Shown: one piece after another, positions 1-64,000 of the stretch
How positions within the stretch are numbered: the stretch's first letter is position 1
How the letters are laid out: every line of letters starts with the position of its first letter
Virus record (IMG/VR): IMGVR_UViG_3300005602_000003
Location: 878 to 64,877 of that record
Direction: 5' to 3' (one strand)
DNA: 64,000 bases
DNA from: a virus
Lineage: Duplodnaviria > Caudoviricetes
Notes under the pieces: model-generated
Told to the model about the DNA's origin: nothing
The model's input: the letters and a program-made list of their open reading frames with translations, nothing else
The model's database searches: none
Program-made: the position numbers and the translations under genes

Positions 1-470
1 TAGCGTTCAGTCGAGCCGCCTGAAACAATCTCTTGAGTCTTCGCGCCATAATTTTTCCCGTGCGAAGTCTGAGTCGCGGCGTGAACTGGTTCGTGCCCCT
101 GCGTCATCTGCGGATTATAGACCGGCGGCGCGCGATAGAAAACTAGAACGTGCTCGTGAACGCGCAACGGCTGGCGCTTCGCATTCAGGAAGCCGGTTGG
201 TTTATTTTTACGCCAAATCAGGTCGTAGCGAAAATCTTCGAGATTGCTGCAAATCAATTGCGCGGCGAACGGTTCGGCTGCCATGAGCACAATAGCCGCG
301 GCCGGCTTCGCGACGCGACGCAGCTCGCGCCACATCGACGCAAAGGCAATCGGTTTGTCCCAGGCATTCTGCGTTTTGCCGTACGGAAGATCCGATAGCA
401 CGAGGTCGACAGAAGCTGTGCGCAGCTTCACAAGCACTTCGAGACAGTCGCCAACGCAGATTTTGTGCAT
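1..470 (-). CDS. N4/N6 DNA methyltransferase (beta class), 3' end runs off the window
   Basis: Not in the ORF track because no stop lies in the window. Manual translation from ATG at 470 gives MHKICVGDCLEVL...VDLVLSDLPYG...WD...FRYDLIWRK...GFLNAKRQPLRVHEHVLVFY; GDCL and DLPY (DPPY-type) motifs. Confidence 0.9.
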   Translation of the reverse strand, partial: MHKICVGDCLEVLVKLRTASVDLVLSDLPYGKTQNAWDKPIAFASMWRELRRVAKPAAAIVLMAAEPFAAQLICSNLEDFRYDLIWRKNKPTGFLNAKRQPLRVHEHVLVFYRAPPVYNPQMTQGHEPVHAATQTSHGKNYGAKTQEIVSGGSTER

Positions 471-942
471 GTAGTTTCGTAGCACAAAACGAAGCGTAGT
501 CAAATCGAATACATTTTTCCACGGATTCTGGGGGGCGGGTATTGAGGCTTACCCTAGAACAAAATAACGAAGGGACCATCGCCCGAAATAAAGTTGCGTG
601 GGAGGGTCTGCAGGCGACATATCGTGTCGCGCGCCGAGGGCACTATGACCGTACAGTTAGCGTCGCGAATACGGTAACGAGACCGTGAACAAGCGCGCTT
701 CGAAAGCGTAGTCGATCGAGGCTCGATAGGTCGATCGTAGATATATCAATGGGTTAGCTCGAAACGGGCAAGCACTTGTAAGTCATTGCCTGGGGGGTTT
801 GTCGAGATGGCGGGTAGGTCGGGTTTGCCGGGTCGAATCGGGTGGCGCGCGGAGCGATTCGTTATCACAACTACGTGATACGCGGTGCCGGCGGCCGAAG
901 TCGAGCAAGCGTGCAACCGAACTAAACTGCTATATCTCCCGG

Positions 943-1236
943 ATGGGCTCAAACATACCCTTTGCGCGGGTGCTCGATCAGCTCGGGTGGTCAATCCGCG
1001 TCGCCGCGATCGAGCTCCAGGTCGGCCGGTCGACAATCAAATGGTGGCGCACCGCGCGGAGCGGCGTGCCGCCTGGCGTGCTCCAGCGCTTGCAAAGTGA
1101 GCTGGCGCGTCAGCACGAATCGGCAATGGCGGATCTACAAAGCGTGCGGCCGACGAGCGAGCGTCGCGGGAATAGCGCGCTAGGCGCCTGGCGAGCAAGG
1201 CGCGCTCAAATGCGCGACCAGGAATCGACCAAATAG
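943..1236 (+). CDS. HTH DNA-binding protein
   Basis: LDQLGWSIRVAAIELQVGRSTIKWW is an XRE/Cro-like HTH; start moved to ATG 943. Confidence 0.55.
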   Translation: MGSNIPFARVLDQLGWSIRVAAIELQVGRSTIKWWRTARSGVPPGVLQRLQSELARQHESAMADLQSVRPTSERRGNSALGAWRARRAQMRDQESTK

Positions 1237-1694
1237 CCGGCAATGCCACACTGGCGCAGCGCCACCAGGTCAGACTCGCCAAACGATACCAAGCAAGCCG
1301 GGGCGCCGCTATTTGCTGCGGCCTTGGTGCCGTCCGGCCGATGGAAATAAAGCCGATCAGCAAGAAACAAAATCCCGCTGGCGCTTGCCCATATCGGCTC
1401 AAACCATTCCGCCTCGGTGCGGGCGTGAACCAACACAACGCCGTTCCCGTGCTCCGCCATGCGAGTAAGCCACCTGCCTACCTGATACCGATCGAACGGC
1501 GGGTTAAGCCATACACGCCCATACCAAGGTCGTTCTAACCCGCCTTCCGTGTAGCTCGCCGCAGCGCAAGGCCACGGCTGCGGGATACACGCGCATGGAT
1601 CAAGATCGAACACGCCTAAGCTATCAATAATCCACTTAGGCGTGATCCACGATTGCGAATCGCCAACAGTCTTTTGGTGACTGCCAAGTGTCAC
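1206..1694 (-). CDS. Phage N6-adenine DNA methyltransferase (phage Dam-like family)
   Basis: WITP, FDLDPCA, WYGRVWLNPPF and ARTEAEWF motifs. Confidence 0.9.
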   Translation of the reverse strand: MTLGSHQKTVGDSQSWITPKWIIDSLGVFDLDPCACIPQPWPCAAASYTEGGLERPWYGRVWLNPPFDRYQVGRWLTRMAEHGNGVVLVHARTEAEWFEPIWASASGILFLADRLYFHRPDGTKAAANSGAPACLVSFGESDLVALRQCGIAGYLVDSWSRI

Positions 1695-1876
1695 AAGCGC
1701 ACGCTTGGCGTATTACGCCCGATCTCGCCACGATAACCAGCGCGCGCGGCTTCCTGCAGATCGGTCGCCAGATTGGAAATGTACGTTTCGAGCGTCGATT
1801 CGCTGGTCATCGGATTGCCCGTCCGTGCGATTCGTGCGCCCGCCTTGCGCATTGTCTCTTTCGTGAGCTCGACCAT
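1691..1876 (-). CDS. Hypothetical protein
   Basis: ORF overlapping the start of the methyltransferase, preceded by a promoter-like sequence. Confidence 0.55.
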   Translation of the reverse strand: MVELTKETMRKAGARIARTGNPMTSESTLETYISNLATDLQEAARAGYRGEIGRNTPSVRL

Positions 1877-1912
1877 TTCGCTTCCCCATAGCGGACCTAT
1901 CGCCGCGATCTC

Positions 1913-1942
1913 TTACATACTCTTTACTGGTTAGTCCGTCAA
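1913..1942 (-). promoter_or_regulatory. Sigma70-like promoter
   Basis: Minus strand TTGACG-17 nt-TATGTA, containing TAAAGAGTA. Confidence 0.55.
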
Positions 1943-2292
1943 GGCGTGTGCGCTAATTCATCCGCATAAAAATCCAGCCATTCGACGCACGCTAGCTGAT
2001 TAGGCTCGCGACAAGCCTCGCGCACGTACGCCACGCCGTCACTTGTCAGTGGATTTTCCAAAAACTCGCCGCACATATGACAATGTTGCGGACAATCCGC
2101 TTCACCACCACCATCGCAATAAGGCCCGGCTGGATAATCGTCGCTGTCCCAGCAAAGATCGCACGAAGCGATTTCTTTTGCACTAGGCACCTTTGTCGGC
2201 GTTTCGGCAAAAATCTTTTCGTGGAGCTTGTCCGCGCACACTTCACAATACAAAGCGGCTCGGTAAACATATGCTAGCTTGCTCATTCTCAC
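1939..2292 (-). CDS. Hypothetical Cys-rich phage protein
   Basis: CxxC pairs; AGGAAG-like RBS and a promoter upstream. Confidence 0.65.
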   Translation of the reverse strand: MRMSKLAYVYRAALYCEVCADKLHEKIFAETPTKVPSAKEIASCDLCWDSDDYPAGPYCDGGGEADCPQHCHMCGEFLENPLTSDGVAYVREACREPNQLACVEWLDFYADELAHTP

Positions 2293-2344
2293 TTCCTCCT
2301 ATCCGGTCACGAAAAGTTGAACCCGCGATCGCGGGACGACATTT

Positions 2345-2373
2345 CATATACTCTTTAGGGATTAGGGAGTCAA
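2345..2373 (-). promoter_or_regulatory. Sigma70-like promoter
   Basis: Minus strand TTGACT-17 nt-TATATG, containing CTAAAGAGTA. Confidence 0.6.
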
Positions 2374-2377
2374 GCGT

Positions 2378-2570
2378 GGTGAAGGGTTGAAGGGTGAATA
2401 GTTTTTTTCACATCGCAAACTCGCCTATGTTTATACTCCCCTACGGGGCCTATGTGTGGGAGATAAATCAGCCTCACATAGCGACCTTATATCTATTCAT
2501 ACTATTCAACTATTCAGTAATATAATAAAAACAAAGGCTTATCGCTGAATAGTCGGTGAACAGTTGACGA
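2378..2570. other. Putative replication origin (inverted iteron arrays around an AT-rich core)
   Basis: CTATTCA at 2493, 2502 and 2510; inverted TGAATAG/TGAACAG at 2395, 2546 and 2557; TGAAGGG at 2380 and 2388; AT-rich core 2517-2541; immediately downstream of the primase-helicase gene. Confidence 0.6.
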
Positions 2571-2571
2571 G

Positions 2572-4959
2572 TTACCCTCTCGTTTTCCACACATCGGCTT
2601 TTTCGCGCCACCTCCATGCGCCGAACGAGCGTTCCCAAATGTCGCGACATTCTTTCAATTCGGGTATTTTCCACCAATTACCGTCCTTTTTGTGCAATTT
2701 TTCGCAAGACTGTTCACCCAAAAACCGGCCCAATGCGGTCACGTTCACGTCTCCGGGCCTCGTAGAATGTTCCCTCGCGAGGTTCAGTAGAACATGTGCG
2801 GGAACATGCCCGCTCGCTGTCGAATTGACCGGCAACGTCGCGTCCTGGAGCAACGTTGCCCACCATGTTCCGATCGGCGACAAGCTCCGCTCTTTCTGCA
2901 ATCTCAGGGCCTCGTTGTGGATCACTTGGCGCGGATGCCAGTCGCCCAGCTTGGCGCGCTGCAGGTCGAACAGCATGGCGGCGAGCCCGTCTCCGCTCAA
3001 CTCTTCGTGAAGAGCTCTGAAATAGGCCCTGTCCCCCACCTTGGCGGCCGACACATTGAAGATCGCATAACGGCGTTCGTCATGGCTGGTCGGCACCACC
3101 CAATCGGCATTGGCCGCCATGATGACGTGCAGCCGGTTCCGCCACGGCGTTGCGTCGATGCCTTTTTGCTCGATCATGAGCGCTGGCTCGGTCAGCATCC
3201 CCTTGAGCACCGACTCGCCCTGCTTGTCACCGGCCCAGAACGCTTCATCGGCGAACAGCAGCAGGCAATTGCGCAGGTGGCCATTGAACGCCCCGACCAA
3301 GTGCTTGCTGTTGAAGATCTGCAGCCCATGCTGGCCGAACAGCCTCTTGAGCGCGTTCGCGAAGCTCCCCTTGCCGCTCCCCTTGTCGCCGCGGAACACC
3401 AAGGCCACCTCGGCTCGCTCGCCGGGGTGCTGCACCGCCCAGGCCGCGAACCGCAAAATGTAGCCGGCCGCCTCCGCATCTCCGGCCGCCAGCACGTTCA
3501 CGATATGCTCGCGCATTCGTGACCAGTCGCCAGCCTTCGGTTCGACCGCAAAACCGTTCCACAAGTTCAGGTATCCGGCCGGTATCGTGCCTTCTGGTGA
3601 AAGATCAATGCCTTCGTAACTCTTTCTCCCGGGCCACTTCAGCCAATAGGCTCCGATCGGCTTCGATTCGTCAGCAACCTTGACGTACTTATGGGCGTAT
3701 CGTTCGGCGAAACTTTTGAAGCTCTGAAAGGACGGTACGCGCAATTGCGCATCCACTTTGCTAGGCACCCACCCCAGAACGAGGCATTTTCCGCCCATAT
3801 CGCCTATTACGCAGAACTGGTCGTTAAGACTTATCAATGGGTTATTGGGCGTCGTTGCGCCTTTGAACGCGGCGTCAAGTTCCGGCATCGCCTCGGCCGC
3901 ATGATGCCCGTTCGCCTCCTTGACCGGTTCACCCGCCGCAGGCGGGTCGAAAGGGCTGAATTCTTCTGGCACCGTCTCTCGCGGCGTCCGGCTCGGCGGC
4001 GTCCACCCAGGCTGCACCTCGCGCGCCAGGATCACCAAGCGCCCAAAGCCGGTGCGGGTCGGCGGCGAGCGGAACAGGTGCGCCCACTCGGCATCGACAT
4101 CGGCGGCCGTGTACTTGCCGGACTTGGCCGAAAAGTCGTGCCCGAGAGCGCGCCCGGCTTCCGAGCCATCGGTGGCCGCCCAGATCGCCATGATCCCGGC
4201 CTTCCACGCCTTCCAGCCCAGATCCGGGTTTGTGATGACGGCGATCGCCGCAGCCACATCCTCGATCGGCACCGGTTCGTCCAGGCTCGCCGCAAGGTCC
4301 GTCATCGCCTCGCAGGCCGGATCCTTGGCCCATTCCGGCGGCTGCCCGAGCTCAAGACGTTGCTGCGGGGCCTGGGTGCTCTTCGGTTCCCCGGGTCGGT
4401 TTTCGAACCAGTGCAGCAGTTCCGCCGGCAACGGAACGGGCACCGTCTGGTTGAGCCACGCGTAACGCTGGCCGCTGCGGTGCATGGAAGGTGGCACTAC
4501 CACCAGCCCGCCGTCGCCGCGGATGTCGAGCCCGTGGCCATCGTTGGACGGCACCGGGCCACTGGCCGCGTAATAGAGGTGTCGGCCGATCCCAGGCCGG
4601 CCGGATCGAGCCGAGAGGGTCTTCTGCAACGGGCTCTTGATCGCGCTTTTGAGCGTGGCCACGCCGTCAGGGCCGTCGATGTCCACCACCGCAAGCCCGG
4701 AGCGCTGGCCGGTCACCACCCCCACATTGGCGTCGGGCCAGTCGCGCCACCAGGCTTCGAGCTGTGCCGGGTCGGTCGACGCCAAGGCGTGCTGGATGCC
4801 GGTCTTGGGCGGACGCGGGTGCTTGCCGGCCGACTTGCACTTCGCGCCGCGCCAGCAGGTGCAGACGCGCTCGCCGTTGACGACACGGATACTATGAAGA
4901 GGAAGGACGGGCCACCCGCGCGCCGCGCACTGCAGCGCTGCATCTAGTAGGTCGTTCAT
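2572..4959 (-). CDS. Bifunctional primase/polymerase (Prim-Pol) + PriCT-2 + P-loop helicase
   Basis: GWPVLPL, GKHP, ANVGVVTG, VVDID, HLYY, DIRGDGGLVVVPPS; C-terminal Walker A GDKGSGKG and FADEA. Confidence 0.92.
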   Translation of the reverse strand: MNDLLDAALQCAARGWPVLPLHSIRVVNGERVCTCWRGAKCKSAGKHPRPPKTGIQHALASTDPAQLEAWWRDWPDANVGVVTGQRSGLAVVDIDGPDGVATLKSAIKSPLQKTLSARSGRPGIGRHLYYAASGPVPSNDGHGLDIRGDGGLVVVPPSMHRSGQRYAWLNQTVPVPLPAELLHWFENRPGEPKSTQAPQQRLELGQPPEWAKDPACEAMTDLAASLDEPVPIEDVAAAIAVITNPDLGWKAWKAGIMAIWAATDGSEAGRALGHDFSAKSGKYTAADVDAEWAHLFRSPPTRTGFGRLVILAREVQPGWTPPSRTPRETVPEEFSPFDPPAAGEPVKEANGHHAAEAMPELDAAFKGATTPNNPLISLNDQFCVIGDMGGKCLVLGWVPSKVDAQLRVPSFQSFKSFAERYAHKYVKVADESKPIGAYWLKWPGRKSYEGIDLSPEGTIPAGYLNLWNGFAVEPKAGDWSRMREHIVNVLAAGDAEAAGYILRFAAWAVQHPGERAEVALVFRGDKGSGKGSFANALKRLFGQHGLQIFNSKHLVGAFNGHLRNCLLLFADEAFWAGDKQGESVLKGMLTEPALMIEQKGIDATPWRNRLHVIMAANADWVVPTSHDERRYAIFNVSAAKVGDRAYFRALHEELSGDGLAAMLFDLQRAKLGDWHPRQVIHNEALRLQKERSLSPIGTWWATLLQDATLPVNSTASGHVPAHVLLNLAREHSTRPGDVNVTALGRFLGEQSCEKLHKKDGNWWKIPELKECRDIWERSFGAWRWREKADVWKTRG

Positions 4960-5304
4960 TGATCTAGCCTATTGCTTTGTGTTGCTGCTTAGGCTAGAAG
5001 ATCGAGGCGAGCTCGGCCTCCACAGCCTGGGTTTCGTCCACACGTCCCCTTGTCCGACCATCCAGGCCCCCGGCTTCATCCACCGGGGGCCTTCTTCTTG
5101 AGCGTGCCACGGAATCCCGCCACGTTCCATCACCTTCTTGTGACCCCGCTGGCGCGGGGCGAGATTTCCGCTTGACTACATTTTTGGCTTGCACTAAAGA
5201 GTACGGGTACGTTGAAATGTAGAGAACTCAGGACAACAACGGGAGCCGGTCATGGAAGCGGCCCGCCGAAAGGCGGGCATCCATGCGGCACGAGGGAGAA
5301 TCAA

Positions 5305-5604
5305 ATGGACCCGACACTCAAAGCAAAATGGACAGCCACACTTCGCAGCGGTGAATATGTGCAAGGCACCGGCTGCCTTCGCACCAGTGCCGGACATTAT
5401 TGCTGCCTAGGCGTTCTTTGTGTGGTCGCCGGTTTCAAAATGGACGAGGAAGGCTACAACGTCATCGACGCCGATGGCCGCGAAGTCGGTTATGCGCCAA
5501 TCAAAGCCGCGACGAAGGCCGAGGATCTGATTACGCTGTACAGTATGAACGACGATGGCGTGCCGTTCGCCGACATCGCGGACTACATTGATGCCAAGCT
5601 CTGA
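5305..5604 (+). CDS. Conserved phage hypothetical protein
   Basis: KAKWTATLRSGEYVQG...YCCLGVLC...MNDDG.PFADIADYI; GAGGGAG RBS. Confidence 0.75.
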   Translation: MDPTLKAKWTATLRSGEYVQGTGCLRTSAGHYCCLGVLCVVAGFKMDEEGYNVIDADGREVGYAPIKAATKAEDLITLYSMNDDGVPFADIADYIDAKL

Positions 5605-5845
5605 ACACGTTCGCGCAAAGGACTGGCGCGAAGCGATCCCGCTGACGCGGGATGAACTCGGCCGCCTCATCGGCTACTCGGCCCAGTCCATCCAGCTCTT
5701 CGAGCTCGGCCACACACCGCCGCGCAATTTCGTCAATGCCAAACGCAAGGACAGGAAGATAGAGCCCAAGGTCTGGCTGCGCTACAAGGCAGCGTGCGCC
5801 GGCATCGACGCGTGGCTCAAGCACAAGAGGAGGTTCGATTGGTGA
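5591..5845 (+). CDS. XRE-family HTH protein
   Basis: WREAIPLTRDELGRLIGYSAQSIQLFELG. Confidence 0.75.
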   Translation: MPSSEHVRAKDWREAIPLTRDELGRLIGYSAQSIQLFELGHTPPRNFVNAKRKDRKIEPKVWLRYKAACAGIDAWLKHKRRFDW

Positions 5846-6075
5846 CCCCAACGAAGGAAGGCTTCTACTGGGCGCGGTGGCGAATCAAAGGTCGAGGTAC
5901 GGCGGACGAAGACGATCTGCCGGGCGACGAATGGGAGGTGATGCACGTCGTCGAGAATTGCATCGACGAGACCGATCCCGAGTATTTGATGGTCATGGTG
6001 CCCGGAGTGCAGCAGTGGCAACCACTGGAAAATTTCTTTTGGAGCGATTTGCCGCCGCTGGAGGTGCCAGCATGA
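5842..6075 (+). CDS. Hypothetical protein
   Basis: GTG start overlapping the upstream stop; PTKEGFYWAR. Confidence 0.65.
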   Translation: MTPTKEGFYWARWRIKGRGTADEDDLPGDEWEVMHVVENCIDETDPEYLMVMVPGVQQWQPLENFFWSDLPPLEVPA

Positions 6076-6265
6076 TCACCTGGATCCTCGTCCACGCCCT
6101 CGCCGCCCTGTTCTGGGTTCCTGTCTGCACCGGGTTGCTCCGGCTTTATTGGAGGGCACGTGCATGAAGACAATTCCCTACTTGCTCGGGATGGCGATTG
6201 TCGGCGGCCTCTGGACATTCACCGTCATCGCGGCCATTCACTTCATCGTCAAGTTCTGGTGACGC

Positions 6266-6622
6266 ATGATCCGCCACAACGAGATCACGATCGACTCCAA
6301 GCGCTGCGCCATCAGGCACCGCGGCGCCGAGGTCTTCTTCAAGTCGCCCGAGTTCCGCAGCCGTTACGAGCCCTACGTTCAGTACCGGCTGCTATGCCAC
6401 CTGATCCTTGGCGGCGCGCAATCGGTCGGGGAATTGTTCGAGCTGATCTACGGCGATCGCGCCGACGGCGGCCCGGAACAAGGACCTCACATCATTTTTG
6501 TTCATTTTTACCATATGCGAGAGCGCTTGCGCCTGCTGTCTTTGTCGTTGCGAAAGTCCAAGGATTGCGGCGTGCTGCGCTATTGGGTGGAGCCCGCCTC
6601 GGCGGCGGGTGAACCCGTATGA
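6266..6622 (+). CDS. Hypothetical protein, winged-helix-like
   Basis: ELFELIYGDRADGGP resembles an OmpR-type C-terminal wHTH; coupled to the polymerase gene. Confidence 0.55.
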   Translation: MIRHNEITIDSKRCAIRHRGAEVFFKSPEFRSRYEPYVQYRLLCHLILGGAQSVGELFELIYGDRADGGPEQGPHIIFVHFYHMRERLRLLSLSLRKSKDCGVLRYWVEPASAAGEPV

Positions 6623-8430
6623 GAATCATTTGCGCGGACGCTGAGTCCTATTACGACGACGAGCTTAGCGTAAAGCGGATGTCGACCGAGGAATACTGTC
6701 GGAAGACAACGCCGCATGGTTGGGCTGTGAAATGGGACGCCACGACCCTGCCACGTTGGCACACTCATGAAGAATTCAAGTATCTCGCAAAACATGAGGA
6801 CTGGTCAAACATTGGCGTGATCCACCATCACGCCCACTTTGACGGATTGCTGCTCTCGCATCACTATGGCGTCCACCCGAAATTCTTCTTTGACACCCTT
6901 TCTTACGGCAGGCTTCTCATCGGGAATCATCTGCCGCTCAGCCTCGACTCGCTGGCGCAGCAGTTCAATCTAGCGCCGAAGACCGTGCCCTATGACCTCT
7001 TCAAAGGCAAGCGCTGGCATGAGCTGTCGCGCGAAGTGCAGGAACAGGTGGCAGACGGCGCCTGCCGGGACGTGGAACTGACCTGGGACCTGTTCAAGAT
7101 TCTCGGCAGGCAGATGCCGCGGGAAGAGTTGAGCGTAGTGGATATCACCATCAAGATGTTCACAAATCCTGAACTGATCGGTGACACAGACGCGCTCGCG
7201 GCACTCTGGGAATCCGAGAACAAGGCCAAAGCCGAACGCATGGCAAGTCTTGGGGTGTCCTCGACCGAGCTTCAATCCTCTGATAAGTTCGCGGCGCTGC
7301 TCGAAGCCGAAGGCGTCGAGATCGAGTACAAAGACGGCAAGAAGAAGCAGATACCGTGCTTCGCCAAAACCGACGACTTCATGAGGGGATTGCTGGAAGA
7401 TGATAACGATCGGGTCAGGGCACTCGCCGAAGCGCGTATCGGGCAGAAGTCGACTCTGCTCCAGTCGCGTTCCGAGACTATCGGCTGGATGGCGCGTCGA
7501 GGACCTCTGCCTATCTATCTGTTCTACGCTGGCGCTCATACAAGCCGCTGGTCGGGAGGGGACGATGCGAATTTTCAAAATCTCCCGGCTAGAAAACCTG
7601 AAACTCGGCGACTACGAGAAGCTATTCTAGCGCCACCGGGCTACGTGATTGGCAAACCCGATCTGAGCCAGATCGAGTGTCGCATCTTGAACTTCCTGGC
7701 GGGCCAAGATGACGTGGTCGAGAAGTTCAAACGCGAGGAGGATCCCTACGTGGGTCTCGCGTCGTTGTTTTACCAGCGACCGATTACCAAAGCGGACGTG
7801 AACGAGCGCGGCACTGGCAAGCAGGGCGAGCTTAGTTGCGGCTACGGCTGCGGCGGCAAGAAGTTCAAGGGCACGGCCAAGGCAGGCACGTACGGCCCGC
7901 CGGTCGAGCTGACGCTGGAAAAGGCGCAGGAGTTCGTCAAAATCTATCGGGACTCGCACCCACGCGTGGTCGACTATTGGAAGGCCGCAGATCGGATGTT
8001 GTCGAGCTTAGCGAACGGCGGGACCGCGCAGTGGGGGCCGATGCTGGTTCGAGACCACCGCGTCTGGCTTCCCAATGGAATCCCGCTTCTCTATACGACG
8101 CTCGAATGGCATGTGGCCGAGGACGAAGAGGACGAGACCGGGTGGCGCATGAAGAAGCGCAAGGGCAAGAAGCTGATTTGGGACCGGATGTGGGGTTCCA
8201 AGCTGGTCGAGCAGACCACGCAGGCGCTGGCTCGTGTTGTGATTTCTCGGGCAATGATCCGCATCGCGGCGTTGGGCTATCGTATCAAGAATCAGGAGCA
8301 TGACGCCATGTGGATCCTGCTCCCCAAGGACGACCCCGACCGTCACCTGAAAATCTGCATCGACGAGATGACACGCTCGGTGGATTGGCTGCCGGGCCTG
8401 CCGCTAGCCGCTGAAGGGAGCTACCGATGA
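6619..8430 (+). CDS. Family A DNA polymerase with 3'-5' exonuclease domain
   Basis: Exo motifs DAESY and HHAHFD; HTSRWSG, NFQNLP; motif A DLSQIECR; motif B RGTGKQGELSCGYG; motif C EHD. Confidence 0.93.
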   Translation: MRIICADAESYYDDELSVKRMSTEEYCRKTTPHGWAVKWDATTLPRWHTHEEFKYLAKHEDWSNIGVIHHHAHFDGLLLSHHYGVHPKFFFDTLSYGRLLIGNHLPLSLDSLAQQFNLAPKTVPYDLFKGKRWHELSREVQEQVADGACRDVELTWDLFKILGRQMPREELSVVDITIKMFTNPELIGDTDALAALWESENKAKAERMASLGVSSTELQSSDKFAALLEAEGVEIEYKDGKKKQIPCFAKTDDFMRGLLEDDNDRVRALAEARIGQKSTLLQSRSETIGWMARRGPLPIYLFYAGAHTSRWSGGDDANFQNLPARKPETRRLREAILAPPGYVIGKPDLSQIECRILNFLAGQDDVVEKFKREEDPYVGLASLFYQRPITKADVNERGTGKQGELSCGYGCGGKKFKGTAKAGTYGPPVELTLEKAQEFVKIYRDSHPRVVDYWKAADRMLSSLANGGTAQWGPMLVRDHRVWLPNGIPLLYTTLEWHVAEDEEDETGWRMKKRKGKKLIWDRMWGSKLVEQTTQALARVVISRAMIRIAALGYRIKNQEHDAMWILLPKDDPDRHLKICIDEMTRSVDWLPGLPLAAEGSYR

Positions 8431-8732
8431 TCCACCTGTTCCTGCTGGCCTTCTTTTTCTCGCCAGCTCACGCCGCCGACCTGGCGCTCCCCCGCCTATC
8501 GGCGGGCGAGCCCTGCCTCATCCGCCAATCAACCGGCGCCCCGGTCGTCCCTCACCTCTCGCCCGCCCGCCTACCGGCGGGGTGGGCAGTTTGGCCCGAC
8601 AAGACATGCGCGTCCGGCTTCCGCTGGGGCGACGCTGATCGGTGCGACGTGAGCCGTCCGCCTGCGGCGGATAAACCGGCCAAGGTGGTGGACGACGCGA
8701 GTTGTCCGTATGGATGGCGATGGTCCCGCTGA
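8427..8732 (+). CDS. Small secreted protein
   Basis: Signal peptide MIHLFLLAFFFSPAHA; internal repeat DKTCASGFRW / DASCPYGWRW. Confidence 0.6.
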   Translation: MIHLFLLAFFFSPAHAADLALPRLSAGEPCLIRQSTGAPVVPHLSPARLPAGWAVWPDKTCASGFRWGDADRCDVSRPPAADKPAKVVDDASCPYGWRWSR

Positions 8733-8915
8733 CCCGCCTGACGGCGGGTGAAGGCGGCTTGCCAGCCGTAGGCTGGTTCCGCTTCGTCACCCACGACCGC
8801 GTACTCGACTATTTGAATTGTGGGTGGCACATCGCATCTGTTGACCTTGGTCACCATAGCGAGTATGCTGTACTTCTTGAGTGGCTTTGTGCCTGTCCTC
8901 TGAAGGAACCAAAAC

Positions 8916-9290
8916 ATGCCGACCAACGTCGAAGACCTGGCTGAAGGCTTCTCGCCGTTTGCTCCCGCGCCTCCACCCGCCGAACAGGCGGGCAAGCCCA
9001 CTCGCAAAAAGCGTGCGGCCAACAAACCCGCTCCGCAGGCCAAGACTGCCCCGGCGTCCAAGCCCACTCGCGCCCCTCGCGCCCCTCGCGGCAACGGAGG
9101 CACAGGAAAAGGCACCAAGCACCGCCAGTCCAGAGAACTCCGCCTCCCGGTCTCCGCCCTGTTCGATGCCGCGTCTGGCCTCAAGGTGGAGGACGGCAAG
9201 CTGTGCTACGCCATGATCGAGCAGCTTCAAGGCGTGAGCAAGCAGTCGCGGCGGCGGATCGTGAATGCTTTGAATCGCATCTTTTCCTAG
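8916..9290 (+). CDS. Basic Pro/Lys-rich hypothetical protein
   Basis: AAGGA RBS; low-complexity basic N-terminal half. Confidence 0.7.
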   Translation: MPTNVEDLAEGFSPFAPAPPPAEQAGKPTRKKRAANKPAPQAKTAPASKPTRAPRAPRGNGGTGKGTKHRQSRELRLPVSALFDAASGLKVEDGKLCYAMIEQLQGVSKQSRRRIVNALNRIFS

Positions 9291-9574
9291 GCTAGGAGAC
9301 TGCTACGTGACCAAACCAATCAGGGACAGCCTAGGTCGACGCCCCATCACTAACGCGGACATAGATTTTTACAAGCGCTGGAGCGACCTCGGAGAGCAGC
9401 CGCTTTCTCGGCAAGAAGAAGAGATTTTCCGCGAATGGCTGCGCAGCTGATAGAGAGACAGCGAACAGATGGCTAAGCGCCGCAGGGTCACGGTCGAATT
9501 TTCGGCCAAACAACTTCGGATGCTTGATCGCCTCTGCAAGCGTTGGTGGCCGTCGTTATCTGGGGACGAATGAC

Positions 9575-9820
9575 ATGAGCAAGTTTAGAAAAAAGCCGGT
9601 CGTAATCGAGGCGTTCCAGTGGACAGGACAACGGCCGGCCAATTGGCCGGAATGGGCAACAAAGGTCAGGCTGCTTGATGGGCGCGATCTCATTGTTGAC
9701 ACGCTCGAAGGTCGCATGCGTGCCGATCTCGGGGATTGGATCATCAAGGGCGTGAAGGGCGAGCAATATCCCTGCAAGCCCGACATTTTCCTTGCAACCT
9801 ACGAACCGGTCGCAGACTAG
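9575..9820 (+). CDS. Conserved small phage protein, KKPVVIEA family (copy 1)
   Basis: KFRKKPVVIEA...TLEG.M...GDWIIKGVKGEQYPCKPDIF..TY. Confidence 0.85.
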   Translation: MSKFRKKPVVIEAFQWTGQRPANWPEWATKVRLLDGRDLIVDTLEGRMRADLGDWIIKGVKGEQYPCKPDIFLATYEPVAD

Positions 9821-10182
9821 GAGAGAGTGAGATGCGGAAGAACAAGCAAACGAGCTATTGGGTTGTCCTTCCGACCGGAGAACCTTTGCCTGCGACTGAG
9901 AGCGATAACAGTCAAAGCGCCATGGCGAAGGCCATGATGATGGATGTGCCTCACGGATGCCGCGTTGAGGAAAAGTCGCAGACTTCTGCAGAGTGAACCG
10001 ATGATCACAGCCGACGAAATTCCGACCGATCGAGTTAAATTCAAGCTCTGGGCCGACGCCGCCTGCGTCTTGTGGCCCGCCGATCTCCAGGCGCAAGCGT
10101 ATCGCGCATGGGAGAACCCCGACCTCCACCGCGCCGAATTCGTCGAGGCTTATCGTCACTGGCTGGCGATTGTCATGATGAA

Positions 10183-10905
10183 ATGAACGCCCTCGACCTC
10201 CCACCCGCGCTCGACCGCGCATCACCCGCCTGGGGTCCGATGAACAAGCTTCCGCCATTTACCTACACGGGCCTCAACCTGTATGATGACATCTGCCCGC
10301 ATCAGTTCTACCGGAAATTCATCAAGAAGGACATCAAGTATGTCGAGACTCCGCAGATGGCTGCGGGCAACGTCGCCCACCGAGCGCTTGAGTTACGCGT
10401 TGGTCGCGGCGTGCCTCTTCCTGGTGCTCTGGGTCACCTTGAGCCACTAGTCGCTCCGTTCGACGGCAAGGGCGCCAAGGTCGAGGTGAAGCTGGGACTC
10501 ACCGCTACGGGCGGCACGACTGGGCACTTCTCCGACGACACGGCGGGGCGCTGCCGCATTGACGTTTACATGATCTCGGGCACGTCCGCCTATCTGGTTG
10601 ACTGGAAGACGGGCTCGGTGCGGGAGGACCCGTTCGAGCTCGAAGTCCAAGGCTTGTTCCTCAAGGCGCGCTACCACCAGATTCAGACGATCAAGGCGAA
10701 GTACGCGTGGCTCAAGGAAAAGCGATTTGGGCAGGTGCATGACGTATCGGACACCAAGCGGACCTGGGCGCGCGTCACGGGCATCGTGGAGCGGATGAAA
10801 AAGGAACCCTCGCCCGCCGAAGGCGGGTGGGAGAAGCGCCCAGGCGGACTATGTAAGGCGTGGTGCGACGTTTTTGATTGTGAGCACAATGGTCGGCGCA
10901 AATGA
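10183..10905 (+). CDS. PD-(D/E)XK exonuclease (RecB/Cas4-like)
   Basis: CPHQF, GNVAH, RIDV...LVDWKTG, C-terminal Cys cluster. Confidence 0.85.
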   Translation: MNALDLPPALDRASPAWGPMNKLPPFTYTGLNLYDDICPHQFYRKFIKKDIKYVETPQMAAGNVAHRALELRVGRGVPLPGALGHLEPLVAPFDGKGAKVEVKLGLTATGGTTGHFSDDTAGRCRIDVYMISGTSAYLVDWKTGSVREDPFELEVQGLFLKARYHQIQTIKAKYAWLKEKRFGQVHDVSDTKRTWARVTGIVERMKKEPSPAEGGWEKRPGGLCKAWCDVFDCEHNGRRK

Positions 10906-11192
10906 AAACCGAGGAATCCGCGCTCAAAGCCAAATACCGAGCGCACCTCAAGGAACTGGGAGCCTATCGCTTCAGTCCTGTTCAGATGGGCTACGGCATG
11001 CCGACGCTCGATGATCTCGCCTGTCTCCACGGTCGTTTCATTGGCCTAGAGGCCAAAGCGTCAGGGAAAAAGCCGACGCCGCGTCAGATCCAGATCATCA
11101 AGGACATACAGACGGCTGGCGGCGTTGCCTTTTGGTTTGACAGCTACGACGGCTATTTGCTGAACATGCGCGTTCAGGGATTCATTCCGTGA
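10902..11192 (+). CDS. VRR-NUC domain nuclease
   Basis: GRFIGLEAKASGKKPTPRQ...AGGVAF. Confidence 0.9.
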   Translation: MKTEESALKAKYRAHLKELGAYRFSPVQMGYGMPTLDDLACLHGRFIGLEAKASGKKPTPRQIQIIKDIQTAGGVAFWFDSYDGYLLNMRVQGFIP

Positions 11193-11683
11193 AACTGACT
11201 CTGGCCACACTAAAGCGCTACTTGCGTTACGATAAGCGTACCGGCGAGTGGCGATGGCTATGTTCTCCGAATGGAAGGATTGCTGCCGGTTCTCAGGCAG
11301 GGACGGCTAAAAAAGATTTTTACAGACAGATAACTCTTTTTGGAAGAACCTATCAATCTAGCCAACTTGCATGGTTTTATGTTAAAGGTTCTTGGGCCAA
11401 AAGTCACATCGATCATAAAGACGGAAAAATAAGAAACGATCGTTTCTCAAATTTGAGAAAGGCGACGAGAGACCAGAATATTTCTAATTCCAAAATGCGT
11501 AAGGACAACACTTCCGGCTACAAGGGGGTGTACAAAACACATACCCTCGGCAAATGGCAAGCGTGTATTGGACACAAAAACGAGCGAATTTATCTAGGGC
11601 TGTTCACCTCCCCGCAAGCGGCACATCAGGCATATTGTCAGGCTGCAAAAAAATTAAAAAGAGAGTTTGCGCGTTTCCAATGA
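11189..11683 (+). CDS. HNH homing endonuclease with AP2-like domain
   Basis: IDHKDG...ND..SNLR...N, NTSGYKGV, YLGLF; AT-rich relative to its neighbours. Confidence 0.9.
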   Translation: MKLTLATLKRYLRYDKRTGEWRWLCSPNGRIAAGSQAGTAKKDFYRQITLFGRTYQSSQLAWFYVKGSWAKSHIDHKDGKIRNDRFSNLRKATRDQNISNSKMRKDNTSGYKGVYKTHTLGKWQACIGHKNERIYLGLFTSPQAAHQAYCQAAKKLKREFARFQ

Positions 11684-13287
11684 CCCAATTTTTTCACGAC
11701 ACTCAGCGCAACATCCTGGTCTACCCGCAGGTTTCCGATTACTGGCGCGAGCAGCTTATCCGCGCGATGCCGGAGGCCCGGGCTCTACCCGCCGCAGGCG
11801 GGGTGGCCGTCCCGCGGACCCTGCGATCGAGCCAGGTGCTGCGTCACTTCGGCTATCCGGTGCCGCCGATCATGTCCGAATACGACTGGCCGGCCGAACC
11901 CGGCATTCACCCCTACGAGACCCAGAAGCTCGCCGCCAACTTCATGGTGCTGCACCCGAAGTGTTTCAATTTGTCGGATATGGGGACCGGAAAAACGCTG
12001 TCGACGCTGTGGGCCTGCGACTGGCTCATGCTGCAAGCCGCCAAGGTCGACAAGCCGTTCCGGGTGCTCATCGTCTGTCCGCTGTCCATCATGCAAAGGG
12101 TTTGGGCCGATGCCATCTTCAAGCATTTCCTGTCTCGCCGAACGCTTGCGATCCTCCACGGCTCTCCTGAGAAGCGAGCCAAGGAGCTTGCAAGAAATGC
12201 AGATTTCTACATCGTCAATTTCGATGGGGTTGGAACAGGCGCTCATACGCGTAAGAAGCTGGAGCTTGATGGATTCTCTGCCGCGCTCGCGGCACGTAGC
12301 GATATCCGGCTCGTCGTCATAGACGAAGCGTCCGCTTACAAAGACGCGCAAACCAAACGGCACCGAATAGCCCGCCAGGTCTTCGGCAATCGCTGGCGCT
12401 GGCTCTTGACCGGAACCCCGACCCCCAACGCCCCGACCGACGCCTACGGCCTCGCCAAGCTGGTGAACAACGCCGAAGGCAAGTCGTTCAAGACGTTCCA
12501 GCTAGAGACGATGCTGCAGGTTTCCAACTTCAAGTGGAAGCCCAAGACCAACGGCTACGAGCTGGCTCGCAAGCTGCTGACCCCATCCATCCGCTTCGAC
12601 ATCTCGCAAGTGTGGGATGGCCCGCCGATGACGGTGCAGCAGCGCGAGGTGGAGCTGACCGTCGAGCAGAAGAAGCTCATGGCGGAGCTCAAGCGCAGCC
12701 TGCAGGTGACCGTGAAGTCGGGACAGCCGATCACGGCCGTGAACGAGGCTGCCGTGCGTACCAAGTTCCTGCAGGTGAGTCTCGGGGCCGTTTACGACCA
12801 AGGCCACAAGGCGCACCCGGTCGACGCTACGCACCGCATCGAGGAACTCAAGGCGGTGATCCGTGAGGCGCCGGGGAAAATGTTGATCTTCGTGGGGTTG
12901 ACATCTGTGGTGAACCTCTTGTATAAGCACCTGACGGATTGGTCCAGGGAGGTGGTCAATGGCGAAACTAGCCAAAAAGAACGAAACCGTATTTTTGGAG
13001 CTTTCCAATCAGCAGATAACCCTCGACTGCTCATCGCAGATCCTGGCACAATGGCTCATGGGCTCAATCTCTACGCTGCTCGAACAGTCGTTTGGTACGG
13101 CCCATGTGACCGTACTGAGCTCTACCTACAAGCGAACAAAAGAGCCCATCGACCCGGACAAAAGCATCCCGTTACGGTCGTCCAAATCGTAAGCAACTCG
13201 CTGGAACGCGAGATCTTCCGCCGTCTGGAAAAGAACGAGTCGATGCAGGGCATGCTGCTCGACATGGTGAAGCGAGGGGAGCTATGA
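11680..13287 (+). CDS. SNF2-like DNA helicase
   Basis: DMGTGKT, VIDEAS, LTGTP, HGLNL, QANKRAHRPGQ. Confidence 0.93.
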   Translation: MTQFFHDTQRNILVYPQVSDYWREQLIRAMPEARALPAAGGVAVPRTLRSSQVLRHFGYPVPPIMSEYDWPAEPGIHPYETQKLAANFMVLHPKCFNLSDMGTGKTLSTLWACDWLMLQAAKVDKPFRVLIVCPLSIMQRVWADAIFKHFLSRRTLAILHGSPEKRAKELARNADFYIVNFDGVGTGAHTRKKLELDGFSAALAARSDIRLVVIDEASAYKDAQTKRHRIARQVFGNRWRWLLTGTPTPNAPTDAYGLAKLVNNAEGKSFKTFQLETMLQVSNFKWKPKTNGYELARKLLTPSIRFDISQVWDGPPMTVQQREVELTVEQKKLMAELKRSLQVTVKSGQPITAVNEAAVRTKFLQVSLGAVYDQGHKAHPVDATHRIEELKAVIREAPGKMLIFVGLTSVVNLLYKHLTDWSREVVNGETSQKERNRIFGAFQSADNPRLLIADPGTMAHGLNLYAARTVVWYGPCDRTELYLQANKRAHRPGQKHPVTVVQIVSNSLEREIFRRLEKNESMQGMLLDMVKRGEL

Positions 13288-13468
13288 AGATAGAACTAGC
13301 TTACGAGCTGATGCGAAATCCGTCGAAGGTACCGCTGATAAACTGGCTTCAATGCCATGCGACGATGTTGCGAGCGCCGCAGCCGCTCGACAAAAGTCAG
13401 ATGATCGCAGAAGCAATTGCCGATCTGTGCGAAAGCGTAGAAGCGCTTCTACCGAAGGGACGCTAACA

Positions 13469-13945
13469 ATGACTTCTGACGAAACCGAAGAAGGCTCGCC
13501 TGCCGCAGGCAGGGACTGGACCAAATCCGGCCTCCGCCCCATGCCCGACACGCCGGGCGAGATCATCAAGGCCAGGATCGGCCTCGACACGTACCTGAAA
13601 GCCGAGATGGCGCGGCTCGACACCTACTACAAGCCGATGCGCGAGTGGCTCCAGGCCGCAGACAACAAGCTGCTGGAGCTGCTCAACGAGCAGGGCTGCG
13701 ACTCGTTCAAGACCGAGCACGGCACCGCCTACAGGTCGGTCATCACCAGCGTCAAGGTGGAAGACCGCGAGAAATTCCTCGACTTCGTGCTCGACGAGAC
13801 GAACTGGGACAAATACGGCAACGAGATGCTCATGGCCAGTCCTCAGAAAGATGCCGTCAAGCGCTTCGCCGAGGAGCACAACGGCGTGCTGCCGCCGGGC
13901 CTGTCCACTTCCGCTTTCACCCGAGTCAACATCAGGAGATCGTGA
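13469..13945 (+). CDS. Conserved replication-module protein (coiled coil)
   Basis: SFKTEHGTAY, PPG and C-terminal VNIRRS, typical of the gene preceding the SSB in this module type. Confidence 0.7.
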   Translation: MTSDETEEGSPAAGRDWTKSGLRPMPDTPGEIIKARIGLDTYLKAEMARLDTYYKPMREWLQAADNKLLELLNEQGCDSFKTEHGTAYRSVITSVKVEDREKFLDFVLDETNWDKYGNEMLMASPQKDAVKRFAEEHNGVLPPGLSTSAFTRVNIRRS

Positions 13946-14164
13946 TGCTCGAGCTGCGCTACGAGAAAGGCACTGACGCGCGCAACCATATTGTCCGCTG
14001 TTCGTGCGGCTGGTCGTTCTCGTCAACTTATTTCGACACGCGCAAGCGCGGCGATCTACACATGCGCGCGTTCTACGACGAAGACCGGAAATGGAATGAC
14101 CCGCCCCGGCAAACTCTGATGCCGCCGACTCTCCACGAAAATCACAACTGAAAGGACTAATCTG

Positions 14165-15238
14165 ATGCCTCCGGAACTTCCCGCATACCTACAAAACGAC
14201 GGCGAGCAGTTCGCGGTCGACACCCTCACGCAGAACCTCGGCGTCGGGATGCCGCCCTACGTGTCGATCGCCGAGAACCGGTTCAAGCTGGTCGACGGCG
14301 CGGGTGACGAGGAGCCGATCACGACGGTCGACCCCAAGACCGGCATCCCGTATTTCGACGCGTGCATCATCGACTGGAACGAGCATCCGTCCAAGGTCTT
14401 CTTCTCGCGGCCATATGACCCCAACGATCCGTCGCCGCCCGACTGTTGGTCCGACAACGGCGTGGCTCCGTCGATCAATGCAGCGAGCCCGCAGCACGCG
14501 ACGTGTGATGGCTGCCCCAAGGCGGTCTGGGGCTCCGCCACCTCCAAGGTCTCGGGCAAGGGCGTGCCGGCGTGCAACAAGACCCAGAAGCTCGCGCTCG
14601 CGTTGCCCGACGACGACGTGGTGTTCCTGCTGCGCGTGCCGCCGAACAGCCTGGAGAACCTGCGGGCCTACACCAAGAAGTTCCAGGGCCAGAAGGTGAG
14701 CGTCGCCAGCGTCATGACCCGCATCTCGTTCGAGAAGGGCGTGATCGGCACCCTGACGTTCGCGGCCACGGCGTACATCGACCAGAAGATGGCGACGTTT
14801 CGGAACAAGATCCGGGCCGAGAAGGGCACGGATGCCATGGTGGGGCGGACGGATCGACCGCGCCTGACGGCGGGTGAACCCGTGAAGCAGGTGGCGGGCG
14901 GCCCTTTGTCGCCGGGGGGGTCTGCCCAGAATGCGGCCTCCCAGTCGACCACCACGGCACCAGCACAGACCCAAATCGCAGGCCCTGTGCAGGCTGCATC
15001 CCCTTCTAGCCCGCCACAGGCGGGTGAACCCGCCCCCACAGGCAGGCGCCGTAGCCGCCCGAAGGCCGAACCCGCCGCAGGCGGGCTACCCGACCCGAAC
15101 GCCCAGGCTCCGTTCCGGCCGACCCCGCCTCCCGGCGGGCAAGCTGCCCCTTCACCCGCCGCAGGCGGGTTCGGCATCCAGAACGGAGCCGCCCCGGACG
15201 CCGCGATCACGGCCGAGCTGGACGCGCTGTTCTCATGA
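14165..15238 (+). CDS. Putative ssDNA-binding/annealing protein
   Basis: PDCWSDNG...CDGCP...GS...C core, long Pro/Ala linker and acidic-aromatic C-terminus ELDALFS. Confidence 0.6.
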   Translation: MPPELPAYLQNDGEQFAVDTLTQNLGVGMPPYVSIAENRFKLVDGAGDEEPITTVDPKTGIPYFDACIIDWNEHPSKVFFSRPYDPNDPSPPDCWSDNGVAPSINAASPQHATCDGCPKAVWGSATSKVSGKGVPACNKTQKLALALPDDDVVFLLRVPPNSLENLRAYTKKFQGQKVSVASVMTRISFEKGVIGTLTFAATAYIDQKMATFRNKIRAEKGTDAMVGRTDRPRLTAGEPVKQVAGGPLSPGGSAQNAASQSTTTAPAQTQIAGPVQAASPSSPPQAGEPAPTGRRRSRPKAEPAAGGLPDPNAQAPFRPTPPPGGQAAPSPAAGGFGIQNGAAPDAAITAELDALFS

Positions 15239-15274
15239 CCCCGCTGGCGCGGGGTAAACCCAAAGGAGACTAAA

Positions 15275-15631
15275 ATGCGCATGATTACCGACCACATCGC
15301 CAATCCCGTCAACGATCAGATCAAGATCGCCGTTACCGACGAACCGGGCGCGGGGGGAGCGAATCATGCCTACGAAGTGAGTTGGCCTGGCGGCCCGATC
15401 ACTCATATCGAATTTCAGAACGGCCCTATTAACGAGGTTGGCGTCAACGGGCTCACGCAGGAGGCTCTACTCGCCATCGTCATCGATCGGCTGCGCTCGT
15501 TCCAGGCAGGTCCATTCGCCTGCAAGGAAAACGCGGAGGCTTTGGAACACTCGCTGCAAGCGCTTGAATGGCTCAAATCGCGCACGAAGGCCAGGATAGC
15601 GCGTGGGGTCGAAGGGACGATGCAAAAGTGA
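15275..15631 (+). CDS. tad1: Tad1-family anti-Thoeris/anti-CBASS signal sponge
   Basis: GAGGANHAY...IEFQNGP...LLAIVIDRLRSFQAGPFACKENAEAL...ALEWL..RTKARIARGVEG matches the Tad1 pattern. Confidence 0.85.
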   Translation: MRMITDHIANPVNDQIKIAVTDEPGAGGANHAYEVSWPGGPITHIEFQNGPINEVGVNGLTQEALLAIVIDRLRSFQAGPFACKENAEALEHSLQALEWLKSRTKARIARGVEGTMQK

Positions 15632-15915
15632 CGATCCAAGCCCGTCTCGAAAAGTGCATGCGGAAGGGGAACCTGCGGGTGAGCGATCTCGCCTGCTGGT
15701 TCGGCCGCCCGCATCCGACCGTGCGGGGCTGGGTGAAGCGCGGCATCCAGCCTGGCGGGGGGCCTATGGACCAGGAGCAGGTCGAGTCGCTCCTGGGCAC
15801 GTTGGAGGGTATGATTGGGAAGAACAAGCGGTTCCCGATCCCGTTGATGGGGCCACGAGAACGCAAGGCGTATGTGGCCAGAATCCGAGCAACGGTGAAC
15901 GGATCGGGACGCTGA
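15628..15915 (+). CDS. HTH protein
   Basis: LRVSDLACWFGRPHPTVRGWV. Confidence 0.6.
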   Translation: MTIQARLEKCMRKGNLRVSDLACWFGRPHPTVRGWVKRGIQPGGGPMDQEQVESLLGTLEGMIGKNKRFPIPLMGPRERKAYVARIRATVNGSGR

Positions 15916-15928
15916 GGGACGCAGGAGG

Positions 15929-16159
15929 ATGCAAATGGTCGAACAGGACAAACCGAAACTTGAGCCGTGCCCGTTCTGCGGGAGCGACATGGGCCGCTTT
16001 GCGGGGATGACCCCGGATGCGTTTGCCAAGGGTGAGAGCAGCGATGGCACCGCCCTCAAAACGTTTGCCGTGTGTTGCGAGTGCGGCGCCATCGGGCCTG
16101 ATGGGGAGACGATGGAGCAGGCGGTAGGGGAGTGGAACAGTCGCGCTGAGGGCGGCTAG
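15929..16159 (+). CDS. lar: Lar-family restriction alleviation protein
   Basis: LEPCPFCGS...CCECGAIGP...AVGEWNSRA. Confidence 0.85.
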   Translation: MQMVEQDKPKLEPCPFCGSDMGRFAGMTPDAFAKGESSDGTALKTFAVCCECGAIGPDGETMEQAVGEWNSRAEGG

Positions 16160-16332
16160 CGGAGGAGGATGGGCATGAGCAAGCGGTGTGAGTGCGGATG
16201 CCAAATGCGAACCGTCATGCTCTGCCCCTGGCATTGGGCAATGTGCATCCTTGCAATTTTTGGACTTGGTTTTGTGGCGAACAATCTTCTGCACTGACCG
16301 CGCCTCGTGACGAGCGGCAACAGGAGGGATGG

Positions 16333-16614
16333 ATGGCGAAGTTCAGAAAGAAGCCGGTCGTGATCGAGGCCGTCAAGTTTCTCGGCCCAGTGCGCGAGAT
16401 AGAGGGTGATGAGCCGCAATGGTATTGCGCGGCCCGCTCGATCGACCCGGGTGAGATCGGCGCCATCTCGTATCGGGATGGCTGCATGCACATCGGCACG
16501 CTAGAGGGCGTCATGAAGGCAATGCCGGGAGACTGGATCATTCGCGGCGTGAAACATGAACTGTACCCGTGCAAGCCGGACATCTTCGCCGCGACCTACG
16601 ATCCGGCTGACTGA
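16333..16614 (+). CDS. Conserved small phage protein, KKPVVIEA family (copy 2)
   Basis: KFRKKPVVIEA...TLEGVMKAMPGDWIIRGVKHELYPCKPDIFAATY; AGGAGG RBS. Confidence 0.85.
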   Translation: MAKFRKKPVVIEAVKFLGPVREIEGDEPQWYCAARSIDPGEIGAISYRDGCMHIGTLEGVMKAMPGDWIIRGVKHELYPCKPDIFAATYDPAD

Positions 16615-16874
16615 CACAGCGGCCGAGCCGCGAGGGAGAGATGGGATGGCTAAGGCAAAAAAGCACACTAGGACTGACATCGATTTGATGGAGGTCGAAT
16701 GCGCCCTGTTGCTCGCCCACCAAGGAAAGGATGTGATCTGGAGTTCGGCCCAGGAATCGCTCCAGCGATTATTTGATAGGTTCAAAGAGAACCTGCCGCC
16801 TACCTACAAAGTGAATATCTGACGCTCGCGTGTCGAGAGTGACACTTAGAATTATTCAAATATAGGAGAACGTT

Positions 16875-17429
16875 ATGTTCGGTCGCAAACGCAAAAAGGT
16901 CGAGGCGCTTGAACTTTCAGCGATTGGCGCTGGGGTGGTAAAGCGCCATGGATGGGAGCCGGACCGCGCCAAGCGAGCCGAAAATGAATATCGAAAATAC
17001 CTCTATCTGCTGATGCTATATCCAGGCTCCATTCTAACGCCGTGGGATGACGACTTAGACCTTTTTTGGCACGAGCACATCCTGCATACCCAACAATATG
17101 CGGCTGACTGCCAGACCCTATTTGGCCGCTTCATCAACCATGACCCCACGATCAGCGCCAGTCCGGCCAACGAAACGAAGGCGCAGAATTTCACAGCGCA
17201 GGCCTATTTTGAAACGTTCGGCCGCAAGGCGCAGGCTGGCGATTCCTGGCTTCTGCCGACATCATCATCCGTGGCTGCCGTAGGAGTTATGAGTCCGGCG
17301 GCGGCTAAGAAGCAATCCAGTTGCGCCGCAACATCTACCGTCGTCTCATCGTGTGGCTCTAGCCACTCTTCCTGCTCCGGAGGCCACAGCTCCTGCGGCG
17401 GTCACGGGTGCGGTGGCGGGGGGCACTAA
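16875..17429 (+). CDS. Glycine-rich-domain (GRDP-like) protein with Cys/Gly/Ser tail
   Basis: EYRKYLYL...DLFWHEHILHTQQY..DC...FGRFINHDP; tail SSCGSSHSSCSGGHSSCGGHGCGGGGH; AGGAG RBS. Confidence 0.8.
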   Translation: MFGRKRKKVEALELSAIGAGVVKRHGWEPDRAKRAENEYRKYLYLLMLYPGSILTPWDDDLDLFWHEHILHTQQYAADCQTLFGRFINHDPTISASPANETKAQNFTAQAYFETFGRKAQAGDSWLLPTSSSVAAVGVMSPAAAKKQSSCAATSTVVSSCGSSHSSCSGGHSSCGGHGCGGGGH

Positions 17430-17457
17430 ATGTCGCTGACCCGTCCAGTATGAAGGA

Positions 17458-17748
17458 ATGAACATGGGCCACAGTTATTTCGCTTCAAAACAAGAGCGCC
17501 TATCCTATGAACGGCAGGCGCAAGAACGGCGCGACCAGGAAACCGCTCGCATAGAGGACGAGCGGCGCAAGCTCGCTGCTAAAATCGTCATGTCGGTAGT
17601 TGATAAAATCGTCAACGAGATTGTGCGCCCCGGTCCAAAGCCCGAAGAACGTGAATGCTACGAGATGGCGGGCGAACTTCGTGCCAGCATTCCCGATCTT
17701 GAGGCCTTGGCAAAGCAAATAATCGACGTAAACGACGGCGTTGAATAG
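17458..17748 (+). CDS. Hypothetical protein
   Basis: ORF with AAGGA RBS in a co-oriented cluster. Confidence 0.55.
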   Translation: MNMGHSYFASKQERLSYERQAQERRDQETARIEDERRKLAAKIVMSVVDKIVNEIVRPGPKPEERECYEMAGELRASIPDLEALAKQIIDVNDGVE

Positions 17749-17783
17749 CGCCCGTCCACTGCTACGCGAGAAGGACTGAACAG

Positions 17784-18194
17784 ATGTTCGAAGTGGTCAT
17801 CAAAACGAACGAGACTTGGCTGATCTGCGGCGGCCGTGATTTTGCCGATCAGGCTATGTTCGACGACGTGATGGGTCGGCTCATGGGCATGTGGGGATGC
17901 CCTTCTAAGGTCGTCCACGGAAAGTGCCCAACCGGCGCCGACCAGATGGCCGACGTATGGGGCAATCGCATGGCGATTGATGTGGTGCCGTGTCCCGCCG
18001 ATTGGCAGCGGCACGGAAAATCCGCAGGACCGATACGTAACTTCGACATGCTCAAGGATCACAAGCCAAGGCGCGTCATTGCGTTCCCCGGCGGGGCCGG
18101 AACCGAGGACATGATCCGCCAATCCAAGATTCATCGCGACATTGATCGCGAGCTGGTTGATGTGGTCGAAATCCAGCCCGTAGCAGTTCAGTAG
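17784..18194 (+). CDS. SLOG/YspA-like (DUF2493) protein
   Basis: LICGGRDF...VVHG..PTGAD...ADW..HGKSAGPIRN..ML...VIAFPGGAGT. Confidence 0.88.
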   Translation: MFEVVIKTNETWLICGGRDFADQAMFDDVMGRLMGMWGCPSKVVHGKCPTGADQMADVWGNRMAIDVVPCPADWQRHGKSAGPIRNFDMLKDHKPRRVIAFPGGAGTEDMIRQSKIHRDIDRELVDVVEIQPVAVQ

Positions 18195-18205
18195 CGAGCG
18201 ACGCG

Positions 18206-20017
18206 ATGCCAACCAAAGAACAGATCGAGGAAAAGGCGCAGAATATGTTCACGGCGACCGAAAAGCGTTTTGGCTGGAACGACCTTTGCGGCGCCACAAA
18301 GGGCGCTTGGCGCAGGCGCGCGGCAGCCGAATTTGGGATTAGCGGTAAAGAAAAAACCAGAAATGTTAGGGGCGCCCTTGGGAATGTCGCGCTTCCTAGA
18401 CTTAGGAAGAAATGAATATGATATCAATCAAGCCCACAAAGAAAATGATTGACGGCCTGAAATGGTTCCGAATTAAGGAGCCGGTCGCGTGGTTCCCGTG
18501 CGATGGAACCGCGCCCAGCCATATAATACGCAGGCGTCTCAAGACGATCGGATGGGTCGAGGAATGCGGAAAAGAGCCGGTGCGCGGTTTTTTCTCCGTT
18601 ACTCAGTTCCGGGTCAGCGAACTCGGCCTTCAAGTCCTGGCCGAGCATTCACAGTCATCACACGAATGAGGCCAAGATGGAAACCGTGATCGAGCAGTCC
18701 GAGAAGGTGCTTGAGGGTGGCCGCATCATCCAGGTGCAAACCGTTCGTCGAGATGATGGCACTGAGTTCCAGCGGGAACTTTACTATACCTGCTCAATCT
18801 GTGGTGCCACGAGCGATCGGCCATTCGCCCGATCCGCAATTAGCTGCATGCGATCCGAGTGCAGGGATTCATAGACGATGACACAGTGCCCATACGGTCA
18901 ATGCACGATGCGGAATCTTTGCAAGGGCTTCCACTGCGTTCGCCAAGCCCTTGAGGCTGACGGCTGGCGTCGAAAGGACGACGGCACGATCGAACGAATA
19001 CCCGACGCAGACGGTGAGAAGGAACCTTCGTGATGACACAGCGACCGATTGATGAACTTAGGGCCGCTGATGACTTCCGCAACTCACTTTGCGGGAGATC
19101 TGACGGAAATAGGCTCGGCGCCCCGGTCTGGCACGGATGGGCGATTTTCGACGCCTTCTTGGCCGGCATAGACTATGCGCGTCGCGTAGCAGACGGTGAG
19201 CGAGTGCCACAGGAGGGGAAAGATGGCTGAGCAAAAGGTGCTGACGGCAGCAATGGATAATCTCGATGCGTGGCGGCTCGGAGGGATCGCGAAGGAGGCC
19301 GGCGATCCGAACCGGAAGGACGTAGGCGATCCAATCGACCGCGGCCTGATCTTACTGCGCCTACTGACCGAGAAGGGCTACACGGTCACGGTGCAGATCA
19401 ACCCTCGCGCTGATACCTGATTTATGGAGCCCGACATGGTGTCAAATGCTGACGCGCGCTGCCCCTGCTGCGGCGCCCAAGAGCCCGACTGGAACGGCTC
19501 TCACGCCGATCCTGCATATTTCGAGCGCGACGCCGCTCTTGAGGCCAAGGACGCCGAACTCGCCAGCCTCAAGGAGGATGCCCGCGCGTCCAATGCGCTC
19601 GCTGCGGAGAATTTTGCGCGGGCAAAGAAGGCAGAGGCCGAGAACGCCAAGCTGCGGGCGGCGCTGGAGCCGCTATCGAAGGTGACGACTTGGCGCGACA
19701 CCTACCCGGACGCAGACCACGACAGGATTGTAAGTGCGCATCCGATAGAGTTGATGCACGTTCATGCAGCGAGAAAACTGCTCGCTTGTGAGCAGACTGC
19801 TACACAAGGAAAGGAATGAGCCGTGAATTTTCTTAGGGCTGACATTCTTTATGGCCAAGCATATCTACTCGCTAACAACGATGAAGTCTGGCGTGTTTTT
19901 ATCGGAGATCGTGGCTCGCCATTAATTGAGAGGCTGACACCATTGCAAAGGCGTGAGTGGGAGGCGGCATGTCTGGAATGGGATCAAACGCCACCGGGCC
20001 TTAGAAATGCTCGCTGA
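18206..20017 (+). CDS. Cluster of small hypothetical ORFs (18206-18415, 18412-18669, 18677-18874, 19030-19230, 19223-19420, 19424-19819, 19823-20017)
   Basis: Tightly packed co-oriented ORFs, several with overlapping start/stop codons; no recognisable motifs. Confidence 0.55.
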
Positions 20018-20032
20018 TGGGCAAACTGCTAC

Positions 20033-20416
20033 CTAAATTCTTCTCCAAGCAATCACGCCGTTTGTCGATCGAGGACGCGTGCGTACCGCGTTCCCGTCAT
20101 TTCCAGATATTGCCAGCACCATCCCGCGCGCCAGCACCTGGATCACTTGGAAAACGTGGTGCGGCAGAACCCCGATGATACCGGGCGCCGGGCCGCTTGC
20201 AGGATTGCCCACGCGTGCCCAGTTGCGTGCCAGTGCCAAACCTGGCGCTCGGATCCCGGTGTGTTGCTGCATCCAAATACCGCACCAGGGGAGGCCGTGT
20301 CCCCGATGGCCTGCCACGCGGTAGGCGTGGTGATGTCCGCCTGTCGGCGGATGATGCCTCGCAAGCGCGGGGCTAGCGCCAAGCACAACAAGCAACAAAA
20401 CGAGCAAAGTCTTCAT
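20033..20416 (-). CDS. Secreted CHAP-like Cys/His peptidase
   Basis: Signal peptide ending SPALA; PWCG, ARNW, HHV and ISGN motifs. Confidence 0.65.
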   Translation of the reverse strand: MKTLLVLLLVVLGASPALARHHPPTGGHHHAYRVAGHRGHGLPWCGIWMQQHTGIRAPGLALARNWARVGNPASGPAPGIIGVLPHHVFQVIQVLARGMVLAISGNDGNAVRTRPRSTNGVIAWRRI

Positions 20417-20497
20417 GATCAGCCTCCCAGCTTGAGGCTGCTAACCAAGATACAAAATGCGGTAGAAATGAGGCCCGCCTATCGGCGGGTAAACCCA

Positions 20498-20857
20498 CTA
20501 GTGAGTCAGATGCGCAAGCAGCGCCCAATGATCGATAGTCCACAGCACCCCTGAGCCAAGTGCGCCGATCACCATCCATCCGATCTTGCCAACTTTGGCG
20601 ATGCCTGTTGCTTCAACGCGCAAGTTATCGAGACGATCGACGGTGGGTTTCATCTGCCCAACGTCCTTTTTCAAATCTCGAACGTCGTAACTGACGGCTT
20701 GAAAATCGTGACTCAGATCTTCGATCTTATCGTAGATTACCTTGCGCCCCTCGGTCGCGTGGTGGTCTTGCGCCTTCCAGTGAGACTCAAAAGCTTCTAC
20801 TTTAGCCGCCAAGCCTGCTACCAGGCGATCGAGCTCGCGATACTCTCCGGGGGCCAT
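20498..20857 (-). CDS. Coiled-coil protein with C-terminal TM helix (lysis/holin region)
   Basis: Heptad region followed by GWMVIGALGSGVLW. Confidence 0.65.
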   Translation of the reverse strand: MAPGEYRELDRLVAGLAAKVEAFESHWKAQDHHATEGRKVIYDKIEDLSHDFQAVSYDVRDLKKDVGQMKPTVDRLDNLRVEATGIAKVGKIGWMVIGALGSGVLWTIDHWALLAHLTH

Positions 20858-20868
20858 TGGGAACTTTC

Positions 20869-21564
20869 TTATTGACTGCTCTTGGTCGCCTGGTCGAATC
20901 CTTGCAAAACGCCCTTGGCGTGTTCGGCCTCGCCTGTGACTTTGACCAGCGCATCTTTGATGCTGTTGGTATTCTGAGTCAACTCGTGGAGGTTGTTCGC
21001 GTTGCGCCGTGCCATGAAAAAACTTCCAAGAGCCACGAGGGCAAAGATGAGATCGGCGAGACCGCTCAACAGTTGCCCCAGGCTCTGCACGTCAGTCTCC
21101 CATAGGCAGCGGTTTGAGCACGATCACGAGCGCGAACGCGTTCTTGCCGGCGCTCGTGGTCTTGATCCTTGCGACCTGGTATCGGTACGGCCCGATTGAG
21201 AACGACACGTTTTCTCGCACGCCTGCTTGCGCGAGCGCGGCCGATGCCCCGGCGACGCTCAGCGGCGGGCTGACTTGCCCCGCGGTCGCGGGACAGGTTG
21301 CCAGAAGGAATAGAAAAGCCCACCTCACGTCGTCGTGGTCCCGTCGTCAGCCGGGAGCGGTTGCTGCAACTGAGCGCTCAAAGCCGCCAAGTTGGTTTGC
21401 AGCGTAGTGATCTGGGCCGCTGTGACCGTCGTGCCTTCGAACAAGCTGTAGATCAGTTGCGCGAACGGTTCCGCGTCCTCGGCGGCAGTGATGACCGTAG
21501 GCCCAATCTGGACCGCCTCGCTGATGACCGACGCGATGGCGGCAAGAATTGTCGTGGGATCCAT
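20869..21564 (-). CDS. Three small lysis-region ORFs (20869-21090, 21092-21328, 21325-21564)
   Basis: Closely packed small ORFs with hydrophobic N-termini. Confidence 0.55.
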
Positions 21565-21597
21565 GGGAAAGTGCTCCTGTTTTTCTGTATGACAGCT

Positions 21598-21978
21598 TCA
21601 GTGGATGCCGTAAGCGGCTTCGATCGCCTGGAACCCGGCGAGCGCACTTTCGGCAGCCGTGATGACGGCGGATGCGCTAAGTGTCGGATTGGCGGCCACG
21701 AACGCATTGGCGGCCTGAATGGCGTTCTCGGCCGTGAGATCGGCGGCCTGCAGCTTGAGGATAATGCTGCGCTGGGCGCAGACGGCTGTCACGGTCGACA
21801 CCGTCCCGGTCCTGCAGAGCGGCAGGTTCCGGTAGGCCACCGCCGCCGAGAGCGCGATGCCGTAGGCACTTTCGACACCGCCGAGCTGGTTGTAATTGAT
21901 CGGGTTCTGAATCTCGCCCGACAAGAGAGCGCACCCGCCTACGGCGGGCAGGAGGAGCAAGGCCAGGAGCTTGCGCAT
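21598..21978 (-). CDS. Lipoprotein (spanin-like candidate)
   Basis: MRKLLALLLLPAVGGC lipobox. Confidence 0.7.
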   Translation of the reverse strand: MRKLLALLLLPAVGGCALLSGEIQNPINYNQLGGVESAYGIALSAAVAYRNLPLCRTGTVSTVTAVCAQRSIILKLQAADLTAENAIQAANAFVAANPTLSASAVITAAESALAGFQAIEAAYGIH

Positions 21979-21991
21979 AGGAGGTGTCCTT

Positions 21992-22297
21992 TCAGGGTTT
22001 CTTGGTGACGGTCGTGTCGATCGTCGAGGTGACGAGGGTCGAGGGGGCGGCATCCGCCACGAGCGGATCGTGGACCACGATGGCGGCCACCTGCCCGGTG
22101 GCGGCGAGCTCGTTGATCTTGGCCATGAGGCGGTTGCCGTAGAGGGACCACAGGAAGGTCCCGACTCCCACGGCAACGCCCGCGTAGGGCGCCCAGGTGG
22201 CGCTGGTGCCGAAACCGGCGTTGATCAGGGCGCCTGACAGGAGCGCGAACGCGAAGCGGATGTAGCGCTGGATGTCGGCCGATGAAGGGGCGTCCAT
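21992..22297 (-). CDS. Putative holin
   Basis: Two TM helices, 101 aa, GGAG RBS, lies upstream of the lipoprotein gene. Confidence 0.6.
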   Translation of the reverse strand: MDAPSSADIQRYIRFAFALLSGALINAGFGTSATWAPYAGVAVGVGTFLWSLYGNRLMAKINELAATGQVAAIVVHDPLVADAAPSTLVTSTIDTTVTKKP

Positions 22298-22395
22298 GAG
22301 TGTCTCCGTTTCGCCTTTGTGCCATAATTCGAGGCGGGTTGTAAACCGGCTTTACCGACAAGCTCGTCACAGCGCGGCGGTCAGCGGCGGGCTCC

Positions 22396-25014
22396 CTACC
22401 CCACCATCGGGAGGAACATCGGCGTGTTGTCGTTGGCTGCGGGGGCGAAGTCGCGTTTGAGCAGGAAGTTAAATTGCGCAAAGCCATAGTAGAGCTGGTA
22501 GGGTGTCGAATTTGGCAATGCCGCCGACAGCAGCGAATATTGACCGCCCCCAGGGAGCACTAGATGTGACGGCACCTTGGAATGAGGGAACAAGCTCGGG
22601 TTTACAAACTGCCCAAAATACGAAGCCATGAATGGTATTCCGTAGTTGACGGCAGGCGAAGCGCTGTTTTTCCACGCGAGCAATCCAGCCTGCAACGCAG
22701 TGTTTGCTGCGGCGCCTGTCCCGCTGCCAGGAGGAACCAAAACCCCAATATTTGTTAGCGTAGTTGCACTTGGCGTCACTGGTTGCGGGGCGCCCTCATA
22801 CCACTCGACCCGCAACGAAACCATTCCTGCTGGTCTTTGGCTATCGAATCCCTCTGCGATCGCTTCCCATGCAGGAAGAATTTCAGACAATAATCCGATC
22901 AAACTGGTTGCATTCGCCGGACCGACCGAAGTGACCCCGGTCCCCGGGCTGACACTTATTGGCGTCGAACCACAGCCACCGTTCGACGCGAATGCGGCAA
23001 TCTGGAATGTCATCGTGGTTACATTAACGAAGCAGTATCCCGTACCCGCCGTGAGTCCGTTGCACACCGTACCGCCAGTCGCTTGAAACACCGCGATCAT
23101 ATTATTGGCGCTGCCAGTTTGAATCGTGGATGTCGCTGAGTAACCATGCGCCGCTGACGTGCTGAATGTGGTTCCTGTCGGGCATGAGAACGTCGTGGCC
23201 GTGCCGGAATTGTACGTCAACGCAGCGACCGTACCCTGTCGAAAGTCATTATCCAGAGACGCGAGTGAGGTGGGATCGCTCGCATTGGACGCGAATGCAG
23301 TTGCTAGTGTTTGTAAAAATGACGCATTGTTGGCAGTTGCCGTGGTGCCCCCGTTAGAGCTTTGGTCGCTGAAATTTGTCCCGGCGGTATAGGGCGCGTA
23401 CCCAATAACATCGACCACGTCGATGGGCCTATTTGGGAAGGTGGTGTAATCGGCGCTCCCGGTGTAGGCACTATAAACGGCGTTTCCTATACCCGTGCTC
23501 GTACCAGATGGCGCCAAATCGTATCCACCCATGCGCCACTTTACCGTCGTCGGCGGATTGGCCTCCGCCTGGGACATCAAGGTCCGACGAACTCTGGACA
23601 TTTGACCAGAACATGCGGCCGGGATGAGCGATCCCATGATCTGAGCAACACGTATTCCGTAGAAATCGTTGTACGGCTGGTTGTTCGCGTTCGGGAATCC
23701 CATCGCCAGACCGCGCTGGAAGGCCCACTGCGTCTCGGGGAAGCCGAAATTCCACAGTTCGTTGGTATATTCCGGCTCATAGAACAGTGTCGATTTCAGG
23801 TTTCCACAGACATACGCCGCCTCCTGCGTTATATAGTTGTTGTTTGCAAGATACGGAATTGTTGCCCACAGATTGACGTTGAGTCCGTTCGCCATGCTAA
23901 CTTGGGCCTCGATCGGAATTGTCCCCGTCAGGCCCCCGGCTTGATATAGCCATTTATTGAGGACGCCGTCGAAAATGAAGGTTGCGTTTCCCACAGCAAC
24001 CGCAGATGCAGACGGCGCGAGGGCGAACATCGTGACGATTGGATACGCAACCCCCCCAACGCATAGCATCGGGGATGTGGTCGTGTTGGCCGAAGACAGC
24101 GAGCCCTGTATTACCGACCCATCACTAGGGGTGCCAGGAGTGTCCGTCGTTGGAGCGGCAGTATATAGCTCTAAACTCCCGCCGGTAGCAGAACAGCCTC
24201 CGCTGCTTGTACTGGAATAGGTAATACTGGAGGACTGAACAGACGGCGGAAAGCGAGGCGAGGTCCAACTCAGGCTGGAAAGCGTAGACCGATAAGCCCA
24301 TTGAACGTCTGTCGATAATCCGGCCGGTCCCGCATCGACCCATCCCATTGGCCGAATGGCTTGTGCGTGAGCACCTTGAAGCGCGGCAATCTGCTCTGGC
24401 GTAAACAAGCCGCGATAATCAACCGCAGGCCCATAAGTGGTATACGCCGTCACATCACTGGCTCTGACGATAGCGAGGCTCGCGGTGCCTGCTGCGCCAT
24501 AGCTTCCGGCGCCGGGAAATTGCAAAGAAAACGTCGATGTTGTCCACGTCATAGAGCCAGCACCGGCCCCACTAATCGTCAGCGTCACATTACCGCCGGT
24601 GCAACCCGACACGCTTCCGCCGGTTCCCGTCAACGAGCAAGACGAGTTTGTTCCGAGATTCACTATTTGAAGTTGCGTTCCCGCCGTCCAGATCGCCGTG
24701 TATTGCGTGCCGGTCCAGAACGTATTGTTGAACGTGATGCTCACAAGCCCTGTAAACGACTGCGTTGGGTAGCCGTTTGCGTCGAGCGCGGCCGTCTGGG
24801 GAGTTGCACCTCCGCTAAATCCCTCTGATCCTACATGCAAAATGTTGATGAAGTCCGCCGGGATCAAATCCCCGCCGCCGAGATTGAGTTGCGCAAACCC
24901 GGAAGCCCCCACAGGCAATCCATGAGGCGGCCATGCATCTGCGTTTGCGCAGCAAACGATCGCTGCTATTTGAAACAGCCTTATCAGGAATGCGTTAAAC
25001 TTAAAATGCATCAT
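22396..25014 (-). CDS. Large exported-type appendage/depolymerase with glycoside-hydrolase-like domain
   Basis: Signal-like N-terminus; IRPMGW, NLWATIPY and YEPEYTNELWNFGF (EYSNEVWN-type GH motif); WYEG; Ser/Thr/Gly-rich. Confidence 0.65.
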   Translation of the reverse strand: MMHFKFNAFLIRLFQIAAIVCCANADAWPPHGLPVGASGFAQLNLGGGDLIPADFINILHVGSEGFSGGATPQTAALDANGYPTQSFTGLVSITFNNTFWTGTQYTAIWTAGTQLQIVNLGTNSSCSLTGTGGSVSGCTGGNVTLTISGAGAGSMTWTTSTFSLQFPGAGSYGAAGTASLAIVRASDVTAYTTYGPAVDYRGLFTPEQIAALQGAHAQAIRPMGWVDAGPAGLSTDVQWAYRSTLSSLSWTSPRFPPSVQSSSITYSSTSSGGCSATGGSLELYTAAPTTDTPGTPSDGSVIQGSLSSANTTTSPMLCVGGVAYPIVTMFALAPSASAVAVGNATFIFDGVLNKWLYQAGGLTGTIPIEAQVSMANGLNVNLWATIPYLANNNYITQEAAYVCGNLKSTLFYEPEYTNELWNFGFPETQWAFQRGLAMGFPNANNQPYNDFYGIRVAQIMGSLIPAACSGQMSRVRRTLMSQAEANPPTTVKWRMGGYDLAPSGTSTGIGNAVYSAYTGSADYTTFPNRPIDVVDVIGYAPYTAGTNFSDQSSNGGTTATANNASFLQTLATAFASNASDPTSLASLDNDFRQGTVAALTYNSGTATTFSCPTGTTFSTSAAHGYSATSTIQTGSANNMIAVFQATGGTVCNGLTAGTGYCFVNVTTMTFQIAAFASNGGCGSTPISVSPGTGVTSVGPANATSLIGLLSEILPAWEAIAEGFDSQRPAGMVSLRVEWYEGAPQPVTPSATTLTNIGVLVPPGSGTGAAANTALQAGLLAWKNSASPAVNYGIPFMASYFGQFVNPSLFPHSKVPSHLVLPGGGQYSLLSAALPNSTPYQLYYGFAQFNFLLKRDFAPAANDNTPMFLPMVG

Positions 25015-25015
25015 C

Positions 25016-26353
25016 TTAGTGGCGTCGCTTCAATTCTTCAATTTGGGCCTGTTGTTCTTGAATCGCGCGCACCAGCAACGGTATCAAGCCGACAAGATCG
25101 ATCCCATTCGGAGTTCCATCCGCGTCGTATCTAGCGAGTTTTGGCAGTACCGCAGCAAAATTCTCCGCAAGAAACCCATATTGCAGCCGCGCTCCGTTGT
25201 CGCCAAATCCCTGCTTGTAAAAATAGTTTCCTGGCGTCAGATCGGCTATCTTGGCCAGCGCACTATCAATCGGCCTCCAATCACGTTTGGCCGCCGCCAT
25301 AGACGATGTCCCGAGACAAATTCCAAGAGTCCCGCTTCCAGCGTACAACTGGCCGGCCGTTGAGTTCCAGCAAAGAGTATTATCAGTTTGTGCGGCGTCG
25401 CTCGTAAGCGCTGGCATTTGGACTGTCTGCGTCCCACCCTTTAGTATCAGAGCGGTTGCCAGGGTATTTTGAGTACCGGAGGCCGCGCTGCTCAACGTCG
25501 TCTTAAACACTACATCCCCGCCGCCTGAGCCGTTGCTTTTTGACCCAGCGACGGTGAACGTTGCGCCAGCGACGTTGGTATTGCCGGCTGATACAGATTG
25601 GGGCTGAATCGTTTGGGCAACAGGAGAGGCCGCATCAGAGGCACCAAACTGAAGCGTAGCGTTCACGGGGGATGTGATAATAGTGCTGCCATTGCGCAGG
25701 CCGTAGCCGCCGCTCGTGTTGGTGAGATTTATCGCCCCACCAGCGCTGCTTGAACTGGACGTGATATTACCGCTCACTCCTATCGAAGACCCAAACGTCC
25801 AACTGCCTCCCGCGGTTATTCCGAAATCGAGTTGGTTTGTTCCTCCAACCAAAACTTCAACATTTCTTGTTGATCCAGTCCCGCCCTTTTGAGTTCCGAT
25901 CGTCAGGACGTTCGTCACGTCCTTAAACCCAAAGACGCCCCGCTCATAGTTGGTGGGGCCCGTCACTGTATCGACCGTGTTGTAAGTATAAAATTCAGAC
26001 GCGGTCGTGCTGTCGGATAAAGCCAACGTGCCCACCCCGGCCCGATTCAGGAAAGTGTCCGAGTTCCAGTTTACGGAAGACCCAGAAACGACAATTACCG
26101 CCGATGATGCCCAGCTACTTCCATCAGGAAAGGTGACTGTCCCGGTAAAGGTGGGAGACGCTGACGTAAACGTCTTCATCGCACTCGGCGTTGTCGTGAC
26201 CGCTGGGTTGGCAGTTTGAAACATCGGAATTTGCTCGGTCCCGCCAAGAGCTGAACCTGCGCTCAGAGCATTAATTGTGGAATCGGCCAATGCAGGGCTT
26301 ATAGTGAAAACGGCAAGGAAGGCGGCTATAGTGATTTTCATGGTTGATCTCAC
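25016..26353 (-). CDS. Tail fibre/spike with C-terminal intramolecular chaperone (peptidase S74-like)
   Basis: TSS...KRD...YGFLAE...P...LIPLLVRAIQEQQAQIEELK; signal peptide ending SPALA. Confidence 0.85.
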   Translation of the reverse strand: MRSTMKITIAAFLAVFTISPALADSTINALSAGSALGGTEQIPMFQTANPAVTTTPSAMKTFTSASPTFTGTVTFPDGSSWASSAVIVVSGSSVNWNSDTFLNRAGVGTLALSDSTTASEFYTYNTVDTVTGPTNYERGVFGFKDVTNVLTIGTQKGGTGSTRNVEVLVGGTNQLDFGITAGGSWTFGSSIGVSGNITSSSSSAGGAINLTNTSGGYGLRNGSTIITSPVNATLQFGASDAASPVAQTIQPQSVSAGNTNVAGATFTVAGSKSNGSGGGDVVFKTTLSSAASGTQNTLATALILKGGTQTVQMPALTSDAAQTDNTLCWNSTAGQLYAGSGTLGICLGTSSMAAAKRDWRPIDSALAKIADLTPGNYFYKQGFGDNGARLQYGFLAENFAAVLPKLARYDADGTPNGIDLVGLIPLLVRAIQEQQAQIEELKRRH

Positions 26354-26574
26354 TTGATTAGGAATTTCGAGCCGGTATTAACGAGCAGCGCTGAACCAGT
26401 GTTGGCCAAAAGGAAGTTGGTGCCCCCACTCGGGCCACCTCCCACCCCACACAGCATCATCCCGCATTGCGCCTTGACGTGCGTAGGCGCAGACAGGAAC
26501 ACCCCCAGGATGGCGACCAGGAGCCATGCCGAGAGGGCGACCGGGGCTAGGGCGAGGATGGCGCGGCGCATCAT
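26350..26574 (-). CDS. Small signal/TM protein with LLxNTGS repeat
   Basis: Long hydrophobic N-terminus; FLLANTGSALLVNTGSKFLI. Confidence 0.6.
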   Translation of the reverse strand: MMRRAILALAPVALSAWLLVAILGVFLSAPTHVKAQCGMMLCGVGGGPSGGTNFLLANTGSALLVNTGSKFLIK

Positions 26575-26608
26575 AGGCCCCCGATGAGTGACGGATGGGG
26601 CATCACGG

Positions 26609-27706
26609 CTATAGCTGGACGTAGGTTAGATTCCCGGACACATAGACGTTCGTGCCGTTGACCATGCAGAACTCGGCGGAAGCTGCACCCTTTGCGATGG
26701 TTCCGGAACCGTTACCGTAGGTCTCGCCGCCGTTTGCGGCGTATGACATGCTGTTGGCGACGTTGGTGGTCGTACTGCCGATGACTGCCGCATTATTGGT
26801 CGCACACGCAGTTCCGGTCCCGGTCGTAAAAGCCACCGTCGTCGCCCCGGCGACCACGTAATGGAGCGCGCAAACATAGATTGTCGTTGAGCCGGACAGA
26901 GCAACGAGTTGTACGGACGAAGTGCCATTTGTGGTGAAGGCCACATTGGTTTTATTGCCATACGCGCACGGATCGTTGCTCACATAGCCAATGAGATTGC
27001 ACGGGCTACTCGTGCAAGCTGGAATTTGAGAGGCGATTAAGGTTGCGAGATTGGAACCGTTCGGTGCGTCGATATGCAAATTCGCGCTGCTGTCGATTTC
27101 CGCATTTTGCACAGTGCCGGTTGCGCCGCCATTCTGTGTTCCCCCCAGCAGCACCGGAGGATTGGCGGCTGCGCTACCGGCTGCCGTGGGGCCAAAGACG
27201 GCACCGGAGGAACCGGAGCCACCGCCGCCTCCACCCGAGCCCGTAGGCAGGCCCGAACCGCCCACCATGTTGACGGTAGTGGTCGAGGTCGACGTGATGC
27301 AGGTGAGCTGCGTGTTGGTGCCGACCGTGAACCCAAACCAGCTATTGGGCGGAATTGGTTGATCGCTAGTCGTAGCCGACGCGCCAAGCTTGCAATACGC
27401 TACGTTGGTGGCCCCGGCGTTGCTGGCCACCACCTCGGCGCCGGCCGGGAGAGTGCCGGTGACGCCGCCGGTCGTAACCGAAATCGGAGTGCCGGTGGTC
27501 TGGGTCGTGCCAGGAAAGCCCGTGATCGAAGCCGAAACCGACGCGCTTACGTATAGCGGATTACCCGAGGCGCAAGGCGCCCACTGGGGGTTCGTCGGCC
27601 CCTGGTAGCAGTAGAGGTTGACTTGTTGCGCTTGCGCCGGAGTCAACCCGCCGCAGGCGGGCAGGAACCAGAGCAGCCCTAGGACTCCGAATACCAGCTT
27701 GCGCAT
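26609..27706 (-). CDS. Ser/Thr/Gly-rich appendage protein with signal peptide
   Basis: True start is MRKLVFGVLGLLWFL...AQAQ (ATG 27706, GAGGA RBS); paired Cys residues. Confidence 0.75.
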   Translation of the reverse strand: MRKLVFGVLGLLWFLPACGGLTPAQAQQVNLYCYQGPTNPQWAPCASGNPLYVSASVSASITGFPGTTQTTGTPISVTTGGVTGTLPAGAEVVASNAGATNVAYCKLGASATTSDQPIPPNSWFGFTVGTNTQLTCITSTSTTTVNMVGGSGLPTGSGGGGGGSGSSGAVFGPTAAGSAAANPPVLLGGTQNGGATGTVQNAEIDSSANLHIDAPNGSNLATLIASQIPACTSSPCNLIGYVSNDPCAYGNKTNVAFTTNGTSSVQLVALSGSTTIYVCALHYVVAGATTVAFTTGTGTACATNNAAVIGSTTTNVANSMSYAANGGETYGNGSGTIAKGAASAEFCMVNGTNVYVSGNLTYVQL

Positions 27707-27717
27707 CGCGCTTCCTC

Positions 27718-28356
27718 TCAGATCGCCCATTGGGCCTTCAACTCGTCGACCGTCATCGGGTCCACGATCGTATTGTTGTCGACGTTGCCGACGATGCCCG
27801 GCACCGTATGCGGCCCGGGGCCGAACGAGTCGCCGTTGTTCTGCCAGAGCCAAGGTGCCTGCCAGCTCTCCTGGACGGTCCAGGTCCTGCTGTACTGCGC
27901 GAGCCACAGCCGGTGCTTGCCAAAATACGGGTCGTTGCCGTCGATCTTCTCCTTGGCGATATTGCCCGAGTAGATCACCGGCATGCGGCCGAGCTTGTCC
28001 TCGATGCGCTCGCAGAAGGCGCGTGCGCTCGACGCCGATGGCGCCGAGCCGTCCGACAGGCTCTCCCAGTCGAGTGCCACCAAGGTCGCGGCATCCGGCT
28101 TGGCGCACGACAGGAAGAAGTCGGCCTCCCCGGCTCCGCCGCCGTGATAGAAGTGGTAGGCGCCCCACAGCAAACCCGCCTTGAGCCCGAACGGCCGCCG
28201 GATCGTGTACATGGCATCGACGTGCCCGGTGCCTTCGCTGGCCTTGTGGATCACGCCGACGTAGCCGGCGCCTGCCACGGCCACGAAGTCGATCGGTTGG
28301 GGCACACTCGAATTGTCGCCCGCGTAGATGTCGATGACGAGAGGCTTATTGGGCAT
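27718..28356 (-). CDS. GH25 muramidase (endolysin)
   Basis: VIDIY, HKASEG, GAYHF, ALDWE, LWLAQY, WLWQ. Confidence 0.92.
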   Translation of the reverse strand: MPNKPLVIDIYAGDNSSVPQPIDFVAVAGAGYVGVIHKASEGTGHVDAMYTIRRPFGLKAGLLWGAYHFYHGGGAGEADFFLSCAKPDAATLVALDWESLSDGSAPSASSARAFCERIEDKLGRMPVIYSGNIAKEKIDGNDPYFGKHRLWLAQYSRTWTVQESWQAPWLWQNNGDSFGPGPHTVPGIVGNVDNNTIVDPMTVDELKAQWAI

Positions 28357-28362
28357 GAGGAT

Positions 28363-30393
28363 CTACCAAGTAAAAGCTGTTATCGCGACAATGTCACCAG
28401 TATTGGCCCCGCTCTCCGTCCAGTAGATGATCTGAGAGGTGACGAGCGCTATCCCCGGCAAAAGCGCACCAAACGCAGTCCCGAACAACGCTCCTGTAGA
28501 GGCGCCCTGTCCTTGTGCCCCAATGCCAGTACCGTCTCCCGCGGCCGTGACGGAGCCGCCATGCGAACTCACTGTTCCAACGATCGCATCCACCGTTTTA
28601 GTAACTGTTGCCGGCACACCCGAAGCTATGGATAGGCTGGTAAGTGTTGCCGACCCAGTCAAGCTTGACGATATGGTCTTCGGCGTCTGATACCAGAATT
28701 TTCGGCTCTGGATCAGACCGACCACGACATGCGCCGACCCGTCAGTCGGCCATATGCCGATAAGCGCCGAGGCAACGTAGCCGCTAGGCATGCTCGCGCC
28801 TGGATAGAGCGTCGAGCAGGCGTTGGTCGCAGCATTGGACCCTAGCACGGCGAACGTCGACCCGTCGCCTTTGGTGATTGAGTAGACGCAAATGAACCCC
28901 GAAGTCGGCGCCGAGCCGGTATCCATTCCATTGGCGCCGGTGTTCGTAATCGTCAACGTATGCGATGCGCTGGCTTCCTTGTAGATCGTGGCTCCCAGCG
29001 AGGTCTCGGTCAGTATCTCGTCAGCCGTAACCGTGAGAGTCGTCGTGCTGCCTTGGACGATCTTGAGATTGCGTGCATCTCCCGCTACGCCTTGAGGACA
29101 AGTTATGGTCGTACTCGCGCCGGAACAGCCGGCGATGGTCAAAGCCCCGGTCAGACCATTGACGGACGAGACCGTGGCGCCGGCAGCGACAGCAGAAACT
29201 GTAGTGTATTTGATCTGCCCCGACGCCGACACGTCTTGGATCATCACCAAATCACTAGCGCCGGGCGTAGCCTTCAGACTCAGGCTTCCGATCGTGAATG
29301 GGGCGTAGTTCGCCGATCCGCTGCTGACGTTGCCCAACAACGAATAGCCGGTCCCGTCCTGGACGATATTGGCGAGAGTAACGAAGTTGGAGCCGCTCAG
29401 TGTCGGCGAACCCGCAATTGTGCCCGATAGCGTAGCGCCGTTGATCGTCTTATTGGTCAAGGTCTGCGATGCCGCCAGCAACGTAACCGTGTCCGTCGCA
29501 GCCGGGAACGTGTATGTGTAGGCGCTGCCGGTCGGGAATGCCAGTGTTGGCGTAGCGGTTCCGGTCGTCGTCAGCGACGCAGCAAGTGTCAACGTGTTGG
29601 AATTGTTATTGACCCCGGTTCCGCCGAAGCCCGGGGCTAAGATAGTCCCTTGCCAGACTCCGGTAGCTATAGTGCCGACAGTCGTTAGCGAAGAATTGAC
29701 CACGTTGCTGGCAAGCGTGGTTCCGGTCAGCGTGTTGGCGGCCACTGACGCGATCCCCGCCGTAGAGATCGAGGTAATCAATCCCTTGTTGTTGACCGTG
29801 ACGATCGGAATGGCGACCGAAGATCCGAAAGTGCCGGTATCGGGGTTGACCGTCGCCAGAGTAGCTGCCGCCGAACCGGGTCCGGTAGCCGTCACGTCTC
29901 CGGTCAGTGCGCTGATCGAGGAGAGCGAACACGTCTGCTGCCCTACTACAGTGCCGTTGACAAAAAGACACGAACCATTGACCGGGCCGCCGTTGATCGG
30001 CGTGGTGCCGAGCGTGATCGTGCTCAAGGAACCAGGAAACGGATAACTGATGCCGTTGATCAGAAAATTGAGCGTCTCGGACGTGGCCCCACCGTAATTC
30101 TGCAGGGAGATTGTCGCGGGAGCCGAGCTGGAAACTGAGAAGCAGAGACTGTTATAGGCGCCGATGATTGGCGCGCTGTTGGCGCATAGCGCAGGACCGC
30201 CATTATTTGTAATTCCAAGACTCGTGAGGCCGTTCGGGTTGGCAGCCGTACCGCCGTCTTGAAGAATCCCGTTACTGGTCCAAACCGGAATGTGCCCCGG
30301 AGTCACGGAACCAGATTGTAAAATTTGAGAATACGCAGGAGGCGCAAGACCCCACAGCGCGAACGCGACAAGAAGGCGCTTGAGCACTTTCAC
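28363..30393 (-). CDS. Tail fibre-like protein with signal peptide
   Basis: MKVLKRLLVAFALWGLAPPAYSQ; fibre motifs LTGDVT, QTLTNKTI, VSSVNGLTGA, GANGMDTGSAP, MPSGYVASALI. Confidence 0.8.
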   Translation of the reverse strand: MKVLKRLLVAFALWGLAPPAYSQILQSGSVTPGHIPVWTSNGILQDGGTAANPNGLTSLGITNNGGPALCANSAPIIGAYNSLCFSVSSSAPATISLQNYGGATSETLNFLINGISYPFPGSLSTITLGTTPINGGPVNGSCLFVNGTVVGQQTCSLSSISALTGDVTATGPGSAAATLATVNPDTGTFGSSVAIPIVTVNNKGLITSISTAGIASVAANTLTGTTLASNVVNSSLTTVGTIATGVWQGTILAPGFGGTGVNNNSNTLTLAASLTTTGTATPTLAFPTGSAYTYTFPAATDTVTLLAASQTLTNKTINGATLSGTIAGSPTLSGSNFVTLANIVQDGTGYSLLGNVSSGSANYAPFTIGSLSLKATPGASDLVMIQDVSASGQIKYTTVSAVAAGATVSSVNGLTGALTIAGCSGASTTITCPQGVAGDARNLKIVQGSTTTLTVTADEILTETSLGATIYKEASASHTLTITNTGANGMDTGSAPTSGFICVYSITKGDGSTFAVLGSNAATNACSTLYPGASMPSGYVASALIGIWPTDGSAHVVVGLIQSRKFWYQTPKTISSSLTGSATLTSLSIASGVPATVTKTVDAIVGTVSSHGGSVTAAGDGTGIGAQGQGASTGALFGTAFGALLPGIALVTSQIIYWTESGANTGDIVAITAFTW

Positions 30394-30680
30394 TTCCTCC
30401 GCACGATCCAGTTCGCGGCGAGCACGAAGCTCGCGTAGATCGACAGGCTGATGATCTGGAACGTGTTGGGATCAGGCGTCTTGAACCAAAGCGCGAAGAC
30501 CGATCCGACCGTGATCAGGGTGAACAGCGACGCCAGGGCCACGAGGGATTTCTGGGAGAGCGTGCGCAGTGCCAGGAAAATGGCGTCCGTGGCGATCTTC
30601 TGCCCTACGGGCTCGACTTGCCCGCCGGCAGGCGGGTCAGCGGGCTCTTCGACCAATTGGAATCGCGCTGGTTCCGCCAT
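30390..30680 (-). CDS. Two-TM membrane protein
   Basis: Two hydrophobic helices. Confidence 0.65.
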   Translation of the reverse strand: MAEPARFQLVEEPADPPAGGQVEPVGQKIATDAIFLALRTLSQKSLVALASLFTLITVGSVFALWFKTPDPNTFQIISLSIYASFVLAANWIVRRK

Positions 30681-30927
30681 TTACCGGGTCTCTTTCTCGC
30701 CCGCCAACGGCGGGTGAAGCCCCGGCCTGAACGCGGGCGCGGTCGATCACTTCGGCGAACGACTGGGGCTCGTCGTCATCCCCGCCCTTCGCCTTGAGGT
30801 ATGCCGCATAGTAGGCGGTCAGCTTCCCAAGGCTGTCCAACCGGTCTTGGAGACTTACCCCGTCCTGTTGGGCTTCTTCGGCGATCTTGGATGCCAGGGC
30901 GTGGATGTCGGATTCGAAGTTGGCCAT
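30637..30927 (-). CDS. Hypothetical protein
   Basis: Directly abuts the upstream large gene. Confidence 0.6.
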   Translation of the reverse strand: MANFESDIHALASKIAEEAQQDGVSLQDRLDSLGKLTAYYAAYLKAKGGDDDEPQSFAEVIDRARVQAGASPAVGGRERDPVNGGTSAIPIGRRAR

Positions 30928-33900
30928 CTACTGCACCGGTATCGGCGACGTTCCAGCCGCGGTCGGAGTCTGGTAGATCGATTCACCCGCAGCCGCGCCC
31001 GCAACCCCGCCCTTCTGCATGACACGCTGCAACACCTCGCGCGAGCGCGCAACTGCCGCCGGGTCGCCTTTGAGGCCCTTCTGCACGAAGCGCATCAGCG
31101 CGGGGCTGTTCGAAAGGTCCGTGACCATCTTGAAATACTTGCCGAGCATCATACGAGCAACGGCGTCGAAGCCGGGGATCTTCGGCAGGTACTCGCCACC
31201 TTTACCAGCGATGCCGGACCACGGGTGCTCCACCTTGGCGGTGGCCGCCATCGACTTGCCGGGATTGTTAGGGTCGCGCACGCCGACCAGGTACGTCATC
31301 TCCTTGGCGAGCTGCTTCATCTCGTCGTAGCGCACGCCCGGGAACATGATCCGCTGCACTTCCTCGCTGACGCCGCCTTTACCCGCGGTGCCGCCGAGCC
31401 GTTGGCCGGGCTCCAGCGTGCCGCGCAGGATGCGTTGCACCCACACCTGCCGCAGGGCATTGAACTCAGGCGACTCGCGACCGAAGCGCGCCTCCGCGGC
31501 CAGGATCAAATCCTCGTTGTTGAGGATGCGATCGACCGCCTCGGATGCGCCTGTGGTGATGTCGTACAGGAAGCCCAATGGGTCCTGCTTCTGACGCAGC
31601 CGCATCTTCGACGCGTCGCGCTTGGCTTCCTGCTCGGCCTTGCGCATCTCGCCGTTGAGCGTCTTGAGCGGGTCAGCCTTGGCCTGGGCCTTGGCAGCGT
31701 CTGAAGCCAACCGGGCACGTTGGATCACGTCCGTCACGGTGTCGCCGGGACGTACCGGGATGTCGAGCTTGCCATCCAGCATGGCAATACGCCGCACCTG
31801 CTCCAGCAGGTTCTGGGTCACTTCACGGCCATGCACGGTCTCCAGCACGCCGCTGTGGTAGCGATCGAGCACATTGCGTGAGAACGCCGAGCCGTCGATC
31901 ACGTCCGGGGTCGTCTTGGACATGCTCGACTGCATCAGGTCGCGCATGTCGGCCGCACGCACGCCAGCCCACAGATTGGGTCCAATCATGTTGCGGATGC
32001 GGTTGGTCAGGTCGGTGTGGCCTTCCTTGACGATCGCCTTGTAGAGCACGTTCGGATCGGCCGGCTCGCCAGCTTCGAGCCCCTTGGTGATCGCTTTGAT
32101 GTTGTTGGCCTCGAAGATCCGCATGTTCTCGCGATAAAACGCATCGGCGCGATCGAGCTGCCCAGCCGCCGCCTGGAGCTCGGGCGACGCCGCCGGATCA
32201 TGAAGTGCGTCGTCGACGCGGTTGGCGAAGAACTTGTAGGTGCCGTTCTTGATGTCGGAATTGAGCCGATACCAGTCCGCGTTGGACCGCATCTGCGAGC
32301 GCAGATTGTGCAACTGCCCGAAGGTCGGCTGCGCCGGCTCCCTGATCCACTCGCCAGTCTCGGGATCGCGTTCGCCCGCCATGGCGCGAAGCTGGCGCAC
32401 GATGCCGGGCTGGTTACGCTGGAAGTCCTCCGGCAGCTCGTTGGCGAACTGCTCGGCAAGCTCGGGCAGTCCTTCGACGTTGGGCAGGTGCCCTTCGGCA
32501 AGCTGGTCGGCCTGATTATACATCGTGTTGGCGCGTTCCTGCACGCCACGCCGCACTGCCACGAGCTGGTCGCCGACCATCTGCCAGAGGTCGCCACTAT
32601 TGTGCCCGGCGCCAGCCGTACGCGCGGCCTGCTCGATCGACTGGTTGATATGCTGGTAGCCCTGGTCGATCAGGGCCTGCGCGGCGCGCTGCGCGTCCTC
32701 GGCCGCCAGGGACAAGGCCTCGCGCTGGGCTCCCGCCACCGTCCTGTCCACAAGCCCGCCGGTCTTGCGCGCCGCGATGGCGGCTTGCAGCTTGGCGTCC
32801 GCCTGCGCCGACTCGGCCAGCGTCTTGCGCAATATTATTTCGCCAGCCTCCTTGGTCGGCACCGCCGCGGTCGGGTCGACCACCGACTTCGGCGGCGTGG
32901 CGCCTGTCATCTCGATGATATTCTTCGCCTGGTCCTCGTAATGGCGGGTCGCCGACTGCATCAGCGGCTTCTGGGTACGGAACGCCGGGTCGAACGCCTC
33001 CGCCACGTTGATGACGTGCGGCAACTCAGGCGCCCACATGGAAGGCGGCACCAGGACGCCCTTCTCCCGGAGCGCGATCGCGGTTTCCAGACCTTCCGGG
33101 GCTTCCGTGGCGCCTGATATCCTGGCGGCCAGTGCCGGTAGCGCATTCGTGACCTTGCCCTTGAGGTACGGATAGGCGCCCGCAACGCCACGCCCGATCG
33201 CCGAGCCCGCGCCTGCCGTGCCGGCTGCGAAGCCCAGGTTCTCGGCTTCCTCGCCGCCCGTACGGTCGTAGACGCCCGCGAGCTGCAGAATGGCGTCGTT
33301 GAACGCCTGTCCGGCGCCGGCGCCAGCCGCTGCCCCGGCAATGCCGCCGGCCACGCCACCCGCCACCGTGCCGGCCACAGGGACCGCGCTGCCGCCAACC
33401 GCGCCGCCCGCGCCGCCGACCAATTCACCCGCGAGGGAACCCAGTACCGGGGCCGCTTGAGAGGTCAGGAAGCCGCCTGTGGCCTGCGCACCGTGCCCCG
33501 GCTTGCGCATCTTGCCGCCCTCGTCCTCGACATAGAGCTCGCCCGTGGGGGTCTCCTTGACCTTGCCAGGGTAAGAGCGCTCCAGCGCCTTGCGGCGCTC
33601 CTTGTCGTTGACCGACATGTCGTAGAGGGTCTGCGCCGTGAAATCGATCGGCTCGTACTTGGGTTTCTGGCGGGTCTGCCCCTGCGGGTCGACATAGGAC
33701 TCGCCCTCCGGCACGGCATCATAATCGGCGTCGCCACTGACCGTGTACTGCTTGCGCCGGGTCTTGCCCTCGGGGTCCACGTAGGTCGAACCGGGCTTGA
33801 GGGCCGCGTAGCCGTCCTCGTCCTTGATGGTCGGCACCCGATCCTGGAACGCTTCGCCGGCCTCGGCGCCCTTGCGGGTGACGGGACCGAAATATGCCTT

Positions 33901-33975
33901 GGAAGGGTCGTCCCCGCCCGCCGCGGGCGGAGTGACTTGTCCCGCGTCAGCGGGATCGATATCAGGGTCCGGCAT
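30928..33975 (-). CDS. Large internal virion/DNA ejection protein
   Basis: 1015 aa, helical, Gly/Ala hydrophobic stretch, repeated YVDPxGxTRxK; podovirus ejection-gene position. Confidence 0.7.
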   Translation of the reverse strand: MPDPDIDPADAGQVTPPAAGGDDPSKAYFGPVTRKGAEAGEAFQDRVPTIKDEDGYAALKPGSTYVDPEGKTRRKQYTVSGDADYDAVPEGESYVDPQGQTRQKPKYEPIDFTAQTLYDMSVNDKERRKALERSYPGKVKETPTGELYVEDEGGKMRKPGHGAQATGGFLTSQAAPVLGSLAGELVGGAGGAVGGSAVPVAGTVAGGVAGGIAGAAAGAGAGQAFNDAILQLAGVYDRTGGEEAENLGFAAGTAGAGSAIGRGVAGAYPYLKGKVTNALPALAARISGATEAPEGLETAIALREKGVLVPPSMWAPELPHVINVAEAFDPAFRTQKPLMQSATRHYEDQAKNIIEMTGATPPKSVVDPTAAVPTKEAGEIILRKTLAESAQADAKLQAAIAARKTGGLVDRTVAGAQREALSLAAEDAQRAAQALIDQGYQHINQSIEQAARTAGAGHNSGDLWQMVGDQLVAVRRGVQERANTMYNQADQLAEGHLPNVEGLPELAEQFANELPEDFQRNQPGIVRQLRAMAGERDPETGEWIREPAQPTFGQLHNLRSQMRSNADWYRLNSDIKNGTYKFFANRVDDALHDPAASPELQAAAGQLDRADAFYRENMRIFEANNIKAITKGLEAGEPADPNVLYKAIVKEGHTDLTNRIRNMIGPNLWAGVRAADMRDLMQSSMSKTTPDVIDGSAFSRNVLDRYHSGVLETVHGREVTQNLLEQVRRIAMLDGKLDIPVRPGDTVTDVIQRARLASDAAKAQAKADPLKTLNGEMRKAEQEAKRDASKMRLRQKQDPLGFLYDITTGASEAVDRILNNEDLILAAEARFGRESPEFNALRQVWVQRILRGTLEPGQRLGGTAGKGGVSEEVQRIMFPGVRYDEMKQLAKEMTYLVGVRDPNNPGKSMAATAKVEHPWSGIAGKGGEYLPKIPGFDAVARMMLGKYFKMVTDLSNSPALMRFVQKGLKGDPAAVARSREVLQRVMQKGGVAGAAAGESIYQTPTAAGTSPIPVQ

Positions 33976-35630
33976 TACTGCACCACCGGATCATTGGCCC
34001 ACGGCGCCGCTTTCGGAGCGGCAGGAGGCGTGGCAGTAGCGGGGCTTGACCCGCCGGAGGCGGGTTGGCGCTTCTTCGCGTCCGCCTGCATCTTCTGGTA
34101 CAGCGTCTTGAGCTCTTTCAGCGACCGCAGCGTGTTGGCGGTCGTGTCGCCCATATTCAGGCCCGCAATGATGTCGTTGATCCGCGACGACTCCGAAGCC
34201 AGCGGCCGGCCCGCGCGGTCGAACAAGAGTTGTGGGGCCACGGCTTGCAGGTACTCGATGTCGCGCGACATCTGCACCCGGTCAGTGTCGTTGGAGCCGA
34301 AAAGGTCACGTACGCGCTCGGCCGTCCTGGTTGCCTTGCCGGCGATGCCCGCCGCGCCAACATACTTATCCAACACGCCGGTCACGCCGTCGATCTTGGC
34401 CATCGAGTTATCGTACATCTCGATATGCGACTCGTCCTTCTCACGCTGGTTCCCGGTAACGCCGGCCGACTCGGTGCGAAGCTGGCTGCGTCGCTGCGCC
34501 GACAGATCAGCGATCTCTTCCTCTGACTTGCCCTCTTGGCGCCACTTGGCCTCCTCGCTCTGCACGGCACGCTCGATGTCGCGATCGGCCGTGGTGACGC
34601 CCGCCGTGCCCGGCAGTTTCTTCAGGCTCTGCCCAAACGCCGTATAATCCTTGAACCACTGTCCGAGCTTCGCCTGGTCGTCGCCGGGCGGCATCGGATG
34701 GCTCAGCATCCAATTCACAAGCTGCTGCTGGTCCGCGTTGGTCTTGCCAATCCCGTGGGTGTTGTTCCACAGGTTCATGACCACGTTGGGATCCTGCTTC
34801 TGCTCGGGCGTCAGCTTCTCGTAGTTCTGCTGGTACGCCCATCCCCGCATATGATAGTCGTCCGACTTCTCGGACAAGTCCTGAATCCCCTCAGCATATT
34901 TGAGCCGGTTGGCCTTGAGCTTGTCGGCCTCGTCCCACATGCCGTTGTCGATGAAGAACAGCATCTGCTGGTCGCCGAAGCGTTGCGCGGCTTCCTTGGA
35001 CTTGATGGCGCCCAGCGTGATGTCGGTGTCCAGCAGCTTGAACACGTCCTCGTATGTCTGGTGCTGCATCTGCTGACGCTTGACCGCCAGCTCCGTGTTT
35101 TCCTTCCAGGCTGTGAACGCGCGCTTATACTCCTCGTCCTTGCCGTCCTTGATGGCGTTCATGGCGGCGGCCGAACCGTTGAGCGCGTTGATCATCGGCT
35201 GGTGCGTGAATGCGCTCGCGAGCGTCGCGAAGATCACGCCGAGCGAGCCGAACGACTGCAAGGGCTTGGCGGCGTACTTCTCCTTCTGGGCCTCCTCGTT
35301 CCAGTCGTGGATGTCCTGCGGGGCGTGCGCCTCCTGGGCCTGAGCCTTCTCCAGCCGCTGGCGATCCTGCGCCACCAGCCGATCGGTCTTGGAATTCTGC
35401 GCGTCTTCCTGGGCGATATGCTGCCGGTAGAGATCGGCGCCGCCCGAGTAGATATCCGATCCGCCGCTGATCGGATCGCCACCAGTCTTGGAAGGAAGCG
35501 TCTTGTCCCGCGGCGCGGGAGGAGTCATGGAATCAATCGAGTTCGGCACCCCGGCCACGGACGGAGCCGGCGCGTTGACGCCGTCGTATGACCAGCCTTG
35601 CGACGCGATATCGGTTTGCGGTTCAGCCAC
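33975..35630 (-). CDS. Internal virion/ejection protein
   Basis: 551 aa, helical and Gln/Lys-rich; synteny. Confidence 0.65.
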   Translation of the reverse strand: MAEPQTDIASQGWSYDGVNAPAPSVAGVPNSIDSMTPPAPRDKTLPSKTGGDPISGGSDIYSGGADLYRQHIAQEDAQNSKTDRLVAQDRQRLEKAQAQEAHAPQDIHDWNEEAQKEKYAAKPLQSFGSLGVIFATLASAFTHQPMINALNGSAAAMNAIKDGKDEEYKRAFTAWKENTELAVKRQQMQHQTYEDVFKLLDTDITLGAIKSKEAAQRFGDQQMLFFIDNGMWDEADKLKANRLKYAEGIQDLSEKSDDYHMRGWAYQQNYEKLTPEQKQDPNVVMNLWNNTHGIGKTNADQQQLVNWMLSHPMPPGDDQAKLGQWFKDYTAFGQSLKKLPGTAGVTTADRDIERAVQSEEAKWRQEGKSEEEIADLSAQRRSQLRTESAGVTGNQREKDESHIEMYDNSMAKIDGVTGVLDKYVGAAGIAGKATRTAERVRDLFGSNDTDRVQMSRDIEYLQAVAPQLLFDRAGRPLASESSRINDIIAGLNMGDTTANTLRSLKELKTLYQKMQADAKKRQPASGGSSPATATPPAAPKAAPWANDPVVQ

Positions 35631-35801
35631 GAGCCTTCACTACCTCGGTTTTCCATCTCTTACGCTTAAAATACGCGCTCAACCATGCCGGATCTTTACC
35701 AACAGTCCACTTCAAGATTGGCGCCGCGAAAGTCACTCGCCGATCGGTGAGCACGAAGCCAGCGCAAAAGTGTGGAGCCGTCACTCGAACGAGCGTCTCC
35801 A

Positions 35802-36470
35802 TTACGCAAACGCCAATTTACCGAGTGCGCCCGCAAAGGCCGCTATGGCTTGGCCGGTCGCGGCCTGCTGTTGCTGTTGCGCCTGCCCGAGCGCAATCAA
35901 GTCCTGGTTCTGCAACCCCGCGTACTGGGCGCCCGAGCTGATCAGCCCCTGGCCGGTCTGGGCGAGCTGCGTTTCCAACTGGCCCTGCAGCGTCAAGCCC
36001 TGCTCGCTCTGGAAGTTCAAGTCCTGGGTCAAGGCACTGTTCTGGGTCGGGTTCGCGTTGCCGGTCGTGTTGGCGGCCTGCTGCACGGTCGATGCTTTGG
36101 CCGCCGCCACCTTCTGATCGACCGCGGCCTGGAGCGCAGGCGGGAGTGTCCCCTGCGTCAAGTAGCTCTCCAGGCCTTGCCCCTGCTGGGTGAGGCTGGT
36201 GGCTTGAGCGCCTGCCGCTGACGCGGCTCCCGAAAGCGTGTTTTCCTGCTGGGTTGGCTGGTTGCCTTGGAAGATGTCGTACAGCAGCGCGCCGCCGGCT
36301 ACGCCCGCGCCGAGTTCGGCGCCGGTATTGCCACCGAAGATGCTGCTCAACGGATTTGATCCGCCCCCGCCGGAGGGAGCCGCGCCCGGATATCCGCCAG
36401 CCCCTTGGGTCGAGATATTGCCGCCCGAGAAAGCGTCAAATTGGTCGGAGCCACTGTCGATGAAGCTCAT
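35802..36470 (-). CDS. Small ejection (pilot) protein
   Basis: Gly/Ala/Gln-rich; synteny. Confidence 0.6.
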   Translation of the reverse strand: MSFIDSGSDQFDAFSGGNISTQGAGGYPGAAPSGGGGSNPLSSIFGGNTGAELGAGVAGGALLYDIFQGNQPTQQENTLSGAASAAGAQATSLTQQGQGLESYLTQGTLPPALQAAVDQKVAAAKASTVQQAANTTGNANPTQNSALTQDLNFQSEQGLTLQGQLETQLAQTGQGLISSGAQYAGLQNQDLIALGQAQQQQQAATGQAIAAFAGALGKLAFA

Positions 36471-36488
36471 GAATCCTCGCTTGCCCGC

Positions 36489-36929
36489 TCACAAGCGGGC
36501 GAAAAATTGCTTGCGCTCGTACACCCGGCCGACCTCTTCCTTGATCAAGTCGTGCGGCACGTCGGTCATCTCCTCGACGATCAGGATCTTGGCCTGCTGC
36601 GCCACCGCCCACGACTTGAAGTGAGCGTAGAAGCTGGCCGCTTCCTTCTCGAAGCCTTCCTCGGCGAACACGAAACGCTCGCGCACGATCAGGCTTGGAT
36701 CGAGCGTCTCCTCACGCATCGCCTGCGCCAACGCGACACCGTGCTCCTGGTACAGGAACAGGAACTCGTTGGACACGATGATGCCCTTGAGCCAGGTCAG
36801 GATCTGAGGCTCGGACAGGTGCGGCCGAACTTTCTGCAGACGCTTCATGATCCAGCCACCGTGCTTCTGGAGGTCGGCCATGCCGAATTTACGCGTGACG
36901 AGCGGGCGTTCGATCTCGACAACTGACAT
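36489..36929 (-). CDS. Tail-assembly protein, possibly GNAT-like
   Basis: Position between nozzle and ejection genes; size and pattern typical. Confidence 0.5.
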   Translation of the reverse strand: MSVVEIERPLVTRKFGMADLQKHGGWIMKRLQKVRPHLSEPQILTWLKGIIVSNEFLFLYQEHGVALAQAMREETLDPSLIVRERFVFAEEGFEKEAASFYAHFKSWAVAQQAKILIVEEMTDVPHDLIKEEVGRVYERKQFFARL

Positions 36930-37276
36930 CACGAAACTCCCAAAAGGCTGCTGGCGGCTTGATGTTCGTTGTAATGCGTCTGCACCCACTGGGCAAGCTG
37001 GTTCGGCTCGTTCCAGTCAAGCTCGTTCAAAGCGTAACTGGGCAGGCCGAGCGCGCTGTCCATCGCGGTGTGCATTTGCTGGTGCAGCTCCAAAAATGCG
37101 TCGAAACTGGCCTTGTTATTCGGATCGAACGGCTGCAAGGCATACTCGGTCAGGTCGACGCCTCTGGTAGCCAGTGTCAGCCGAATAATGTCCCGATGGT
37201 TCGCCACATTGGCGAACTGCCACGCCTGCAAGTCGGCGTTGGTCTTCGGGACGGCAGCAAGCTGGGCAAGCGGCAT
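36929..37276 (-). CDS. His-rich virion-module hypothetical protein
   Basis: LELHQQMH...WVQTHYNEH. Confidence 0.65.
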   Translation of the reverse strand: MPLAQLAAVPKTNADLQAWQFANVANHRDIIRLTLATRGVDLTEYALQPFDPNNKASFDAFLELHQQMHTAMDSALGLPSYALNELDWNEPNQLAQWVQTHYNEHQAASSLLGVS

Positions 37277-37302
37277 TTTGATCCTCGACCCGCGTCAGCG
37301 GG

Positions 37303-39600
37303 TTAACCTCGGTACTGCACGATCGCGGTGTCGAGCGCCGCGCTCAACAAAGACATGTCCTTGGCAGTCGTCGTGACGGTCATGCCCTCCAGCACCCCGG
37401 TCTGCCCGACTGCCTGCGGCGGCATGACGGCGTAACCTACACCCCCGGCCGTGATCGTGTAAGGGGGCGTGGACCCGGTCTCGTTGTCGATCGTGACCGT
37501 GTAACTGTCGTTCGTCGCGTCGAAAAAGTACGCTAAGCCGAACAGCCTGTTCGATGCCCGCTGATTGACGTAGCCGCCCGGCGCGTCCCACAGTCCCGAT
37601 TGCACGGTCTTGGTGAAGCCGGTCGACGGGGTCTGGAACAGCGGGTAGATGTGCGTGCCATCCGTCCCGTAAGCCGTGTAGACCGAGTTGATCTCCTGAG
37701 CCGCGATGAACGTCAGCGTCACGTCCTGCTGGCTGGACCACCAGCGCTGGCCACCCCAGAGAAATATCTTGTTGACTTGCGTCAAACTGATCGGGTCGAT
37801 CACGGTCGCCAGGATCATCCAGATTTTCTTGTTGAAGATGTTGGCCTTGGCGGAACTCAACTGGTTGCCGCCGAAGTTCGCCACGGAATTCCACAGGCCC
37901 TTGGGCAGCCCGGAGCCGTCGAGCGCGTCGCTGATCTTGGTGAAAGTCGAGCCCGCCAGGAAGTGGACCCCGACCGAGTTGCCGAGCACGATGGCGTTGC
38001 CGAACGTTAGGACCGAGGCCGGGTAGGGCGAGCCCGTGTCCGGGTCGGCGTTGAGCCACGAGAAGCTGATGATGCCGTTGCTCACCGTCACGCCCGACAC
38101 ATAGTCGGTCGCGGAATCTCCGATCAGGTACAGGAACCCGTTGGTCGAGATCAGTTGCGTGTAGCCGACCTTAAGGTTCGAGTTGTTCGAGACGCCCGAG
38201 AAGCCGCCCGCCGTGGTGGCGAAATTGGTCGGGTCACCCGGCACGCTCGCCATCAGGACAGGGCCGTTGACGACCCAGACGTGACCCGCATAGGTCTCCA
38301 CGGCCGTGCCCTGGACCCCGAAAGGCATGAGCTCGGCTACCGCGGTCGCGTTGACGGCCGGATCCTCGATCGTAATGGTTGGCGGCGTGTTGGAGCCGTA
38401 GAGCCCGCCGCTCGCCACCGTGACGGACGTGATCACGCCGGAGCCGTTGAGCACAAGCTGGAACGTGGCTTGCGATATAGGGGAGCCGCCACCGGCCGCC
38501 GTAGCGGTCGCCGAGGCGCTATAGCCGCTGCCGCCGTTATTGACCGTCACACTCGACACCGTGAAAGCCCCGCCGTCGGAAGCCGTGACCGTGGCGTTCG
38601 AGGGTGAAGGATATATCGTGCTCTCGATGTTTCCTGGATTGACGACCGTTACGCCAGTAATGACTCCGCCCGTAATTACGGGCTGGAGGACTGGCGCGGT
38701 TATGGTTATGTGACCGGTCGTCACGCCCGGCGTGAGAGTAGTGAACTGCGAGTAGCCGCTTCCGCCGGAAATGACGGTAACCGAGCCAAAGGAAAAAAAC
38801 ACCGGCGAACTATTGTAAGGCGGAGGAGCCGGCCCGAGCGTCACCGAGAACGATGCGCCCGACCCACCGCCTGTCCCGCTCAAATTGGCGGTCAAGACGC
38901 CGCCGGAACCACCAGAGTTACCACCGGAAAAGTTGAGCGTGACGGTCTGCCCCGGCAGGTACCCGGTTCCGGGGTTCGTCACGATGACGTTGGTCACGAT
39001 GCCATTAGCTATCGACGCCAGGAAAGTAGCACCGGACCCCGAGCCACCCGACGCCGTGACGGTCGGAACCGTCTTATAGCCCGAGCCGGTATTGGTCAGC
39101 GTCACCAGCGGCCCGATGCCGCCGGCCTGCGACAGGAAGGTGCCGTTCCAGATCCAGTAGCCGTTGGTCTGATTGGCGACGATGATCAAATAGAGTTGGC
39201 CGTACTGCGTGACCCCGACATTGGTGATCGACGGAGTCAGAATCGTGCCGGCCGGCGCGATCGTGGTCGCGGCTCCGTTCGACACCTGTATCTGGACGAT
39301 CGAGCCATCAGACAGGAAAACCGCGCAGTAGGCGACGGCCTGCAGGTTATAGAAAGCGAAGAGCTTGACGGTAAGCCCGCCGGTCGCGGTGTAGAGCGCG
39401 GTGCCGACGCCGTACATCGTACGCAGGTTGCGCTTGGCGATCGGCATGAAGCCGTCGCACCACGCCATCTTGTCGTTAGGCACGCCTGCGCGCGGCACCT
39501 GCGTGTCGATGCCGGCCCAGTCCTCGAAGACCAGGACCGGAGGGCCGGGGGGCTTGTAGGGGCTTGAGGGCTTGGGGCCTTCGATTTGGGGGGCTTGCAT
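37303..39600 (-). CDS. Tail nozzle/hub protein with Gly/Ser/Thr repeat insertion
   Basis: Beta-propeller-like termini interrupted by repeated V.VTN.GSGY units; synteny after the adaptor genes. Confidence 0.7.
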   Translation of the reverse strand: MQAPQIEGPKPSSPYKPPGPPVLVFEDWAGIDTQVPRAGVPNDKMAWCDGFMPIAKRNLRTMYGVGTALYTATGGLTVKLFAFYNLQAVAYCAVFLSDGSIVQIQVSNGAATTIAPAGTILTPSITNVGVTQYGQLYLIIVANQTNGYWIWNGTFLSQAGGIGPLVTLTNTGSGYKTVPTVTASGGSGSGATFLASIANGIVTNVIVTNPGTGYLPGQTVTLNFSGGNSGGSGGVLTANLSGTGGGSGASFSVTLGPAPPPYNSSPVFFSFGSVTVISGGSGYSQFTTLTPGVTTGHITITAPVLQPVITGGVITGVTVVNPGNIESTIYPSPSNATVTASDGGAFTVSSVTVNNGGSGYSASATATAAGGGSPISQATFQLVLNGSGVITSVTVASGGLYGSNTPPTITIEDPAVNATAVAELMPFGVQGTAVETYAGHVWVVNGPVLMASVPGDPTNFATTAGGFSGVSNNSNLKVGYTQLISTNGFLYLIGDSATDYVSGVTVSNGIISFSWLNADPDTGSPYPASVLTFGNAIVLGNSVGVHFLAGSTFTKISDALDGSGLPKGLWNSVANFGGNQLSSAKANIFNKKIWMILATVIDPISLTQVNKIFLWGGQRWWSSQQDVTLTFIAAQEINSVYTAYGTDGTHIYPLFQTPSTGFTKTVQSGLWDAPGGYVNQRASNRLFGLAYFFDATNDSYTVTIDNETGSTPPYTITAGGVGYAVMPPQAVGQTGVLEGMTVTTTAKDMSLLSAALDTAIVQYRG

Positions 39601-39616
39601 GATTCGCTAAGCCCTG

Positions 39617-40552
39617 TCAATACCTACCATACGGGTTGACCACCCTCGATGGACGAGCGGCCTGCGAGCGACGCACCACGCTGTTCTCGTACAGCTTCAT
39701 ATAATACTCAGCCGCGTTTAGATTTTGATAATTCAAGTAGCAAAGATGCGCAGCGTAGTACGCCACGGACTGCGCCCATGGATGCGGCACAGCATCATAA
39801 CTTTGGTCGTCAAGCAAATCAGACGGGGCACACAAACAGTCCCACTGCCACTGAAACTGCTGCGAGGCTAATGGGTACGCATAAATGGAGCCGTCGGAAC
39901 CCTGACCAAATTGTGCAGCGAACGTTGGTACGAACAAATATTGAAACGGAAATTGGGCGACCCGCGCCAAATATTCAGAAAACGCGTAAGTCGGTAAGGC
40001 ATACCTATAGTTGCTGTAGATAATCACCGGATTTGATCGCAGAGCATAAACGTAATCAATGCCAGGCCACCAGCTTTGCACGGGCAGATCGGAAAACTGA
40101 TACACTTCTTGATTAGGTTGCAGCAAATTCATCGGTGACAAGGTCAACGAGATAGAAGCGCCAGTTCCAGTAGGATCGATAATCCCGGCTTGGGGTTGGA
40201 AGTATCCACTACCGCCAAACACGATATCAACCGCGGCAATCGTGCCGCCAAGCAAGATCGCATTGCTCGTCGCCTGGGCACCATTAGGGTACGGAGCGAG
40301 TCCGCTCGGAAAATCCGGTGCGGTGATGCTCACCACTGGTGCGGTATAACCCGTGCCTGGATCAACAACCGTTGCGGACACCACTGATGCGCTTATTGGC
40401 GTCAAACGCCGAATACACTGAGCTCGTTCGGCTACCTCACGGCGGCCCTGATTAATGTATGCAATCAAATCGTCGGGATTCGTCTGCTCCTGCTTCGTAT
40501 CCCGAATCAGTCGTTGCACAAGCTGCATATAGCCAAAAAGGGTTGCCATCAC
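39617..40552 (-). CDS. Head-tail adaptor-like protein
   Basis: LIAYINQGRREVA...W..SVAYYAAHL; paralogous pattern to 41166-41936. Confidence 0.65.
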   Translation of the reverse strand: MMATLFGYMQLVQRLIRDTKQEQTNPDDLIAYINQGRREVAERAQCIRRLTPISASVVSATVVDPGTGYTAPVVSITAPDFPSGLAPYPNGAQATSNAILLGGTIAAVDIVFGGSGYFQPQAGIIDPTGTGASISLTLSPMNLLQPNQEVYQFSDLPVQSWWPGIDYVYALRSNPVIIYSNYRYALPTYAFSEYLARVAQFPFQYLFVPTFAAQFGQGSDGSIYAYPLASQQFQWQWDCLCAPSDLLDDQSYDAVPHPWAQSVAYYAAHLCYLNYQNLNAAEYYMKLYENSVVRRSQAARPSRVVNPYGRY

Positions 40553-40638
40553 GTGGCCTCCCTGCTATAAAAACGAGGCAGGAAGGCGCTGGTAACGCCC
40601 TCGACTGCCTCTGACCAAGCCGATCTCAGGAGGATCGA

Positions 40639-41163
40639 ATGGCTAAACGCAGCAAAACATATTCTGGCGTACAGCGCAACGATTTGACGGCGCGCTATGT
40701 TCGCCGGCTTCTTCGATATGTGCCTAAGACGGGTAAATTTTTCTGGAACGAAGCCCGGTATCGCCGGATCAAAAAAGGTGATGAAGCCGGATCGCCCACT
40801 GCCAGGGGCTATGTGACCATCGGAATAGACGGGCATAACTACTTGGCCCATCGGCTCGCCTATTTGTGGATGACAGGCAAGTGGCCCAAACATTTTATCG
40901 ACCACCGAAAAGGAAAAAGCAATCGTTGGGCCAACATAAGGCCAGCCACAAACAGTGAAAATCTTTGTTACCGCGGCAAAACAAAATATAATACTAGCGG
41001 ATACAAATGCGTGTACCTCAACAAGCGTACGGGCAAATGGTACTCCCACATCACCGTAGCCAAGCGCGCAAAACACTTGGGCACGTTCGACGCAGCTAAA
41101 GATGCAGCAAAAGCGTACAGGCGTGCCGCTAAACATTATCACGGACAATTCGCGATGACATAA
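40639..41163 (+). CDS. HNH homing endonuclease (AP2-like C-terminus), antisense insertion
   Basis: AHRLA, IDH...NRWANIR, NTSGYK, HLGTF. Confidence 0.9.
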   Translation: MAKRSKTYSGVQRNDLTARYVRRLLRYVPKTGKFFWNEARYRRIKKGDEAGSPTARGYVTIGIDGHNYLAHRLAYLWMTGKWPKHFIDHRKGKSNRWANIRPATNSENLCYRGKTKYNTSGYKCVYLNKRTGKWYSHITVAKRAKHLGTFDAAKDAAKAYRRAAKHYHGQFAMT

Positions 41164-41165
41164 AT

Positions 41166-41936
41166 TCATTGTTGCTCGCCTCTCGGCTGCAGCCCCATCT
41201 TATTTGTCTGCGCAACATCTTGCGCTTGAGAATACATATAACGCAGCACAGATGGATTGGAATTCCTGCGCGCATTAGCCATGAACTGCCGATAATGTTC
41301 CGAATACATTCTTGCCGCCTGTGCCTCGCGCTCCGAAGTCTGCGAAGACATAAGCGCGTAGTACGCCGAAAGAAAGCTAACGGCGTCGGTCCAAAAATAT
41401 GAAAGTGCTTCGACCGTCGAATCATCAACGAGTGCGATCGGATACGCCGAACAGTCGCAATTCAGCGTATAGACCGCGTCCGGGATCGGGTCGACATAGA
41501 AGCTTCCCGTCCCCTTCGTACCAGCGCCCCCGCCAACTCCGGGATCAGCCGCGCCCTGGGAAAACTGGCTCCAATGTCGTGGCTGCCCGCTCGAAGGCAC
41601 CGGGTTGTTCAGATAGTACGTGAAAAACCAGGGCCACTCACGCGCGTACACCTGCTTCTGTCCGGTACCGACCGAGAAATTGATCTGCTGGACGTTGATC
41701 GCCCCCTGAATGCCAGTGGTCGCTGCAACTCCGAAGCTGATCTGGTCAAAATTGTACGCCCGCTGCCCAACGACGGTCTGAATCGTGCCCATGGCGCGAA
41801 TCGCCTCGGCTTCGCCGGCCACCTGCCCGCGTGCCGTGTTGATCCAAGTCGTGAGGTTGGCAGTCGAATAGAGGGTGCTAGGCGCCCCAGGGTTCTGGAG
41901 CAACGACTGCGTCGCCGCCAAATACGCATTCAGCAC
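41166..41936 (-). CDS. Head-tail adaptor-like protein
   Basis: LTTWINTARGQVA...PIPDAVY...WTDAVSFLSAYYA. Confidence 0.65.
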   Translation of the reverse strand: MLNAYLAATQSLLQNPGAPSTLYSTANLTTWINTARGQVAGEAEAIRAMGTIQTVVGQRAYNFDQISFGVAATTGIQGAINVQQINFSVGTGQKQVYAREWPWFFTYYLNNPVPSSGQPRHWSQFSQGAADPGVGGGAGTKGTGSFYVDPIPDAVYTLNCDCSAYPIALVDDSTVEALSYFWTDAVSFLSAYYALMSSQTSEREAQAARMYSEHYRQFMANARRNSNPSVLRYMYSQAQDVAQTNKMGLQPRGEQQ

Positions 41937-41948
41937 CTCGGGCCTCCA

Positions 41949-42242
41949 TCACGGGCTGACCCGTCGTGCATAAATGAGCCCTATGGCCGGGTTGCTGCGC
42001 TCGGCGTCGAGTACAAAATTGGCTTGGCTGCCATCAGCGGTCTTGCACAGCACCGGCGAACCAGTCCGCATGGCCTGCTGGATGCCCCCCGCGGGGGCTC
42101 CGACGTAGTTCACGGACCCGGGCGGGTTGGTGGCCACGGCCACGGCGCCCTCGCCCACGGCCGTCGTATCCGGCAACGTGACGACCTGGCTCCCGTTGCC
42201 GCAACCCACTCCGTAGATCGTGGCTCCGAGCGTGTTCGTCAT
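41949..42242 (-). CDS. Small virion-module protein
   Basis: True start is MTNTLGATIYG (ATG 42242). Confidence 0.6.
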   Translation of the reverse strand: MTNTLGATIYGVGCGNGSQVVTLPDTTAVGEGAVAVATNPPGSVNYVGAPAGGIQQAMRTGSPVLCKTADGSQANFVLDAERSNPAIGLIYARRVSP

Positions 42243-42661
42243 CAAACCGCCGCGAGCTTGTCGATCGTTTCGAGCACAGCCAGCTTCGAGCCACCGACGA
42301 AGTGGACGATCGAGTGCTCGGGAACGGCCGGCTCCGCCTTGCGCGGCGCGACTGCCTCTAGGGCGGGCGCTGCCGGCGTATCCGGGACCTCGTCCACGGC
42401 CGGGAGAGCCACGACCTCGGGGATCTCGGGCACCACCACATTGCCGGACGCGTCCTTGACGGCCGGGACCGCGGGACGCCCCTCGACGGCGGGACGCGAC
42501 GGACGGCCGGCGATGAACTTGCGCTCGGCGACCGCCGGGGAACCGGGGTGTTCGGCCTTGGCCGGAGCCGCCGGCACATACTCCACCGTCAGCACGTTGG
42601 CGCTGTTGATGAGCTCCGACTTGCCGGTGTCTTTCCGAGTGACCTTGATCAACGTACCCAT
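42242..42661 (-). CDS. Small protein with Pro/Ala/Val repeat insert (FlbD-like termini)
   Basis: IKVTR...IN...VE [PAV repeats] SIVHFVGGSKLAVLET. Confidence 0.65.
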   Translation of the reverse strand: MGTLIKVTRKDTGKSELINSANVLTVEYVPAAPAKAEHPGSPAVAERKFIAGRPSRPAVEGRPAVPAVKDASGNVVVPEIPEVVALPAVDEVPDTPAAPALEAVAPRKAEPAVPEHSIVHFVGGSKLAVLETIDKLAAV

Positions 42662-42694
42662 GACAATAAACCTTTCTGGCCCGCCATCGGCGGG

Positions 42695-43870
42695 TTACGG
42701 TGCCGGCTGGAGGACCACGATATCCGGCGAAGAACCCATCTGCAGCCCGATCGAGGCCACGGTCGACGGTGCCGCCACGCCGGTCGCCTGAAGGAAGAAC
42801 GCGGACGGCGTGCCCTCGAAGAGGCCGCCGTCGTAGATGACGCCGGTCGACCCGACCGAGATCGAAGTGTTGGCGGGCGTGAGCAGGATCTGAGCCGGCC
42901 GCGGCAGCCATGCCAGATGCAGCGAGTTCGGATTGACGATCGACCCGGCCGATGGGGCGCCGCCGATCGTGACGATGCCCTGCGCGCCCGTGCCGTAGCC
43001 GACGCCCGGACCCGTGACCGAAGCCGCCGTCACGGTCTGCATGACGTTGGCGGTGAGCGACGGCGTGCCGGTGCCGATGCCGGTAACGGTCAGCGTCACG
43101 GTGAGGGTGCCGTTGGGCTGCGCCTGGCCATTGTTCGTGCAGATAGCGCCGGTCAGCGAGCCGGAACCGGTCAGCGAGAACGAGATGGTGGCGGCCGTGA
43201 TGCCGATGTTGATGTTCGGGTCGTACGGCGACGGCAGCACCACGCCGATCGGCGGCGATGAGTAGCCGGCGCCCGGGTTGGTGAAGCTGAAGGCCGACAC
43301 GGTGCCGCTGGTAATGACGCAGTAACCACTGGCCGGCGTACCGCCGACCCCGTTCGAGTTGACGACGGCCGGAGCCGGCGCCGGGATGAACACCAGGGGG
43401 GCGATACCGTAGCCAGCGCCAGCGCTCGACAGCGTCGGGGCGTTGTTGTTCAGGAGCTGGCCGCCGATGATCGGCAGCCACGTCGATCCGGCCGGCACCG
43501 CCGTGATCGTGGTGGTGGCCTGGGTCATGCCGCCGGTACCATAGGAGGCAACGGAAGCCGACACCGGGCAGCCGGTCAGGTTGGCGAGCCGGACATTGAA
43601 GCCGTCGCTCTTGATGAAGCTGATCCCGCGACCGCCATAAGCCGCGCTGTTGCCCCGAGCCCAAGTATTGGTAATCGGATCCAGGTACTGAATGATCGCG
43701 TAGAAGCCGGCCGAGATATACCAGTCGCCAGCCGGGATGACGATGCAGTCGCCGGGGCCGAGGCACAAGCTGTTGGTCGAGATATCAGCCGGAGCGCCGA
43801 AAAGCTCGGTCGGGTAGAGATACTGCGGAAGCTGCAGACCTACGCCGGGACCTGAAAGCGGAGAGGGCAT
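42695..43870 (-). CDS. Capsid decoration/minor structural protein
   Basis: Immediately after the major capsid gene; AAGGAG RBS; Gly/Ser/Thr-rich. Confidence 0.65.
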   Translation of the reverse strand: MPSPLSGPGVGLQLPQYLYPTELFGAPADISTNSLCLGPGDCIVIPAGDWYISAGFYAIIQYLDPITNTWARGNSAAYGGRGISFIKSDGFNVRLANLTGCPVSASVASYGTGGMTQATTTITAVPAGSTWLPIIGGQLLNNNAPTLSSAGAGYGIAPLVFIPAPAPAVVNSNGVGGTPASGYCVITSGTVSAFSFTNPGAGYSSPPIGVVLPSPYDPNINIGITAATISFSLTGSGSLTGAICTNNGQAQPNGTLTVTLTVTGIGTGTPSLTANVMQTVTAASVTGPGVGYGTGAQGIVTIGGAPSAGSIVNPNSLHLAWLPRPAQILLTPANTSISVGSTGVIYDGGLFEGTPSAFFLQATGVAAPSTVASIGLQMGSSPDIVVLQPAP

Positions 43871-43882
43871 TCTGCTTGCTCC

Positions 43883-44935
43883 TTAAAACGCTGCCGCGCC
43901 GATGTTGTAAATGGCGGCGCCGGAAGACGACTTGGTGCAGACGTAATCGTAGCCGACCACCACGACACCTTGCTGCCCGATCTGTCCAAGCGGCACCAGT
44001 GAATAGAAGCCCGAAAAGTCGAAGGCCGCATCCTCGGACAAATACATCGACATGTACTTGACGTTCGGGAAATAGGCCGTGCCCTTCGGACAGAAGTGGT
44101 CCATGAAGATCGGGATGCCGGCAATATTGATGTTCGGGAACGATGACCGGACGGTCGTGTCCATGTTGTAGGACGCGCCGGGGTTGACGTAGACGTTCTC
44201 GGTCGCGATCAGCGAGTTGTTGAGCGTCGCGTAATCGCCCGGCGCCATGACGCCGAAAGTCGGAGCTTCGCCACCCGCCTTGTCGGTGATCTGAATCAGG
44301 GCGCTCGACATCGACTGCCGGTTGAACCCAACGGTCGCCGGGGACGTGGTGGCGCCCGTCGTGATCGTGTTGGCGTTGATGTACTGGCCCTGGAACGCCG
44401 AATTGCCGGCCGCGTTGCGGTTGATGCCGCCGTACGTCGCCACATTGGTGCCGTTGTCGAACGCGTTGTAGAACGAGTCCGGGAACAGCGGGTTGTTGGT
44501 GTTGTTGGTGAACGACAGCGTGGCCATCTGCTGGCGCGTCACCGCGTACACGTCGTTCATGCGCGCCTTGAGCAGGCTGATCTCGCGATCGGTAGCCTGC
44601 AAGACGGTTTCGCCGAACGGCAGCGGAACAGGGACGACCCAGTAGGCGAGGTTCCACTGGCCATTTTGAATCCCGGGCGTGATGACGGGGCTGTTGAATC
44701 CACCGCCGTAGCCGGTGAAAGAACCCTGCACCATCGAGTTCCCTTGCAACGGAACAGTAACCTGATTCAGACCACCGGCCGCGCGCTGCGCGTTGCCGGT
44801 CATGTAGAAAAGTGTGGGGCTTCCGAAGTATATTTGTACAAAAAGACGAGGGACGAAAGCCCTGCGTGTCACTGCGGCTAGTTCACTATAAAGTGAACCA
44901 GCAGAAGGGGCAACTCCAATTCCGGGAAGCGGCAC
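43883..44935 (-). CDS. Major capsid protein
   Basis: 350 aa; ELAAVTRRAF, YGGINR, IAGIPIFMDHFCP; AAGGAG RBS; follows the scaffold gene. Confidence 0.85.
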   Translation of the reverse strand: MPLPGIGVAPSAGSLYSELAAVTRRAFVPRLFVQIYFGSPTLFYMTGNAQRAAGGLNQVTVPLQGNSMVQGSFTGYGGGFNSPVITPGIQNGQWNLAYWVVPVPLPFGETVLQATDREISLLKARMNDVYAVTRQQMATLSFTNNTNNPLFPDSFYNAFDNGTNVATYGGINRNAAGNSAFQGQYINANTITTGATTSPATVGFNRQSMSSALIQITDKAGGEAPTFGVMAPGDYATLNNSLIATENVYVNPGASYNMDTTVRSSFPNINIAGIPIFMDHFCPKGTAYFPNVKYMSMYLSEDAAFDFSGFYSLVPLGQIGQQGVVVVGYDYVCTKSSSGAAIYNIGAAAF

Positions 44936-44951
44936 GGCTAACTCCTTCTAC

Positions 44952-44980
44952 TTGACTTCCCCAAGTGGCATGAGTAAGCT
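44952..44980 (+). promoter_or_regulatory. Sigma70-like promoter of the antisense HNH gene
   Basis: TTGACT-17 nt-TAAGCT followed by AAGGAG RBS and ATG 45011. Confidence 0.65.
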
Positions 44981-45010
44981 GACCTTCGTTGCGAACAAAG
45001 GAGCAAGCCC

Positions 45011-45787
45011 ATGCCACTTGAGAAATCGTGCTTGAATTGTGGAATCGTGTTCCACAGCTACCCGAGCGAAAACCAGAAGTTCTGCAGCATAGCGTGCCGC
45101 AGCAGCTACCGATTCAACACGCCGACCGCCGCGAAAAACGCCGTCACGCTTCACTGCAAAGAATGCGGAAACGCCTTTTCGATGGTCCAATCTTATTTGG
45201 ACGCCTACAAAAAGAAATTTGGACACGAGCCATTGTACTGCTCGATTCCGTGCTCGGCCGAAGGTCGAAAAAAGACGGCCGAAGAAAAGAACCGATTCGT
45301 CTGCCTTTGCTGCGGCAAAGAAGGAAGCAAAAGGCGTAAACCCGGAGGCCGTCTCTATCTCCAACAGAAATTTTGCAACCAAAAATGCAAAGTCGACTAC
45401 CAGTCGAAGCAGGCCGTAGATCGCTTTAACGAAGGAAACTACCGGACCCACATAAAGCGCCACGGATACGCTTGGATAACGATCCCAATTCTTGGAAGAA
45501 CGGGACGCAAGCACATCATGGAACATCGGTATGTGATGTCCAAGCATCTCAAACGCGACTTGCTCGCCGACGAGACGGTGCATCACAGGGATGGAAACCG
45601 GACTAACAACGATCTTTCGAACCTTGAACTGTTTAGCAGCCGGCACGGACCCGGACAACGCGTCGTCGACAAAGTCGAGTTCGCGATAGAGATTCTGACT
45701 CTCTACCCCGAATTCGCCAAAGCCGCTGGTGTCCGCCTGGAGCATATCAGCGACCACTCCGAATCGACGCCAGAGTGTCGTGAATGA
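45011..45787 (+). CDS. HNH endonuclease with tandem Cys zinc-ribbon repeats
   Basis: Three CxxC...(F/Y)Cxxx C repeats; EHRYVM, VHHRDGNRTNNDLSNLEL. Confidence 0.9.
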   Translation: MPLEKSCLNCGIVFHSYPSENQKFCSIACRSSYRFNTPTAAKNAVTLHCKECGNAFSMVQSYLDAYKKKFGHEPLYCSIPCSAEGRKKTAEEKNRFVCLCCGKEGSKRRKPGGRLYLQQKFCNQKCKVDYQSKQAVDRFNEGNYRTHIKRHGYAWITIPILGRTGRKHIMEHRYVMSKHLKRDLLADETVHHRDGNRTNNDLSNLELFSSRHGPGQRVVDKVEFAIEILTLYPEFAKAAGVRLEHISDHSESTPECRE

Positions 45788-46343
45788 CCTGATCAGCCGC
45801 CATCATGGAGGCGCGCTCGTCGCTCTTGGCGTCGAGCAGCTTCTTGGTGAACGCGTCGCCGGTATCGGCCTGCGCGCCGTCCATGAAATTCCACGAGCCG
45901 GTGACGCCAGGCATGGACGGCGGCGGCGCCGGGTTGCGACGCTGGAAGATCGCATCGGCGGCTTCGAAGTCCATGAGGCTCTTCTCCTCCATGATCTTCT
46001 TGAGCTCTTCGATGCCCTTGTCGGTGTAGCCGTCCTTGCGGGCGGCCGCGATCACGCTGTCGTACTTCGAGGTGAGCGACGCAGTGGTGCGCTCCTTCTC
46101 GCGCTCCTCGCGTTCGGCACGGAGCGTCTCTTCGAGCTTCTTGACCCGCTCGTCGACCTGACTGACTGCATCCACGGCGGGTTTGAGCATGTCGGCGCGC
46201 GGCGTCCGCACGTCGGGATCGGCTTCCTTGTGGAGGCGTTCCAGCTCCAGGGCTCGCTTGGGATCCGACGTGATCTTGGCGATCACGCCCTTGAGGGCGC
46301 GCGCTTCGAGCAGCTCGTTCTCGTCGACCTCGATCTTGGGCAT
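45747..46343 (-). CDS. Capsid scaffolding protein
   Basis: Charged coiled coil directly upstream of the capsid gene. Confidence 0.7.
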   Translation of the reverse strand: MPKIEVDENELLEARALKGVIAKITSDPKRALELERLHKEADPDVRTPRADMLKPAVDAVSQVDERVKKLEETLRAEREEREKERTTASLTSKYDSVIAAARKDGYTDKGIEELKKIMEEKSLMDFEAADAIFQRRNPAPPPSMPGVTGSWNFMDGAQADTGDAFTKKLLDAKSDERASMMAADQVIHDTLASIRSGR

Positions 46344-46346
46344 GGC

Positions 46347-46538
46347 TTACTTCGCCCCGCCCATGTTCGACCCGGCGTTCGGGACGTGCGAGAGGCCCAT
46401 GACCTCGGACTTATCCTGCGCCGGCAGGTGGCTCTTGCGACCGCCAAGGTCGATCTGCTCCATGCCGACCCGCACGATCTGCGCGTCGCTGGTCGGGATC
46501 GACTTGGCGGAATTCTGGAAGATGTTCAGATTGGACAT
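46347..46538 (-). CDS. Small head-module protein
   Basis: MSNLNIFQNSAK; GGAG RBS. Confidence 0.65.
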   Translation of the reverse strand: MSNLNIFQNSAKSIPTSDAQIVRVGMEQIDLGGRKSHLPAQDKSEVMGLSHVPNAGSNMGGAK

Positions 46539-46551
46539 GCGCGATCTCCGT

Positions 46552-46734
46552 TCAGTAATCGTGCCCGCGACGCGGACGCTCGGTGCTGACGACGCCTCGA
46601 CCCGGCTCATGAACCATGCCGGGGAGGCGGGCCATCTTGTAGGTGTCGGAATAGACCTGGGCGGAACGCACGACCTCGTCGCCGCTCGGCATTTCCTTGG
46701 TCTGATTCTCGAAAATGGTGTCCCGGGCCATCAC
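46552..46734 (-). CDS. Small head-module protein
   Basis: MARDTIFENQTK; overlaps the upstream stop. Confidence 0.6.
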   Translation of the reverse strand: MMARDTIFENQTKEMPSGDEVVRSAQVYSDTYKMARLPGMVHEPGRGVVSTERPRRGHDY

Positions 46735-47159
46735 GCTGCCTTCGCCTGCCCGCCTGCGGCGGAGCCACCACCGGCGGCTTTGCTCTGCAGATACTGCTGC
46801 ATCTGCTGATTGTTGGCCTGGCTCTTCATGGCGAGCTGATTGATCTGGTTGGTCTGCGAGCTCGGCGTCATGGAGCCGGGTGGCACGAACTTGGACAGCT
46901 TCTTGATGGTCTCTGAAACGGCGGCACCCAGCTCGCCCGTGACCCCGATCATCTTCACGATCTCGTCGAGCTTCATCACCACGAGACCAAGCCCTTGCAG
47001 CGCCTGCGCCTCGTAGCCCCGGTTCGGGGTCGGCTGCGTGGCGCCCGAATTGCCGAACGGCGACCCGCCTGCGGCGGGCTGACCCGGCTGGGGCGAACCG
47101 CCCGCACCCGCCGGAGGCGGGGCGGGGGTTTGACCAGGAATTGGAGCTTGGTCGGGCAT
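46731..47159 (-). CDS. Pro/Gly/Gln-rich head-module protein
   Basis: Low-complexity termini around a helical core. Confidence 0.7.
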   Translation of the reverse strand: MPDQAPIPGQTPAPPPAGAGGSPQPGQPAAGGSPFGNSGATQPTPNRGYEAQALQGLGLVVMKLDEIVKMIGVTGELGAAVSETIKKLSKFVPPGSMTPSSQTNQINQLAMKSQANNQQMQQYLQSKAAGGGSAAGGQAKAA

Positions 47160-47165
47160 CAGTGC

Positions 47166-47213
47166 TTACCGACGACCCTTCCGCTTCATCCTGCGATTGC
47201 GGGTGCGGTCCAT
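47166..47213 (-). CDS. Arg-rich micropeptide MDRTRNRRMKRKGRR
   Basis: ATG immediately after the TAA of the upstream copy. Confidence 0.65.
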   Translation of the reverse strand: MDRTRNRRMKRKGRR

Positions 47214-47261
47214 TTACCGACGACCCTTGCGCTTGTGTTTGCGATTGCGGACACGGTCCAT
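47214..47261 (-). CDS. Arg/Lys-rich micropeptide MDRVRNRKHKRKGRR
   Basis: Strong AGAGGAG RBS about 10 nt upstream of the ATG. Confidence 0.75.
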   Translation of the reverse strand: MDRVRNRKHKRKGRR

Positions 47262-47412
47262 TTGCGGAGTCTCCTCTTTTGCCCCGTTGGGGGCGGACAA
47301 AGCCACGCGGGGTGCGGGCTAACGCTTCACCATCCCCCGGCTTGCCAAACCCAGCAATGTGAGGTACGTAGGCGACCTACCCCCTGTTGTGAGTTTTCAT
47401 AGGCAGGTTTAA

Positions 47413-47619
47413 TTGCCCAAGGCCATCAAGCCGGAAAAACCGCCCGCCGACGCCCGGTTTCTTTCAATCAAAGAGGCCGCCTATATCCTTCGCGTCTCGG
47501 TCTGGCATCTCTACGAAGTGCTCAAGACCGACAACCACCCGCCCTATTTCCGGGTCGGCAACCTGATCCGCTTCCCTCGCGCCAAATTCCAGAACTGGTG
47601 CAAAGACGAGGACAACTGA
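47413..47619 (+). CDS. Excisionase-like HTH (HTH_17) protein
   Basis: FLSIKEAAYILRVSVWHLY...PYFRVGNLIRF. Confidence 0.8.
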   Translation: MPKAIKPEKPPADARFLSIKEAAYILRVSVWHLYEVLKTDNHPPYFRVGNLIRFPRAKFQNWCKDEDN

Positions 47620-47620
47620 A

Positions 47621-48064
47621 ATGCACTCTTTGACGATCGCGTTCGGCGAAGGCCAGATGATGTCCTGGCGACTGCTGTTCACCAATGTCGAGAACGCGCA
47701 GGCGGCGTTTCACAAAATCGCATACCCGTCACTGCCTTTGACACCGTTTCCCGCTGTTGGCACAGCGAGTGACGCGCCGCAATCCATGGAATGGCACCGC
47801 TCAACAGCGGCCAACACGGTAATTCCAATCTACGCCGAAATCACCGACGACTTTGGCCAATCGGTGATGATCAAAGTAGACGGCGTCAAAGGACTCATGC
47901 TCGAAGACATGGAACATTCGCAGCTCGGAGATATCGCCATGCGCCTCCACGGCGCGCGCACGCAGGCCATGGCCGTATCACAGGCGAACGCCGATCCGAA
48001 ACTTCGAGCTGGCGGCAGCATTCAACCGGCGGCGTTCAACGGCGGATTTCCGAGGCAGAATTGA
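47621..48064 (+). CDS. Hypothetical protein
   Basis: Starts just after the HTH gene; GAGGA RBS. Confidence 0.65.
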   Translation: MHSLTIAFGEGQMMSWRLLFTNVENAQAAFHKIAYPSLPLTPFPAVGTASDAPQSMEWHRSTAANTVIPIYAEITDDFGQSVMIKVDGVKGLMLEDMEHSQLGDIAMRLHGARTQAMAVSQANADPKLRAGGSIQPAAFNGGFPRQN

Positions 48065-48079
48065 CCCGCCGCAGGCGGG

Positions 48080-49795
48080 CTACTTATGCCCACCCGAGTG
48101 CTTGAACTTCTCGACCAGCAACTCGGGATGCTCCTTGAACAGCTTCTCCTGAGCTTCCTCGTGAGCCTTGTTCTGGGTCTTGGCCGTCTCCTTGTGCGGG
48201 ATCGGCGTGTTGTCGATGACGTGCTCGGCCTGCACCACCCCGGCTTTGAGCGCCGCGAATTCGAGCTGGGTATTCTCGTCCGTGAAGATCGGCGACGACG
48301 AGTGGCTGTCCACCGTGACACGCCAGTTCTCGCTGATGTCGGTCAGCAAGAAGCTGGACTCCTCGATCGTCGCGATCGAGGTGCCGTCGTACCAGTAGCG
48401 TGACGGGTCTTTGGCTTCCTTGAGCTGCAGCGTCAGCTCGGCTGCCTCGGCGGACTGGCCTTCGACCACCAGGGCGCGGTCGCGCAAAGTCGGCGACGCC
48501 ATCTTCTGCAGGCCGCTCGCATGCGCCTGCGACCGCACGCCCGGAGTGCCTTCGCCCTGCATGGCGGCCGGGAAGCCGCCCAGCTTGTCGATCTCCTCCA
48601 GGAGCCACTTGAGCAGTGGCAGCAACTCCGGCGGCACCTTCGGAGTCAAATCCTCGACCTTGCCGCCTTGGCCGAGATTGAAGTACCCGGCGTAACGCGC
48701 CGCCGCGTAGTTCTCATCCTGCATCGTGGTGTCGCCCGAGAACCCAAGGATCCGGTCGACCTGGAGACCCATCAGCCGCTTGGTGTCGCCGCACAGATCG
48801 GACAGGAAGCTCTGCGGCTCGATCAAATCGGCGAGCTCGGAACGGCCCCAGAACCAGTTCGTGACTTCGTTGGGCTGGATCACCCGGTACGGCTGAAGCT
48901 TGCTGTCCTTGATCAGCAGGTTCTGCTTCTTGCCGCGCGGTGCGATCAAGATGTCGGGCTCGACCAACTGGATGGTCGTATAGTCCCGGGTATCCTTGAC
49001 CCACAGTTCATGAAACTGAACCGTGTCAGCCATCACCACCGGTCCCATGATGGCGTAGTTCGGGTCGTTGCCGATCTGCACGATGCCGCCGGGCAACGGA
49101 CGCGTGGCGCCTTGCACGCCGGTCTGAAGCTGCGACGTGGACAGCACCTGATGGAAATAGGACGACGGTTCGGAGACGCCCGACTCGCCCTTCTGGGCGT
49201 GAGTCTTGATCTGACGGAAAAGCCTCTCGGCGTTGGGCATATGCCAGATGCGCTTCCACACCTCGGGCATCGTCAAGGTCGACGTTTCGAGCAGCGCCTC
49301 CTGCTTGTTGATGTCGTTCTCATCCTCGCGATAGACGCCGAACTGCCACGGCATCACCAGCTTGCGCTCGTAGGTGGTGTGCTCGTCAGGCGCCTCGCCC
49401 GTGGTCTCGCACCACTGCTTGAGAATCGCGATGCCGTACTTGAGCGAGTCGAAGACGCCGCGCGCGAACAGTTTGTCGGTCTTGGTTCGATCCCACTCGC
49501 GGGTCAGAATGTGCCCAACCTGCTGGGCCATCTTCTGCATGCGAGGCAGGATCGGGTTCTCGAAGTCGAGCGCGAACTTGAGCTCGACCGGGCTGAAGAT
49601 GTGCGACGCGGTGCGGTCGAGATCGCGGTACATCTTGTTGAGCAGCGACTTGGTGCCGTCATAGCGGCCGGTCTCCGCCATCACGTTCATGAGCCGGTAA
49701 TAGGCGCCGCGGCTGCCCTGGCTGACCTTGCAGGCTTCGATCAGCTCGTTCGCAAGGTCGAGAATTTCCTTTTCGTTGGACGGGACCGGGATCAT
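48080..49795 (-). CDS. Portal protein
   Basis: 571 aa between terminase and head genes; P22-like features (FWGRS, AMQGE..PGVRS). Confidence 0.85.
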   Translation of the reverse strand: MIPVPSNEKEILDLANELIEACKVSQGSRGAYYRLMNVMAETGRYDGTKSLLNKMYRDLDRTASHIFSPVELKFALDFENPILPRMQKMAQQVGHILTREWDRTKTDKLFARGVFDSLKYGIAILKQWCETTGEAPDEHTTYERKLVMPWQFGVYREDENDINKQEALLETSTLTMPEVWKRIWHMPNAERLFRQIKTHAQKGESGVSEPSSYFHQVLSTSQLQTGVQGATRPLPGGIVQIGNDPNYAIMGPVVMADTVQFHELWVKDTRDYTTIQLVEPDILIAPRGKKQNLLIKDSKLQPYRVIQPNEVTNWFWGRSELADLIEPQSFLSDLCGDTKRLMGLQVDRILGFSGDTTMQDENYAAARYAGYFNLGQGGKVEDLTPKVPPELLPLLKWLLEEIDKLGGFPAAMQGEGTPGVRSQAHASGLQKMASPTLRDRALVVEGQSAEAAELTLQLKEAKDPSRYWYDGTSIATIEESSFLLTDISENWRVTVDSHSSSPIFTDENTQLEFAALKAGVVQAEHVIDNTPIPHKETAKTQNKAHEEAQEKLFKEHPELLVEKFKHSGGHK

Positions 49796-50286
49796 CTACC
49801 GATCATCCGTTGAACCCGCGACATCGCCTGCGCGCCCGCGTGCGGCGTGTCATGGCCGACCACGCGGCCGTTCAAGGTGATCGAGCCATCCGCGACCCCG
49901 GCCGCTGCCTCCTTGCCCTGGAACTTCGGCCCGTTTTGCCCGACCGTGAGGCGGGCGGTCTCGGCCGCCACGGACGGCGCCGCGATCTCGCCCTCCTTGG
50001 TGTCGCGCAGGTTGGTAATCTTGAGGCCCGCCATGTCGGACACGTCGCAGCCCGCCATCTGGGCAGCCTGGTGCATGCGGTGCTCCGACGACTTCTCCAG
50101 GTCGCGGTAGACGCCGTCCGTAGCCGCCATGCGGGCAGAACGCAGGGACGGCATGACAACGTCATCGTCGGCCCGATCGTGCGCAGTGCGGTAGCCGCAG
50201 AGCGGGCAGTGTTCAGGCGTGCCGAGGGTGGGTTCCCACGGGAATTTCTTCTCGCACGAGGGGCAACGCATCGAGAACCTAGCCAT
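49792..50286 (-). CDS. Zinc-ribbon protein
   Basis: RCPSC...HCPLCG. Confidence 0.7.
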   Translation of the reverse strand: MARFSMRCPSCEKKFPWEPTLGTPEHCPLCGYRTAHDRADDDVVMPSLRSARMAATDGVYRDLEKSSEHRMHQAAQMAGCDVSDMAGLKITNLRDTKEGEIAAPSVAAETARLTVGQNGPKFQGKEAAAGVADGSITLNGRVVGHDTPHAGAQAMSRVQRMIGR

Positions 50287-52180
50287 ACCGCCATCTCGTT
50301 TTCTGCTGCATCCGTGCCGTATTCATGCGAACCGTCCGCTTCTCGGCGAAGAACTGGTCCAGATGGTTCTGGTTGAACAGCGCCACCTGATCCGTGATGC
50401 TCAGCCGTTTACGGGCGGCCTCCGACTCTCGGGTCATCTTGCGGGCGATCAGGTCGCGCCTAATCTTGGTTTCCCAGTAGTAGTTCGCCAGGGCGGCGGC
50501 GATGACCCGATCATCCTTCTTGGAGCCCTCGATCTTGTCGCCGTCGCGGGCCATTGTACGCATCTCATTGATCAGGTCAATGGAGCGGATATGCAGCTTA
50601 TCGCTCGAAATCGAGTCGCGGAGGCGCTCCATGATCAGGATCTTGGACTGCTGGCCGGTCTTGAAGTGATAGTTATGGCCGTGGCCAATCGCGTCGACCC
50701 TCGAATAAATATAGGCCGTTACGTTTCTAAAAATGTTGCGCAGGCCCTTCTCTTCCAGCGTCTTGAACTGGTAGCCGTTCTCGACCTGATACTTGACCGA
50801 CTTCAACTCGTCGACCACGGCTTGGCCGGGGCCGTTGAGCTCCATGATGTAGCGAACTTGACCGCCCCCTCCCGCGTACCAACCCAGGAGTCCGCATAGC
50901 GCCCACGCGAGCTGGCGCGTGGTGGCGAGCGGCCAAGCATACTCGGCGACCTGATCCATACCGTCTGAGTAGCAGCGGAAGACTTCGAGCGCCGAGCGGT
51001 CGTTATTCTCGTCCGCGCCGTGGGCCGGATCGCCACCAATGACATAGACGCCGTCCGGGTCGGGATCGGCAAACACCTTCAGCTCTGCCGACTTCATGTT
51101 GTCGGCTTGATAGACCCGGACCTCGGCGAACTCGGCGGTGCCTCGGAACATATAGCGGTTGAATTTCTTGGTGACGTATTTGTTGGTGATATTCGTCAGG
51201 TTCTCGCCCGAGAAGAACACGCTGCCAGTCTGCTGGAACGCGTCCTCGGCGGTCCACGGCTGCTCCTGCAGCCGCGTGGTGTTGCCGTCGAACTTGGGAT
51301 CGTTCTCGCCCTCCGACTTCGCGGCCGGGTCCATCTTGCGGCGAACCCAGGCGAGCTGCTCAGGGGTGATATCAAAATCGTAGAGATATTTGACCTCGGC
51401 GATCTTGGCCTGCTCCTTCTCGCTTGGCGGGAAGACGCCGTAGAGTTGGAAGTCGGGATGGTCGCGCTCGATGCGCTGGCTTTCCTTGCTCCAAAAACCT
51501 AAAAACACGGTTTTACAGTGCGCGGTATCGTCGACCGCCTCATCCCAAATATCGCTCCAAACCCCATAGCCACGAGCGGTCGACTCGTAGATATAAAGTC
51601 GCATCGGATGAACATCAGAGAACGCATTCTCCAGCACCTCGATGCCTTGCGGGTCGCCGAAGTTGCAAATTTCCGAAAGGTGACAAAGCGTCAAGTCGGT
51701 GGACGCGCCAAGGCTCTTGGTGCTAGCAGTCTTGCGCGAGCCGGCCGACATGAAGAGCAGCGTCGACTGATTCTGCAACATCAGCCCGTCGCGGTTGTTG
51801 CCTTTGATCTTGGGGAACTTGAGCGACGCCGGCAGGTTCTCGATGACAGACACCAGCTCCGTGCGGGCCTTGCTCTCGTTACGCGACGTGTCGAAGACCA
51901 CTGCGCCCTTGAGCCCGCCCACCATGCCTTGCAGGTAGACGACGAGGAGTCTGATAATCGAAGATATTCCGAGCTGCCGACTTTTGAGAACGTAGACTTT
52001 GTGGATATCGTCTTCCAATGCGTCGAAGATCGCACCAATCAGGAGCCTCTGCCCATAAAACAGATGCTCGCCGATACAGATTAGGCCGACGTGATCTTTT
52101 GAATTAATCTTTGATTCTTGTAGAAACGCGTAAAACCCGCTCTCAAGGCGGACGCGTTCGTCGTGGGACAGACCTGACAT
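50279..52180 (-). CDS. terL: Terminase large subunit
   Basis: VLKSRQLGISS, HLSE, YESTARG, YVIGGDPAHG, IMELNGPG, KDDRVIAAALA. Confidence 0.95.
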   Translation of the reverse strand: MSGLSHDERVRLESGFYAFLQESKINSKDHVGLICIGEHLFYGQRLLIGAIFDALEDDIHKVYVLKSRQLGISSIIRLLVVYLQGMVGGLKGAVVFDTSRNESKARTELVSVIENLPASLKFPKIKGNNRDGLMLQNQSTLLFMSAGSRKTASTKSLGASTDLTLCHLSEICNFGDPQGIEVLENAFSDVHPMRLYIYESTARGYGVWSDIWDEAVDDTAHCKTVFLGFWSKESQRIERDHPDFQLYGVFPPSEKEQAKIAEVKYLYDFDITPEQLAWVRRKMDPAAKSEGENDPKFDGNTTRLQEQPWTAEDAFQQTGSVFFSGENLTNITNKYVTKKFNRYMFRGTAEFAEVRVYQADNMKSAELKVFADPDPDGVYVIGGDPAHGADENNDRSALEVFRCYSDGMDQVAEYAWPLATTRQLAWALCGLLGWYAGGGGQVRYIMELNGPGQAVVDELKSVKYQVENGYQFKTLEEKGLRNIFRNVTAYIYSRVDAIGHGHNYHFKTGQQSKILIMERLRDSISSDKLHIRSIDLINEMRTMARDGDKIEGSKKDDRVIAAALANYYWETKIRRDLIARKMTRESEAARKRLSITDQVALFNQNHLDQFFAEKRTVRMNTARMQQKTRWRYG

Positions 52181-52211
52181 CCCGGCAAATTAGGCCGAAG
52201 GCGCTGGGAAA

Positions 52212-52499
52212 TCAACGTCTTTGCTGCACCCCAAAACCCTGCGGATTCCTGTTCTTCGCGTCCAGATCCTCCACGGCGTTCTCGATCCGCTTCTTGGCGG
52301 TCGCCCAGAACTGGACCACGTCGGCCGAGCCATCGAGCAGGAGGAACTCCACCGGGTCCCCACCCGCCGCAGGCGGGTAGATCACCACGGCGCCGCCGAA
52401 GGGCTGGTCCGCATTATGCTTGATCCGCTCCGCCATCTTGGTGAAGGCTTCGTCTGGACTTGCCCCGCTTTCGCGGGGTTCGACGAGAGGCTGGTTCAT
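52212..52499 (-). CDS. Hypothetical protein
   Basis: Coupled ORF upstream of terL. Confidence 0.65.
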   Translation of the reverse strand: MNQPLVEPRESGASPDEAFTKMAERIKHNADQPFGGAVVIYPPAAGGDPVEFLLLDGSADVVQFWATAKKRIENAVEDLDAKNRNPQGFGVQQRR

Positions 52500-52717
52500 C
52501 AGACATACCTATGCTGGTACTTCGGCTTAATTTCCGAGTGCAAATACCCGCCCACCGACGCGACCGCCCCGGAAGCCAGCATCTCGGCAGTCTCCTCGGG
52601 CACGCCCTCGTAGAGGCTGGTGCGGCCGTTCTGCCAGCGGATCGTCATGCCGCCACGTTCCTCGTCGTACCCGACCTCGGAGACGTGGGAGCTGTAGACG
52701 GATTTGGACCAGCTCAT
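52499..52717 (-). CDS. KTSC-domain protein
   Basis: SSHVSEVGYD...YEGVP...SVGGYLHSEIK. Confidence 0.9.
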   Translation of the reverse strand: MSWSKSVYSSHVSEVGYDEERGGMTIRWQNGRTSLYEGVPEETAEMLASGAVASVGGYLHSEIKPKYQHRYV

Positions 52718-53354
52718 GATGCCTCCTCCTGATCGGCAACTTCGCGATCTTTTTCAGAAACATGCTGGTCGTAGCCACGCATCAGGGCGTTCGCGAACCA
52801 TGTGATCATCCAGCCTTCGTCAAGCGGATTTCCCTCCGGGTCTCGATATCCAAGATCTTCGTTGGCTATCTTGCAGAACGCCTTGGCCCAGTCCTGGGCG
52901 TCGAAGGACGGCAGAGGCCAATCAGGACGTTCGTTATCGGGCCGCCCACTGGCGGCCCATTCTGCCTCAAAAGCAGCGTGATCACCGCCGAGAATTATCG
53001 GGTATCCATTGCTCATTGGCTGCCTTCCATGGTCTTCCGCGCTTCCTGCATCAACTCCTCTACAACCGGGAGAAGCGTGCCGTCGTCATCCTCGATCGTC
53101 TCGTCCGCATAGGCAAGCATGCCCAGCTTGCAAATCACCGGACGGGCCGGGTCGAACGCCGGATTGCCGGGCGGCACGCGCCAGAGAATCACCCGCCTTC
53201 TGGCGGGTTCGTGATCCCCGAGCGACCAGAACTCGCCCTTCATCTCGTCGCCGAACGGCTTGCGGATGTGGCTGCGCCGGTCGGGATGTGCCAGGAAGAA
53301 CGAGGCATCCTGCTTGTCGATCCAGGCTTGGGGGAGGTGTACGTCGTCAGCCAT
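52714..53354 (-). CDS. Two hypothetical proteins (52714-53016, 53013-53354)
   Basis: Overlapping start/stop coupling. Confidence 0.6.
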
Positions 53355-53482
53355 GGCGGGCTTCCAATTCCTTGATCCGCTTGGACGCGGCTTCCAACAT
53401 CTCGCGATCGTCGCAAGCTTTCAAGTCATAATCGCCCACGGACAGCATCTGCTTGAGTTTGAAGTCCAGTTCACGCGCCCGG

Positions 53483-53863
53483 CTATCTAACTTTTCGGTC
53501 AAGGTTGCCATGACAGTCGTATCCTACACCTGTGGCAGAAATAGTCACCGGGATCGAAACGAACTTCGCCGCCAATTCTTCGGCCCGCCTTTTCAATTCT
53601 GTCCGGCGGCGCGCAGTCATAGGCCGCCATTGCAAGCTAGAATTGCACGCCCCGTTCGAATGTGGCTGCTTCCCCACGTCGTTTACATAGGTGACGTGCG
53701 GCTCTTTCGTCAGTTGCCAAACAGGTCCAACGTACGCATCCTGAGCCCACCAAGCAGAGCTATACGACGGCTCCAGACCATACGAGCATTTGATCTCGAT
53801 CTCGGAACCGTCGCGTGGAGCCGAATTCATGTCCTGCCACGCGTTGCCACCAAAGATGCTCAC
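53483..53863 (-). CDS. DUF551-like phage protein
   Basis: WQDMNSAPRDGSEI...QWRPM. Confidence 0.6.
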   Translation of the reverse strand: MSIFGGNAWQDMNSAPRDGSEIEIKCSYGLEPSYSSAWWAQDAYVGPVWQLTKEPHVTYVNDVGKQPHSNGACNSSLQWRPMTARRRTELKRRAEELAAKFVSIPVTISATGVGYDCHGNLDRKVR

Positions 53864-55299
53864 GCTGCCCTCCTGTGTTCCTTAACCTTCTGCGCAAGTG
53901 CGCCGACGATACGCTCGAACACTTTCTCCCAACTTCGCGTCTTGTCCTGCGGGAAAACCCGGTGGTTCGGATACCAGAGAACGTCTTTTCCGTCCACGCC
54001 AAGGCGATAATCTCGGCCTAGGTAGCTGTAAGGCACCCAGCACTCCTTGCCGACCAGTCCGCAGATATGCGCGAGCGCGGACTCGCAGCAAATCACCAAG
54101 TCGAGACCCTTGAGGAGCGCGGTGGTATCCGAAACATCAGAGATGAATGGCGACAGATCCTTGACCAGCCCGGACATCGCGGTGGTGTAGAGGTCGCCCT
54201 TGCGCTGGCTGCCCGGCGAGTCCACCTGCAACGAGTAGAGCTGCACGCCAGCCACCCGATAGAGTTCCAAGAAGTGCTCGACCGGGATGCTCCGGTGGCG
54301 GTCGATGTCGTTCTGAGGCGAACCCGCCCAGGCGATGCCGACGTGAAGCTTCTGGTCCGGCACCTTCCAATCGGAGCGGATCGAGTAGTCCGGGTAGGAG
54401 ATGTGTGGCGTGTTGCGGATTTCCTCGTCGGTCAGGTCGAGCGCCGCCGGGAGACTGATGAAGGTCGACCAGTAATCAGCGGCCGGGAACGGCGTCGTGG
54501 GCTGGAACGGAATGATGTTGACGTTGGGCAGGCGCATGAACGCGTGCTGGAACACGCGCATGAGCTGCTCCTGAACGTAAAGATGCACATAACGGGCTCG
54601 CCCCGCGGCAGCGGGGACGAACCGAGCGAACGACAGCGTGTCGCCGAGACCCTGGTCGGCCTGGATGAACACCTGCGCGTCCCTCTGGCCTTCCCAGCGC
54701 GGGTAGGGGTACGACAGGAAGTTCTTCAGCCGGTATTCGAACCGAACTTCCATCTCCTTGAAGCCCTTGGCGAGCTGGCGGTCGAAGATCAGCGCGAGCG
54801 CGAGGCCGAACCGGAAGTTGGAACGGTGTATCCCGTCGCCTTCGAGCTCGATCGCCTTGCGCCAGCAGCCTACGGCTGCCGAGGTGTCGCCCAGGTCGCC
54901 GTGGACCAGCGCCAGGTCGGCCCACGGGTTGGCCATGTCGGGGTCGATGCTCAAAGCCTCCTTGGCGCAGGCGAAGGCTTCCTCGGTCTCGCCCAGATCA
55001 CGCAGGCGCCAGCCGAGGTTCGAGAGAATTTCGGCCTTGCGAGTGGGCGCGGGGTTGCAACGAAGAGCGCGGCGCCATGCCGCGACCGCGGCCTTGAGGG
55101 CGTAGATGTCGGACACGCGGTTGCCGTACTGGAACAACGGCTCGTCCCAGGTCGGATCCGCCCAGATGGCGGAGGAGAAGAACTGGAACGCCAGCTTCCC
55201 GGCTTCCGGCCCCGCTGACGCGGGGTTGCCCGGCGTCATGCACTGGACGGCCTGATTGAACAGCTTGACGGCGGCGGCGCGGTCACCCATTAAAGCCAC
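53860..55299 (-). CDS. TPR-repeat glycosyltransferase (GT-B, GT9-like C-terminus)
   Basis: N-terminal TPRs; DQGLGDTLSFARF, VGIAWAGSP, RSIP, YSLQ, LDLVICCESALAHICGLVG. Confidence 0.88.
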   Translation of the reverse strand: MALMGDRAAAVKLFNQAVQCMTPGNPASAGPEAGKLAFQFFSSAIWADPTWDEPLFQYGNRVSDIYALKAAVAAWRRALRCNPAPTRKAEILSNLGWRLRDLGETEEAFACAKEALSIDPDMANPWADLALVHGDLGDTSAAVGCWRKAIELEGDGIHRSNFRFGLALALIFDRQLAKGFKEMEVRFEYRLKNFLSYPYPRWEGQRDAQVFIQADQGLGDTLSFARFVPAAAGRARYVHLYVQEQLMRVFQHAFMRLPNVNIIPFQPTTPFPAADYWSTFISLPAALDLTDEEIRNTPHISYPDYSIRSDWKVPDQKLHVGIAWAGSPQNDIDRHRSIPVEHFLELYRVAGVQLYSLQVDSPGSQRKGDLYTTAMSGLVKDLSPFISDVSDTTALLKGLDLVICCESALAHICGLVGKECWVPYSYLGRDYRLGVDGKDVLWYPNHRVFPQDKTRSWEKVFERIVGALAQKVKEHRRAA

Positions 55300-55468
55300 T
55301 TCCTGATTGTAAATCGGCGCACAAGAAAAGGGACGCCCGTGAACAAGACGCCAATCGTTATCGCGCCAAGAGCGCTACGATAATTTCCGTCATATATACG
55401 CGCCGCGGCCCACCCCCACGACATAGACCCTGTCATGGCCGCCCGAAAGATACTGAACTCTCGCTCCG

Positions 55469-56257
55469 TCACGCCGCTACCTCCCCTTGCCCCGCGTCAG
55501 CGGGGTCCGGGTTCAGCCCGCGGGCGCGGGCCGCTTTGATCAACACTTCGATCTGCACCAGCTTGGTGAAGGGCTTGCCGGTGCGGTCTTTCATCGCTGG
55601 ATCGTTGTTGAGCCAGCGACGAACATAGAGCCGAATGTCGCCAGCATCCCGGTGGCAGCCGTTGTGCAAATTCCACGACGGGAAAGCCGCGACTGCGTTC
55701 TGAACCCTCGTCAATACATCCTGCTCATAAGGATCGGGTTCCAACAATGAGAACTTCCCTTTGCCAACCTTGCGATAGCCATAGGGCACATTGCCGATAC
55801 AGCCCTGACGTTCGCGCTTGAGTGTGCGGCCCTCGCCCATGCGCTGGTTGATCCGCATCCGCTCGAAGTCGGCGACGCCTGACAAAATTGTGAATACCAG
55901 CTTGCCGACCATCGAGTCGGCGATCGGCTCGTAGCCGAAATCCGCGATGATGACGCCGATGCCGCGGTCGGTCAGATCGTCGATCATCGCCAGTGCGTTG
56001 CGAGCCGAACGGAACAAACGATCGAGCTTGGACGCCACGATGATATCACCGCGCTTGGCGTGCTCCAGCATCTCCTTCCCGGCCGGACGTTCGGCGAGCG
56101 GCTTGGCCCCGGACACGGCATCGTCCGTGAAATACGCAATATCGAACGCCTCGACTCCGCGCGCCATCGCCACCGACTTGATCTTGCGGCTCTGCTCCTC
56201 ACGCGTCCCGCCGTCATCTTGCCCCTTCGTGCTCCATCGGCTGTACCCGAGCAACAT
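55469..56257 (-). CDS. Serine recombinase (resolvase/invertase family)
   Basis: GYSRWST, DDAVSG, RP, VASKLDRLFRS, FER..I..R, GNVPYGY; AGGAGGGG RBS. Confidence 0.9.
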   Translation of the reverse strand: MLLGYSRWSTKGQDDGGTREEQSRKIKSVAMARGVEAFDIAYFTDDAVSGAKPLAERPAGKEMLEHAKRGDIIVASKLDRLFRSARNALAMIDDLTDRGIGVIIADFGYEPIADSMVGKLVFTILSGVADFERMRINQRMGEGRTLKRERQGCIGNVPYGYRKVGKGKFSLLEPDPYEQDVLTRVQNAVAAFPSWNLHNGCHRDAGDIRLYVRRWLNNDPAMKDRTGKPFTKLVQIEVLIKAARARGLNPDPADAGQGEVAA

Positions 56258-56343
56258 CGATCCCCTCCTGCGTGTCTTAAGGAAGCGGATCTTTGCTTCC
56301 CGTCTCTGTGTCCGCCAGTTTGTAGTCACTTTTACTACCGGTG

Positions 56344-56673
56344 TCAACCCGCCTTTCGGCGGGCACGGACTTTCTTTTTCCGCCGGAAGGCCCGCTTCTT
56401 TTTGGGCTTCACCTCGGACGCGTTCCTCGAAGCAAAACCGCCACGCGCTTCGTGGATAATATCGCTGATGAACGACGGCAGCGGGTTCACGATCGGCTGC
56501 AAAGCATCAGGCGACACCGACACTTTGAAATGCTCGACCAAGGCATCCAGCTTCCACTGAATACCCCGGACCACGTGCTTGATCGAGTCGAGATCCTGCC
56601 CAATGCCGGCGCGGTAGCCGGCTTCCTGAACAAGGAATTTCCTAACGGCTGGCGGCAATCTTGACGGCGCCAT
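56344..56673 (-). CDS. Hypothetical protein with basic C-terminal tail
   Basis: Ends KPKKKRAFRRKKKVRARRKAG. Confidence 0.55.
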   Translation of the reverse strand: MAPSRLPPAVRKFLVQEAGYRAGIGQDLDSIKHVVRGIQWKLDALVEHFKVSVSPDALQPIVNPLPSFISDIIHEARGGFASRNASEVKPKKKRAFRRKKKVRARRKAG

Positions 56674-57646
56674 CTTGCTTCTCCTTTGCTACCTGCTCGG
56701 CCACCCAGGCGTAGAGCTTCCGCAACCCCTCGTAAAGCAGCGCGGATGGCGCCCAGCCGAGCTTCTCCTTGATCAGGTCGTTATTCGAGGTTCTGCCGGC
56801 GACGCCGAGCGGCCCCGGGATGTGCTTGATAGCGATGCGCTTGCCGGCTATGTCCGCCGTCAGGCGGACGAGGTCGTCGATCGAGATCATTTCGCTGGAG
56901 CCGAGGTTGACCGGTCCCGCGAAATCCGACTCCATGAGTCTTCGGATGCCGTCACAACACTCGTCGACGTAGAGGAACGATCGAGTCTGGGTGCCGTCAC
57001 CAAAGACTTCGACTTGCCCGCCTTCGGCGGGTGCTTCTGCCACCTTTCGGCAAATTGCCGCTGGTGCTTTTTCTCGACCACCTGTCCAAGTACAGAATGG
57101 ACCAAACACATTATGCAGCCGAGCGACACGAATGCTAAGAGAACAATTGCGTGCGAATGCGTCATAGAGCTTCTCCGCGAACAACTTTTCGAGACCGTAG
57201 GCGCTGTCGGGACGAGCGGGCCATGCCATATCCTCGCGCAGCTCACAGTGATCCGAGTTCATCTGGATGAAGTCCGGGTAGATGCAGGCGCTCGACGAGA
57301 AGAACACCTTCTTGACCTTCGCCTTGACGCAAGCCTCCAGCACGTTGAGATTGATCAGTGCCGAGTTGGCCATGATCGTGGCGTCATTCTGGCCTGTGAA
57401 AATGTACTCGGCGCCCCCCATCTCGGCGGCGAGGCTGTAGACTTCGTCACCCGGCCGGAACATCTGCTGCCAGAAGCCCATGCGGAAGCGCAGATCAGTG
57501 AGCTCGAACTCGTCGGCCGCGGTCGGTTCGAACTCGGGCATCTTGCGATCGATGCCGAGCACGCTGTAGCCGTCTTGCTTGAGGCGCTTGACGAGCGCAG
57601 AACCTATAAATCCGCCCGCGCCCGTCACAATCGCTGATTTACTCAT
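56642..57646 (-). CDS. GDP-mannose 3,5-epimerase-like NAD-dependent epimerase
   Basis: GAGGFIG, LAAEMGG, FSSSACIYP, YGLEK, HNVFGP, GGREKAPAAICRK, GDGTQTRSF, GPLGVAGR. Confidence 0.9.
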   Translation of the reverse strand: MSKSAIVTGAGGFIGSALVKRLKQDGYSVLGIDRKMPEFEPTAADEFELTDLRFRMGFWQQMFRPGDEVYSLAAEMGGAEYIFTGQNDATIMANSALINLNVLEACVKAKVKKVFFSSSACIYPDFIQMNSDHCELREDMAWPARPDSAYGLEKLFAEKLYDAFARNCSLSIRVARLHNVFGPFCTWTGGREKAPAAICRKVAEAPAEGGQVEVFGDGTQTRSFLYVDECCDGIRRLMESDFAGPVNLGSSEMISIDDLVRLTADIAGKRIAIKHIPGPLGVAGRTSNNDLIKEKLGWAPSALLYEGLRKLYAWVAEQVAKEKQDGAVKIAASR

Positions 57647-57857
57647 CCGTTTTTCCCTCTCGCCTTGCTATTTCCCGATCAAGATACCAACGGGCTTTCT
57701 TCAAATCCTCGATCGCATCGCCCTTCAAATCTGCCCGCCAAATATATTTGACTGCGTTACCGAGATTGAAGCCCATGTGCTCCGTGATCTGGATACATTC
57801 GACCCCACTCGGATGCCGAGTGTAGTGCGCAGGATGATTGACCGGATCGTCGGACAT
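57639..57857 (-). CDS. DUF3310 (T7 gp1.7 nucleotide kinase-like) protein
   Basis: VNHPAHY...ECI...FNLGNAVKYIWR...EDLKKARWYL. Confidence 0.9.
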   Translation of the reverse strand: MSDDPVNHPAHYTRHPSGVECIQITEHMGFNLGNAVKYIWRADLKGDAIEDLKKARWYLDREIARREGKTDE

Positions 57858-57858
57858 C

Positions 57859-59115
57859 TTACACCGGCGGAAGCGAAGAATGATCGAACCGGAACGACGA
57901 CAGCCACGGCTGCGTCTCGCGACACTGGATGCCATGGAACGTACAGCCCGGCGTCAGGGCTTCAATCCGAACGTTCCGATAGCTGACGCCGCTCGGGACC
58001 ACAAGCTGGCTCACCCCGCGATCGCGGGGTAAATCGGGCGCGATCTGGTAGCCGGATGCTAGGTCGGTCACTCGGAACCTGCCGGGGCCTTGGACCGTGA
58101 ATTCGCAAGGGCCGAGGATGGGTACTTCCAACCACGGTGGCGGGCCATTCGTGCTGTCGGTCGACTCGGGCACGTTGCCGGCCTTCCACCCGAACGGTCC
58201 CCAGCCTTGACTGTTCACTAATCGCCAGTCGCCCGAGTAGATGCCGCCGATGCCGGGGATCTGGTGCGGGAAAACCACGCTCCCATTCGATGAAGCCAGC
58301 AGGCGCTCGGCGCCTCCGCCATAGGTCTTGATGCCGTTTCGGATCGCGTAAGTGTGCCGAATGAAGTTGTCGAACGCGTCGTCGTTCCGCAGCAAGTCCA
58401 TCCTGCCGTCCGCCATCTTCAACCCTTGGGCCGCGATGTCCTGATCGAGCATGGTGGCGAGCGAAGGTGTGAGGGCGAGACTGGCAAGACCGTGCTTGGC
58501 CAGGATGGCGTCCCAACTCCAGTCACTCGTCAGCGGCTGCTCGCCGCCGCGAAAGGCCCACCAGGCGCCGATGTCGAGGCCGGTGAGCTGGACGAAGACC
58601 TGACGGTTCTCGGTAGTCCAGCCGGTACGGTAGTGGTCCAGGATGATCTTGGCGGCGCGACGGGTGAAGATGACCATCCCGGCGCCGAGGTTGTGGAAAA
58701 TTCCATAGCCGTCGCGTTGGATCAACAGGCGATCCTCGTACGAGCGGGCGGAGACGGCGCCGACTTCGAGGCCGTCATCCTGACCACGCGCGAAGAGCGC
58801 CATCGTGGTCGGATACCACGTAGGCTCAAGCAGCACGTCGTTCTCGCACAGCCCGACGAACGCATAGTCCGCGTTTTCCAACATCTTGGTCAGGGCGTAG
58901 ACGATCGCAGCGTCGGCGCCGCCGTGGACGTTCACGAACATGGCGTGGAACGCAGACCCGTATTCCTTGGAGATCATGTCGGCGTTCTTCGGCGAGCTCC
59001 CGTCAACCCAGAAAATATCCAGCCCGCCGCCGGATGCGCCGAGCAGCGGGGTAACGGAACGGCGCGTGCAGTCGACCCGGTCCTTGGTGAGGAAGCTGAC
59101 CGCGACTTTGCTCAT
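57859..59115 (-). CDS. GT-A fold glycosyltransferase-like protein
   Basis: Start MSKVAVSFLTKDR; WVDGS, LCENDVLL (xND) and SDW motifs. Confidence 0.7.
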   Translation of the reverse strand: MSKVAVSFLTKDRVDCTRRSVTPLLGASGGGLDIFWVDGSSPKNADMISKEYGSAFHAMFVNVHGGADAAIVYALTKMLENADYAFVGLCENDVLLEPTWYPTTMALFARGQDDGLEVGAVSARSYEDRLLIQRDGYGIFHNLGAGMVIFTRRAAKIILDHYRTGWTTENRQVFVQLTGLDIGAWWAFRGGEQPLTSDWSWDAILAKHGLASLALTPSLATMLDQDIAAQGLKMADGRMDLLRNDDAFDNFIRHTYAIRNGIKTYGGGAERLLASSNGSVVFPHQIPGIGGIYSGDWRLVNSQGWGPFGWKAGNVPESTDSTNGPPPWLEVPILGPCEFTVQGPGRFRVTDLASGYQIAPDLPRDRGVSQLVVPSGVSYRNVRIEALTPGCTFHGIQCRETQPWLSSFRFDHSSLPPV

Positions 59116-60152
59116 AGCACTGTCTCCAGGTCGTCCAAGAACGCGAGGGCGGCTTCGATCGTGCTGGTCGGCCAAAACGACTCGGAGTTGGAACAGAAAA
59201 ACACATGCCTGACGAGGTCGAGAGTCGGTTGCGGACAAGGGAACTCGTGGGCGTCCAGCCAGTCGGCGAGGCGGGCGACGTTCTCCATGCCGTCGATCTC
59301 GCCGCGAAGATCCTTCACGAGATCGTGCTTATTCCTCTCCTGATACGCGAAGGGTCGGCCGAAGTGTGTGACGTATCCCTTTTCGCGCATGACACGCTGC
59401 ATGATCAAGCTGGCGTAGATGTCGTCATAACGGCCGACGCCGGGCAGCATGAAGAACGCGGGCGCGAGTTCGCGCACGAACGCGGTGTTCTGCGAGTTGG
59501 TGATCGTCCAGGTGTCTTTGGGGTCGACCACGAAACCGGACTTGAGAACTTCGTCCACCCGCCTGACGGCGGGCGAGCGGACGATGCGCTCGACCGCGGA
59601 GGTGTCGGGATCGCCCAGGATCATGCCTTGGGCCAAACCGATCTCGGCGTCGACCACGGGGGTGAACGTAGCTTGCCCCGCTGACGCGGGGTCGATCGGG
59701 AAGCCGCGCTGCGTTGCCGGAGGCGTGAGGAACTGGCCGGGGTCGAGCCAGCCGGATGGAGAAGAGGCTTGGAGGCCGGAAAACGGCTTGGCATACGTGT
59801 CGAGTAAAAATTGAAACTGAAGAAAGTAATTCGGGTCCATCGGGATGTTGTCGTCATCGATACTGATGATCACATCCGCGCCCCACCCCAAGGCTTCGAG
59901 CACCGCGATGTTCCGGCGCTGGATGCAACTCCACGGAATCAATTCACAACATTTATAACCGAGGGACTTCTGCCTTTCGGGCGGATACCATTCCGTGTTC
60001 GACAGGTTCGTGCAAAAATTGTACGTATCCACGATCGGAGACTTCTCGTCACCCACACAAAAAAACCTCACGCTTGCAGCCGGATCAAAGCGCCTAAAAA
60101 GTGCAAGCACTGTGGGCACGTTTATCGTCGTGAGAATCAGCGCCGTTTTCAT
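59112..60152 (-). CDS. RGP/STELLO (DUF288, GT75)-like protein, possible NDP-sugar pyranose-furanose mutase
   Basis: LTTINVP, VGDEKSP, RRNIA, IDDDN, RGFP, GDPDTSA, NSQNT, GRYDDI, QERNKHDL.KDL..E. Confidence 0.8.
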   Translation of the reverse strand: MKTALILTTINVPTVLALFRRFDPAASVRFFCVGDEKSPIVDTYNFCTNLSNTEWYPPERQKSLGYKCCELIPWSCIQRRNIAVLEALGWGADVIISIDDDNIPMDPNYFLQFQFLLDTYAKPFSGLQASSPSGWLDPGQFLTPPATQRGFPIDPASAGQATFTPVVDAEIGLAQGMILGDPDTSAVERIVRSPAVRRVDEVLKSGFVVDPKDTWTITNSQNTAFVRELAPAFFMLPGVGRYDDIYASLIMQRVMREKGYVTHFGRPFAYQERNKHDLVKDLRGEIDGMENVARLADWLDAHEFPCPQPTLDLVRHVFFCSNSESFWPTSTIEAALAFLDDLETVL

Positions 60153-60510
60153 ATGTGCCTCCACATCTGTCCGTGACGTATTCGGCTAATGACTGAAGTC
60201 GCTACGCCGTAGCGCCTCGCTAGAATCACGCCCTTGGCCGAAGATCGTTTAATCCGCTTAACCTTCGCTTCAGTCAATTTTGCCATCGCGTTACGCGATC
60301 CAGGCTGGGAATTTTTCCCGATCATATTTCTGTAAGATTTCCAACCGAGGACATGAATCGCATGCAACGTCTGTTCGCGGTGCGTAGCTAACTCCAAATT
60401 AGAGAGCGCATTATTCTTTCGGTTTCCGTCTTTGTGGTTGATTGTCAAATCATCAGGAATTTCGCCCTTGAAATGAAACCATACAAGCCGATGAACGGAA
60501 GCTGTAGCAC
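60149..60510 (-). pseudogene. 5'-truncated HNH endonuclease
   Basis: VHRLVW...INHKDGNRKNNALSNLE plus HTH tail; the upstream part of this frame overlaps the 60445-60693 gene and has no credible own start. Confidence 0.6.
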
Positions 60511-60693
60511 GGACCCCGTCAAGCGCCATCCCTCGATAACGCAGCTTTTCGAGTCGCCATCCGTCACCCACGAGCACTCGTAGTTGATCGCGTCTCTGGC
60601 CCGCCATGTCACTGCCGTCACGACGGCAGTCAGATGCTGGTCGGCGTCGATGTGAACCTTGTCGCCGATGTCGAAGTCAGACTCGATCTTCAT
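60445..60693 (-). CDS. Small SH3-like phage protein
   Basis: FDIGDKV...V.AV...YECSW; GGGGGAG RBS. Confidence 0.6.
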   Translation of the reverse strand: MKIESDFDIGDKVHIDADQHLTAVVTAVTWRARDAINYECSWVTDGDSKSCVIEGWRLTGSVLQLPFIGLYGFISRAKFLMI

Positions 60694-60880
60694 TAGCTTT
60701 CTCCCCCTCGGATTCACCTGCCCCCGCCTGCGGCTCGCCCGCCAGTCGGCGGGACCACTGATCGAAAATATCCCGCATCATCCACGACATGGACCGCCGC
60801 TGCCGCTTCGCTTCCTTGCGCACGGCGGCGCGCATCTCGCGGGAGAGGCGGACGGTCGTGGGAAAATCTGAAAGTCCCAA
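60677..60880 (-). CDS. Ribbon-helix-helix (Arc/CopG-like) regulator
   Basis: PTTVRLSREMRAAVRKEAKRQRRSMSWMMR. Confidence 0.8.
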   Translation of the reverse strand: MGLSDFPTTVRLSREMRAAVRKEAKRQRRSMSWMMRDIFDQWSRRLAGEPQAGAGESEGEKANEDRV

Positions 60881-61041
60881 GTGTTTGATCCGCTAGTTCA
60901 ACCCGCTGACGCGGGTCAAGGAAAACGACCGGACGAGCCTCGCGAGGGGGTTTGGGGGGAGCAAAACCCGTCCGGCCGTGTCGCCTGTTCCCCACATCTC
61001 GCCCGCCTCTCGGCGGGTGAACGTGCAGGTGACAGACAGGG

Positions 61042-61069
61042 AGTGTAGTAAGAAAGAATACAAAGTCAA
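61042..61069 (-). promoter_or_regulatory. Sigma70-like promoter upstream of the RHH/glycosylation/terminase run
   Basis: Minus strand TTGACT-16 nt-TACACT. Confidence 0.55.
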
Positions 61070-61105
61070 GTGCCGTAGATGCTCTCCCATTTTGACTGAA
61101 TCAGT

Positions 61106-61474
61106 TCACTCTGCGTGGGGCCACGCCAACACGTCGTCTTCCATTTTGGCGATATCAACGTTCGGATTTCGGGGTGGCTCCGGGAGTGGCATCCAGTGAG
61201 ACGGAACACCCATTGTCGGTCGAGCCCTGCGTCCGATGCCACCCCAATACCCGCCCTGCTTCTCTTCGAGGAACTTGCGCTTGTCGCCGCCGAAATCGTT
61301 TCCAGCGATTTCTCCTGGCGACCACCAACGGATCATAGTTATGTGCGGCTTGGTCTGTCGGAACGTTCCGAAGCGGGTTTTTACCTCGGCTCTCGGGAAA
61401 TAGCCCAAGATGACGGTCCCATCTTTTGGGGCGCTATGCCAATAGCGCCAATGCTGATTCATTTGCTCCTCCAA
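61106..61474 (-). CDS. DUF551-like protein
   Basis: SAPKDGTVILG...PSHWMPLPEPP. Confidence 0.8.
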   Translation of the reverse strand: MEEQMNQHWRYWHSAPKDGTVILGYFPRAEVKTRFGTFRQTKPHITMIRWWSPGEIAGNDFGGDKRKFLEEKQGGYWGGIGRRARPTMGVPSHWMPLPEPPRNPNVDIAKMEDDVLAWPHAE

Positions 61475-61486
61475 GGATCAATTCGC

Positions 61487-61756
61487 TTATCTACGACCAG
61501 GTGCTTCCGGTATCCAGAAGATTAGGCCAACCAAATACCCGCCGCATAAAAACCAACCGCACCTCAGTAGATTCTGATCCGCCATATCGAAAAGATAACA
61601 GCGGCATTCTGGATTGTACCAATCTCCGCTGCTTTCGCAGATTCCGTAGCCGTGACCAGCGCACCACACGGCATAAATTCCAATAACAATTCCTATTGCG
61701 CAGACGGATACAGAAAGGATGCGGCCAACCCAAAGCAAGATCCAAAGCATGGGCAT
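61487..61756 (-). CDS. Membrane hypothetical protein
   Basis: N-terminal TM helix, Cys-rich. Confidence 0.5.
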   Translation of the reverse strand: MPMLWILLWVGRILSVSVCAIGIVIGIYAVWCAGHGYGICESSGDWYNPECRCYLFDMADQNLLRCGWFLCGGYLVGLIFWIPEAPGRR

Positions 61757-61787
61757 TCTTCCCCTTGTGAAATAACCTGCTCAGCAG

Positions 61788-62138
61788 CTACTTGAGCGGT
61801 TCACCCGCCGTTGGCGGGGCTCCGGGCTGCGCGGCACGCAGGTAGAGCAGCACCTGGGCGATGACGGCTGAGCCGTCAGCTCCGATGGACTTGGCGGCTA
61901 AATCCAGGATGGAGTCCTTGGCGGTCCCGCCTGTGGCGGGTGAACCTGCCGAAGGCATGGTGCCAGCCAGCCACGACAATGCCTGGGGCGGCATGAAGAT
62001 CACGACGCACTGCGGCATGCCGGATGGGCAGGGGATAGCGGCTTGCCCGGCGGCAGCCGAGGCGGCGGGTTGCTGGGCGAAAGCAGACGACCCGATCAGA
62101 CAAGACGCAGTGACGCAAGCCGTGAAAACTCGGCGCAT
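61788..62138 (-). CDS. Secreted hypothetical protein
   Basis: Signal peptide ending SAFA-QQ. Confidence 0.65.
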   Translation of the reverse strand: MRRVFTACVTASCLIGSSAFAQQPAASAAAGQAAIPCPSGMPQCVVIFMPPQALSWLAGTMPSAGSPATGGTAKDSILDLAAKSIGADGSAVIAQVLLYLRAAQPGAPPTAGEPLK

Positions 62139-62163
62139 GAATAATCTCCTAGATGGAAGCGGA

Positions 62164-62340
62164 TTAGCGGCCTTGCAGGATGAACCCGAAGTCGTGCCAG
62201 CCAAGCAAGAACAACAGGAACCAGAGAAAGATGCTGGTCATGTATTGACCGCGCGGGCCGCCCCAACCCCACCACCCGACGCCTGCGTAGGCGAGCAACC
62301 ACAGAATCATCAGGATCCAGAACAACAAACCGATCGGCAT
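62164..62340 (-). CDS. Small membrane protein
   Basis: Manual translation MPIGLLFWILMILWLL...LFLLGWHDFGFILQGR; AGGAGG RBS. Confidence 0.75.
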   Translation of the reverse strand: MPIGLLFWILMILWLLAYAGVGWWGWGGPRGQYMTSIFLWFLLFLLGWHDFGFILQGR

Positions 62341-62349
62341 GATAGCCTC

Positions 62350-62514
62350 CTAGATGCGTCCAACCAGGACGAGGATAAGCACGATGATGAGGATCAGCCC
62401 GAGGCCGCCGCCTCCGTAATAGCCAGTGCCGTAGAAGGGACCGCCGCCGAAACCACTGAAGCCGCCGAGCAGGATTATCACGAGAATGATAAGCAGGATG
62501 GTGCCGATCGACAT
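62350..62514 (-). CDS. DUF3309-family small membrane protein
   Basis: Manual translation MSIGTILLIILVIILLGGFSGFGGGPFYGTGYYGGGGLGLILIIVLILVLVGRI. Confidence 0.85.
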   Translation of the reverse strand: MSIGTILLIILVIILLGGFSGFGGGPFYGTGYYGGGGLGLILIIVLILVLVGRI

Positions 62515-62625
62515 CTAGGTTCTCCGGTGTGGGCCGCGATGGCGGAAGAGGTATAGCAGCAAAACAATCTCGTTGCCAATGAACCGCTGCTGGATGGCGT
62601 CCCACCACATTGGGTTCACCCGCCG

Positions 62626-62967
62626 CTAGGCGGGCTCCAGCTTCTTCGGCGCTTGACCCGCGTCAGCGGGTTGGACCGGCACGAGCATCTCGGTGAAAAT
62701 GCCGATGTCGGTTTTGCGGATAGGACGGAAACGGCGACTTCCAAACGAAGGCTCCTTCTCACGCACGACTCCGTCAGGGCAGGTATACATACGCGTCTTG
62801 TTTATGATCTCTTCGACGTACACCCCCAACTCGAATTCCGATTCAAACCCGCGAATTGTGTAAATGCGCCCTTCGACAGGCAGAATCTCGTCGCCGTAAC
62901 CCGGACTACGCTCAGGAGGCGGAGGCCGCCCGTCTATGCACACCACCTGCTGCCCGATCTCGAACAT
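62626..62967 (-). CDS. Conserved phage hypothetical protein
   Basis: FEIGQQVVCID...GRIYTIR...RFRP...TDIGIF. Confidence 0.75.
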   Translation of the reverse strand: MFEIGQQVVCIDGRPPPPERSPGYGDEILPVEGRIYTIRGFESEFELGVYVEEIINKTRMYTCPDGVVREKEPSFGSRRFRPIRKTDIGIFTEMLVPVQPADAGQAPKKLEPA

Positions 62968-63068
62968 CACGGTTTCTCCCATCGATCCTGAAACGTCCTG
63001 CCGACATCGTCGGTCGTGCCCGGCACGTTGCATGCTAACATGTTGCCCACGGGATTGCAGCCCGGAGG

Positions 63069-63959
63069 CTAAGAGGGCTTGCCGGTGAAAAGTTCACCCG
63101 CCGTCAGGCGGGGCGCTCCCAGCATGTTCAGCCTCAGATAGTCGGAGCGCTGGCCGAAGGCGGCGCCGAGCGCGATGCTGAAGGCTACGAACGTCAGAGC
63201 ATAGAGGATGAAGATGTGCTTACGAAGGTTTTGTGTTGGTTGGTTCATGTTCACCCGCCTCCGGCGGGCATGGCCGGCGGATCGACGAAGCGAAGGTGGA
63301 CGACGTTGCTGGCGCCGGGGGCTACCACGAAGAGTTTTCCGTGCGTAGCCGATAATGCCGTGACGTAGAGCTCGTCGCGGTCCCACCGGATCTCGATCTC
63401 GCCGCCAGGGATCGTGTAGCGTACCACGGCGCGTTCGTGAAGGAAGAGCCGGGGGCGATCTTGCCCCGCGCGAGCGGGATCGACCTCAATGGCGGACGGC
63501 ACGAGGCCGACCGCGTGGGCGAGCTGGTTGTCCTTGTGCTCCAGATCGAGTTGAAGACGCGTGATGAGCTGCTGAGCCCAGAGCGGGAGGGTGCGGGGAT
63601 CCTTGGTGTATTTGTTGCGGGCCATCAAACTATCCACGGTCTCGGAAGGTTGGGCGACCGGGGCACCCAGATGCACTTCCAGATGCCCCGGCATCGGCAA
63701 CAGGGCCTGTGCCATCGCCGACTTTGCGCGGCGCGTCAGTGACGCCTGCCAACAACGCCGCCTCCAGACGCGCAGCTACAGTACCACACGTCAGGTCTCG
63801 TACGATCCGCTTCGCCAACGAGTTGACGAAGGTCGTCGTCTTATCATCCCGGCGCGGCTTGTACCAGTCGACCGCCTCGACGATGCACGGATGCTCCTTG
63901 AGGAAGCCACGGATTTGGCCCTCAACGATCGGCCGGATGATTTTTTCCAAAGGGTCCAT
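63069..63959 (-). CDS. Three hypothetical proteins (63069-63248, 63251-63625, 63630-63959)
   Basis: Closely spaced co-oriented ORFs. Confidence 0.6.
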
Positions 63960-64000
63960 GGCTCGCCCCGCGTCAGCGTGGGCCGAACGTAGTCAAAAAG

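What the first reader, a model, noticed from the sequence alone, without database searches (positions are those of the whole stretch)
2322..63478. Genome-wide code of about 55 GC-clamp hairpins with G-N-A loops
Seen: a 14-17 bp inverted repeat CCCGC(C)-loop-(G)GCGGG recurs roughly once per 1.1 kb on average, in clusters. Read on the appropriate strand, most loops begin with G and end with A (GCA, GAA, GGA, GTA, GTCA, GAAA, GATA, GAGA, GCTA, GGCA, GCCA, GCGA), closed by C-G. Stem variants are compensatory (CCTGCC/GGCAGG at 13499, TCCGCC/GGCGGA at 8657 and 20336, GCCGC/GCGGC at 36214), and many copies carry a GGTTCA or TTGA flank. Known: C(GNA)G and C(GNNA)G are extra-stable single-stranded DNA mini-hairpins with a sheared G.A pair, and such loops are used by phage N4 hairpin promoters. 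Inference: the phage maintains a dispersed structural signal read on ssDNA or extruded cruciforms. Candidates are Prim-Pol priming sites, nick or modification sites, loading sites for a phage protein, or nuclease-blocking elements. The G-N-A strand does not track transcription direction, which argues for a DNA-level rather than mRNA role.
Basis: partly seen in the sequence, partly recalled or inferred. Interest (0 to 1): 0.92.

Follow-up and report, generated by a model that had tools for sequence, protein, structure and literature searches.

The report
Dense GC mini-hairpin family in phage
A soil phage genome carries about 55 copies of one tiny, perfectly paired GC hairpin, many written straight through its genes; it looks like a phage counterpart of bacterial REP repeats, and its job is still unknown.

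Summary
CCCGC-N3-8-GCGGG occurs 55 times in the window, against 2.5 expected from dinucleotide shuffles. Inside my ORF calls it occurs 41 times, against 4.5 expected from synonymous-codon shuffles. In 41 of 55 copies the loop is G..A on one strand.

Single-mismatch and wobble copies sit at chance level, while compensated stems are in excess. The G..A strand ignores gene direction (16:21). The tetraloops follow the DNA rule GNNA rather than the RNA rule GNRA. These points favour a DNA-level hairpin.

- A one-sided (N)CAAG tag lies 3' of the hairpin on the coding strand (14:1 here, 10:2 in relatives).
- Copies sit near gene borders.
- Some hairpins were built in place by codon replacement inside conserved proteins.
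- Some sites are shared with relatives but read in other frames.

The family is limited to this phage and its two nearest relatives (55, 25 and 12 copies; 0-8 in 12 others). It does not follow the primase type.

One acidobacterial genome has GTAG-headed REP-like elements with the same core and tag.

Verdict: a REP-like, DNA-level hairpin family of unknown function, and a new variant of a known kind.

The parts
2322..2335 (.). CCCGC-GATC-GCGGG; between ORFs 2046-2183(-) and 2572-4959(-)
3932..3946 (+). CCCGCC-GCA-GGCGGG; inside primase ORF 2572-4959(-), linker; TGAAC 3' on - strand
5145..5158 (-). CCCGC-TGGC-GCGGG; divergent intergenic region; same sequence at matching place in G001 (27584)
5262..5277 (+). 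CCCGCC-GAAA-GGCGGG; divergent intergenic region; G001 27512 at matching place
5638..5651 (-). CCCGC-TGAC-GCGGG; inside ORF 5591-5845(+)
6593..6609 (-). CCCGCC-TCGGC-GGCGGG; inside ORF 6266-6622(+), 10 nt before DNA pol start; TGAAC 3' on + strand
8491..8506 (-). CCCGCC-TATC-GGCGGG; inside ORF call 8427-8732(+)
8566..8581 (-). CCCGCC-TACC-GGCGGG; inside ORF call 8427-8732(+)
8657..8671 (-). compensated stem variant TCCGCC-TGC-GGCGGA
8733..8748 (-). CCCGCC-TGAC-GGCGGG; directly after stop of ORF 8427-8732(+); TGAA 3' on + strand
8762..8776 (+). compensated stem variant CCAGCC-GTA-GGCTGG
8976..8992 (+). CCCGCC-GAACA-GGCGGG + CAAGCC; inside ORF 8916-9290(+); same place in G004 (551), other reading frame
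10813..10827 (+). CCCGCC-GAA-GGCGGG; inside exonuclease ORF 10183-10905(+)
11788..11802 (+). CCCGCC-GCA-GGCGGG; inside SNF2 helicase ORF 11680-13287(+)
13499..13513 (+). compensated stem variant CCTGCC-GCA-GGCAGG
15010..15024 (.). CCCGCC-ACA-GGCGGG; C-terminal part of ORF 14165-15238(+); TGAAC 3' on + strand
15071..15085 (+). CCCGCC-GCA-GGCGGG; ORF 14165-15238(+); GTAG directly 5' on - strand
15124..15139 (-). CCCGCC-TCCC-GGCGGG + CAAG on + strand; ORF 14165-15238(+)
15155..15169 (+). CCCGCC-GCA-GGCGGG; ORF 14165-15238(+); TGAA 3' on - strand
15240..15253 (-). CCCGC-TGGC-GCGGG; between stop of 14165-15238(+) and RBS of 15275-15631(+)
20336..20351 (-). compensated stem variant TCCGCC-TGTC-GGCGGA; convergent intergenic region
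20474..20489 (-). CCCGCC-TATC-GGCGGG; convergent junction, 9 nt from stop of 20498-20857(-)
21279..21292 (.). CCCGC-GGTC-GCGGG; intergenic; GCAAG 3' on - strand
21934..21948 (-). CCCGCC-TAC-GGCGGG; inside ORF 21598-21978(-)
27647..27661 (+). CCCGCC-GCA-GGCGGG; inside ORF 26609-28168(-)
30621..30636 (+). CCCGCC-GGCA-GGCGGG; directly after stop of 30637-30927(-); CAAG 3' on - strand
30700..30714 (.). CCCGCC-AAC-GGCGGG; inside ORF 30637-30927(-)
33913..33927 (.). CCCGC-CCGCC-GCGGG; start of tape-measure-like ORF 30928-33975(-)
33941..33954 (+). CCCGC-GTCA-GCGGG; start of ORF 30928-33975(-); ACAAG 3' on - strand
34050..34064 (+). CCCGCC-GGA-GGCGGG; C-terminus of ORF 33975-35630(-); TCAAG 3' on - strand; G002 18590 nearby
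35507..35519 (.). CCCGC-GGC-GCGGG; ORF 33975-35630(-); ACAAG 3' on - strand
36214..36227 (-). compensated stem variant GCCGC-TGAC-GCGGC
36484..36499 (.). CCCGCT-CACA-AGCGGG; junction 35802-36470(-)/36489-36929(-); CAAG 3' on - strand; G001 59116 at matching junction
37289..37302 (+). CCCGC-GTCA-GCGGG; fills space between stop of 37303-39600(-) and RBS of 36929-37276(-)
42680..42694 (.). CCCGCC-ATC-GGCGGG; directly after stop of 42695-43870(-)
47064..47078 (-). CCCGCC-TGC-GGCGGG; ORF 46731-47159(-)
47107..47121 (+). CCCGCC-GGA-GGCGGG; ORF 46731-47159(-)
48065..48079 (+). CCCGCC-GCA-GGCGGG; fills the 15 nt between two convergent stop codons; G001 48580 at matching junction
52363..52377 (+). CCCGCC-GCA-GGCGGG; ORF 52212-52499(-)
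52464..52477 (-). CCCGC-TTTC-GCGGG; ORF 52212-52499(-); GCAAG 3' on - strand
53192..53207 (.). CCCGCC-TTCT-GGCGGG; conserved part of ORF 53013-53354(-), made by substitutions only
54602..54615 (+). CCCGC-GGCA-GCGGG; conserved part of TPR ORF 53860-55290(-), made by substitutions only
54865..54879 (-). compensated stem variant GCAGCC-TAC-GGCTGC
55211..55224 (-). CCCGC-TGAC-GCGGG; ORF 53860-55290(-)
55491..55504 (+). CCCGC-GTCA-GCGGG; C-terminus of recombinase ORF 55469-56257(-); GCAAG 3' on - strand
55517..55530 (.). CCCGC-GGGC-GCGGG; ORF 55469-56257(-)
56348..56363 (-). CCCGCC-TTTC-GGCGGG; 3' end of ORF 56344-56673(-)
56853..56868 (+). compensated stem variant TCCGCC-GTCA-GGCGGA
57017..57031 (-). 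CCCGCC-TTC-GGCGGG; inside epimerase domain of ORF 56642-57646(-), one-codon insertion plus substitutions; CAAG 3' on - strand
58015..58028 (.). CCCGC-GATC-GCGGG; ORF 57859-59115(-); same place in G003 (11131), decayed in G001
59558..59573 (-). CCCGCC-TGAC-GGCGGG; ORF 59112-60056(-); variants at same place in G001 and G003
59677..59690 (-). CCCGC-TGAC-GCGGG; ORF 59112-60056(-); GCAAG 3' on - strand
60738..60753 (.). CCCGCC-AGTC-GGCGGG; ORF call 60677-60835(-)
60902..60915 (-). CCCGC-TGAC-GCGGG; intergenic; the one CAAG tag on the non-coding side (TCAAG 3' on + strand)
61002..61017 (-). CCCGCC-TCTC-GGCGGG; intergenic; TGAAC 3' on + strand
61804..61818 (.). CCCGCC-GTT-GGCGGG; ORF call 61788-62018(-); TGAAC 3' on - strand
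61926..61940 (.). CCCGCC-TGT-GGCGGG; ORF call 61788-62018(-); TGAAC 3' on + strand
62619..62634 (+). CCCGCC-GCTA-GGCGGG; stop codon of ORF 62626-62982(-) lies in the loop; TGAAC 3' on - strand
62657..62670 (+). CCCGC-GTCA-GCGGG; ORF 62626-62982(-); TCAAG 3' on - strand
63097..63112 (+). CCCGCC-GTCA-GGCGGG; ORF call 63069-63254(-); TGAAC 3' on - strand
63254..63268 (-). CCCGCC-TCC-GGCGGG; last codons of ORF 63251-63715(-); the TGA of the TGAAC flank is its stop codon
63465..63478 (+). CCCGC-GCGA-GCGGG; ORF 63251-63715(-); GCAAG 3' on - strand

Best explanation
What it is (shown): a lineage-specific family of about 55 perfect GC mini-palindromes, or about 62 with compensated stem variants. The form is CCCGC(C)-N3-5-(G)GCGGG with a C:G closing pair and a G..A loop on one strand. 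About a quarter carry an unpaired (N)CAAG(C/T) tag 3' of the hairpin on the coding strand.

The copies are kept perfectly Watson-Crick. They are created and kept in place by substitutions and 1-5-codon indels, at gene junctions and at protein positions that tolerate change. In form they are REP-like tagged stem-loops.

How it most likely works (inferred): the unit acts as DNA, not as mRNA. When the duplex is transiently single-stranded or negatively supercoiled (replication, transcription bubbles), it snaps into an unusually stable C(GNA)G or C(GNNA)G-capped hairpin or cruciform. A structure- and sequence-specific factor reads the CCCGC(C) stem. The CAAG tag gives polarity on the coding strand, which is the non-template strand and, if replication runs with the genes, the lagging-strand template.

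The three hairpin-rich phages share no clade-specific gene and differ in primase type, and the same core plus tag occurs in GTAG-headed REP-like elements of an acidobacterial genome.

The benefit to the phage is not determined. Candidates are supercoil or gyrase handling, loading or priming, a nuclease barrier, or punctuation at gene ends.
For: Excess over chance: 55 observed against 2.5 expected, and 41 against 4.5 inside ORFs. Family hairpins with 6-bp or longer stems: 51 against 0.8. All other hairpins with 6-bp or longer stems: 107 against 74.7 +/- 10.3. The excess is therefore specific to this stem sequence.

DNA-type features:
- 41 of 55 loops are G..A or T..C.
- GTCA/TGAC is the commonest tetraloop.
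- The mini-hairpin review gives GCGNAGC and GCGNNAGC with any N as the extra-stable DNA motif.
- A C:G closing pair is worth about 2-3 kcal/mol over G:C.
- The G..A strand against the coding strand is 16:21 here and 10:11 in relatives.

Pairing (observed against shuffle expectation):
- 6-bp arms at distance 0, 1 and compensated 2 from the consensus: 35, 5 and 9, against 0.07, 2.5 and 1.3.
- 5-bp arms at distance 1: 24 against 27.5, with G-T/T-G pairs 4 against 3.5.

Hairpins built in place inside conserved proteins:
- 54602 and 53192 arose by substitutions only, including amino-acid changes.
- 57017 arose by a one-codon insertion plus substitutions in an epimerase domain.

Shared sites in other reading frames or with compensated stems:
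- 8976 matches G004:551; the identical GGCGGGCAAGCC is read in a different frame.
- 58015 matches G003:11131, and the G001 copy is decayed.
- 59558 matches variants in G001 and G003.

Tag orientation: (N)CAAG is 14 on the coding strand to 1 opposite, among the 51 copies with a defined gene direction, and 10:2 among 47 hairpins in G001-G004. Background after a GCGGG that is not in a hairpin is 2-3%.

Lineage: 55 copies here, 25 in G001, 12 in G003, and 0-8 in 12 other relatives that are complete or nearly so. G001 and G003 are the closest by protein identity, and no gene is private to the clade.

Primase: G001 has a VapE-type primase-helicase.

Bacterial counterpart: genome G051 holds GTAGGAC(A/G)GA-CCCGCC-NNN-GGCGGG-CAAGC elements. 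It has 7 copies of the core plus CAAG against a control of 0. Only 22 of 401 Acidobacteriota genomes searched hold any copy.
Against: - Nothing here shows that the DNA folds in vivo. A 5-7-bp stem needs strong supercoiling or single-strandedness.
- The enrichment near gene borders fits an RNA role equally well or better. The median distance to a border is 68.5 nt against 170 nt for random positions (p = 2e-7). A hairpin sits at both convergent junctions (20474, 48065). Many abut stop codons or precede ribosome-binding sites. The CAAG tag is gene-oriented.
- The defining REP tags are missing: GTAG lies directly 5' in 2 of 55 copies and CGTC in 2 of 55.
- Most copies lie inside ORFs, which is unusual for REPs.
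- No Y1 transposase was found in the phage.
- The six Y1_Tnp loci fetched from three Acidobacteriota genomes are not flanked by family hairpins.
- The host is unknown. The bacterial counterpart rests on one incomplete genome with 7 copies.
- Perfect arms could also be kept by templated (quasi-palindrome) correction rather than by selection. I could not separate the two.
- The broader flank pattern that gave 26:5 was defined after I had seen the data oriented by gene direction. TGAA alone is 8:4, which is not significant.
Confidence: 0.4

Rival explanations
1. RNA-level punctuation. The hairpins act in the phage's polycistronic mRNAs as barriers to 3'-exonucleases, as attenuators or weak terminators, or as processing or ribosome-stalling signals at cistron ends. 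This is what is proposed for many bacterial REPs.
For: - Copies are close to gene borders: 47% lie within 60 nt, against 23% for random positions.
- Density is 14 copies in 8.4 kb of non-ORF sequence, 24 in 22.9 kb of short ORFs and 17 in 32.7 kb of long ORFs.
- Hairpins fill the space between a stop codon and the next ribosome-binding site at 15240, 37289 and 42680, and between two convergent stop codons at 48065.
- G001 has hairpins at the matching junctions 48580 and 59116.
- The CAAG tag is oriented with the genes.
- Predicted RNA stability is -8 to -12 kcal/mol.
- The REP paper reports REPs mostly downstream of ORFs, tags that supply stop codons, and some intragenic units.
Against: - The loop strand is random relative to genes.
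- Half of the sense-strand loops are U..C, which gains nothing in RNA (energies).
- Most tetraloops are not GNRA.
- There are essentially no G-U pairs, whereas the REP paper says G-T pairs are frequent in REPs taken to act as RNA.
- There is no U-tract: T at +3 and +4 occurs in 0 and 1 of 51 copies. Relatives do carry canonical hairpin plus T-run terminators: G001 31857 and G004 9216 and G002 49059.
- At least 21 copies lie inside aligned coding sequence.
Confidence: 0.22
2. Selfish REP-like mobile elements. Hairpin-plus-tag units are copied into single-stranded phage DNA by a host Y1 (RAYT or IS200/IS605-type) transposase and survive only where they do little harm.
For: - The form is REP-like: a short GC stem-loop plus a one-sided unpaired tag, stem subfamilies, units inside genes at protein termini, and tags that supply stop codons.
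- The same core plus tag occurs in a GTAG-headed bacterial repeat.
- By my reading of the 21 alignments, about 10 hairpin sites show small insertions in this phage relative to G001.
- The polar tag would fit strand-specific insertion into the lagging-strand template. That property of this transposase family is recalled, not checked here.
Against: - Several hairpins were made in place by substitutions without any indel, in conserved codons (54602, 53192). In 57017 the CAAG already existed as conserved Gln-Val codons in a relative without the hairpin.
- No excess of decayed copies.
- Loops are very diverse.
- No transposase in the phage.
- Y1_Tnp genes in candidate bacterial genomes are not flanked by the family.
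- 401 Acidobacteriota genomes hold at most 12 copies of the commonest 15-mer.
Confidence: 0.12
3. Priming or loading signals for lagging-strand synthesis. An SSB-resistant mini-hairpin with a 3' start site would act as at the phage G4 complementary-strand origin or at RSF1010 ssiA with RepB'.
For: - Mini-hairpins sit at the G4 origin and in ssiA, which is read by the primase RepB' (review passages).
- The spacing of about 1.1 kb is of Okazaki-fragment size (the fragment size is recalled).
- The tag lies on the coding strand, which is the lagging-strand template if forks run with the genes (inference).
- Two conserved hairpins lie beside the primase-helicase gene in this phage and in G001, and one does in G003.
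Against: - G001 carries the family with a non-orthologous VapE-type primase-helicase.
- Relatives with Prim-Pol homologues (27-50% identity) have 0-12 copies.
- The G..A strand is random relative to the tag (7 same, 17 opposite, p = 0.06) and relative to the genes.
- The copies are clustered, not evenly spaced.
Confidence: 0.1
4. Decoys that mimic host CRISPR repeats (solitary repeat units acting as RNA anti-CRISPRs), or N4-like hairpin promoters.
For: - Hairpin plus a transcribed 3' tag, host- or lineage-specific, with more copies giving more effect. Solitary repeat units in viruses are described in PMC10651486; I saw only the search listing and the start of the abstract.
- One weak match to Rfam CRISPR-DR28: 18.7 bits against a gathering score of 35, E = 0.65.
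- N4 mini-vRNAP binds GGA- or GAA-capped 5-bp hairpins.
Against: - No CRISPR-DR family reached E of 10 or better over the whole window, and only 1 of 5 hairpins matched in the 286-nt stretch.
- Loop length and stem length vary, unlike a repeat.
- The loop strand is random.
- No RNA polymerase gene among 92 ORFs.
Confidence: 0.05

Closest known systems
Bacterial REP elements (GTAG- and CGTC-tagged palindromic repeats; PMC3733652, abstract and passages read)
   Same: - Short GC-rich stem-loops (stems 5-13 bp, short loops) in many dispersed and clustered copies.
- A 4-5-nt unpaired tag at one end only.
- Subfamilies with complementary stem changes.
- A preference for gene ends, tags that supply stop codons, and some units inside genes at protein termini.
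- One acidobacterial genome has GTAG-headed repeats with the same CCCGCC-NNN-GGCGGG-CAAGC core.
   Different: - The tag is (N)CAAG or TGAAC, not GTAG or CGTC.
- No outer stem.
- About three quarters lie inside ORF calls.
- No G-T pairs and no decayed copies.
- Loops are diverse but obey G..A.
- The density of 0.86 per kb is, from recalled REP counts, several times that of REP-rich bacteria.
- The carrier is a phage.
- No associated RAYT was found.
Extra-stable DNA mini-hairpins d(GCGNAGC) and d(GCGNNAGC) at the phage G4 origin, RSF1010 ssiA and N4 early promoters (PMC13037366, passages read; PMC3201870, abstract and passages read)
   Same: A C:G closing pair with a GNA or GNNA loop carrying a sheared G-A pair, on a short GC stem. 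These are read as folded single-stranded or extruded DNA by a primase or polymerase.
   Different: The known cases are one to three sites per replicon with a known reader protein and a fixed strand. Here there are about 55 sites, the G..A strand is random, there is no RNA polymerase, and the family does not follow the primase type.
Dispersed regulatory repeats of phages: PeSL promoter/stem-loop cassettes of T4-type phages (PMC2839356) and the 17-bp palindromes of Cluster O mycobacteriophages (PMC4351075). For both I saw only the listing and the start of the abstract. Stoperators of Cluster A mycobacteriophages are recalled.
   Same: Tens of copies of one short motif spread over a phage genome, concentrated at gene borders and in fast-changing early regions, and specific to a lineage.
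   Different: Those motifs are intergenic and act as double-stranded protein sites or promoters. Here the spacing between arms varies (3-5 nt), which fits a fold rather than a dimer site, and most copies are inside genes.
DNA uptake sequences (USS/DUS) and Chi-type dispersed signals (recalled, not checked)
   Same: A density-dependent short signal that builds up in place by point mutation, including inside genes at permissive codons and in preferred reading frames.
   Different: Those are linear sequence words read on one strand. Here the selected feature is a perfect hairpin.

Membership tests
REP elements (GTAG/CGTC super-families) | Short palindromic GC-rich stem-loop (20-40 bp unit, stem 5-13 bp) in many copies | tested here: met
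   55 copies of 13-17 nt, plus a 4-6-nt tag, with stems of 5-7 bp.
REP elements (GTAG/CGTC super-families) | Unpaired GTAG (or CGTC) tetranucleotide at one end | tested here: not met
   GTAG lies directly 5' in 2 of 55 copies and CGTC in 2 of 55. Both are 0 of 25 in G001 and 0 of 12 in G003. The tags actually found are (N)CAAG in 15 of 51 copies and TGAA in 12 of 102 flanks.
REP elements (GTAG/CGTC super-families) | Predominantly extragenic, downstream of ORFs | tested here: not met
   41 of 55 copies lie inside my ORF calls, and 21 of those are confirmed by protein alignment. Density is nevertheless highest outside ORFs and near borders.
REP elements (GTAG/CGTC super-families) | Association with a RAYT (Y1 transposase) flanked by the repeats | tested here: inconclusive
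   No Y1_Tnp among the 92 phage ORFs. Y1_Tnp genes exist in 3 of the 5 Acidobacteriota genomes searched, but none of the 6 fetched loci is flanked by a family hairpin. The host is unknown.
DNA mini-hairpin signals (G4 ori / ssiA / N4 promoter type) | C:G-closed GNA or GNNA loop on a short GC stem | tested here: met
   41 of 55 loops are G..A on one strand, all closed by C:G.
DNA mini-hairpin signals (G4 ori / ssiA / N4 promoter type) | A cognate reader (primase or virion RNA polymerase) and a fixed functional strand | tested here: not met
   No RNA polymerase. The family does not follow the primase type. The G..A strand is random.
Intrinsic (Rho-independent) terminators | GC hairpin followed by a T/U run | tested here: not met
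   T at +3 and +4 occurs in 0 and 1 of 51 copies. In the consensus scan of 1-20000, none of the 24 sites is a family hairpin in its own fold; one overlaps 10813 with another pairing. 20001-64000 was not scanned with that tool.
CRISPR repeats / solitary repeat units | Match to a CRISPR direct-repeat family, with constant length and sequence | tested here: not met
   No CRISPR-DR hit at E of 10 or better over the whole window. One sub-threshold hit to DR28 in a 286-nt stretch. Loops and stems vary.

The most novel reading that the evidence does not exclude
A phage lineage has written a dense set of supercoil-extrudable C(GNA)G DNA mini-hairpins through its own genes, changing amino acids where needed. 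It keeps them perfectly paired as a distributed DNA-level signal, read with polarity through a CAAG tag by a host REP-recognising factor. If so, the phage exploits or mimics its host's REP system, for example for supercoil handling, loading or priming, or protection from nucleases. This would be the first viral REP-like system, and a case of selection on DNA secondary structure overriding protein sequence.
Probability: 0.3. Interest if true: 0.8.

Novelty: new variant of a known kind. Interest (0 to 1): 0.6.

Why it matters
If the hairpins are read as folded DNA, this phage clade offers a compact system for asking what REP-like elements do. It has 55 sites in 65 kb, with natural relatives at 25, 12 and 0 copies.

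It also lets one ask how strongly selection on DNA structure can reshape coding sequence. Several hairpins cost amino-acid changes in conserved proteins.

The family may give a sequence handle on the unknown host, because the same core plus tag occurs in an acidobacterial repeat.

If the hairpins instead act as mRNA punctuation, they are a phage example of U-less stabiliser hairpins. That would be useful for annotating soil phages, but less surprising.

Tried and rejected
- Known phage records: blastn of 28000-35900 found no match. The first try was one base too long.
- tRNAs: none.
- Rfam at gathering thresholds: no hit.
- Rfam at E of 10 or better: only chance-level hits and none at a hairpin. 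The CRISPR-repeat idea was therefore dropped to a minor rival.
- Sigma-70 promoter-like sites in 1-20000: 6 found against 6.3 expected.
- By eye I looked for a -10 element behind TTGAC or TGAAC flanks, including an ECF-like reading, and saw no consistent one. This is not a formal test.
- HIP1-type palindromes: GCGATCGC occurs 6 times and is not a driver.
- Host REP search:
  - Five bacterial genomes hold 2-25 copies of CCCGCCNNNGGCGGG per 3.4-7.9 Mb.
  - 401 Acidobacteriota genomes hold 0-12 copies of the commonest 15-mer.
  - GCGGG(N)CAAGYC on its own is not above control in five of them.
  - Other phyla were not scanned.
- Two-hairpin scans found other, unrelated REP-like families and arrays with the same stem but fixed loops and other flanks.
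- Sequencing runs: no RNA holder listed. The only full holder is a soil metagenome that may be the source, kept as contigs, so no reads were laid.
- Clade-specific gene that could read the hairpins: none found in a profile over 11 relatives.
- Literature: the exact 15-mer and its complement were found in 0 papers. A search on REP-like elements, RAYT and phage genomes gave no title on phage REP-like hairpins among the 15 listed of 135; I saw the listing only. Supplementary files were not consulted.
- No structure prediction, complex prediction or protein database search was run, because none bore on the question.

Full report
Setting. The window is bases 878-64877 of a 64,877-bp virus record with direct terminal repeats. 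GC content is 60%. The only full holder among public runs is a soil metagenome.

My own rough codon-usage gene caller gives 92 ORFs. PHROGs and Pfam name the following:
- a Prim-Pol/DUF5906 primase-helicase (2572-4959, - strand);
- a family A DNA polymerase (6619-8430);
- a PD-(D/E)XK exonuclease, an HNH-like endonuclease and an SNF2 helicase;
- tail, tape-measure-like and major head proteins;
- a serine recombinase, an epimerase, a Lar-like protein and a DNA methyltransferase fragment.

No RNA polymerase and no Y1 transposase were found.

Noticed in passing
whole window: Several 6-bp palindromes are strongly avoided relative to a Markov expectation: CTCGAG 1 against 26.9, CAGCTG 1 against 20.8, GGGCCC 1 against 12.3, TCCGGA 3 against 14.7, CACGTG 3 against 13.9 and AGGCCT 4 against 16.9. 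This looks like restriction-site avoidance and may help to find the host.
   Followed up: no
window 15254-20473, 21949-27646, 39617-41169, 44948-45757: Blocks whose ORFs score poorly with the phage's own codon model, and mostly lack homologues in relatives, contain no family hairpin. They may be recent acquisitions that have not yet gained hairpins. Alternatively, hairpins may need GC3-rich codon usage.
   Followed up: partly
L117:7502-10249 (G001): The closest relative has replaced the Prim-Pol/DUF5906 primase-helicase with a 915-aa VapE-domain protein at the same genomic position. This is a non-orthologous swap of the replication initiator within a close clade.
   Followed up: partly
G001 31857 and G004 9216 (record coordinates): Hairpins with the same kind of stem, each followed by the identical tail ctttttcttttt, look like canonical intrinsic terminators in relatives. 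G002 49059 has a T-run too. In the part of the window scanned (1-20000), no family hairpin has such a tail.
   Followed up: partly
L280, L256, L308, L252, L281, L321 (metagenome contigs): A very dense REP-like family of the form ..CCGT-CCCGCC-AGG-GGCGGG-GGA.., with 26 copies in one 12.6-kb contig of 48% GC. It uses the same stem as the phage family but has a fixed loop and fixed flanks.
   Followed up: no
L253:3462-3653 and L314:60-294: Regularly spaced arrays whose repeat contains CCCGCC-NNN-GGCGGG: four units at 59-nt spacing in L253 and six units at about 43-nt spacing in L314. The first could be a CRISPR array. Neither was examined.
   Followed up: no
window 4960-5421: The divergent intergenic region beside the primase gene holds two hairpins that are kept at the matching place in G001. 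It also has a sigma-70-like TTGACT-17-TAAAGA 13 nt after hairpin 5145. It is a candidate control or origin region.
   Followed up: no
window 56642-60056: An NAD-dependent epimerase/dehydratase and a STELLO-like glycosyltransferase lie among the early genes. They may modify a surface sugar or the DNA.
   Followed up: no
window 14165-15238, C-terminal 80 codons: A Pro/Ala/Gly-rich tail holds four hairpins in this phage. It holds one or two in each of G001, G003 and G004 at about the same place. It is a hot spot shared well beyond the hairpin-rich clade.
   Followed up: partly

Follow-up and report, generated by a model that had tools for sequence, protein, structure and literature searches.

Glycosylation of virions is known from mycobacteriophages, in which it affects the capsid or tail, and from chlorovirus PBCV-1, whose capsid glycans involve virus-encoded GDP-sugar enzymes. 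The locus described here would share the concept of these systems, in which virus-encoded transferases act on structural proteins in the cytoplasm with or without nucleotide-sugar converting enzymes; however, it is composed of other enzyme families, and its glycan is predicted from genes. To our knowledge, neither a GT75 mutase nor a TPR-GT9 protein has been described in mycobacteriophage or PBCV-1 virion glycosylation. MtdL and Hyg20 are bacterial GT75 pyranose-furanose mutases of GDP-L-galactose / GDP-L-fucose, and in the A201A antibiotic pathway, which includes GM35E activity, MtdL is described as converting GDP-L-galactopyranose to GDP-L-galactofuranose (PMC6678494, PMC9937993). The plant RGP/UAM proteins are GT75 UDP-L-arabinopyranose mutases that use UDP-sugars in Golgi-associated complexes. 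OGT and SPINDLY (SPY) of family GT41 combine a TPR superhelix at the N terminus with a GT-B catalytic region behind it, and SPY uses GDP-L-fucose (entry title 8dti), L-fucose being 6-deoxy-L-galactose. Caulobacter FlmG is described as a flagellin O-glycosyltransferase with TPR and GT-B parts (PMC7591256). Among phages, a GDP-mannose 3,5-epimerase (GME) is already annotated in cyanophage S-SCSM1 (ORF123; PMC9602691), and cyanophage S-T4 carries an unannotated GT75-like gene among sugar-nucleotide genes and transferases.

The window, the whole 64,000-nucleotide stretch of DNA that was analyzed, covers nearly all of a complete 64.9-kb soil phage genome, the termini of which are direct repeats. 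Four module enzymes (GT75-like, GT-A, GME and TPR-GT9-like) are located upstream of the terminase, all on the minus strand, in the following leftward string:

60881..61105, minus strand: 225-nt gap before the RHH gene, with a sigma-70-like candidate and two stem-loops
60680..60880, minus strand: RHH (CopG-type) regulator, first gene of the leftward string (Pfam RHH_1, E 2.3e-7)
60149..60607, minus strand: HNH endonuclease (Pfam HNH_3, E 1.2e-15; PHROG 59)
59112..60152, minus strand: 346-aa GT75/RGP-like protein, start ATG at 60152 (PDB match to MtdL and residue check)
57859..59115, minus strand: predicted GT-A glycosyltransferase, 418 aa (fold of the AlphaFold model)
57639..57857, minus strand: DUF3310 protein (Pfam, E 2e-15)
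56642..57646, minus strand: GME, an extended SDR of 334 aa (PDB 2c59 match and signature residues)
56344..56673, minus strand: 109-aa ORF whose C-terminal tail is polybasic (relatives in other loci)
55469..56257, minus strand: small serine recombinase of the resolvase/invertase type (Pfam Resolvase, E 2e-28; PHROG 95/125)
55290..55472, minus strand: 60-aa ORF containing a single hydrophobic helix (KD19 score 1.96)
53860..55299, minus strand: predicted TPR-glycosyltransferase, likely start ATG at 55290 (TPR Pfam and fold match)
50279..52180, minus strand: large terminase, listed for context, which closes the conserved string on its downstream side

The five genes named in the original prediction were all present on this strand, as was its RHH regulator, and their co-orientation with the packaging genes was confirmed by the terminase and portal genes. 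The terminase showed 31-35% identity by tblastn to four phage records, two of which are annotated as terminase large subunit. The GT75 start overlaps the HNH stop (ATGA), and a four-base overlap of the same kind (ATGA) joins the GT75 stop to the start of the GT-A gene. Judging only from gene packing, the module may be co-transcribed with late genes. The promoter once suggested for the string, at 61069-61042 (TTGACT, 16 nt, TACACT), did not rise above chance (6 sites versus 4.9 +/- 2.4 in shuffles); the stem-loops of the gap lie at 61002-61022 and 60896-60920.

The epimerase matched PDB 2c59 with an E-value of 1.4e-94, whereas the next-best family reached only 4.4e-25, and its signature was complete, with all eight residues present (S143, C145, Y174, K178, N203, K217, R243 and R306). 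Lys217 and Arg306 distinguish GME from GDP-fucose synthase (PMC8787198). The gene, earlier called GDP-mannose 3,5-epimerase-like, encodes a bona fide GME, and the predicted reaction, in which host GDP-D-mannose yields GDP-L-galactose and, as a by-product, GDP-L-gulose, is well supported.

The GT75-like protein was found to be homologous to MtdL (PDB 7yua/7xpr, E 2.5e-26). The protein itself fell below the Pfam thresholds (STELLO, 23.8 bits, under the 27.8 cut-off), while many of its 614 homologues carry PF03214 (RGP) or PF03385, the same signal as plant RGP/UAM and STELLO. It shares the DxD motif, Arg nucleophile, Asp base, Arg257 and Gln229 with MtdL/Hyg20, and the conserved self-glycosylated Arg with plant RGP/UAM. 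With residue roles taken from the MtdL study (PMC9937993), R159, D195, R257, D260, R289 and D111 were invariant in 40 of 40 aligned phage GT75 sequences, and Q229 and D109 were kept in 39. The window protein also differs from MtdL: it is approximately 30 residues shorter, is phage-borne and paired with two transferases instead of belonging to an antibiotic pathway, and has Ile at D87, Gln at the Mn ligand H287 and Lys at the guanine contact N42. Mutation of D87 or H287 in MtdL kills activity or metal binding (PMC9937993), and Gln occupies the H287 position in 34 of the 40 phage sequences, the MtdL-type Asp/His pair being retained by a minority of the clade (6/40). Owing to these changes, the protein could instead be a transferase, or could bind another sugar or nucleotide. 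From homology and gene linkage, we infer a metal-dependent NDP-pyranose mutase, here converting GDP-L-galactopyranose to GDP-L-galactofuranose. The linkage of GT75 and GME genes, which recalls the A201A pathway, was observed in the present window and in two other loci (L039 and L045); in a 232-kb phage, a GME (53% identity) lies directly upstream of GT75 within a larger glycan cluster, and a Terracidiphilus chromosomal contig contains GT75, GT-A and then a GME (55% identity). The unusual L-sugar envisaged in the original prediction is supported, and the MtdL homologue next door points to L-galactofuranose.

The GT-A protein had no match in Pfam, PHROG or NCBIfam, and its assignment relies on an AlphaFold model (pLDDT 92.1), in which a GT-A fold (residues ~1-260) precedes a C-terminal beta-sandwich (~270-418). 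The model matched GnT-I (1fo8, E 1.5e-9) in Foldseek and 8snc and 1fo9 (Z-scores of 15.7 and 14.8) with VIA, as would be expected of the glycosyltransferase originally proposed, and residues 275-405 matched the CE2 beta-sandwich 2waa (Z 11.4). In the TPR protein (model pLDDT 94.8; 806 homologues), Pfam detected TPR domains and no GT9 family; the TPR region (~1-190) is fused to a predicted GT9-like GT-B domain (~194-476), in agreement with the TPR-glycosyltransferase that had been claimed. The whole protein gave SPY/OGT as the top Foldseek matches (E 3e-12), although its catalytic half is much smaller (~285 aa) and the global superposition on SPY/OGT was poor (rmsd 13-22 Å). Alone, residues 194-476 matched GT9 best, with the protein heptosyltransferase TibC (4rap, Z 16.0) tied with the GT9 entry 3tov (Z 16.0) and the LPS heptosyltransferases (WaaF 1psw, Z 15.9; WaaC 2h1f, Z 14.8). 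The GT-B fold is shared with these enzymes (TibC/AAH; WaaC/WaaF) over 234-252 residues at Z-scores of 14.8-16.0; in contrast to them, the window protein is TPR-fused, and the phage has no ADP-heptose pathway.

The co-occurrence survey covered 32 related viral contigs or loci spanning GT75 to TerL, and the order GT75, GT-A, SDR, recombinase, TPR-GT9, terminase, together with the strand, was the same in all 32. The GT-A gene was present in 32, TPR-GT9 in 31 and an SDR in 30, of which 10 were GME-type and 20 of another epimerase type. As the same GT75 type accompanies a non-GME SDR in 20 loci and none in 2, its function is not tied to GDP-L-galactose. The module is dispensable, as shown by one relative, L030, in which GT75 is degenerate and the SDR, recombinase and TPR-GT9 are missing. 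S-SCSM1 and S-T4 differ in that their clusters are large, loosely organized and located in T4-like genomes, with neither TPR-GT9 nor a fixed terminase-side position. GT75/GT-A pairs were also found in bacterial chromosomes, as islands in which just GT75, GT-A and either a TPR protein or a GT9 protein lie among housekeeping genes on chromosomal contigs of Acidobacteriota and Alphaproteobacteria, with no phage structural genes nearby.

The DUF3310 gene is real, but its proposed place in the cluster was not borne out, as it occurred in 1 of the 32 spanning loci and is an accessory passenger outside the conserved module. The serine recombinase, the HNH endonuclease and the two small ORFs had gone unnoticed in the first description. 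The recombinase, whose ORF stays open to a TTG at 56347, was kept at the same position in 26/32 loci; the HNH endonuclease is probably of the free-standing homing type, and HNH genes occupy shifting spots around GT75 in L004, L029, L033 and L013. The 109-aa ORF had no family match in searches including Pfam and PHROG, and its relatives sit between GT75 and GT-A in L035, L036 and L041. For the 60-aa ORF, no Pfam family was detected, and tblastn found none in relatives.

We tentatively propose that these genes form a conserved phage glycosylation module, whose soluble enzymes would carry a host-supplied nucleotide sugar to a cytoplasmic protein, most likely a virion protein. In the window, GME would first supply GDP-L-galactose, the GT75-like protein would then contract the ring in an MtdL-like manner, with the conserved Arg as nucleophile and the conserved Asp as base, and, judging from their folds, the GT-A enzyme with its beta-sandwich and the TPR-GT9-like enzyme would transfer the sugar. 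The original description of the cluster as self-contained sugar activation was overstated, as a Pfam scan of 96 ORF translations (17 at E<=0.01, 79 at E<=0.001) revealed no sugar-1-phosphate nucleotidyltransferase, PMM or PMI; the cluster would therefore convert host GDP-mannose rather than activate a sugar. The acceptor is the weakest part of the proposal: it may be a protein bound via the TPR domain, most likely a virion protein from the same leftward string.

The TPR domain, the soluble enzymes, the lack of membrane partners and the location in the packaging/head string all fit a cytoplasmic protein acceptor, but they do not single out virion proteins. A cytoplasmic acceptor would also agree with the small gene sets of the bacterial islands, and a protein acceptor with the resemblance of the TPR plus GT-B layout to OGT/SPY and FlmG, whereas the best match of the catalytic half is shared between TibC and LPS enzymes. 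As had been predicted, the structural proteins were Ser/Thr-rich, with 20-27% Ser+Thr in five fibre/structural proteins and 15.4% in the major capsid protein, compared with 9-12% in replication/packaging proteins and in the GT75-like, GME and TPR-GT9-like enzymes, the GT-A protein reaching 12.7%; Ser/Thr-rich fibres are widespread among phages, and this composition is no specific evidence for such an acceptor. An acceptor present in cells too is suggested by the isolated bacterial islands. The target might then be a protein of the host, modified for takeover or anti-defence, a phage protein without a structural role, a soluble small molecule, or a glycan that starts from the GT75 Arg, which is invariant here and is described as self-glycosylated in GT75 enzymes (PMC9937993). 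The TPR domain occurs fused to GT9, by itself (L048) and, judging solely from ORF length, probably fused to GT-A (L049), which would fit an adaptor for a common partner. This explanation is nonetheless improbable, given that the position just upstream of terminase and head genes was kept in 32/32 loci, that the neighbourhoods yield no candidate host target, and that the islands, with HNH or integrase genes close by, may be phage-derived.

Remodelling of a glycoconjugate of the host envelope, such as LPS core, capsule or some other cytoplasmic-face glycolipid, is also unlikely as the role of the module; it could block superinfection or prevent progeny from adhering to debris. In that case, a lipid-linked acceptor would be served by the GT9-like domain in the manner of a heptosyltransferase, consistent with the domain's equal match to WaaF, WaaC and 3tov, with the Glyco_transf_9 domain in 26 of its 30 nearest Atlas clusters, and with a GT9 fold best known from LPS core heptosyltransferases. 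The S-T4 GT75-like gene sits amid heptose-nucleotide genes and glycosyltransferases; cyanophage glycan clusters are usually interpreted as host-surface modifiers (PMC9602691), and bacterial GM35E was proposed to serve LPS synthesis (PMC6678494). However, the four enzymes contain no transmembrane-grade segments, and no flippase, polymerase, lipid-carrier transferase or other membrane protein was detected in the module or in the rest of the 96 scanned ORFs, among which the Gtr, Wzx and Wzy families were absent as well. TPR fusion is unusual among LPS core enzymes, the bacterial islands lie outside polysaccharide loci, and the module lies within the packaging/head string, away from early or lysogeny genes. 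Glycosylation of phage DNA, as in the T-even glucosylation or arabinosylation of hydroxymethylcytosine, would agree with the adjoining packaging genes, with the phage's own polymerase, primase and Dam-type methyltransferase, and with the soluble nature of phage DNA glycosyltransferases, yet it is very unlikely. As originally noted, no thymidylate-synthase-like hydroxymethylase or TET/JBP gene was detected by Pfam in the 96 ORFs, nor was a dCTPase or dNMP kinase, so a hydroxyl-bearing base would not be available; we know of no DNA glycosyltransferase with a TPR domain or a GT9 or GT75 fold, and the same module occurs in bacterial chromosomes.

Under the tentative proposal of a conserved module that glycosylates a cytoplasmic, most likely virion, protein, the SDR is exchangeable and the three transferase-fold proteins are constant, which suggests that the sugar varies among these phages while the machinery does not.

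The window came from an IMG/VR virus record of 64,877 bp with direct terminal repeats that was rated complete, and it covered bases 878-64877. One genome arm encoded a Prim-Pol primase, a family A DNA polymerase, an SNF2 helicase, an exonuclease and a Dam-type methyltransferase, and the packaging, head, tail, fibre and lysis genes formed a long minus-strand string. The terminase had just four relatives (31-35% identity) among 50,697 phage records, which places the phage far from anything cultured. The stretch was found in soil metagenome runs (three listed, one perhaps the source), with no RNA data set among those listed. The gene string from the gap ahead of the regulator to the portal was arranged as follows:

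60881-61105, minus strand, gap of 225 nt with a weak sigma-70-like match and two stem-loops
60680-60880, minus strand, RHH regulator
60445-60717, minus strand, 90-aa ORF
60149-60607, minus strand, HNH endonuclease
59112-60152, minus strand, GT75-like protein
57859-59115, minus strand, GT-A protein
57639-57857, minus strand, DUF3310
56642-57646, minus strand, GDP-mannose 3,5-epimerase (GME), a 334-aa SDR
56344-56673, minus strand, 109-aa ORF with a polybasic C-terminal tail (Lys/Arg run)
55469-56257, minus strand, small serine recombinase
55290-55472, minus strand, 60-aa hydrophobic ORF
53860-55299, minus strand, TPR-GT9 protein
52212-53863, minus strand, six small ORFs, one of them coding for a KTSC-domain protein
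50279-52180, minus strand, terminase
48080-49795, minus strand, portal

All genes of the cluster were tightly packed on the minus strand, in the same string as the terminase and portal genes, with ATGA start/stop overlaps at both the HNH/GT75 and GT75/GT-A junctions. The original prediction had described the cluster as co-oriented with the packaging genes behind an RHH regulator and one candidate promoter; the orientation and the regulator at 60680-60880 were both found as described. The 225-nt gap does contain a weak sigma-70-like match, but promoter-like sites occurred at shuffle level (6 versus 4.9 +/- 2.4 in shuffled sequence, no excess), so that the single promoter is an anatomical guess resting on the only sizeable gap.

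The SDR was highly similar to the GDP-mannose 3,5-epimerase of Arabidopsis (PDB 2c59, E 1.4e-94) and to 8sg0 (E 4.9e-92), and the next-best family was MoeE5 (E 4.4e-25). In particular, the catalytic triad S143/Y174/K178 (SAC, YGLEK) and the Gly-rich NAD motif GAGGFIG were aligned, and the Cys145/Lys217 acid-base pair (K in GGREKAPAA) and Arg306 (GVAGR) were present. As evident from the alignment, S143, C145, Y174, K178, N203, K217, R243 and R306 were all kept (literature GM35E numbers; the SEQRES positions are these plus 2). Residue roles and criteria for GM35E were taken from the available portion of a review (PMC8787198), in which Lys217 (His in GMER) and Arg306 (not Lys) separate GME from GDP-fucose synthase. 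NCBIfam contained no matching equivalog for the SDR, the best model, Fcl, reaching 109 bits where the cut-off is 500. Judged from its sequence, the assignment of the window SDR to the GME family appears secure, and the GDP-mannose 3,5-epimerase-like gene of the original prediction is upheld by the 2c59 match and the eight signature residues. The Pfam scan of the window ORFs revealed no nucleotidyltransferase, PMM or PMI, so the phage needs host GDP-mannose.

The crystal-structure sequences of MtdL (deposited as 'Transglycosylse') matched the GT75-like protein with an E-value of 2.5e-26 over residues 73-306. PF03214 RGP was found on many of the 120 listed homologues, and the window protein itself reached 23.8 bits for Pfam STELLO, under the 27.8 cut-off. 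According to the available text of the MtdL paper (PMC9937993), MtdL is a GDP-L-galactose/GDP-L-fucose pyranose-furanose mutase with Arg159 as the proposed nucleophile, Asp260 as the proposed base, His287 as an Mn2+ ligand and an essential Asp87 that is Ser in active plant enzymes. The window protein has the DxD motif, Arg159, Asp260, Asp195, Arg257, Gln229 and Arg289 (MtdL numbering). Upon comparison of 40 phage sequences (the window and 39 loci), we found R159, D195, R257, D260, R289 and D111 in 40/40 and Q229 and D109 in 39/40, the exception being the IMG/VR relative L030. His287 was replaced by Gln in the window protein and in 34/40 phage sequences (His in 6/40), and Asp87 was Ile in the window protein and I/V/L (once C) in 34/40 (Asp in 6/40). 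The two positions were paired: 34/40 sequences carried the hydrophobic residue with Gln and 6/40 (L022, L024, L027, L035, L036 and L037) the MtdL-type Asp with His, these six also being changed at three further positions. The Asp87/His287 changes are thus not random, and the family has two coupled active-site states. At the GDP-selecting positions of MtdL, the window protein kept Thr13, whilst Asn42 (a guanine contact) was Lys and Ser86 was Cys. The core chemistry proposed for MtdL (Arg nucleophile, Asp base) is kept, metal binding and sugar contacts are altered, and we infer a mutase activity for the GT75-like protein. His263, a candidate replacement metal ligand in Gln-type sequences, covaried inside the clade and was Ile in a Gln-bearing jumbo-phage homologue. 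The predicted complex of the GT75-like and GT-A proteins (score 0.04, mark 0.32) spoke neither for nor against binding.

The GT-A protein matched no curated family (e.g. PF00535) in Pfam, PHROG or NCBIfam. We found 714 relatives among 8,000 candidates scored; the best 120 of these had 45-59% full-length identity and no Pfam domain, and many lay on 56-68 kb contigs. When 1.84 billion cluster representatives were searched with a profile built from 41 members, only 308 matched, 176 with E<=1e-30. E91 and D93, candidates for an acidic metal-binding motif (DxD or ExD), were invariant across the 41 sequences. The AlphaFold model (pLDDT 92.1, pTM 0.92) had a GT-A fold over approximately residues 1-260. 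Foldseek ranked GnT-I highest (1fo8, E 1.5e-9, probability 1.0), followed by SpsA, TarP and LH3. VIA gave nearly tied top rows with chlorovirus hyaluronan synthase (8snc, Z 15.7, rmsd 4.6, 206 aa), GnT-I (1fo9, Z 14.8, rmsd 3.0, 187 aa), the fucosyltransferase WrtF (Z 14.3) and GlfT2 (Z 13.0). A C-terminal beta-sandwich came next, in which residues 275-405 resembled the beta-sandwich of the CE2 esterase 2waa (Z 11.4), and a BFVD fold search with the model returned generic viral GT-A proteins only.

For the TPR-GT9 protein, 806 relatives of approximately 50% identity were found among 8,000 candidates scored, on contigs of 60-68 kb. Its model (pLDDT 94.8) revealed a TPR superhelix (approximately residues 1-190) and, after it, a Rossmann domain of two lobes. 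The top Foldseek matches were SPINDLY and OGT (E 3e-12), with poor superposition (rmsd 13-22 Å). Upon superposition of the catalytic half alone (residues 194-476) by VIA, TibC (4rap) showed a Z-score of 16.0 and an rmsd of 3.4 over 245 aa, and a GT9 protein of Veillonella (3tov, Z 16.0) as well as WaaF (1psw, Z 15.9) and WaaC (2h1f, Z 14.8) scored similarly. This half comprises only approximately 285 aa and resembles GT9 more than the large bilobed GT41 region. Pfam Glyco_transf_9 gave no match to the protein at E<=0.01; 26 of the 30 nearest ESM-Atlas clusters were in the Glyco_transf_9-carrying set, with PF01075 in 43-57% of members, and structurally similar bacterial proteins were TPR-glycosyltransferase fusions. 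The TPR-glycosyltransferase of the original prediction is hence a TPR domain with a GT-B catalytic half: the overall architecture is that of OGT, SPY and FlmG, and the catalytic lobe is GT9-like. Asn residues of the TPR region (N60 and N94; the consensus N128 is Asp in the window) were considered as an OGT asparagine ladder and set aside, because periodic Asn residues are general TPR consensus.

An IMG/VR scan with the GT75 alignment gave 39 loci, of which 37 belonged to the same phage clade (contigs up to approximately 68 kb) and 32 of those spanned GT75 through TerL; the following counts refer to these 32. Co-occurrence in related phages bore out the module, since its gene order and strand were identical in 32/32. 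GT-A was present in 32, TPR-GT9 in 31, an SDR in 30, the serine recombinase in 26, KTSC in 31, the 95-aa ORF in 29 and the 113-aa ORF in 24; HNH and the 109-aa ORF were each present in two and DUF3310 in one. Relatives of the polybasic-tail 109-aa ORF also lay between GT75 and GT-A in three relatives (L035, L036 and L041). A GME-type SDR occupied 10/32 loci, with 41-64% identity to that of the window (the one in L016 matched PDB GMEs with E 8.5e-62), and another extended SDR, only 24-30% identical to the window GME, occupied 20/32. The best solved relatives of this second type were the 4-epimerase-like 8vr2, 6wjb and 6zl6 (E 1e-19 to 1e-24). The SDR was absent from 2/32 loci, one of which was L030 (10001-15083); this locus also had no recombinase or TPR-GT9, its GT75 had lost D109, N112 and Q229, and its GT-A was on a long branch. 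L030 looks like a module in decay, which implies that the module is dispensable. SDR type clustered on the GT75 tree (6 changes versus 14.0 in shuffles) and on a quick GT-A tree (7 versus 14.2), as expected from shared descent, and this clustering has no bearing on co-adaptation. Relatives fell into MAG bins of Acidobacteriota, Verrucomicrobia, Solirubrobacteraceae, Hyphomicrobium and Patescibacteria, a mixture too broad to point to one host.

The same parts were found in other phages and in bacteria. In a 232-kb phage contig of 31% GC (L039), a GME (53% identity) lay directly upstream of a GT75-like gene within a cluster of methyltransferases, a GDP-mannose 4,6-dehydratase and several transferases, and cyanophage S-T4 had a GT75-like gene (annotated hypothetical) among heptose-nucleotide and glycosyltransferase genes. 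When one genome per prokaryotic species was scanned with the GT-A alignment, 10 loci were obtained: four phage-like contigs binned into MAGs, five in large contigs or a chromosome, and L046, where a GT75-GT-A pair lay on a short contig of an Acidobacteriota MAG. A Terracidiphilus contig (L045) carried GT75, GT-A and then GME (55% identity), adjoining a GH95 gene; this glycoside hydrolase (L045:960-3515, minus strand) lay two genes from the island with an EamA transporter between, and GH95 includes alpha-L-fucosidases and alpha-L-galactosidases. On a 1.9-Mb alphaproteobacterial chromosome, housekeeping genes surrounded GT75, GT-A and a GT9-domain protein of 490 aa, and three Acidobacteriota contigs had GT-A then GT75. 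In one of these three, L048, a separate 231-aa TPR protein preceded GT-A/GT75, and in another, L049, a longer GT-A ORF may include a TPR-type domain. From these occurrences in phages and cells, GT75 and GT-A with a TPR and/or GT9 element and an optional epimerase are a recurring unit, beside which these neighbourhoods lacked membrane partners and any obvious gene for an acceptor. HNH genes were located at varying places beside GT75, in the window (60149-60607, minus strand) and in the relatives L004, L013, L029 and L033, and beside bacterial GT75/GT-A islands (L047:6360-6920 and L049:8699-9079), a hint that homing endonucleases travel with the module or mobilise it.

We also observed several repeats in the window. 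A stem-loop, CCCGCC-N4-GGCGGG followed by TGAAC, gave 16 matches with up to two mismatches versus 0.03 expected in shuffles, some of the 16 being both strands of one site. Its sites were 8486-8753, 14859, 20474, 30621, 53187, 56343, 59553-59578, 60733, 61002, 61799, 62614 and 63092; several copies were at gene ends and several within genes, including the GT75 gene, and the element may be a phage-specific terminator, RNA-stability element or operator. A second palindromic family (CTTGACCCGCGTCAGCGGGTCAAG-like) was present at 55485-55504, 60896-60921 and 62652-62676. A 20-nt inverted repeat (55485-55504/60902-60921) brackets the segment from RHH to the serine recombinase; an invertible segment was considered and rejected, because each arm is palindromic and a third copy lies at 62652-62676, leaving the orientation undefined. 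The serine recombinase (55469-56257) lay inside the glycosylation module, in the same position in 26/32 related phages, and no attachment or inversion sites were identified for it; it may act in integration, dimer resolution or inversion.

Among the structural genes, the minus-strand ORFs 41949-43766 and 42695-43870 overlapped in different frames, and the former (605 aa, Arg/Gly/His-rich, 6% Ser+Thr) resembles a shadow of the ORF that encodes the 391-aa structural protein. The major capsid gene was located at 43883-44935, the fibre genes at 22396-30393 and genes of small conserved proteins at 52212-53354. The structural proteins at 37303-39600 and 42695-43870 (both minus strand) contained repeated Gly/Ser/Thr-rich 'NPG-x-GY ... 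VT' motifs, and part of the 765-aa structural protein matched PHROG 460 (head closure) and PHROG 701 (virion structural protein). Three further genes suggest anti-restriction functions in the early region:

15929-16156, plus strand, Lar-type restriction alleviation protein
17784-18191, plus strand, YspA/SLOG-family (YAcAr) protein
1209-1694, minus strand, Dam-type methyltransferase

The original prediction read the module as a pathway that makes an L-sugar and attaches it to virion proteins. Its firmest step, shown or close to it, would be that in which the phage GME turns host GDP-mannose into GDP-L-galactose. The GT75-like enzyme would then contract the sugar ring, the GT-A enzyme, whose gene overlaps that of GT75 at an ATGA, would use the labile furanose donor, and the TPR-GT9 enzyme would add sugar to the same acceptor. 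UDP-L-Ara and UDP-D-Gal are 4-epimerase products. In the available text of PMC9937993, plant GT75 enzymes act on these two sugars, L-Gal is a substrate for MtdL and Hyg20, and the authors argue that ring contraction of a given sugar depends on a pyranose C4-OH near the catalytic Asp. L-Gal made by a GME would be a substrate of this kind. Should the second SDR type prove to be a 4-epimerase, one logic would cover both SDR types.

The four module enzymes contained no transmembrane-grade segments, which argues for a cytoplasmic acceptor. The TPR domain, the OGT, SPY, FlmG and TibC precedents and the packaging/head position speak tentatively for a protein acceptor, more narrowly perhaps one of the virion; the Ser+Thr content of fibre-like proteins (20-27%) is compatible with virion glycosylation and unspecific. 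A target in the host envelope is plausible, since the GT9 fold typically belongs to LPS core enzymes and phage glycan clusters are generally interpreted in this way. For O-antigen modification of the seroconversion (Gtr) type, the membrane-protein families GtrA, GtrB and GtrC were absent from the Pfam results for the scanned ORFs, and the module enzymes had no transmembrane-grade segments. The bacterial GT75/GT-A islands suggest a cytoplasmic acceptor that is not part of the virion, or a glycan started on the Arg of the GT75 protein. Glycosylation of phage DNA, as in T-even phages, is unlikely because no hydroxymethyl-base pathway was found: as the original prediction had noted, base hydroxymethylase, TS-like and TET/JBP genes were absent, here from the Pfam results for 96 ORF translations. 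Returning to virion proteins, we tentatively propose, at a probability that we rate as low, that the module of this large clade of uncultivated soil phages is a three-enzyme cytoplasmic machine that furanosylates them. The exchangeable epimerase would supply a galacto-configured NDP-sugar, the rewired GT75 (Asp87/His287 jointly changed to Ile/Gln) would form the furanose, here GDP-L-galactofuranose, and the beta-sandwich GT-A and TPR-GT9 enzymes would put it on virion proteins.

A phage-borne GME has already been annotated in a cyanophage (available text of PMC9602691), and the introduction of PMC12016548, as available, names GT75 among soil-phage glycosyltransferases. In the literature covered, which leaves most subscription journals outside, we found no account of the module as a syntenic unit, of the GT-A protein that lacks a family, of the TPR-GT9 partner or of the paired active-site states in phage GT75 proteins. 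The module unites a homologue of GT75-type mutases with a transferase family that lacks a curated model and with a TPR-GT9 fusion, a combination not known to have been described, and its sugar-converting enzyme can be exchanged. The module is compact, syntenic and, by sequence search, widespread in soil metagenomes, with 614 to 806 relatives per module gene among candidates scored, many on 60-68 kb contigs. Virion glycosylation by phage-encoded enzymes affects immune recognition, stability and host range, and only few systems are known so far. The Asp/His and Ile/Gln paired variants represent a natural experiment on how GT75 enzymes work, which is poorly understood. Should the mutase reading hold, the module would be a small natural enzyme set for NDP-furanoses and L-galactosides and a testable system for target choice by a TPR-fused transferase. 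If the furanosylation of virion proteins is true, the NDP-pyranose mutase would be the first from a virus and the glycan the first on a protein to contain L-galactofuranose, and this protein-glycosylation system would have its cellular form in the bacterial GT75/GT-A/TPR islands.
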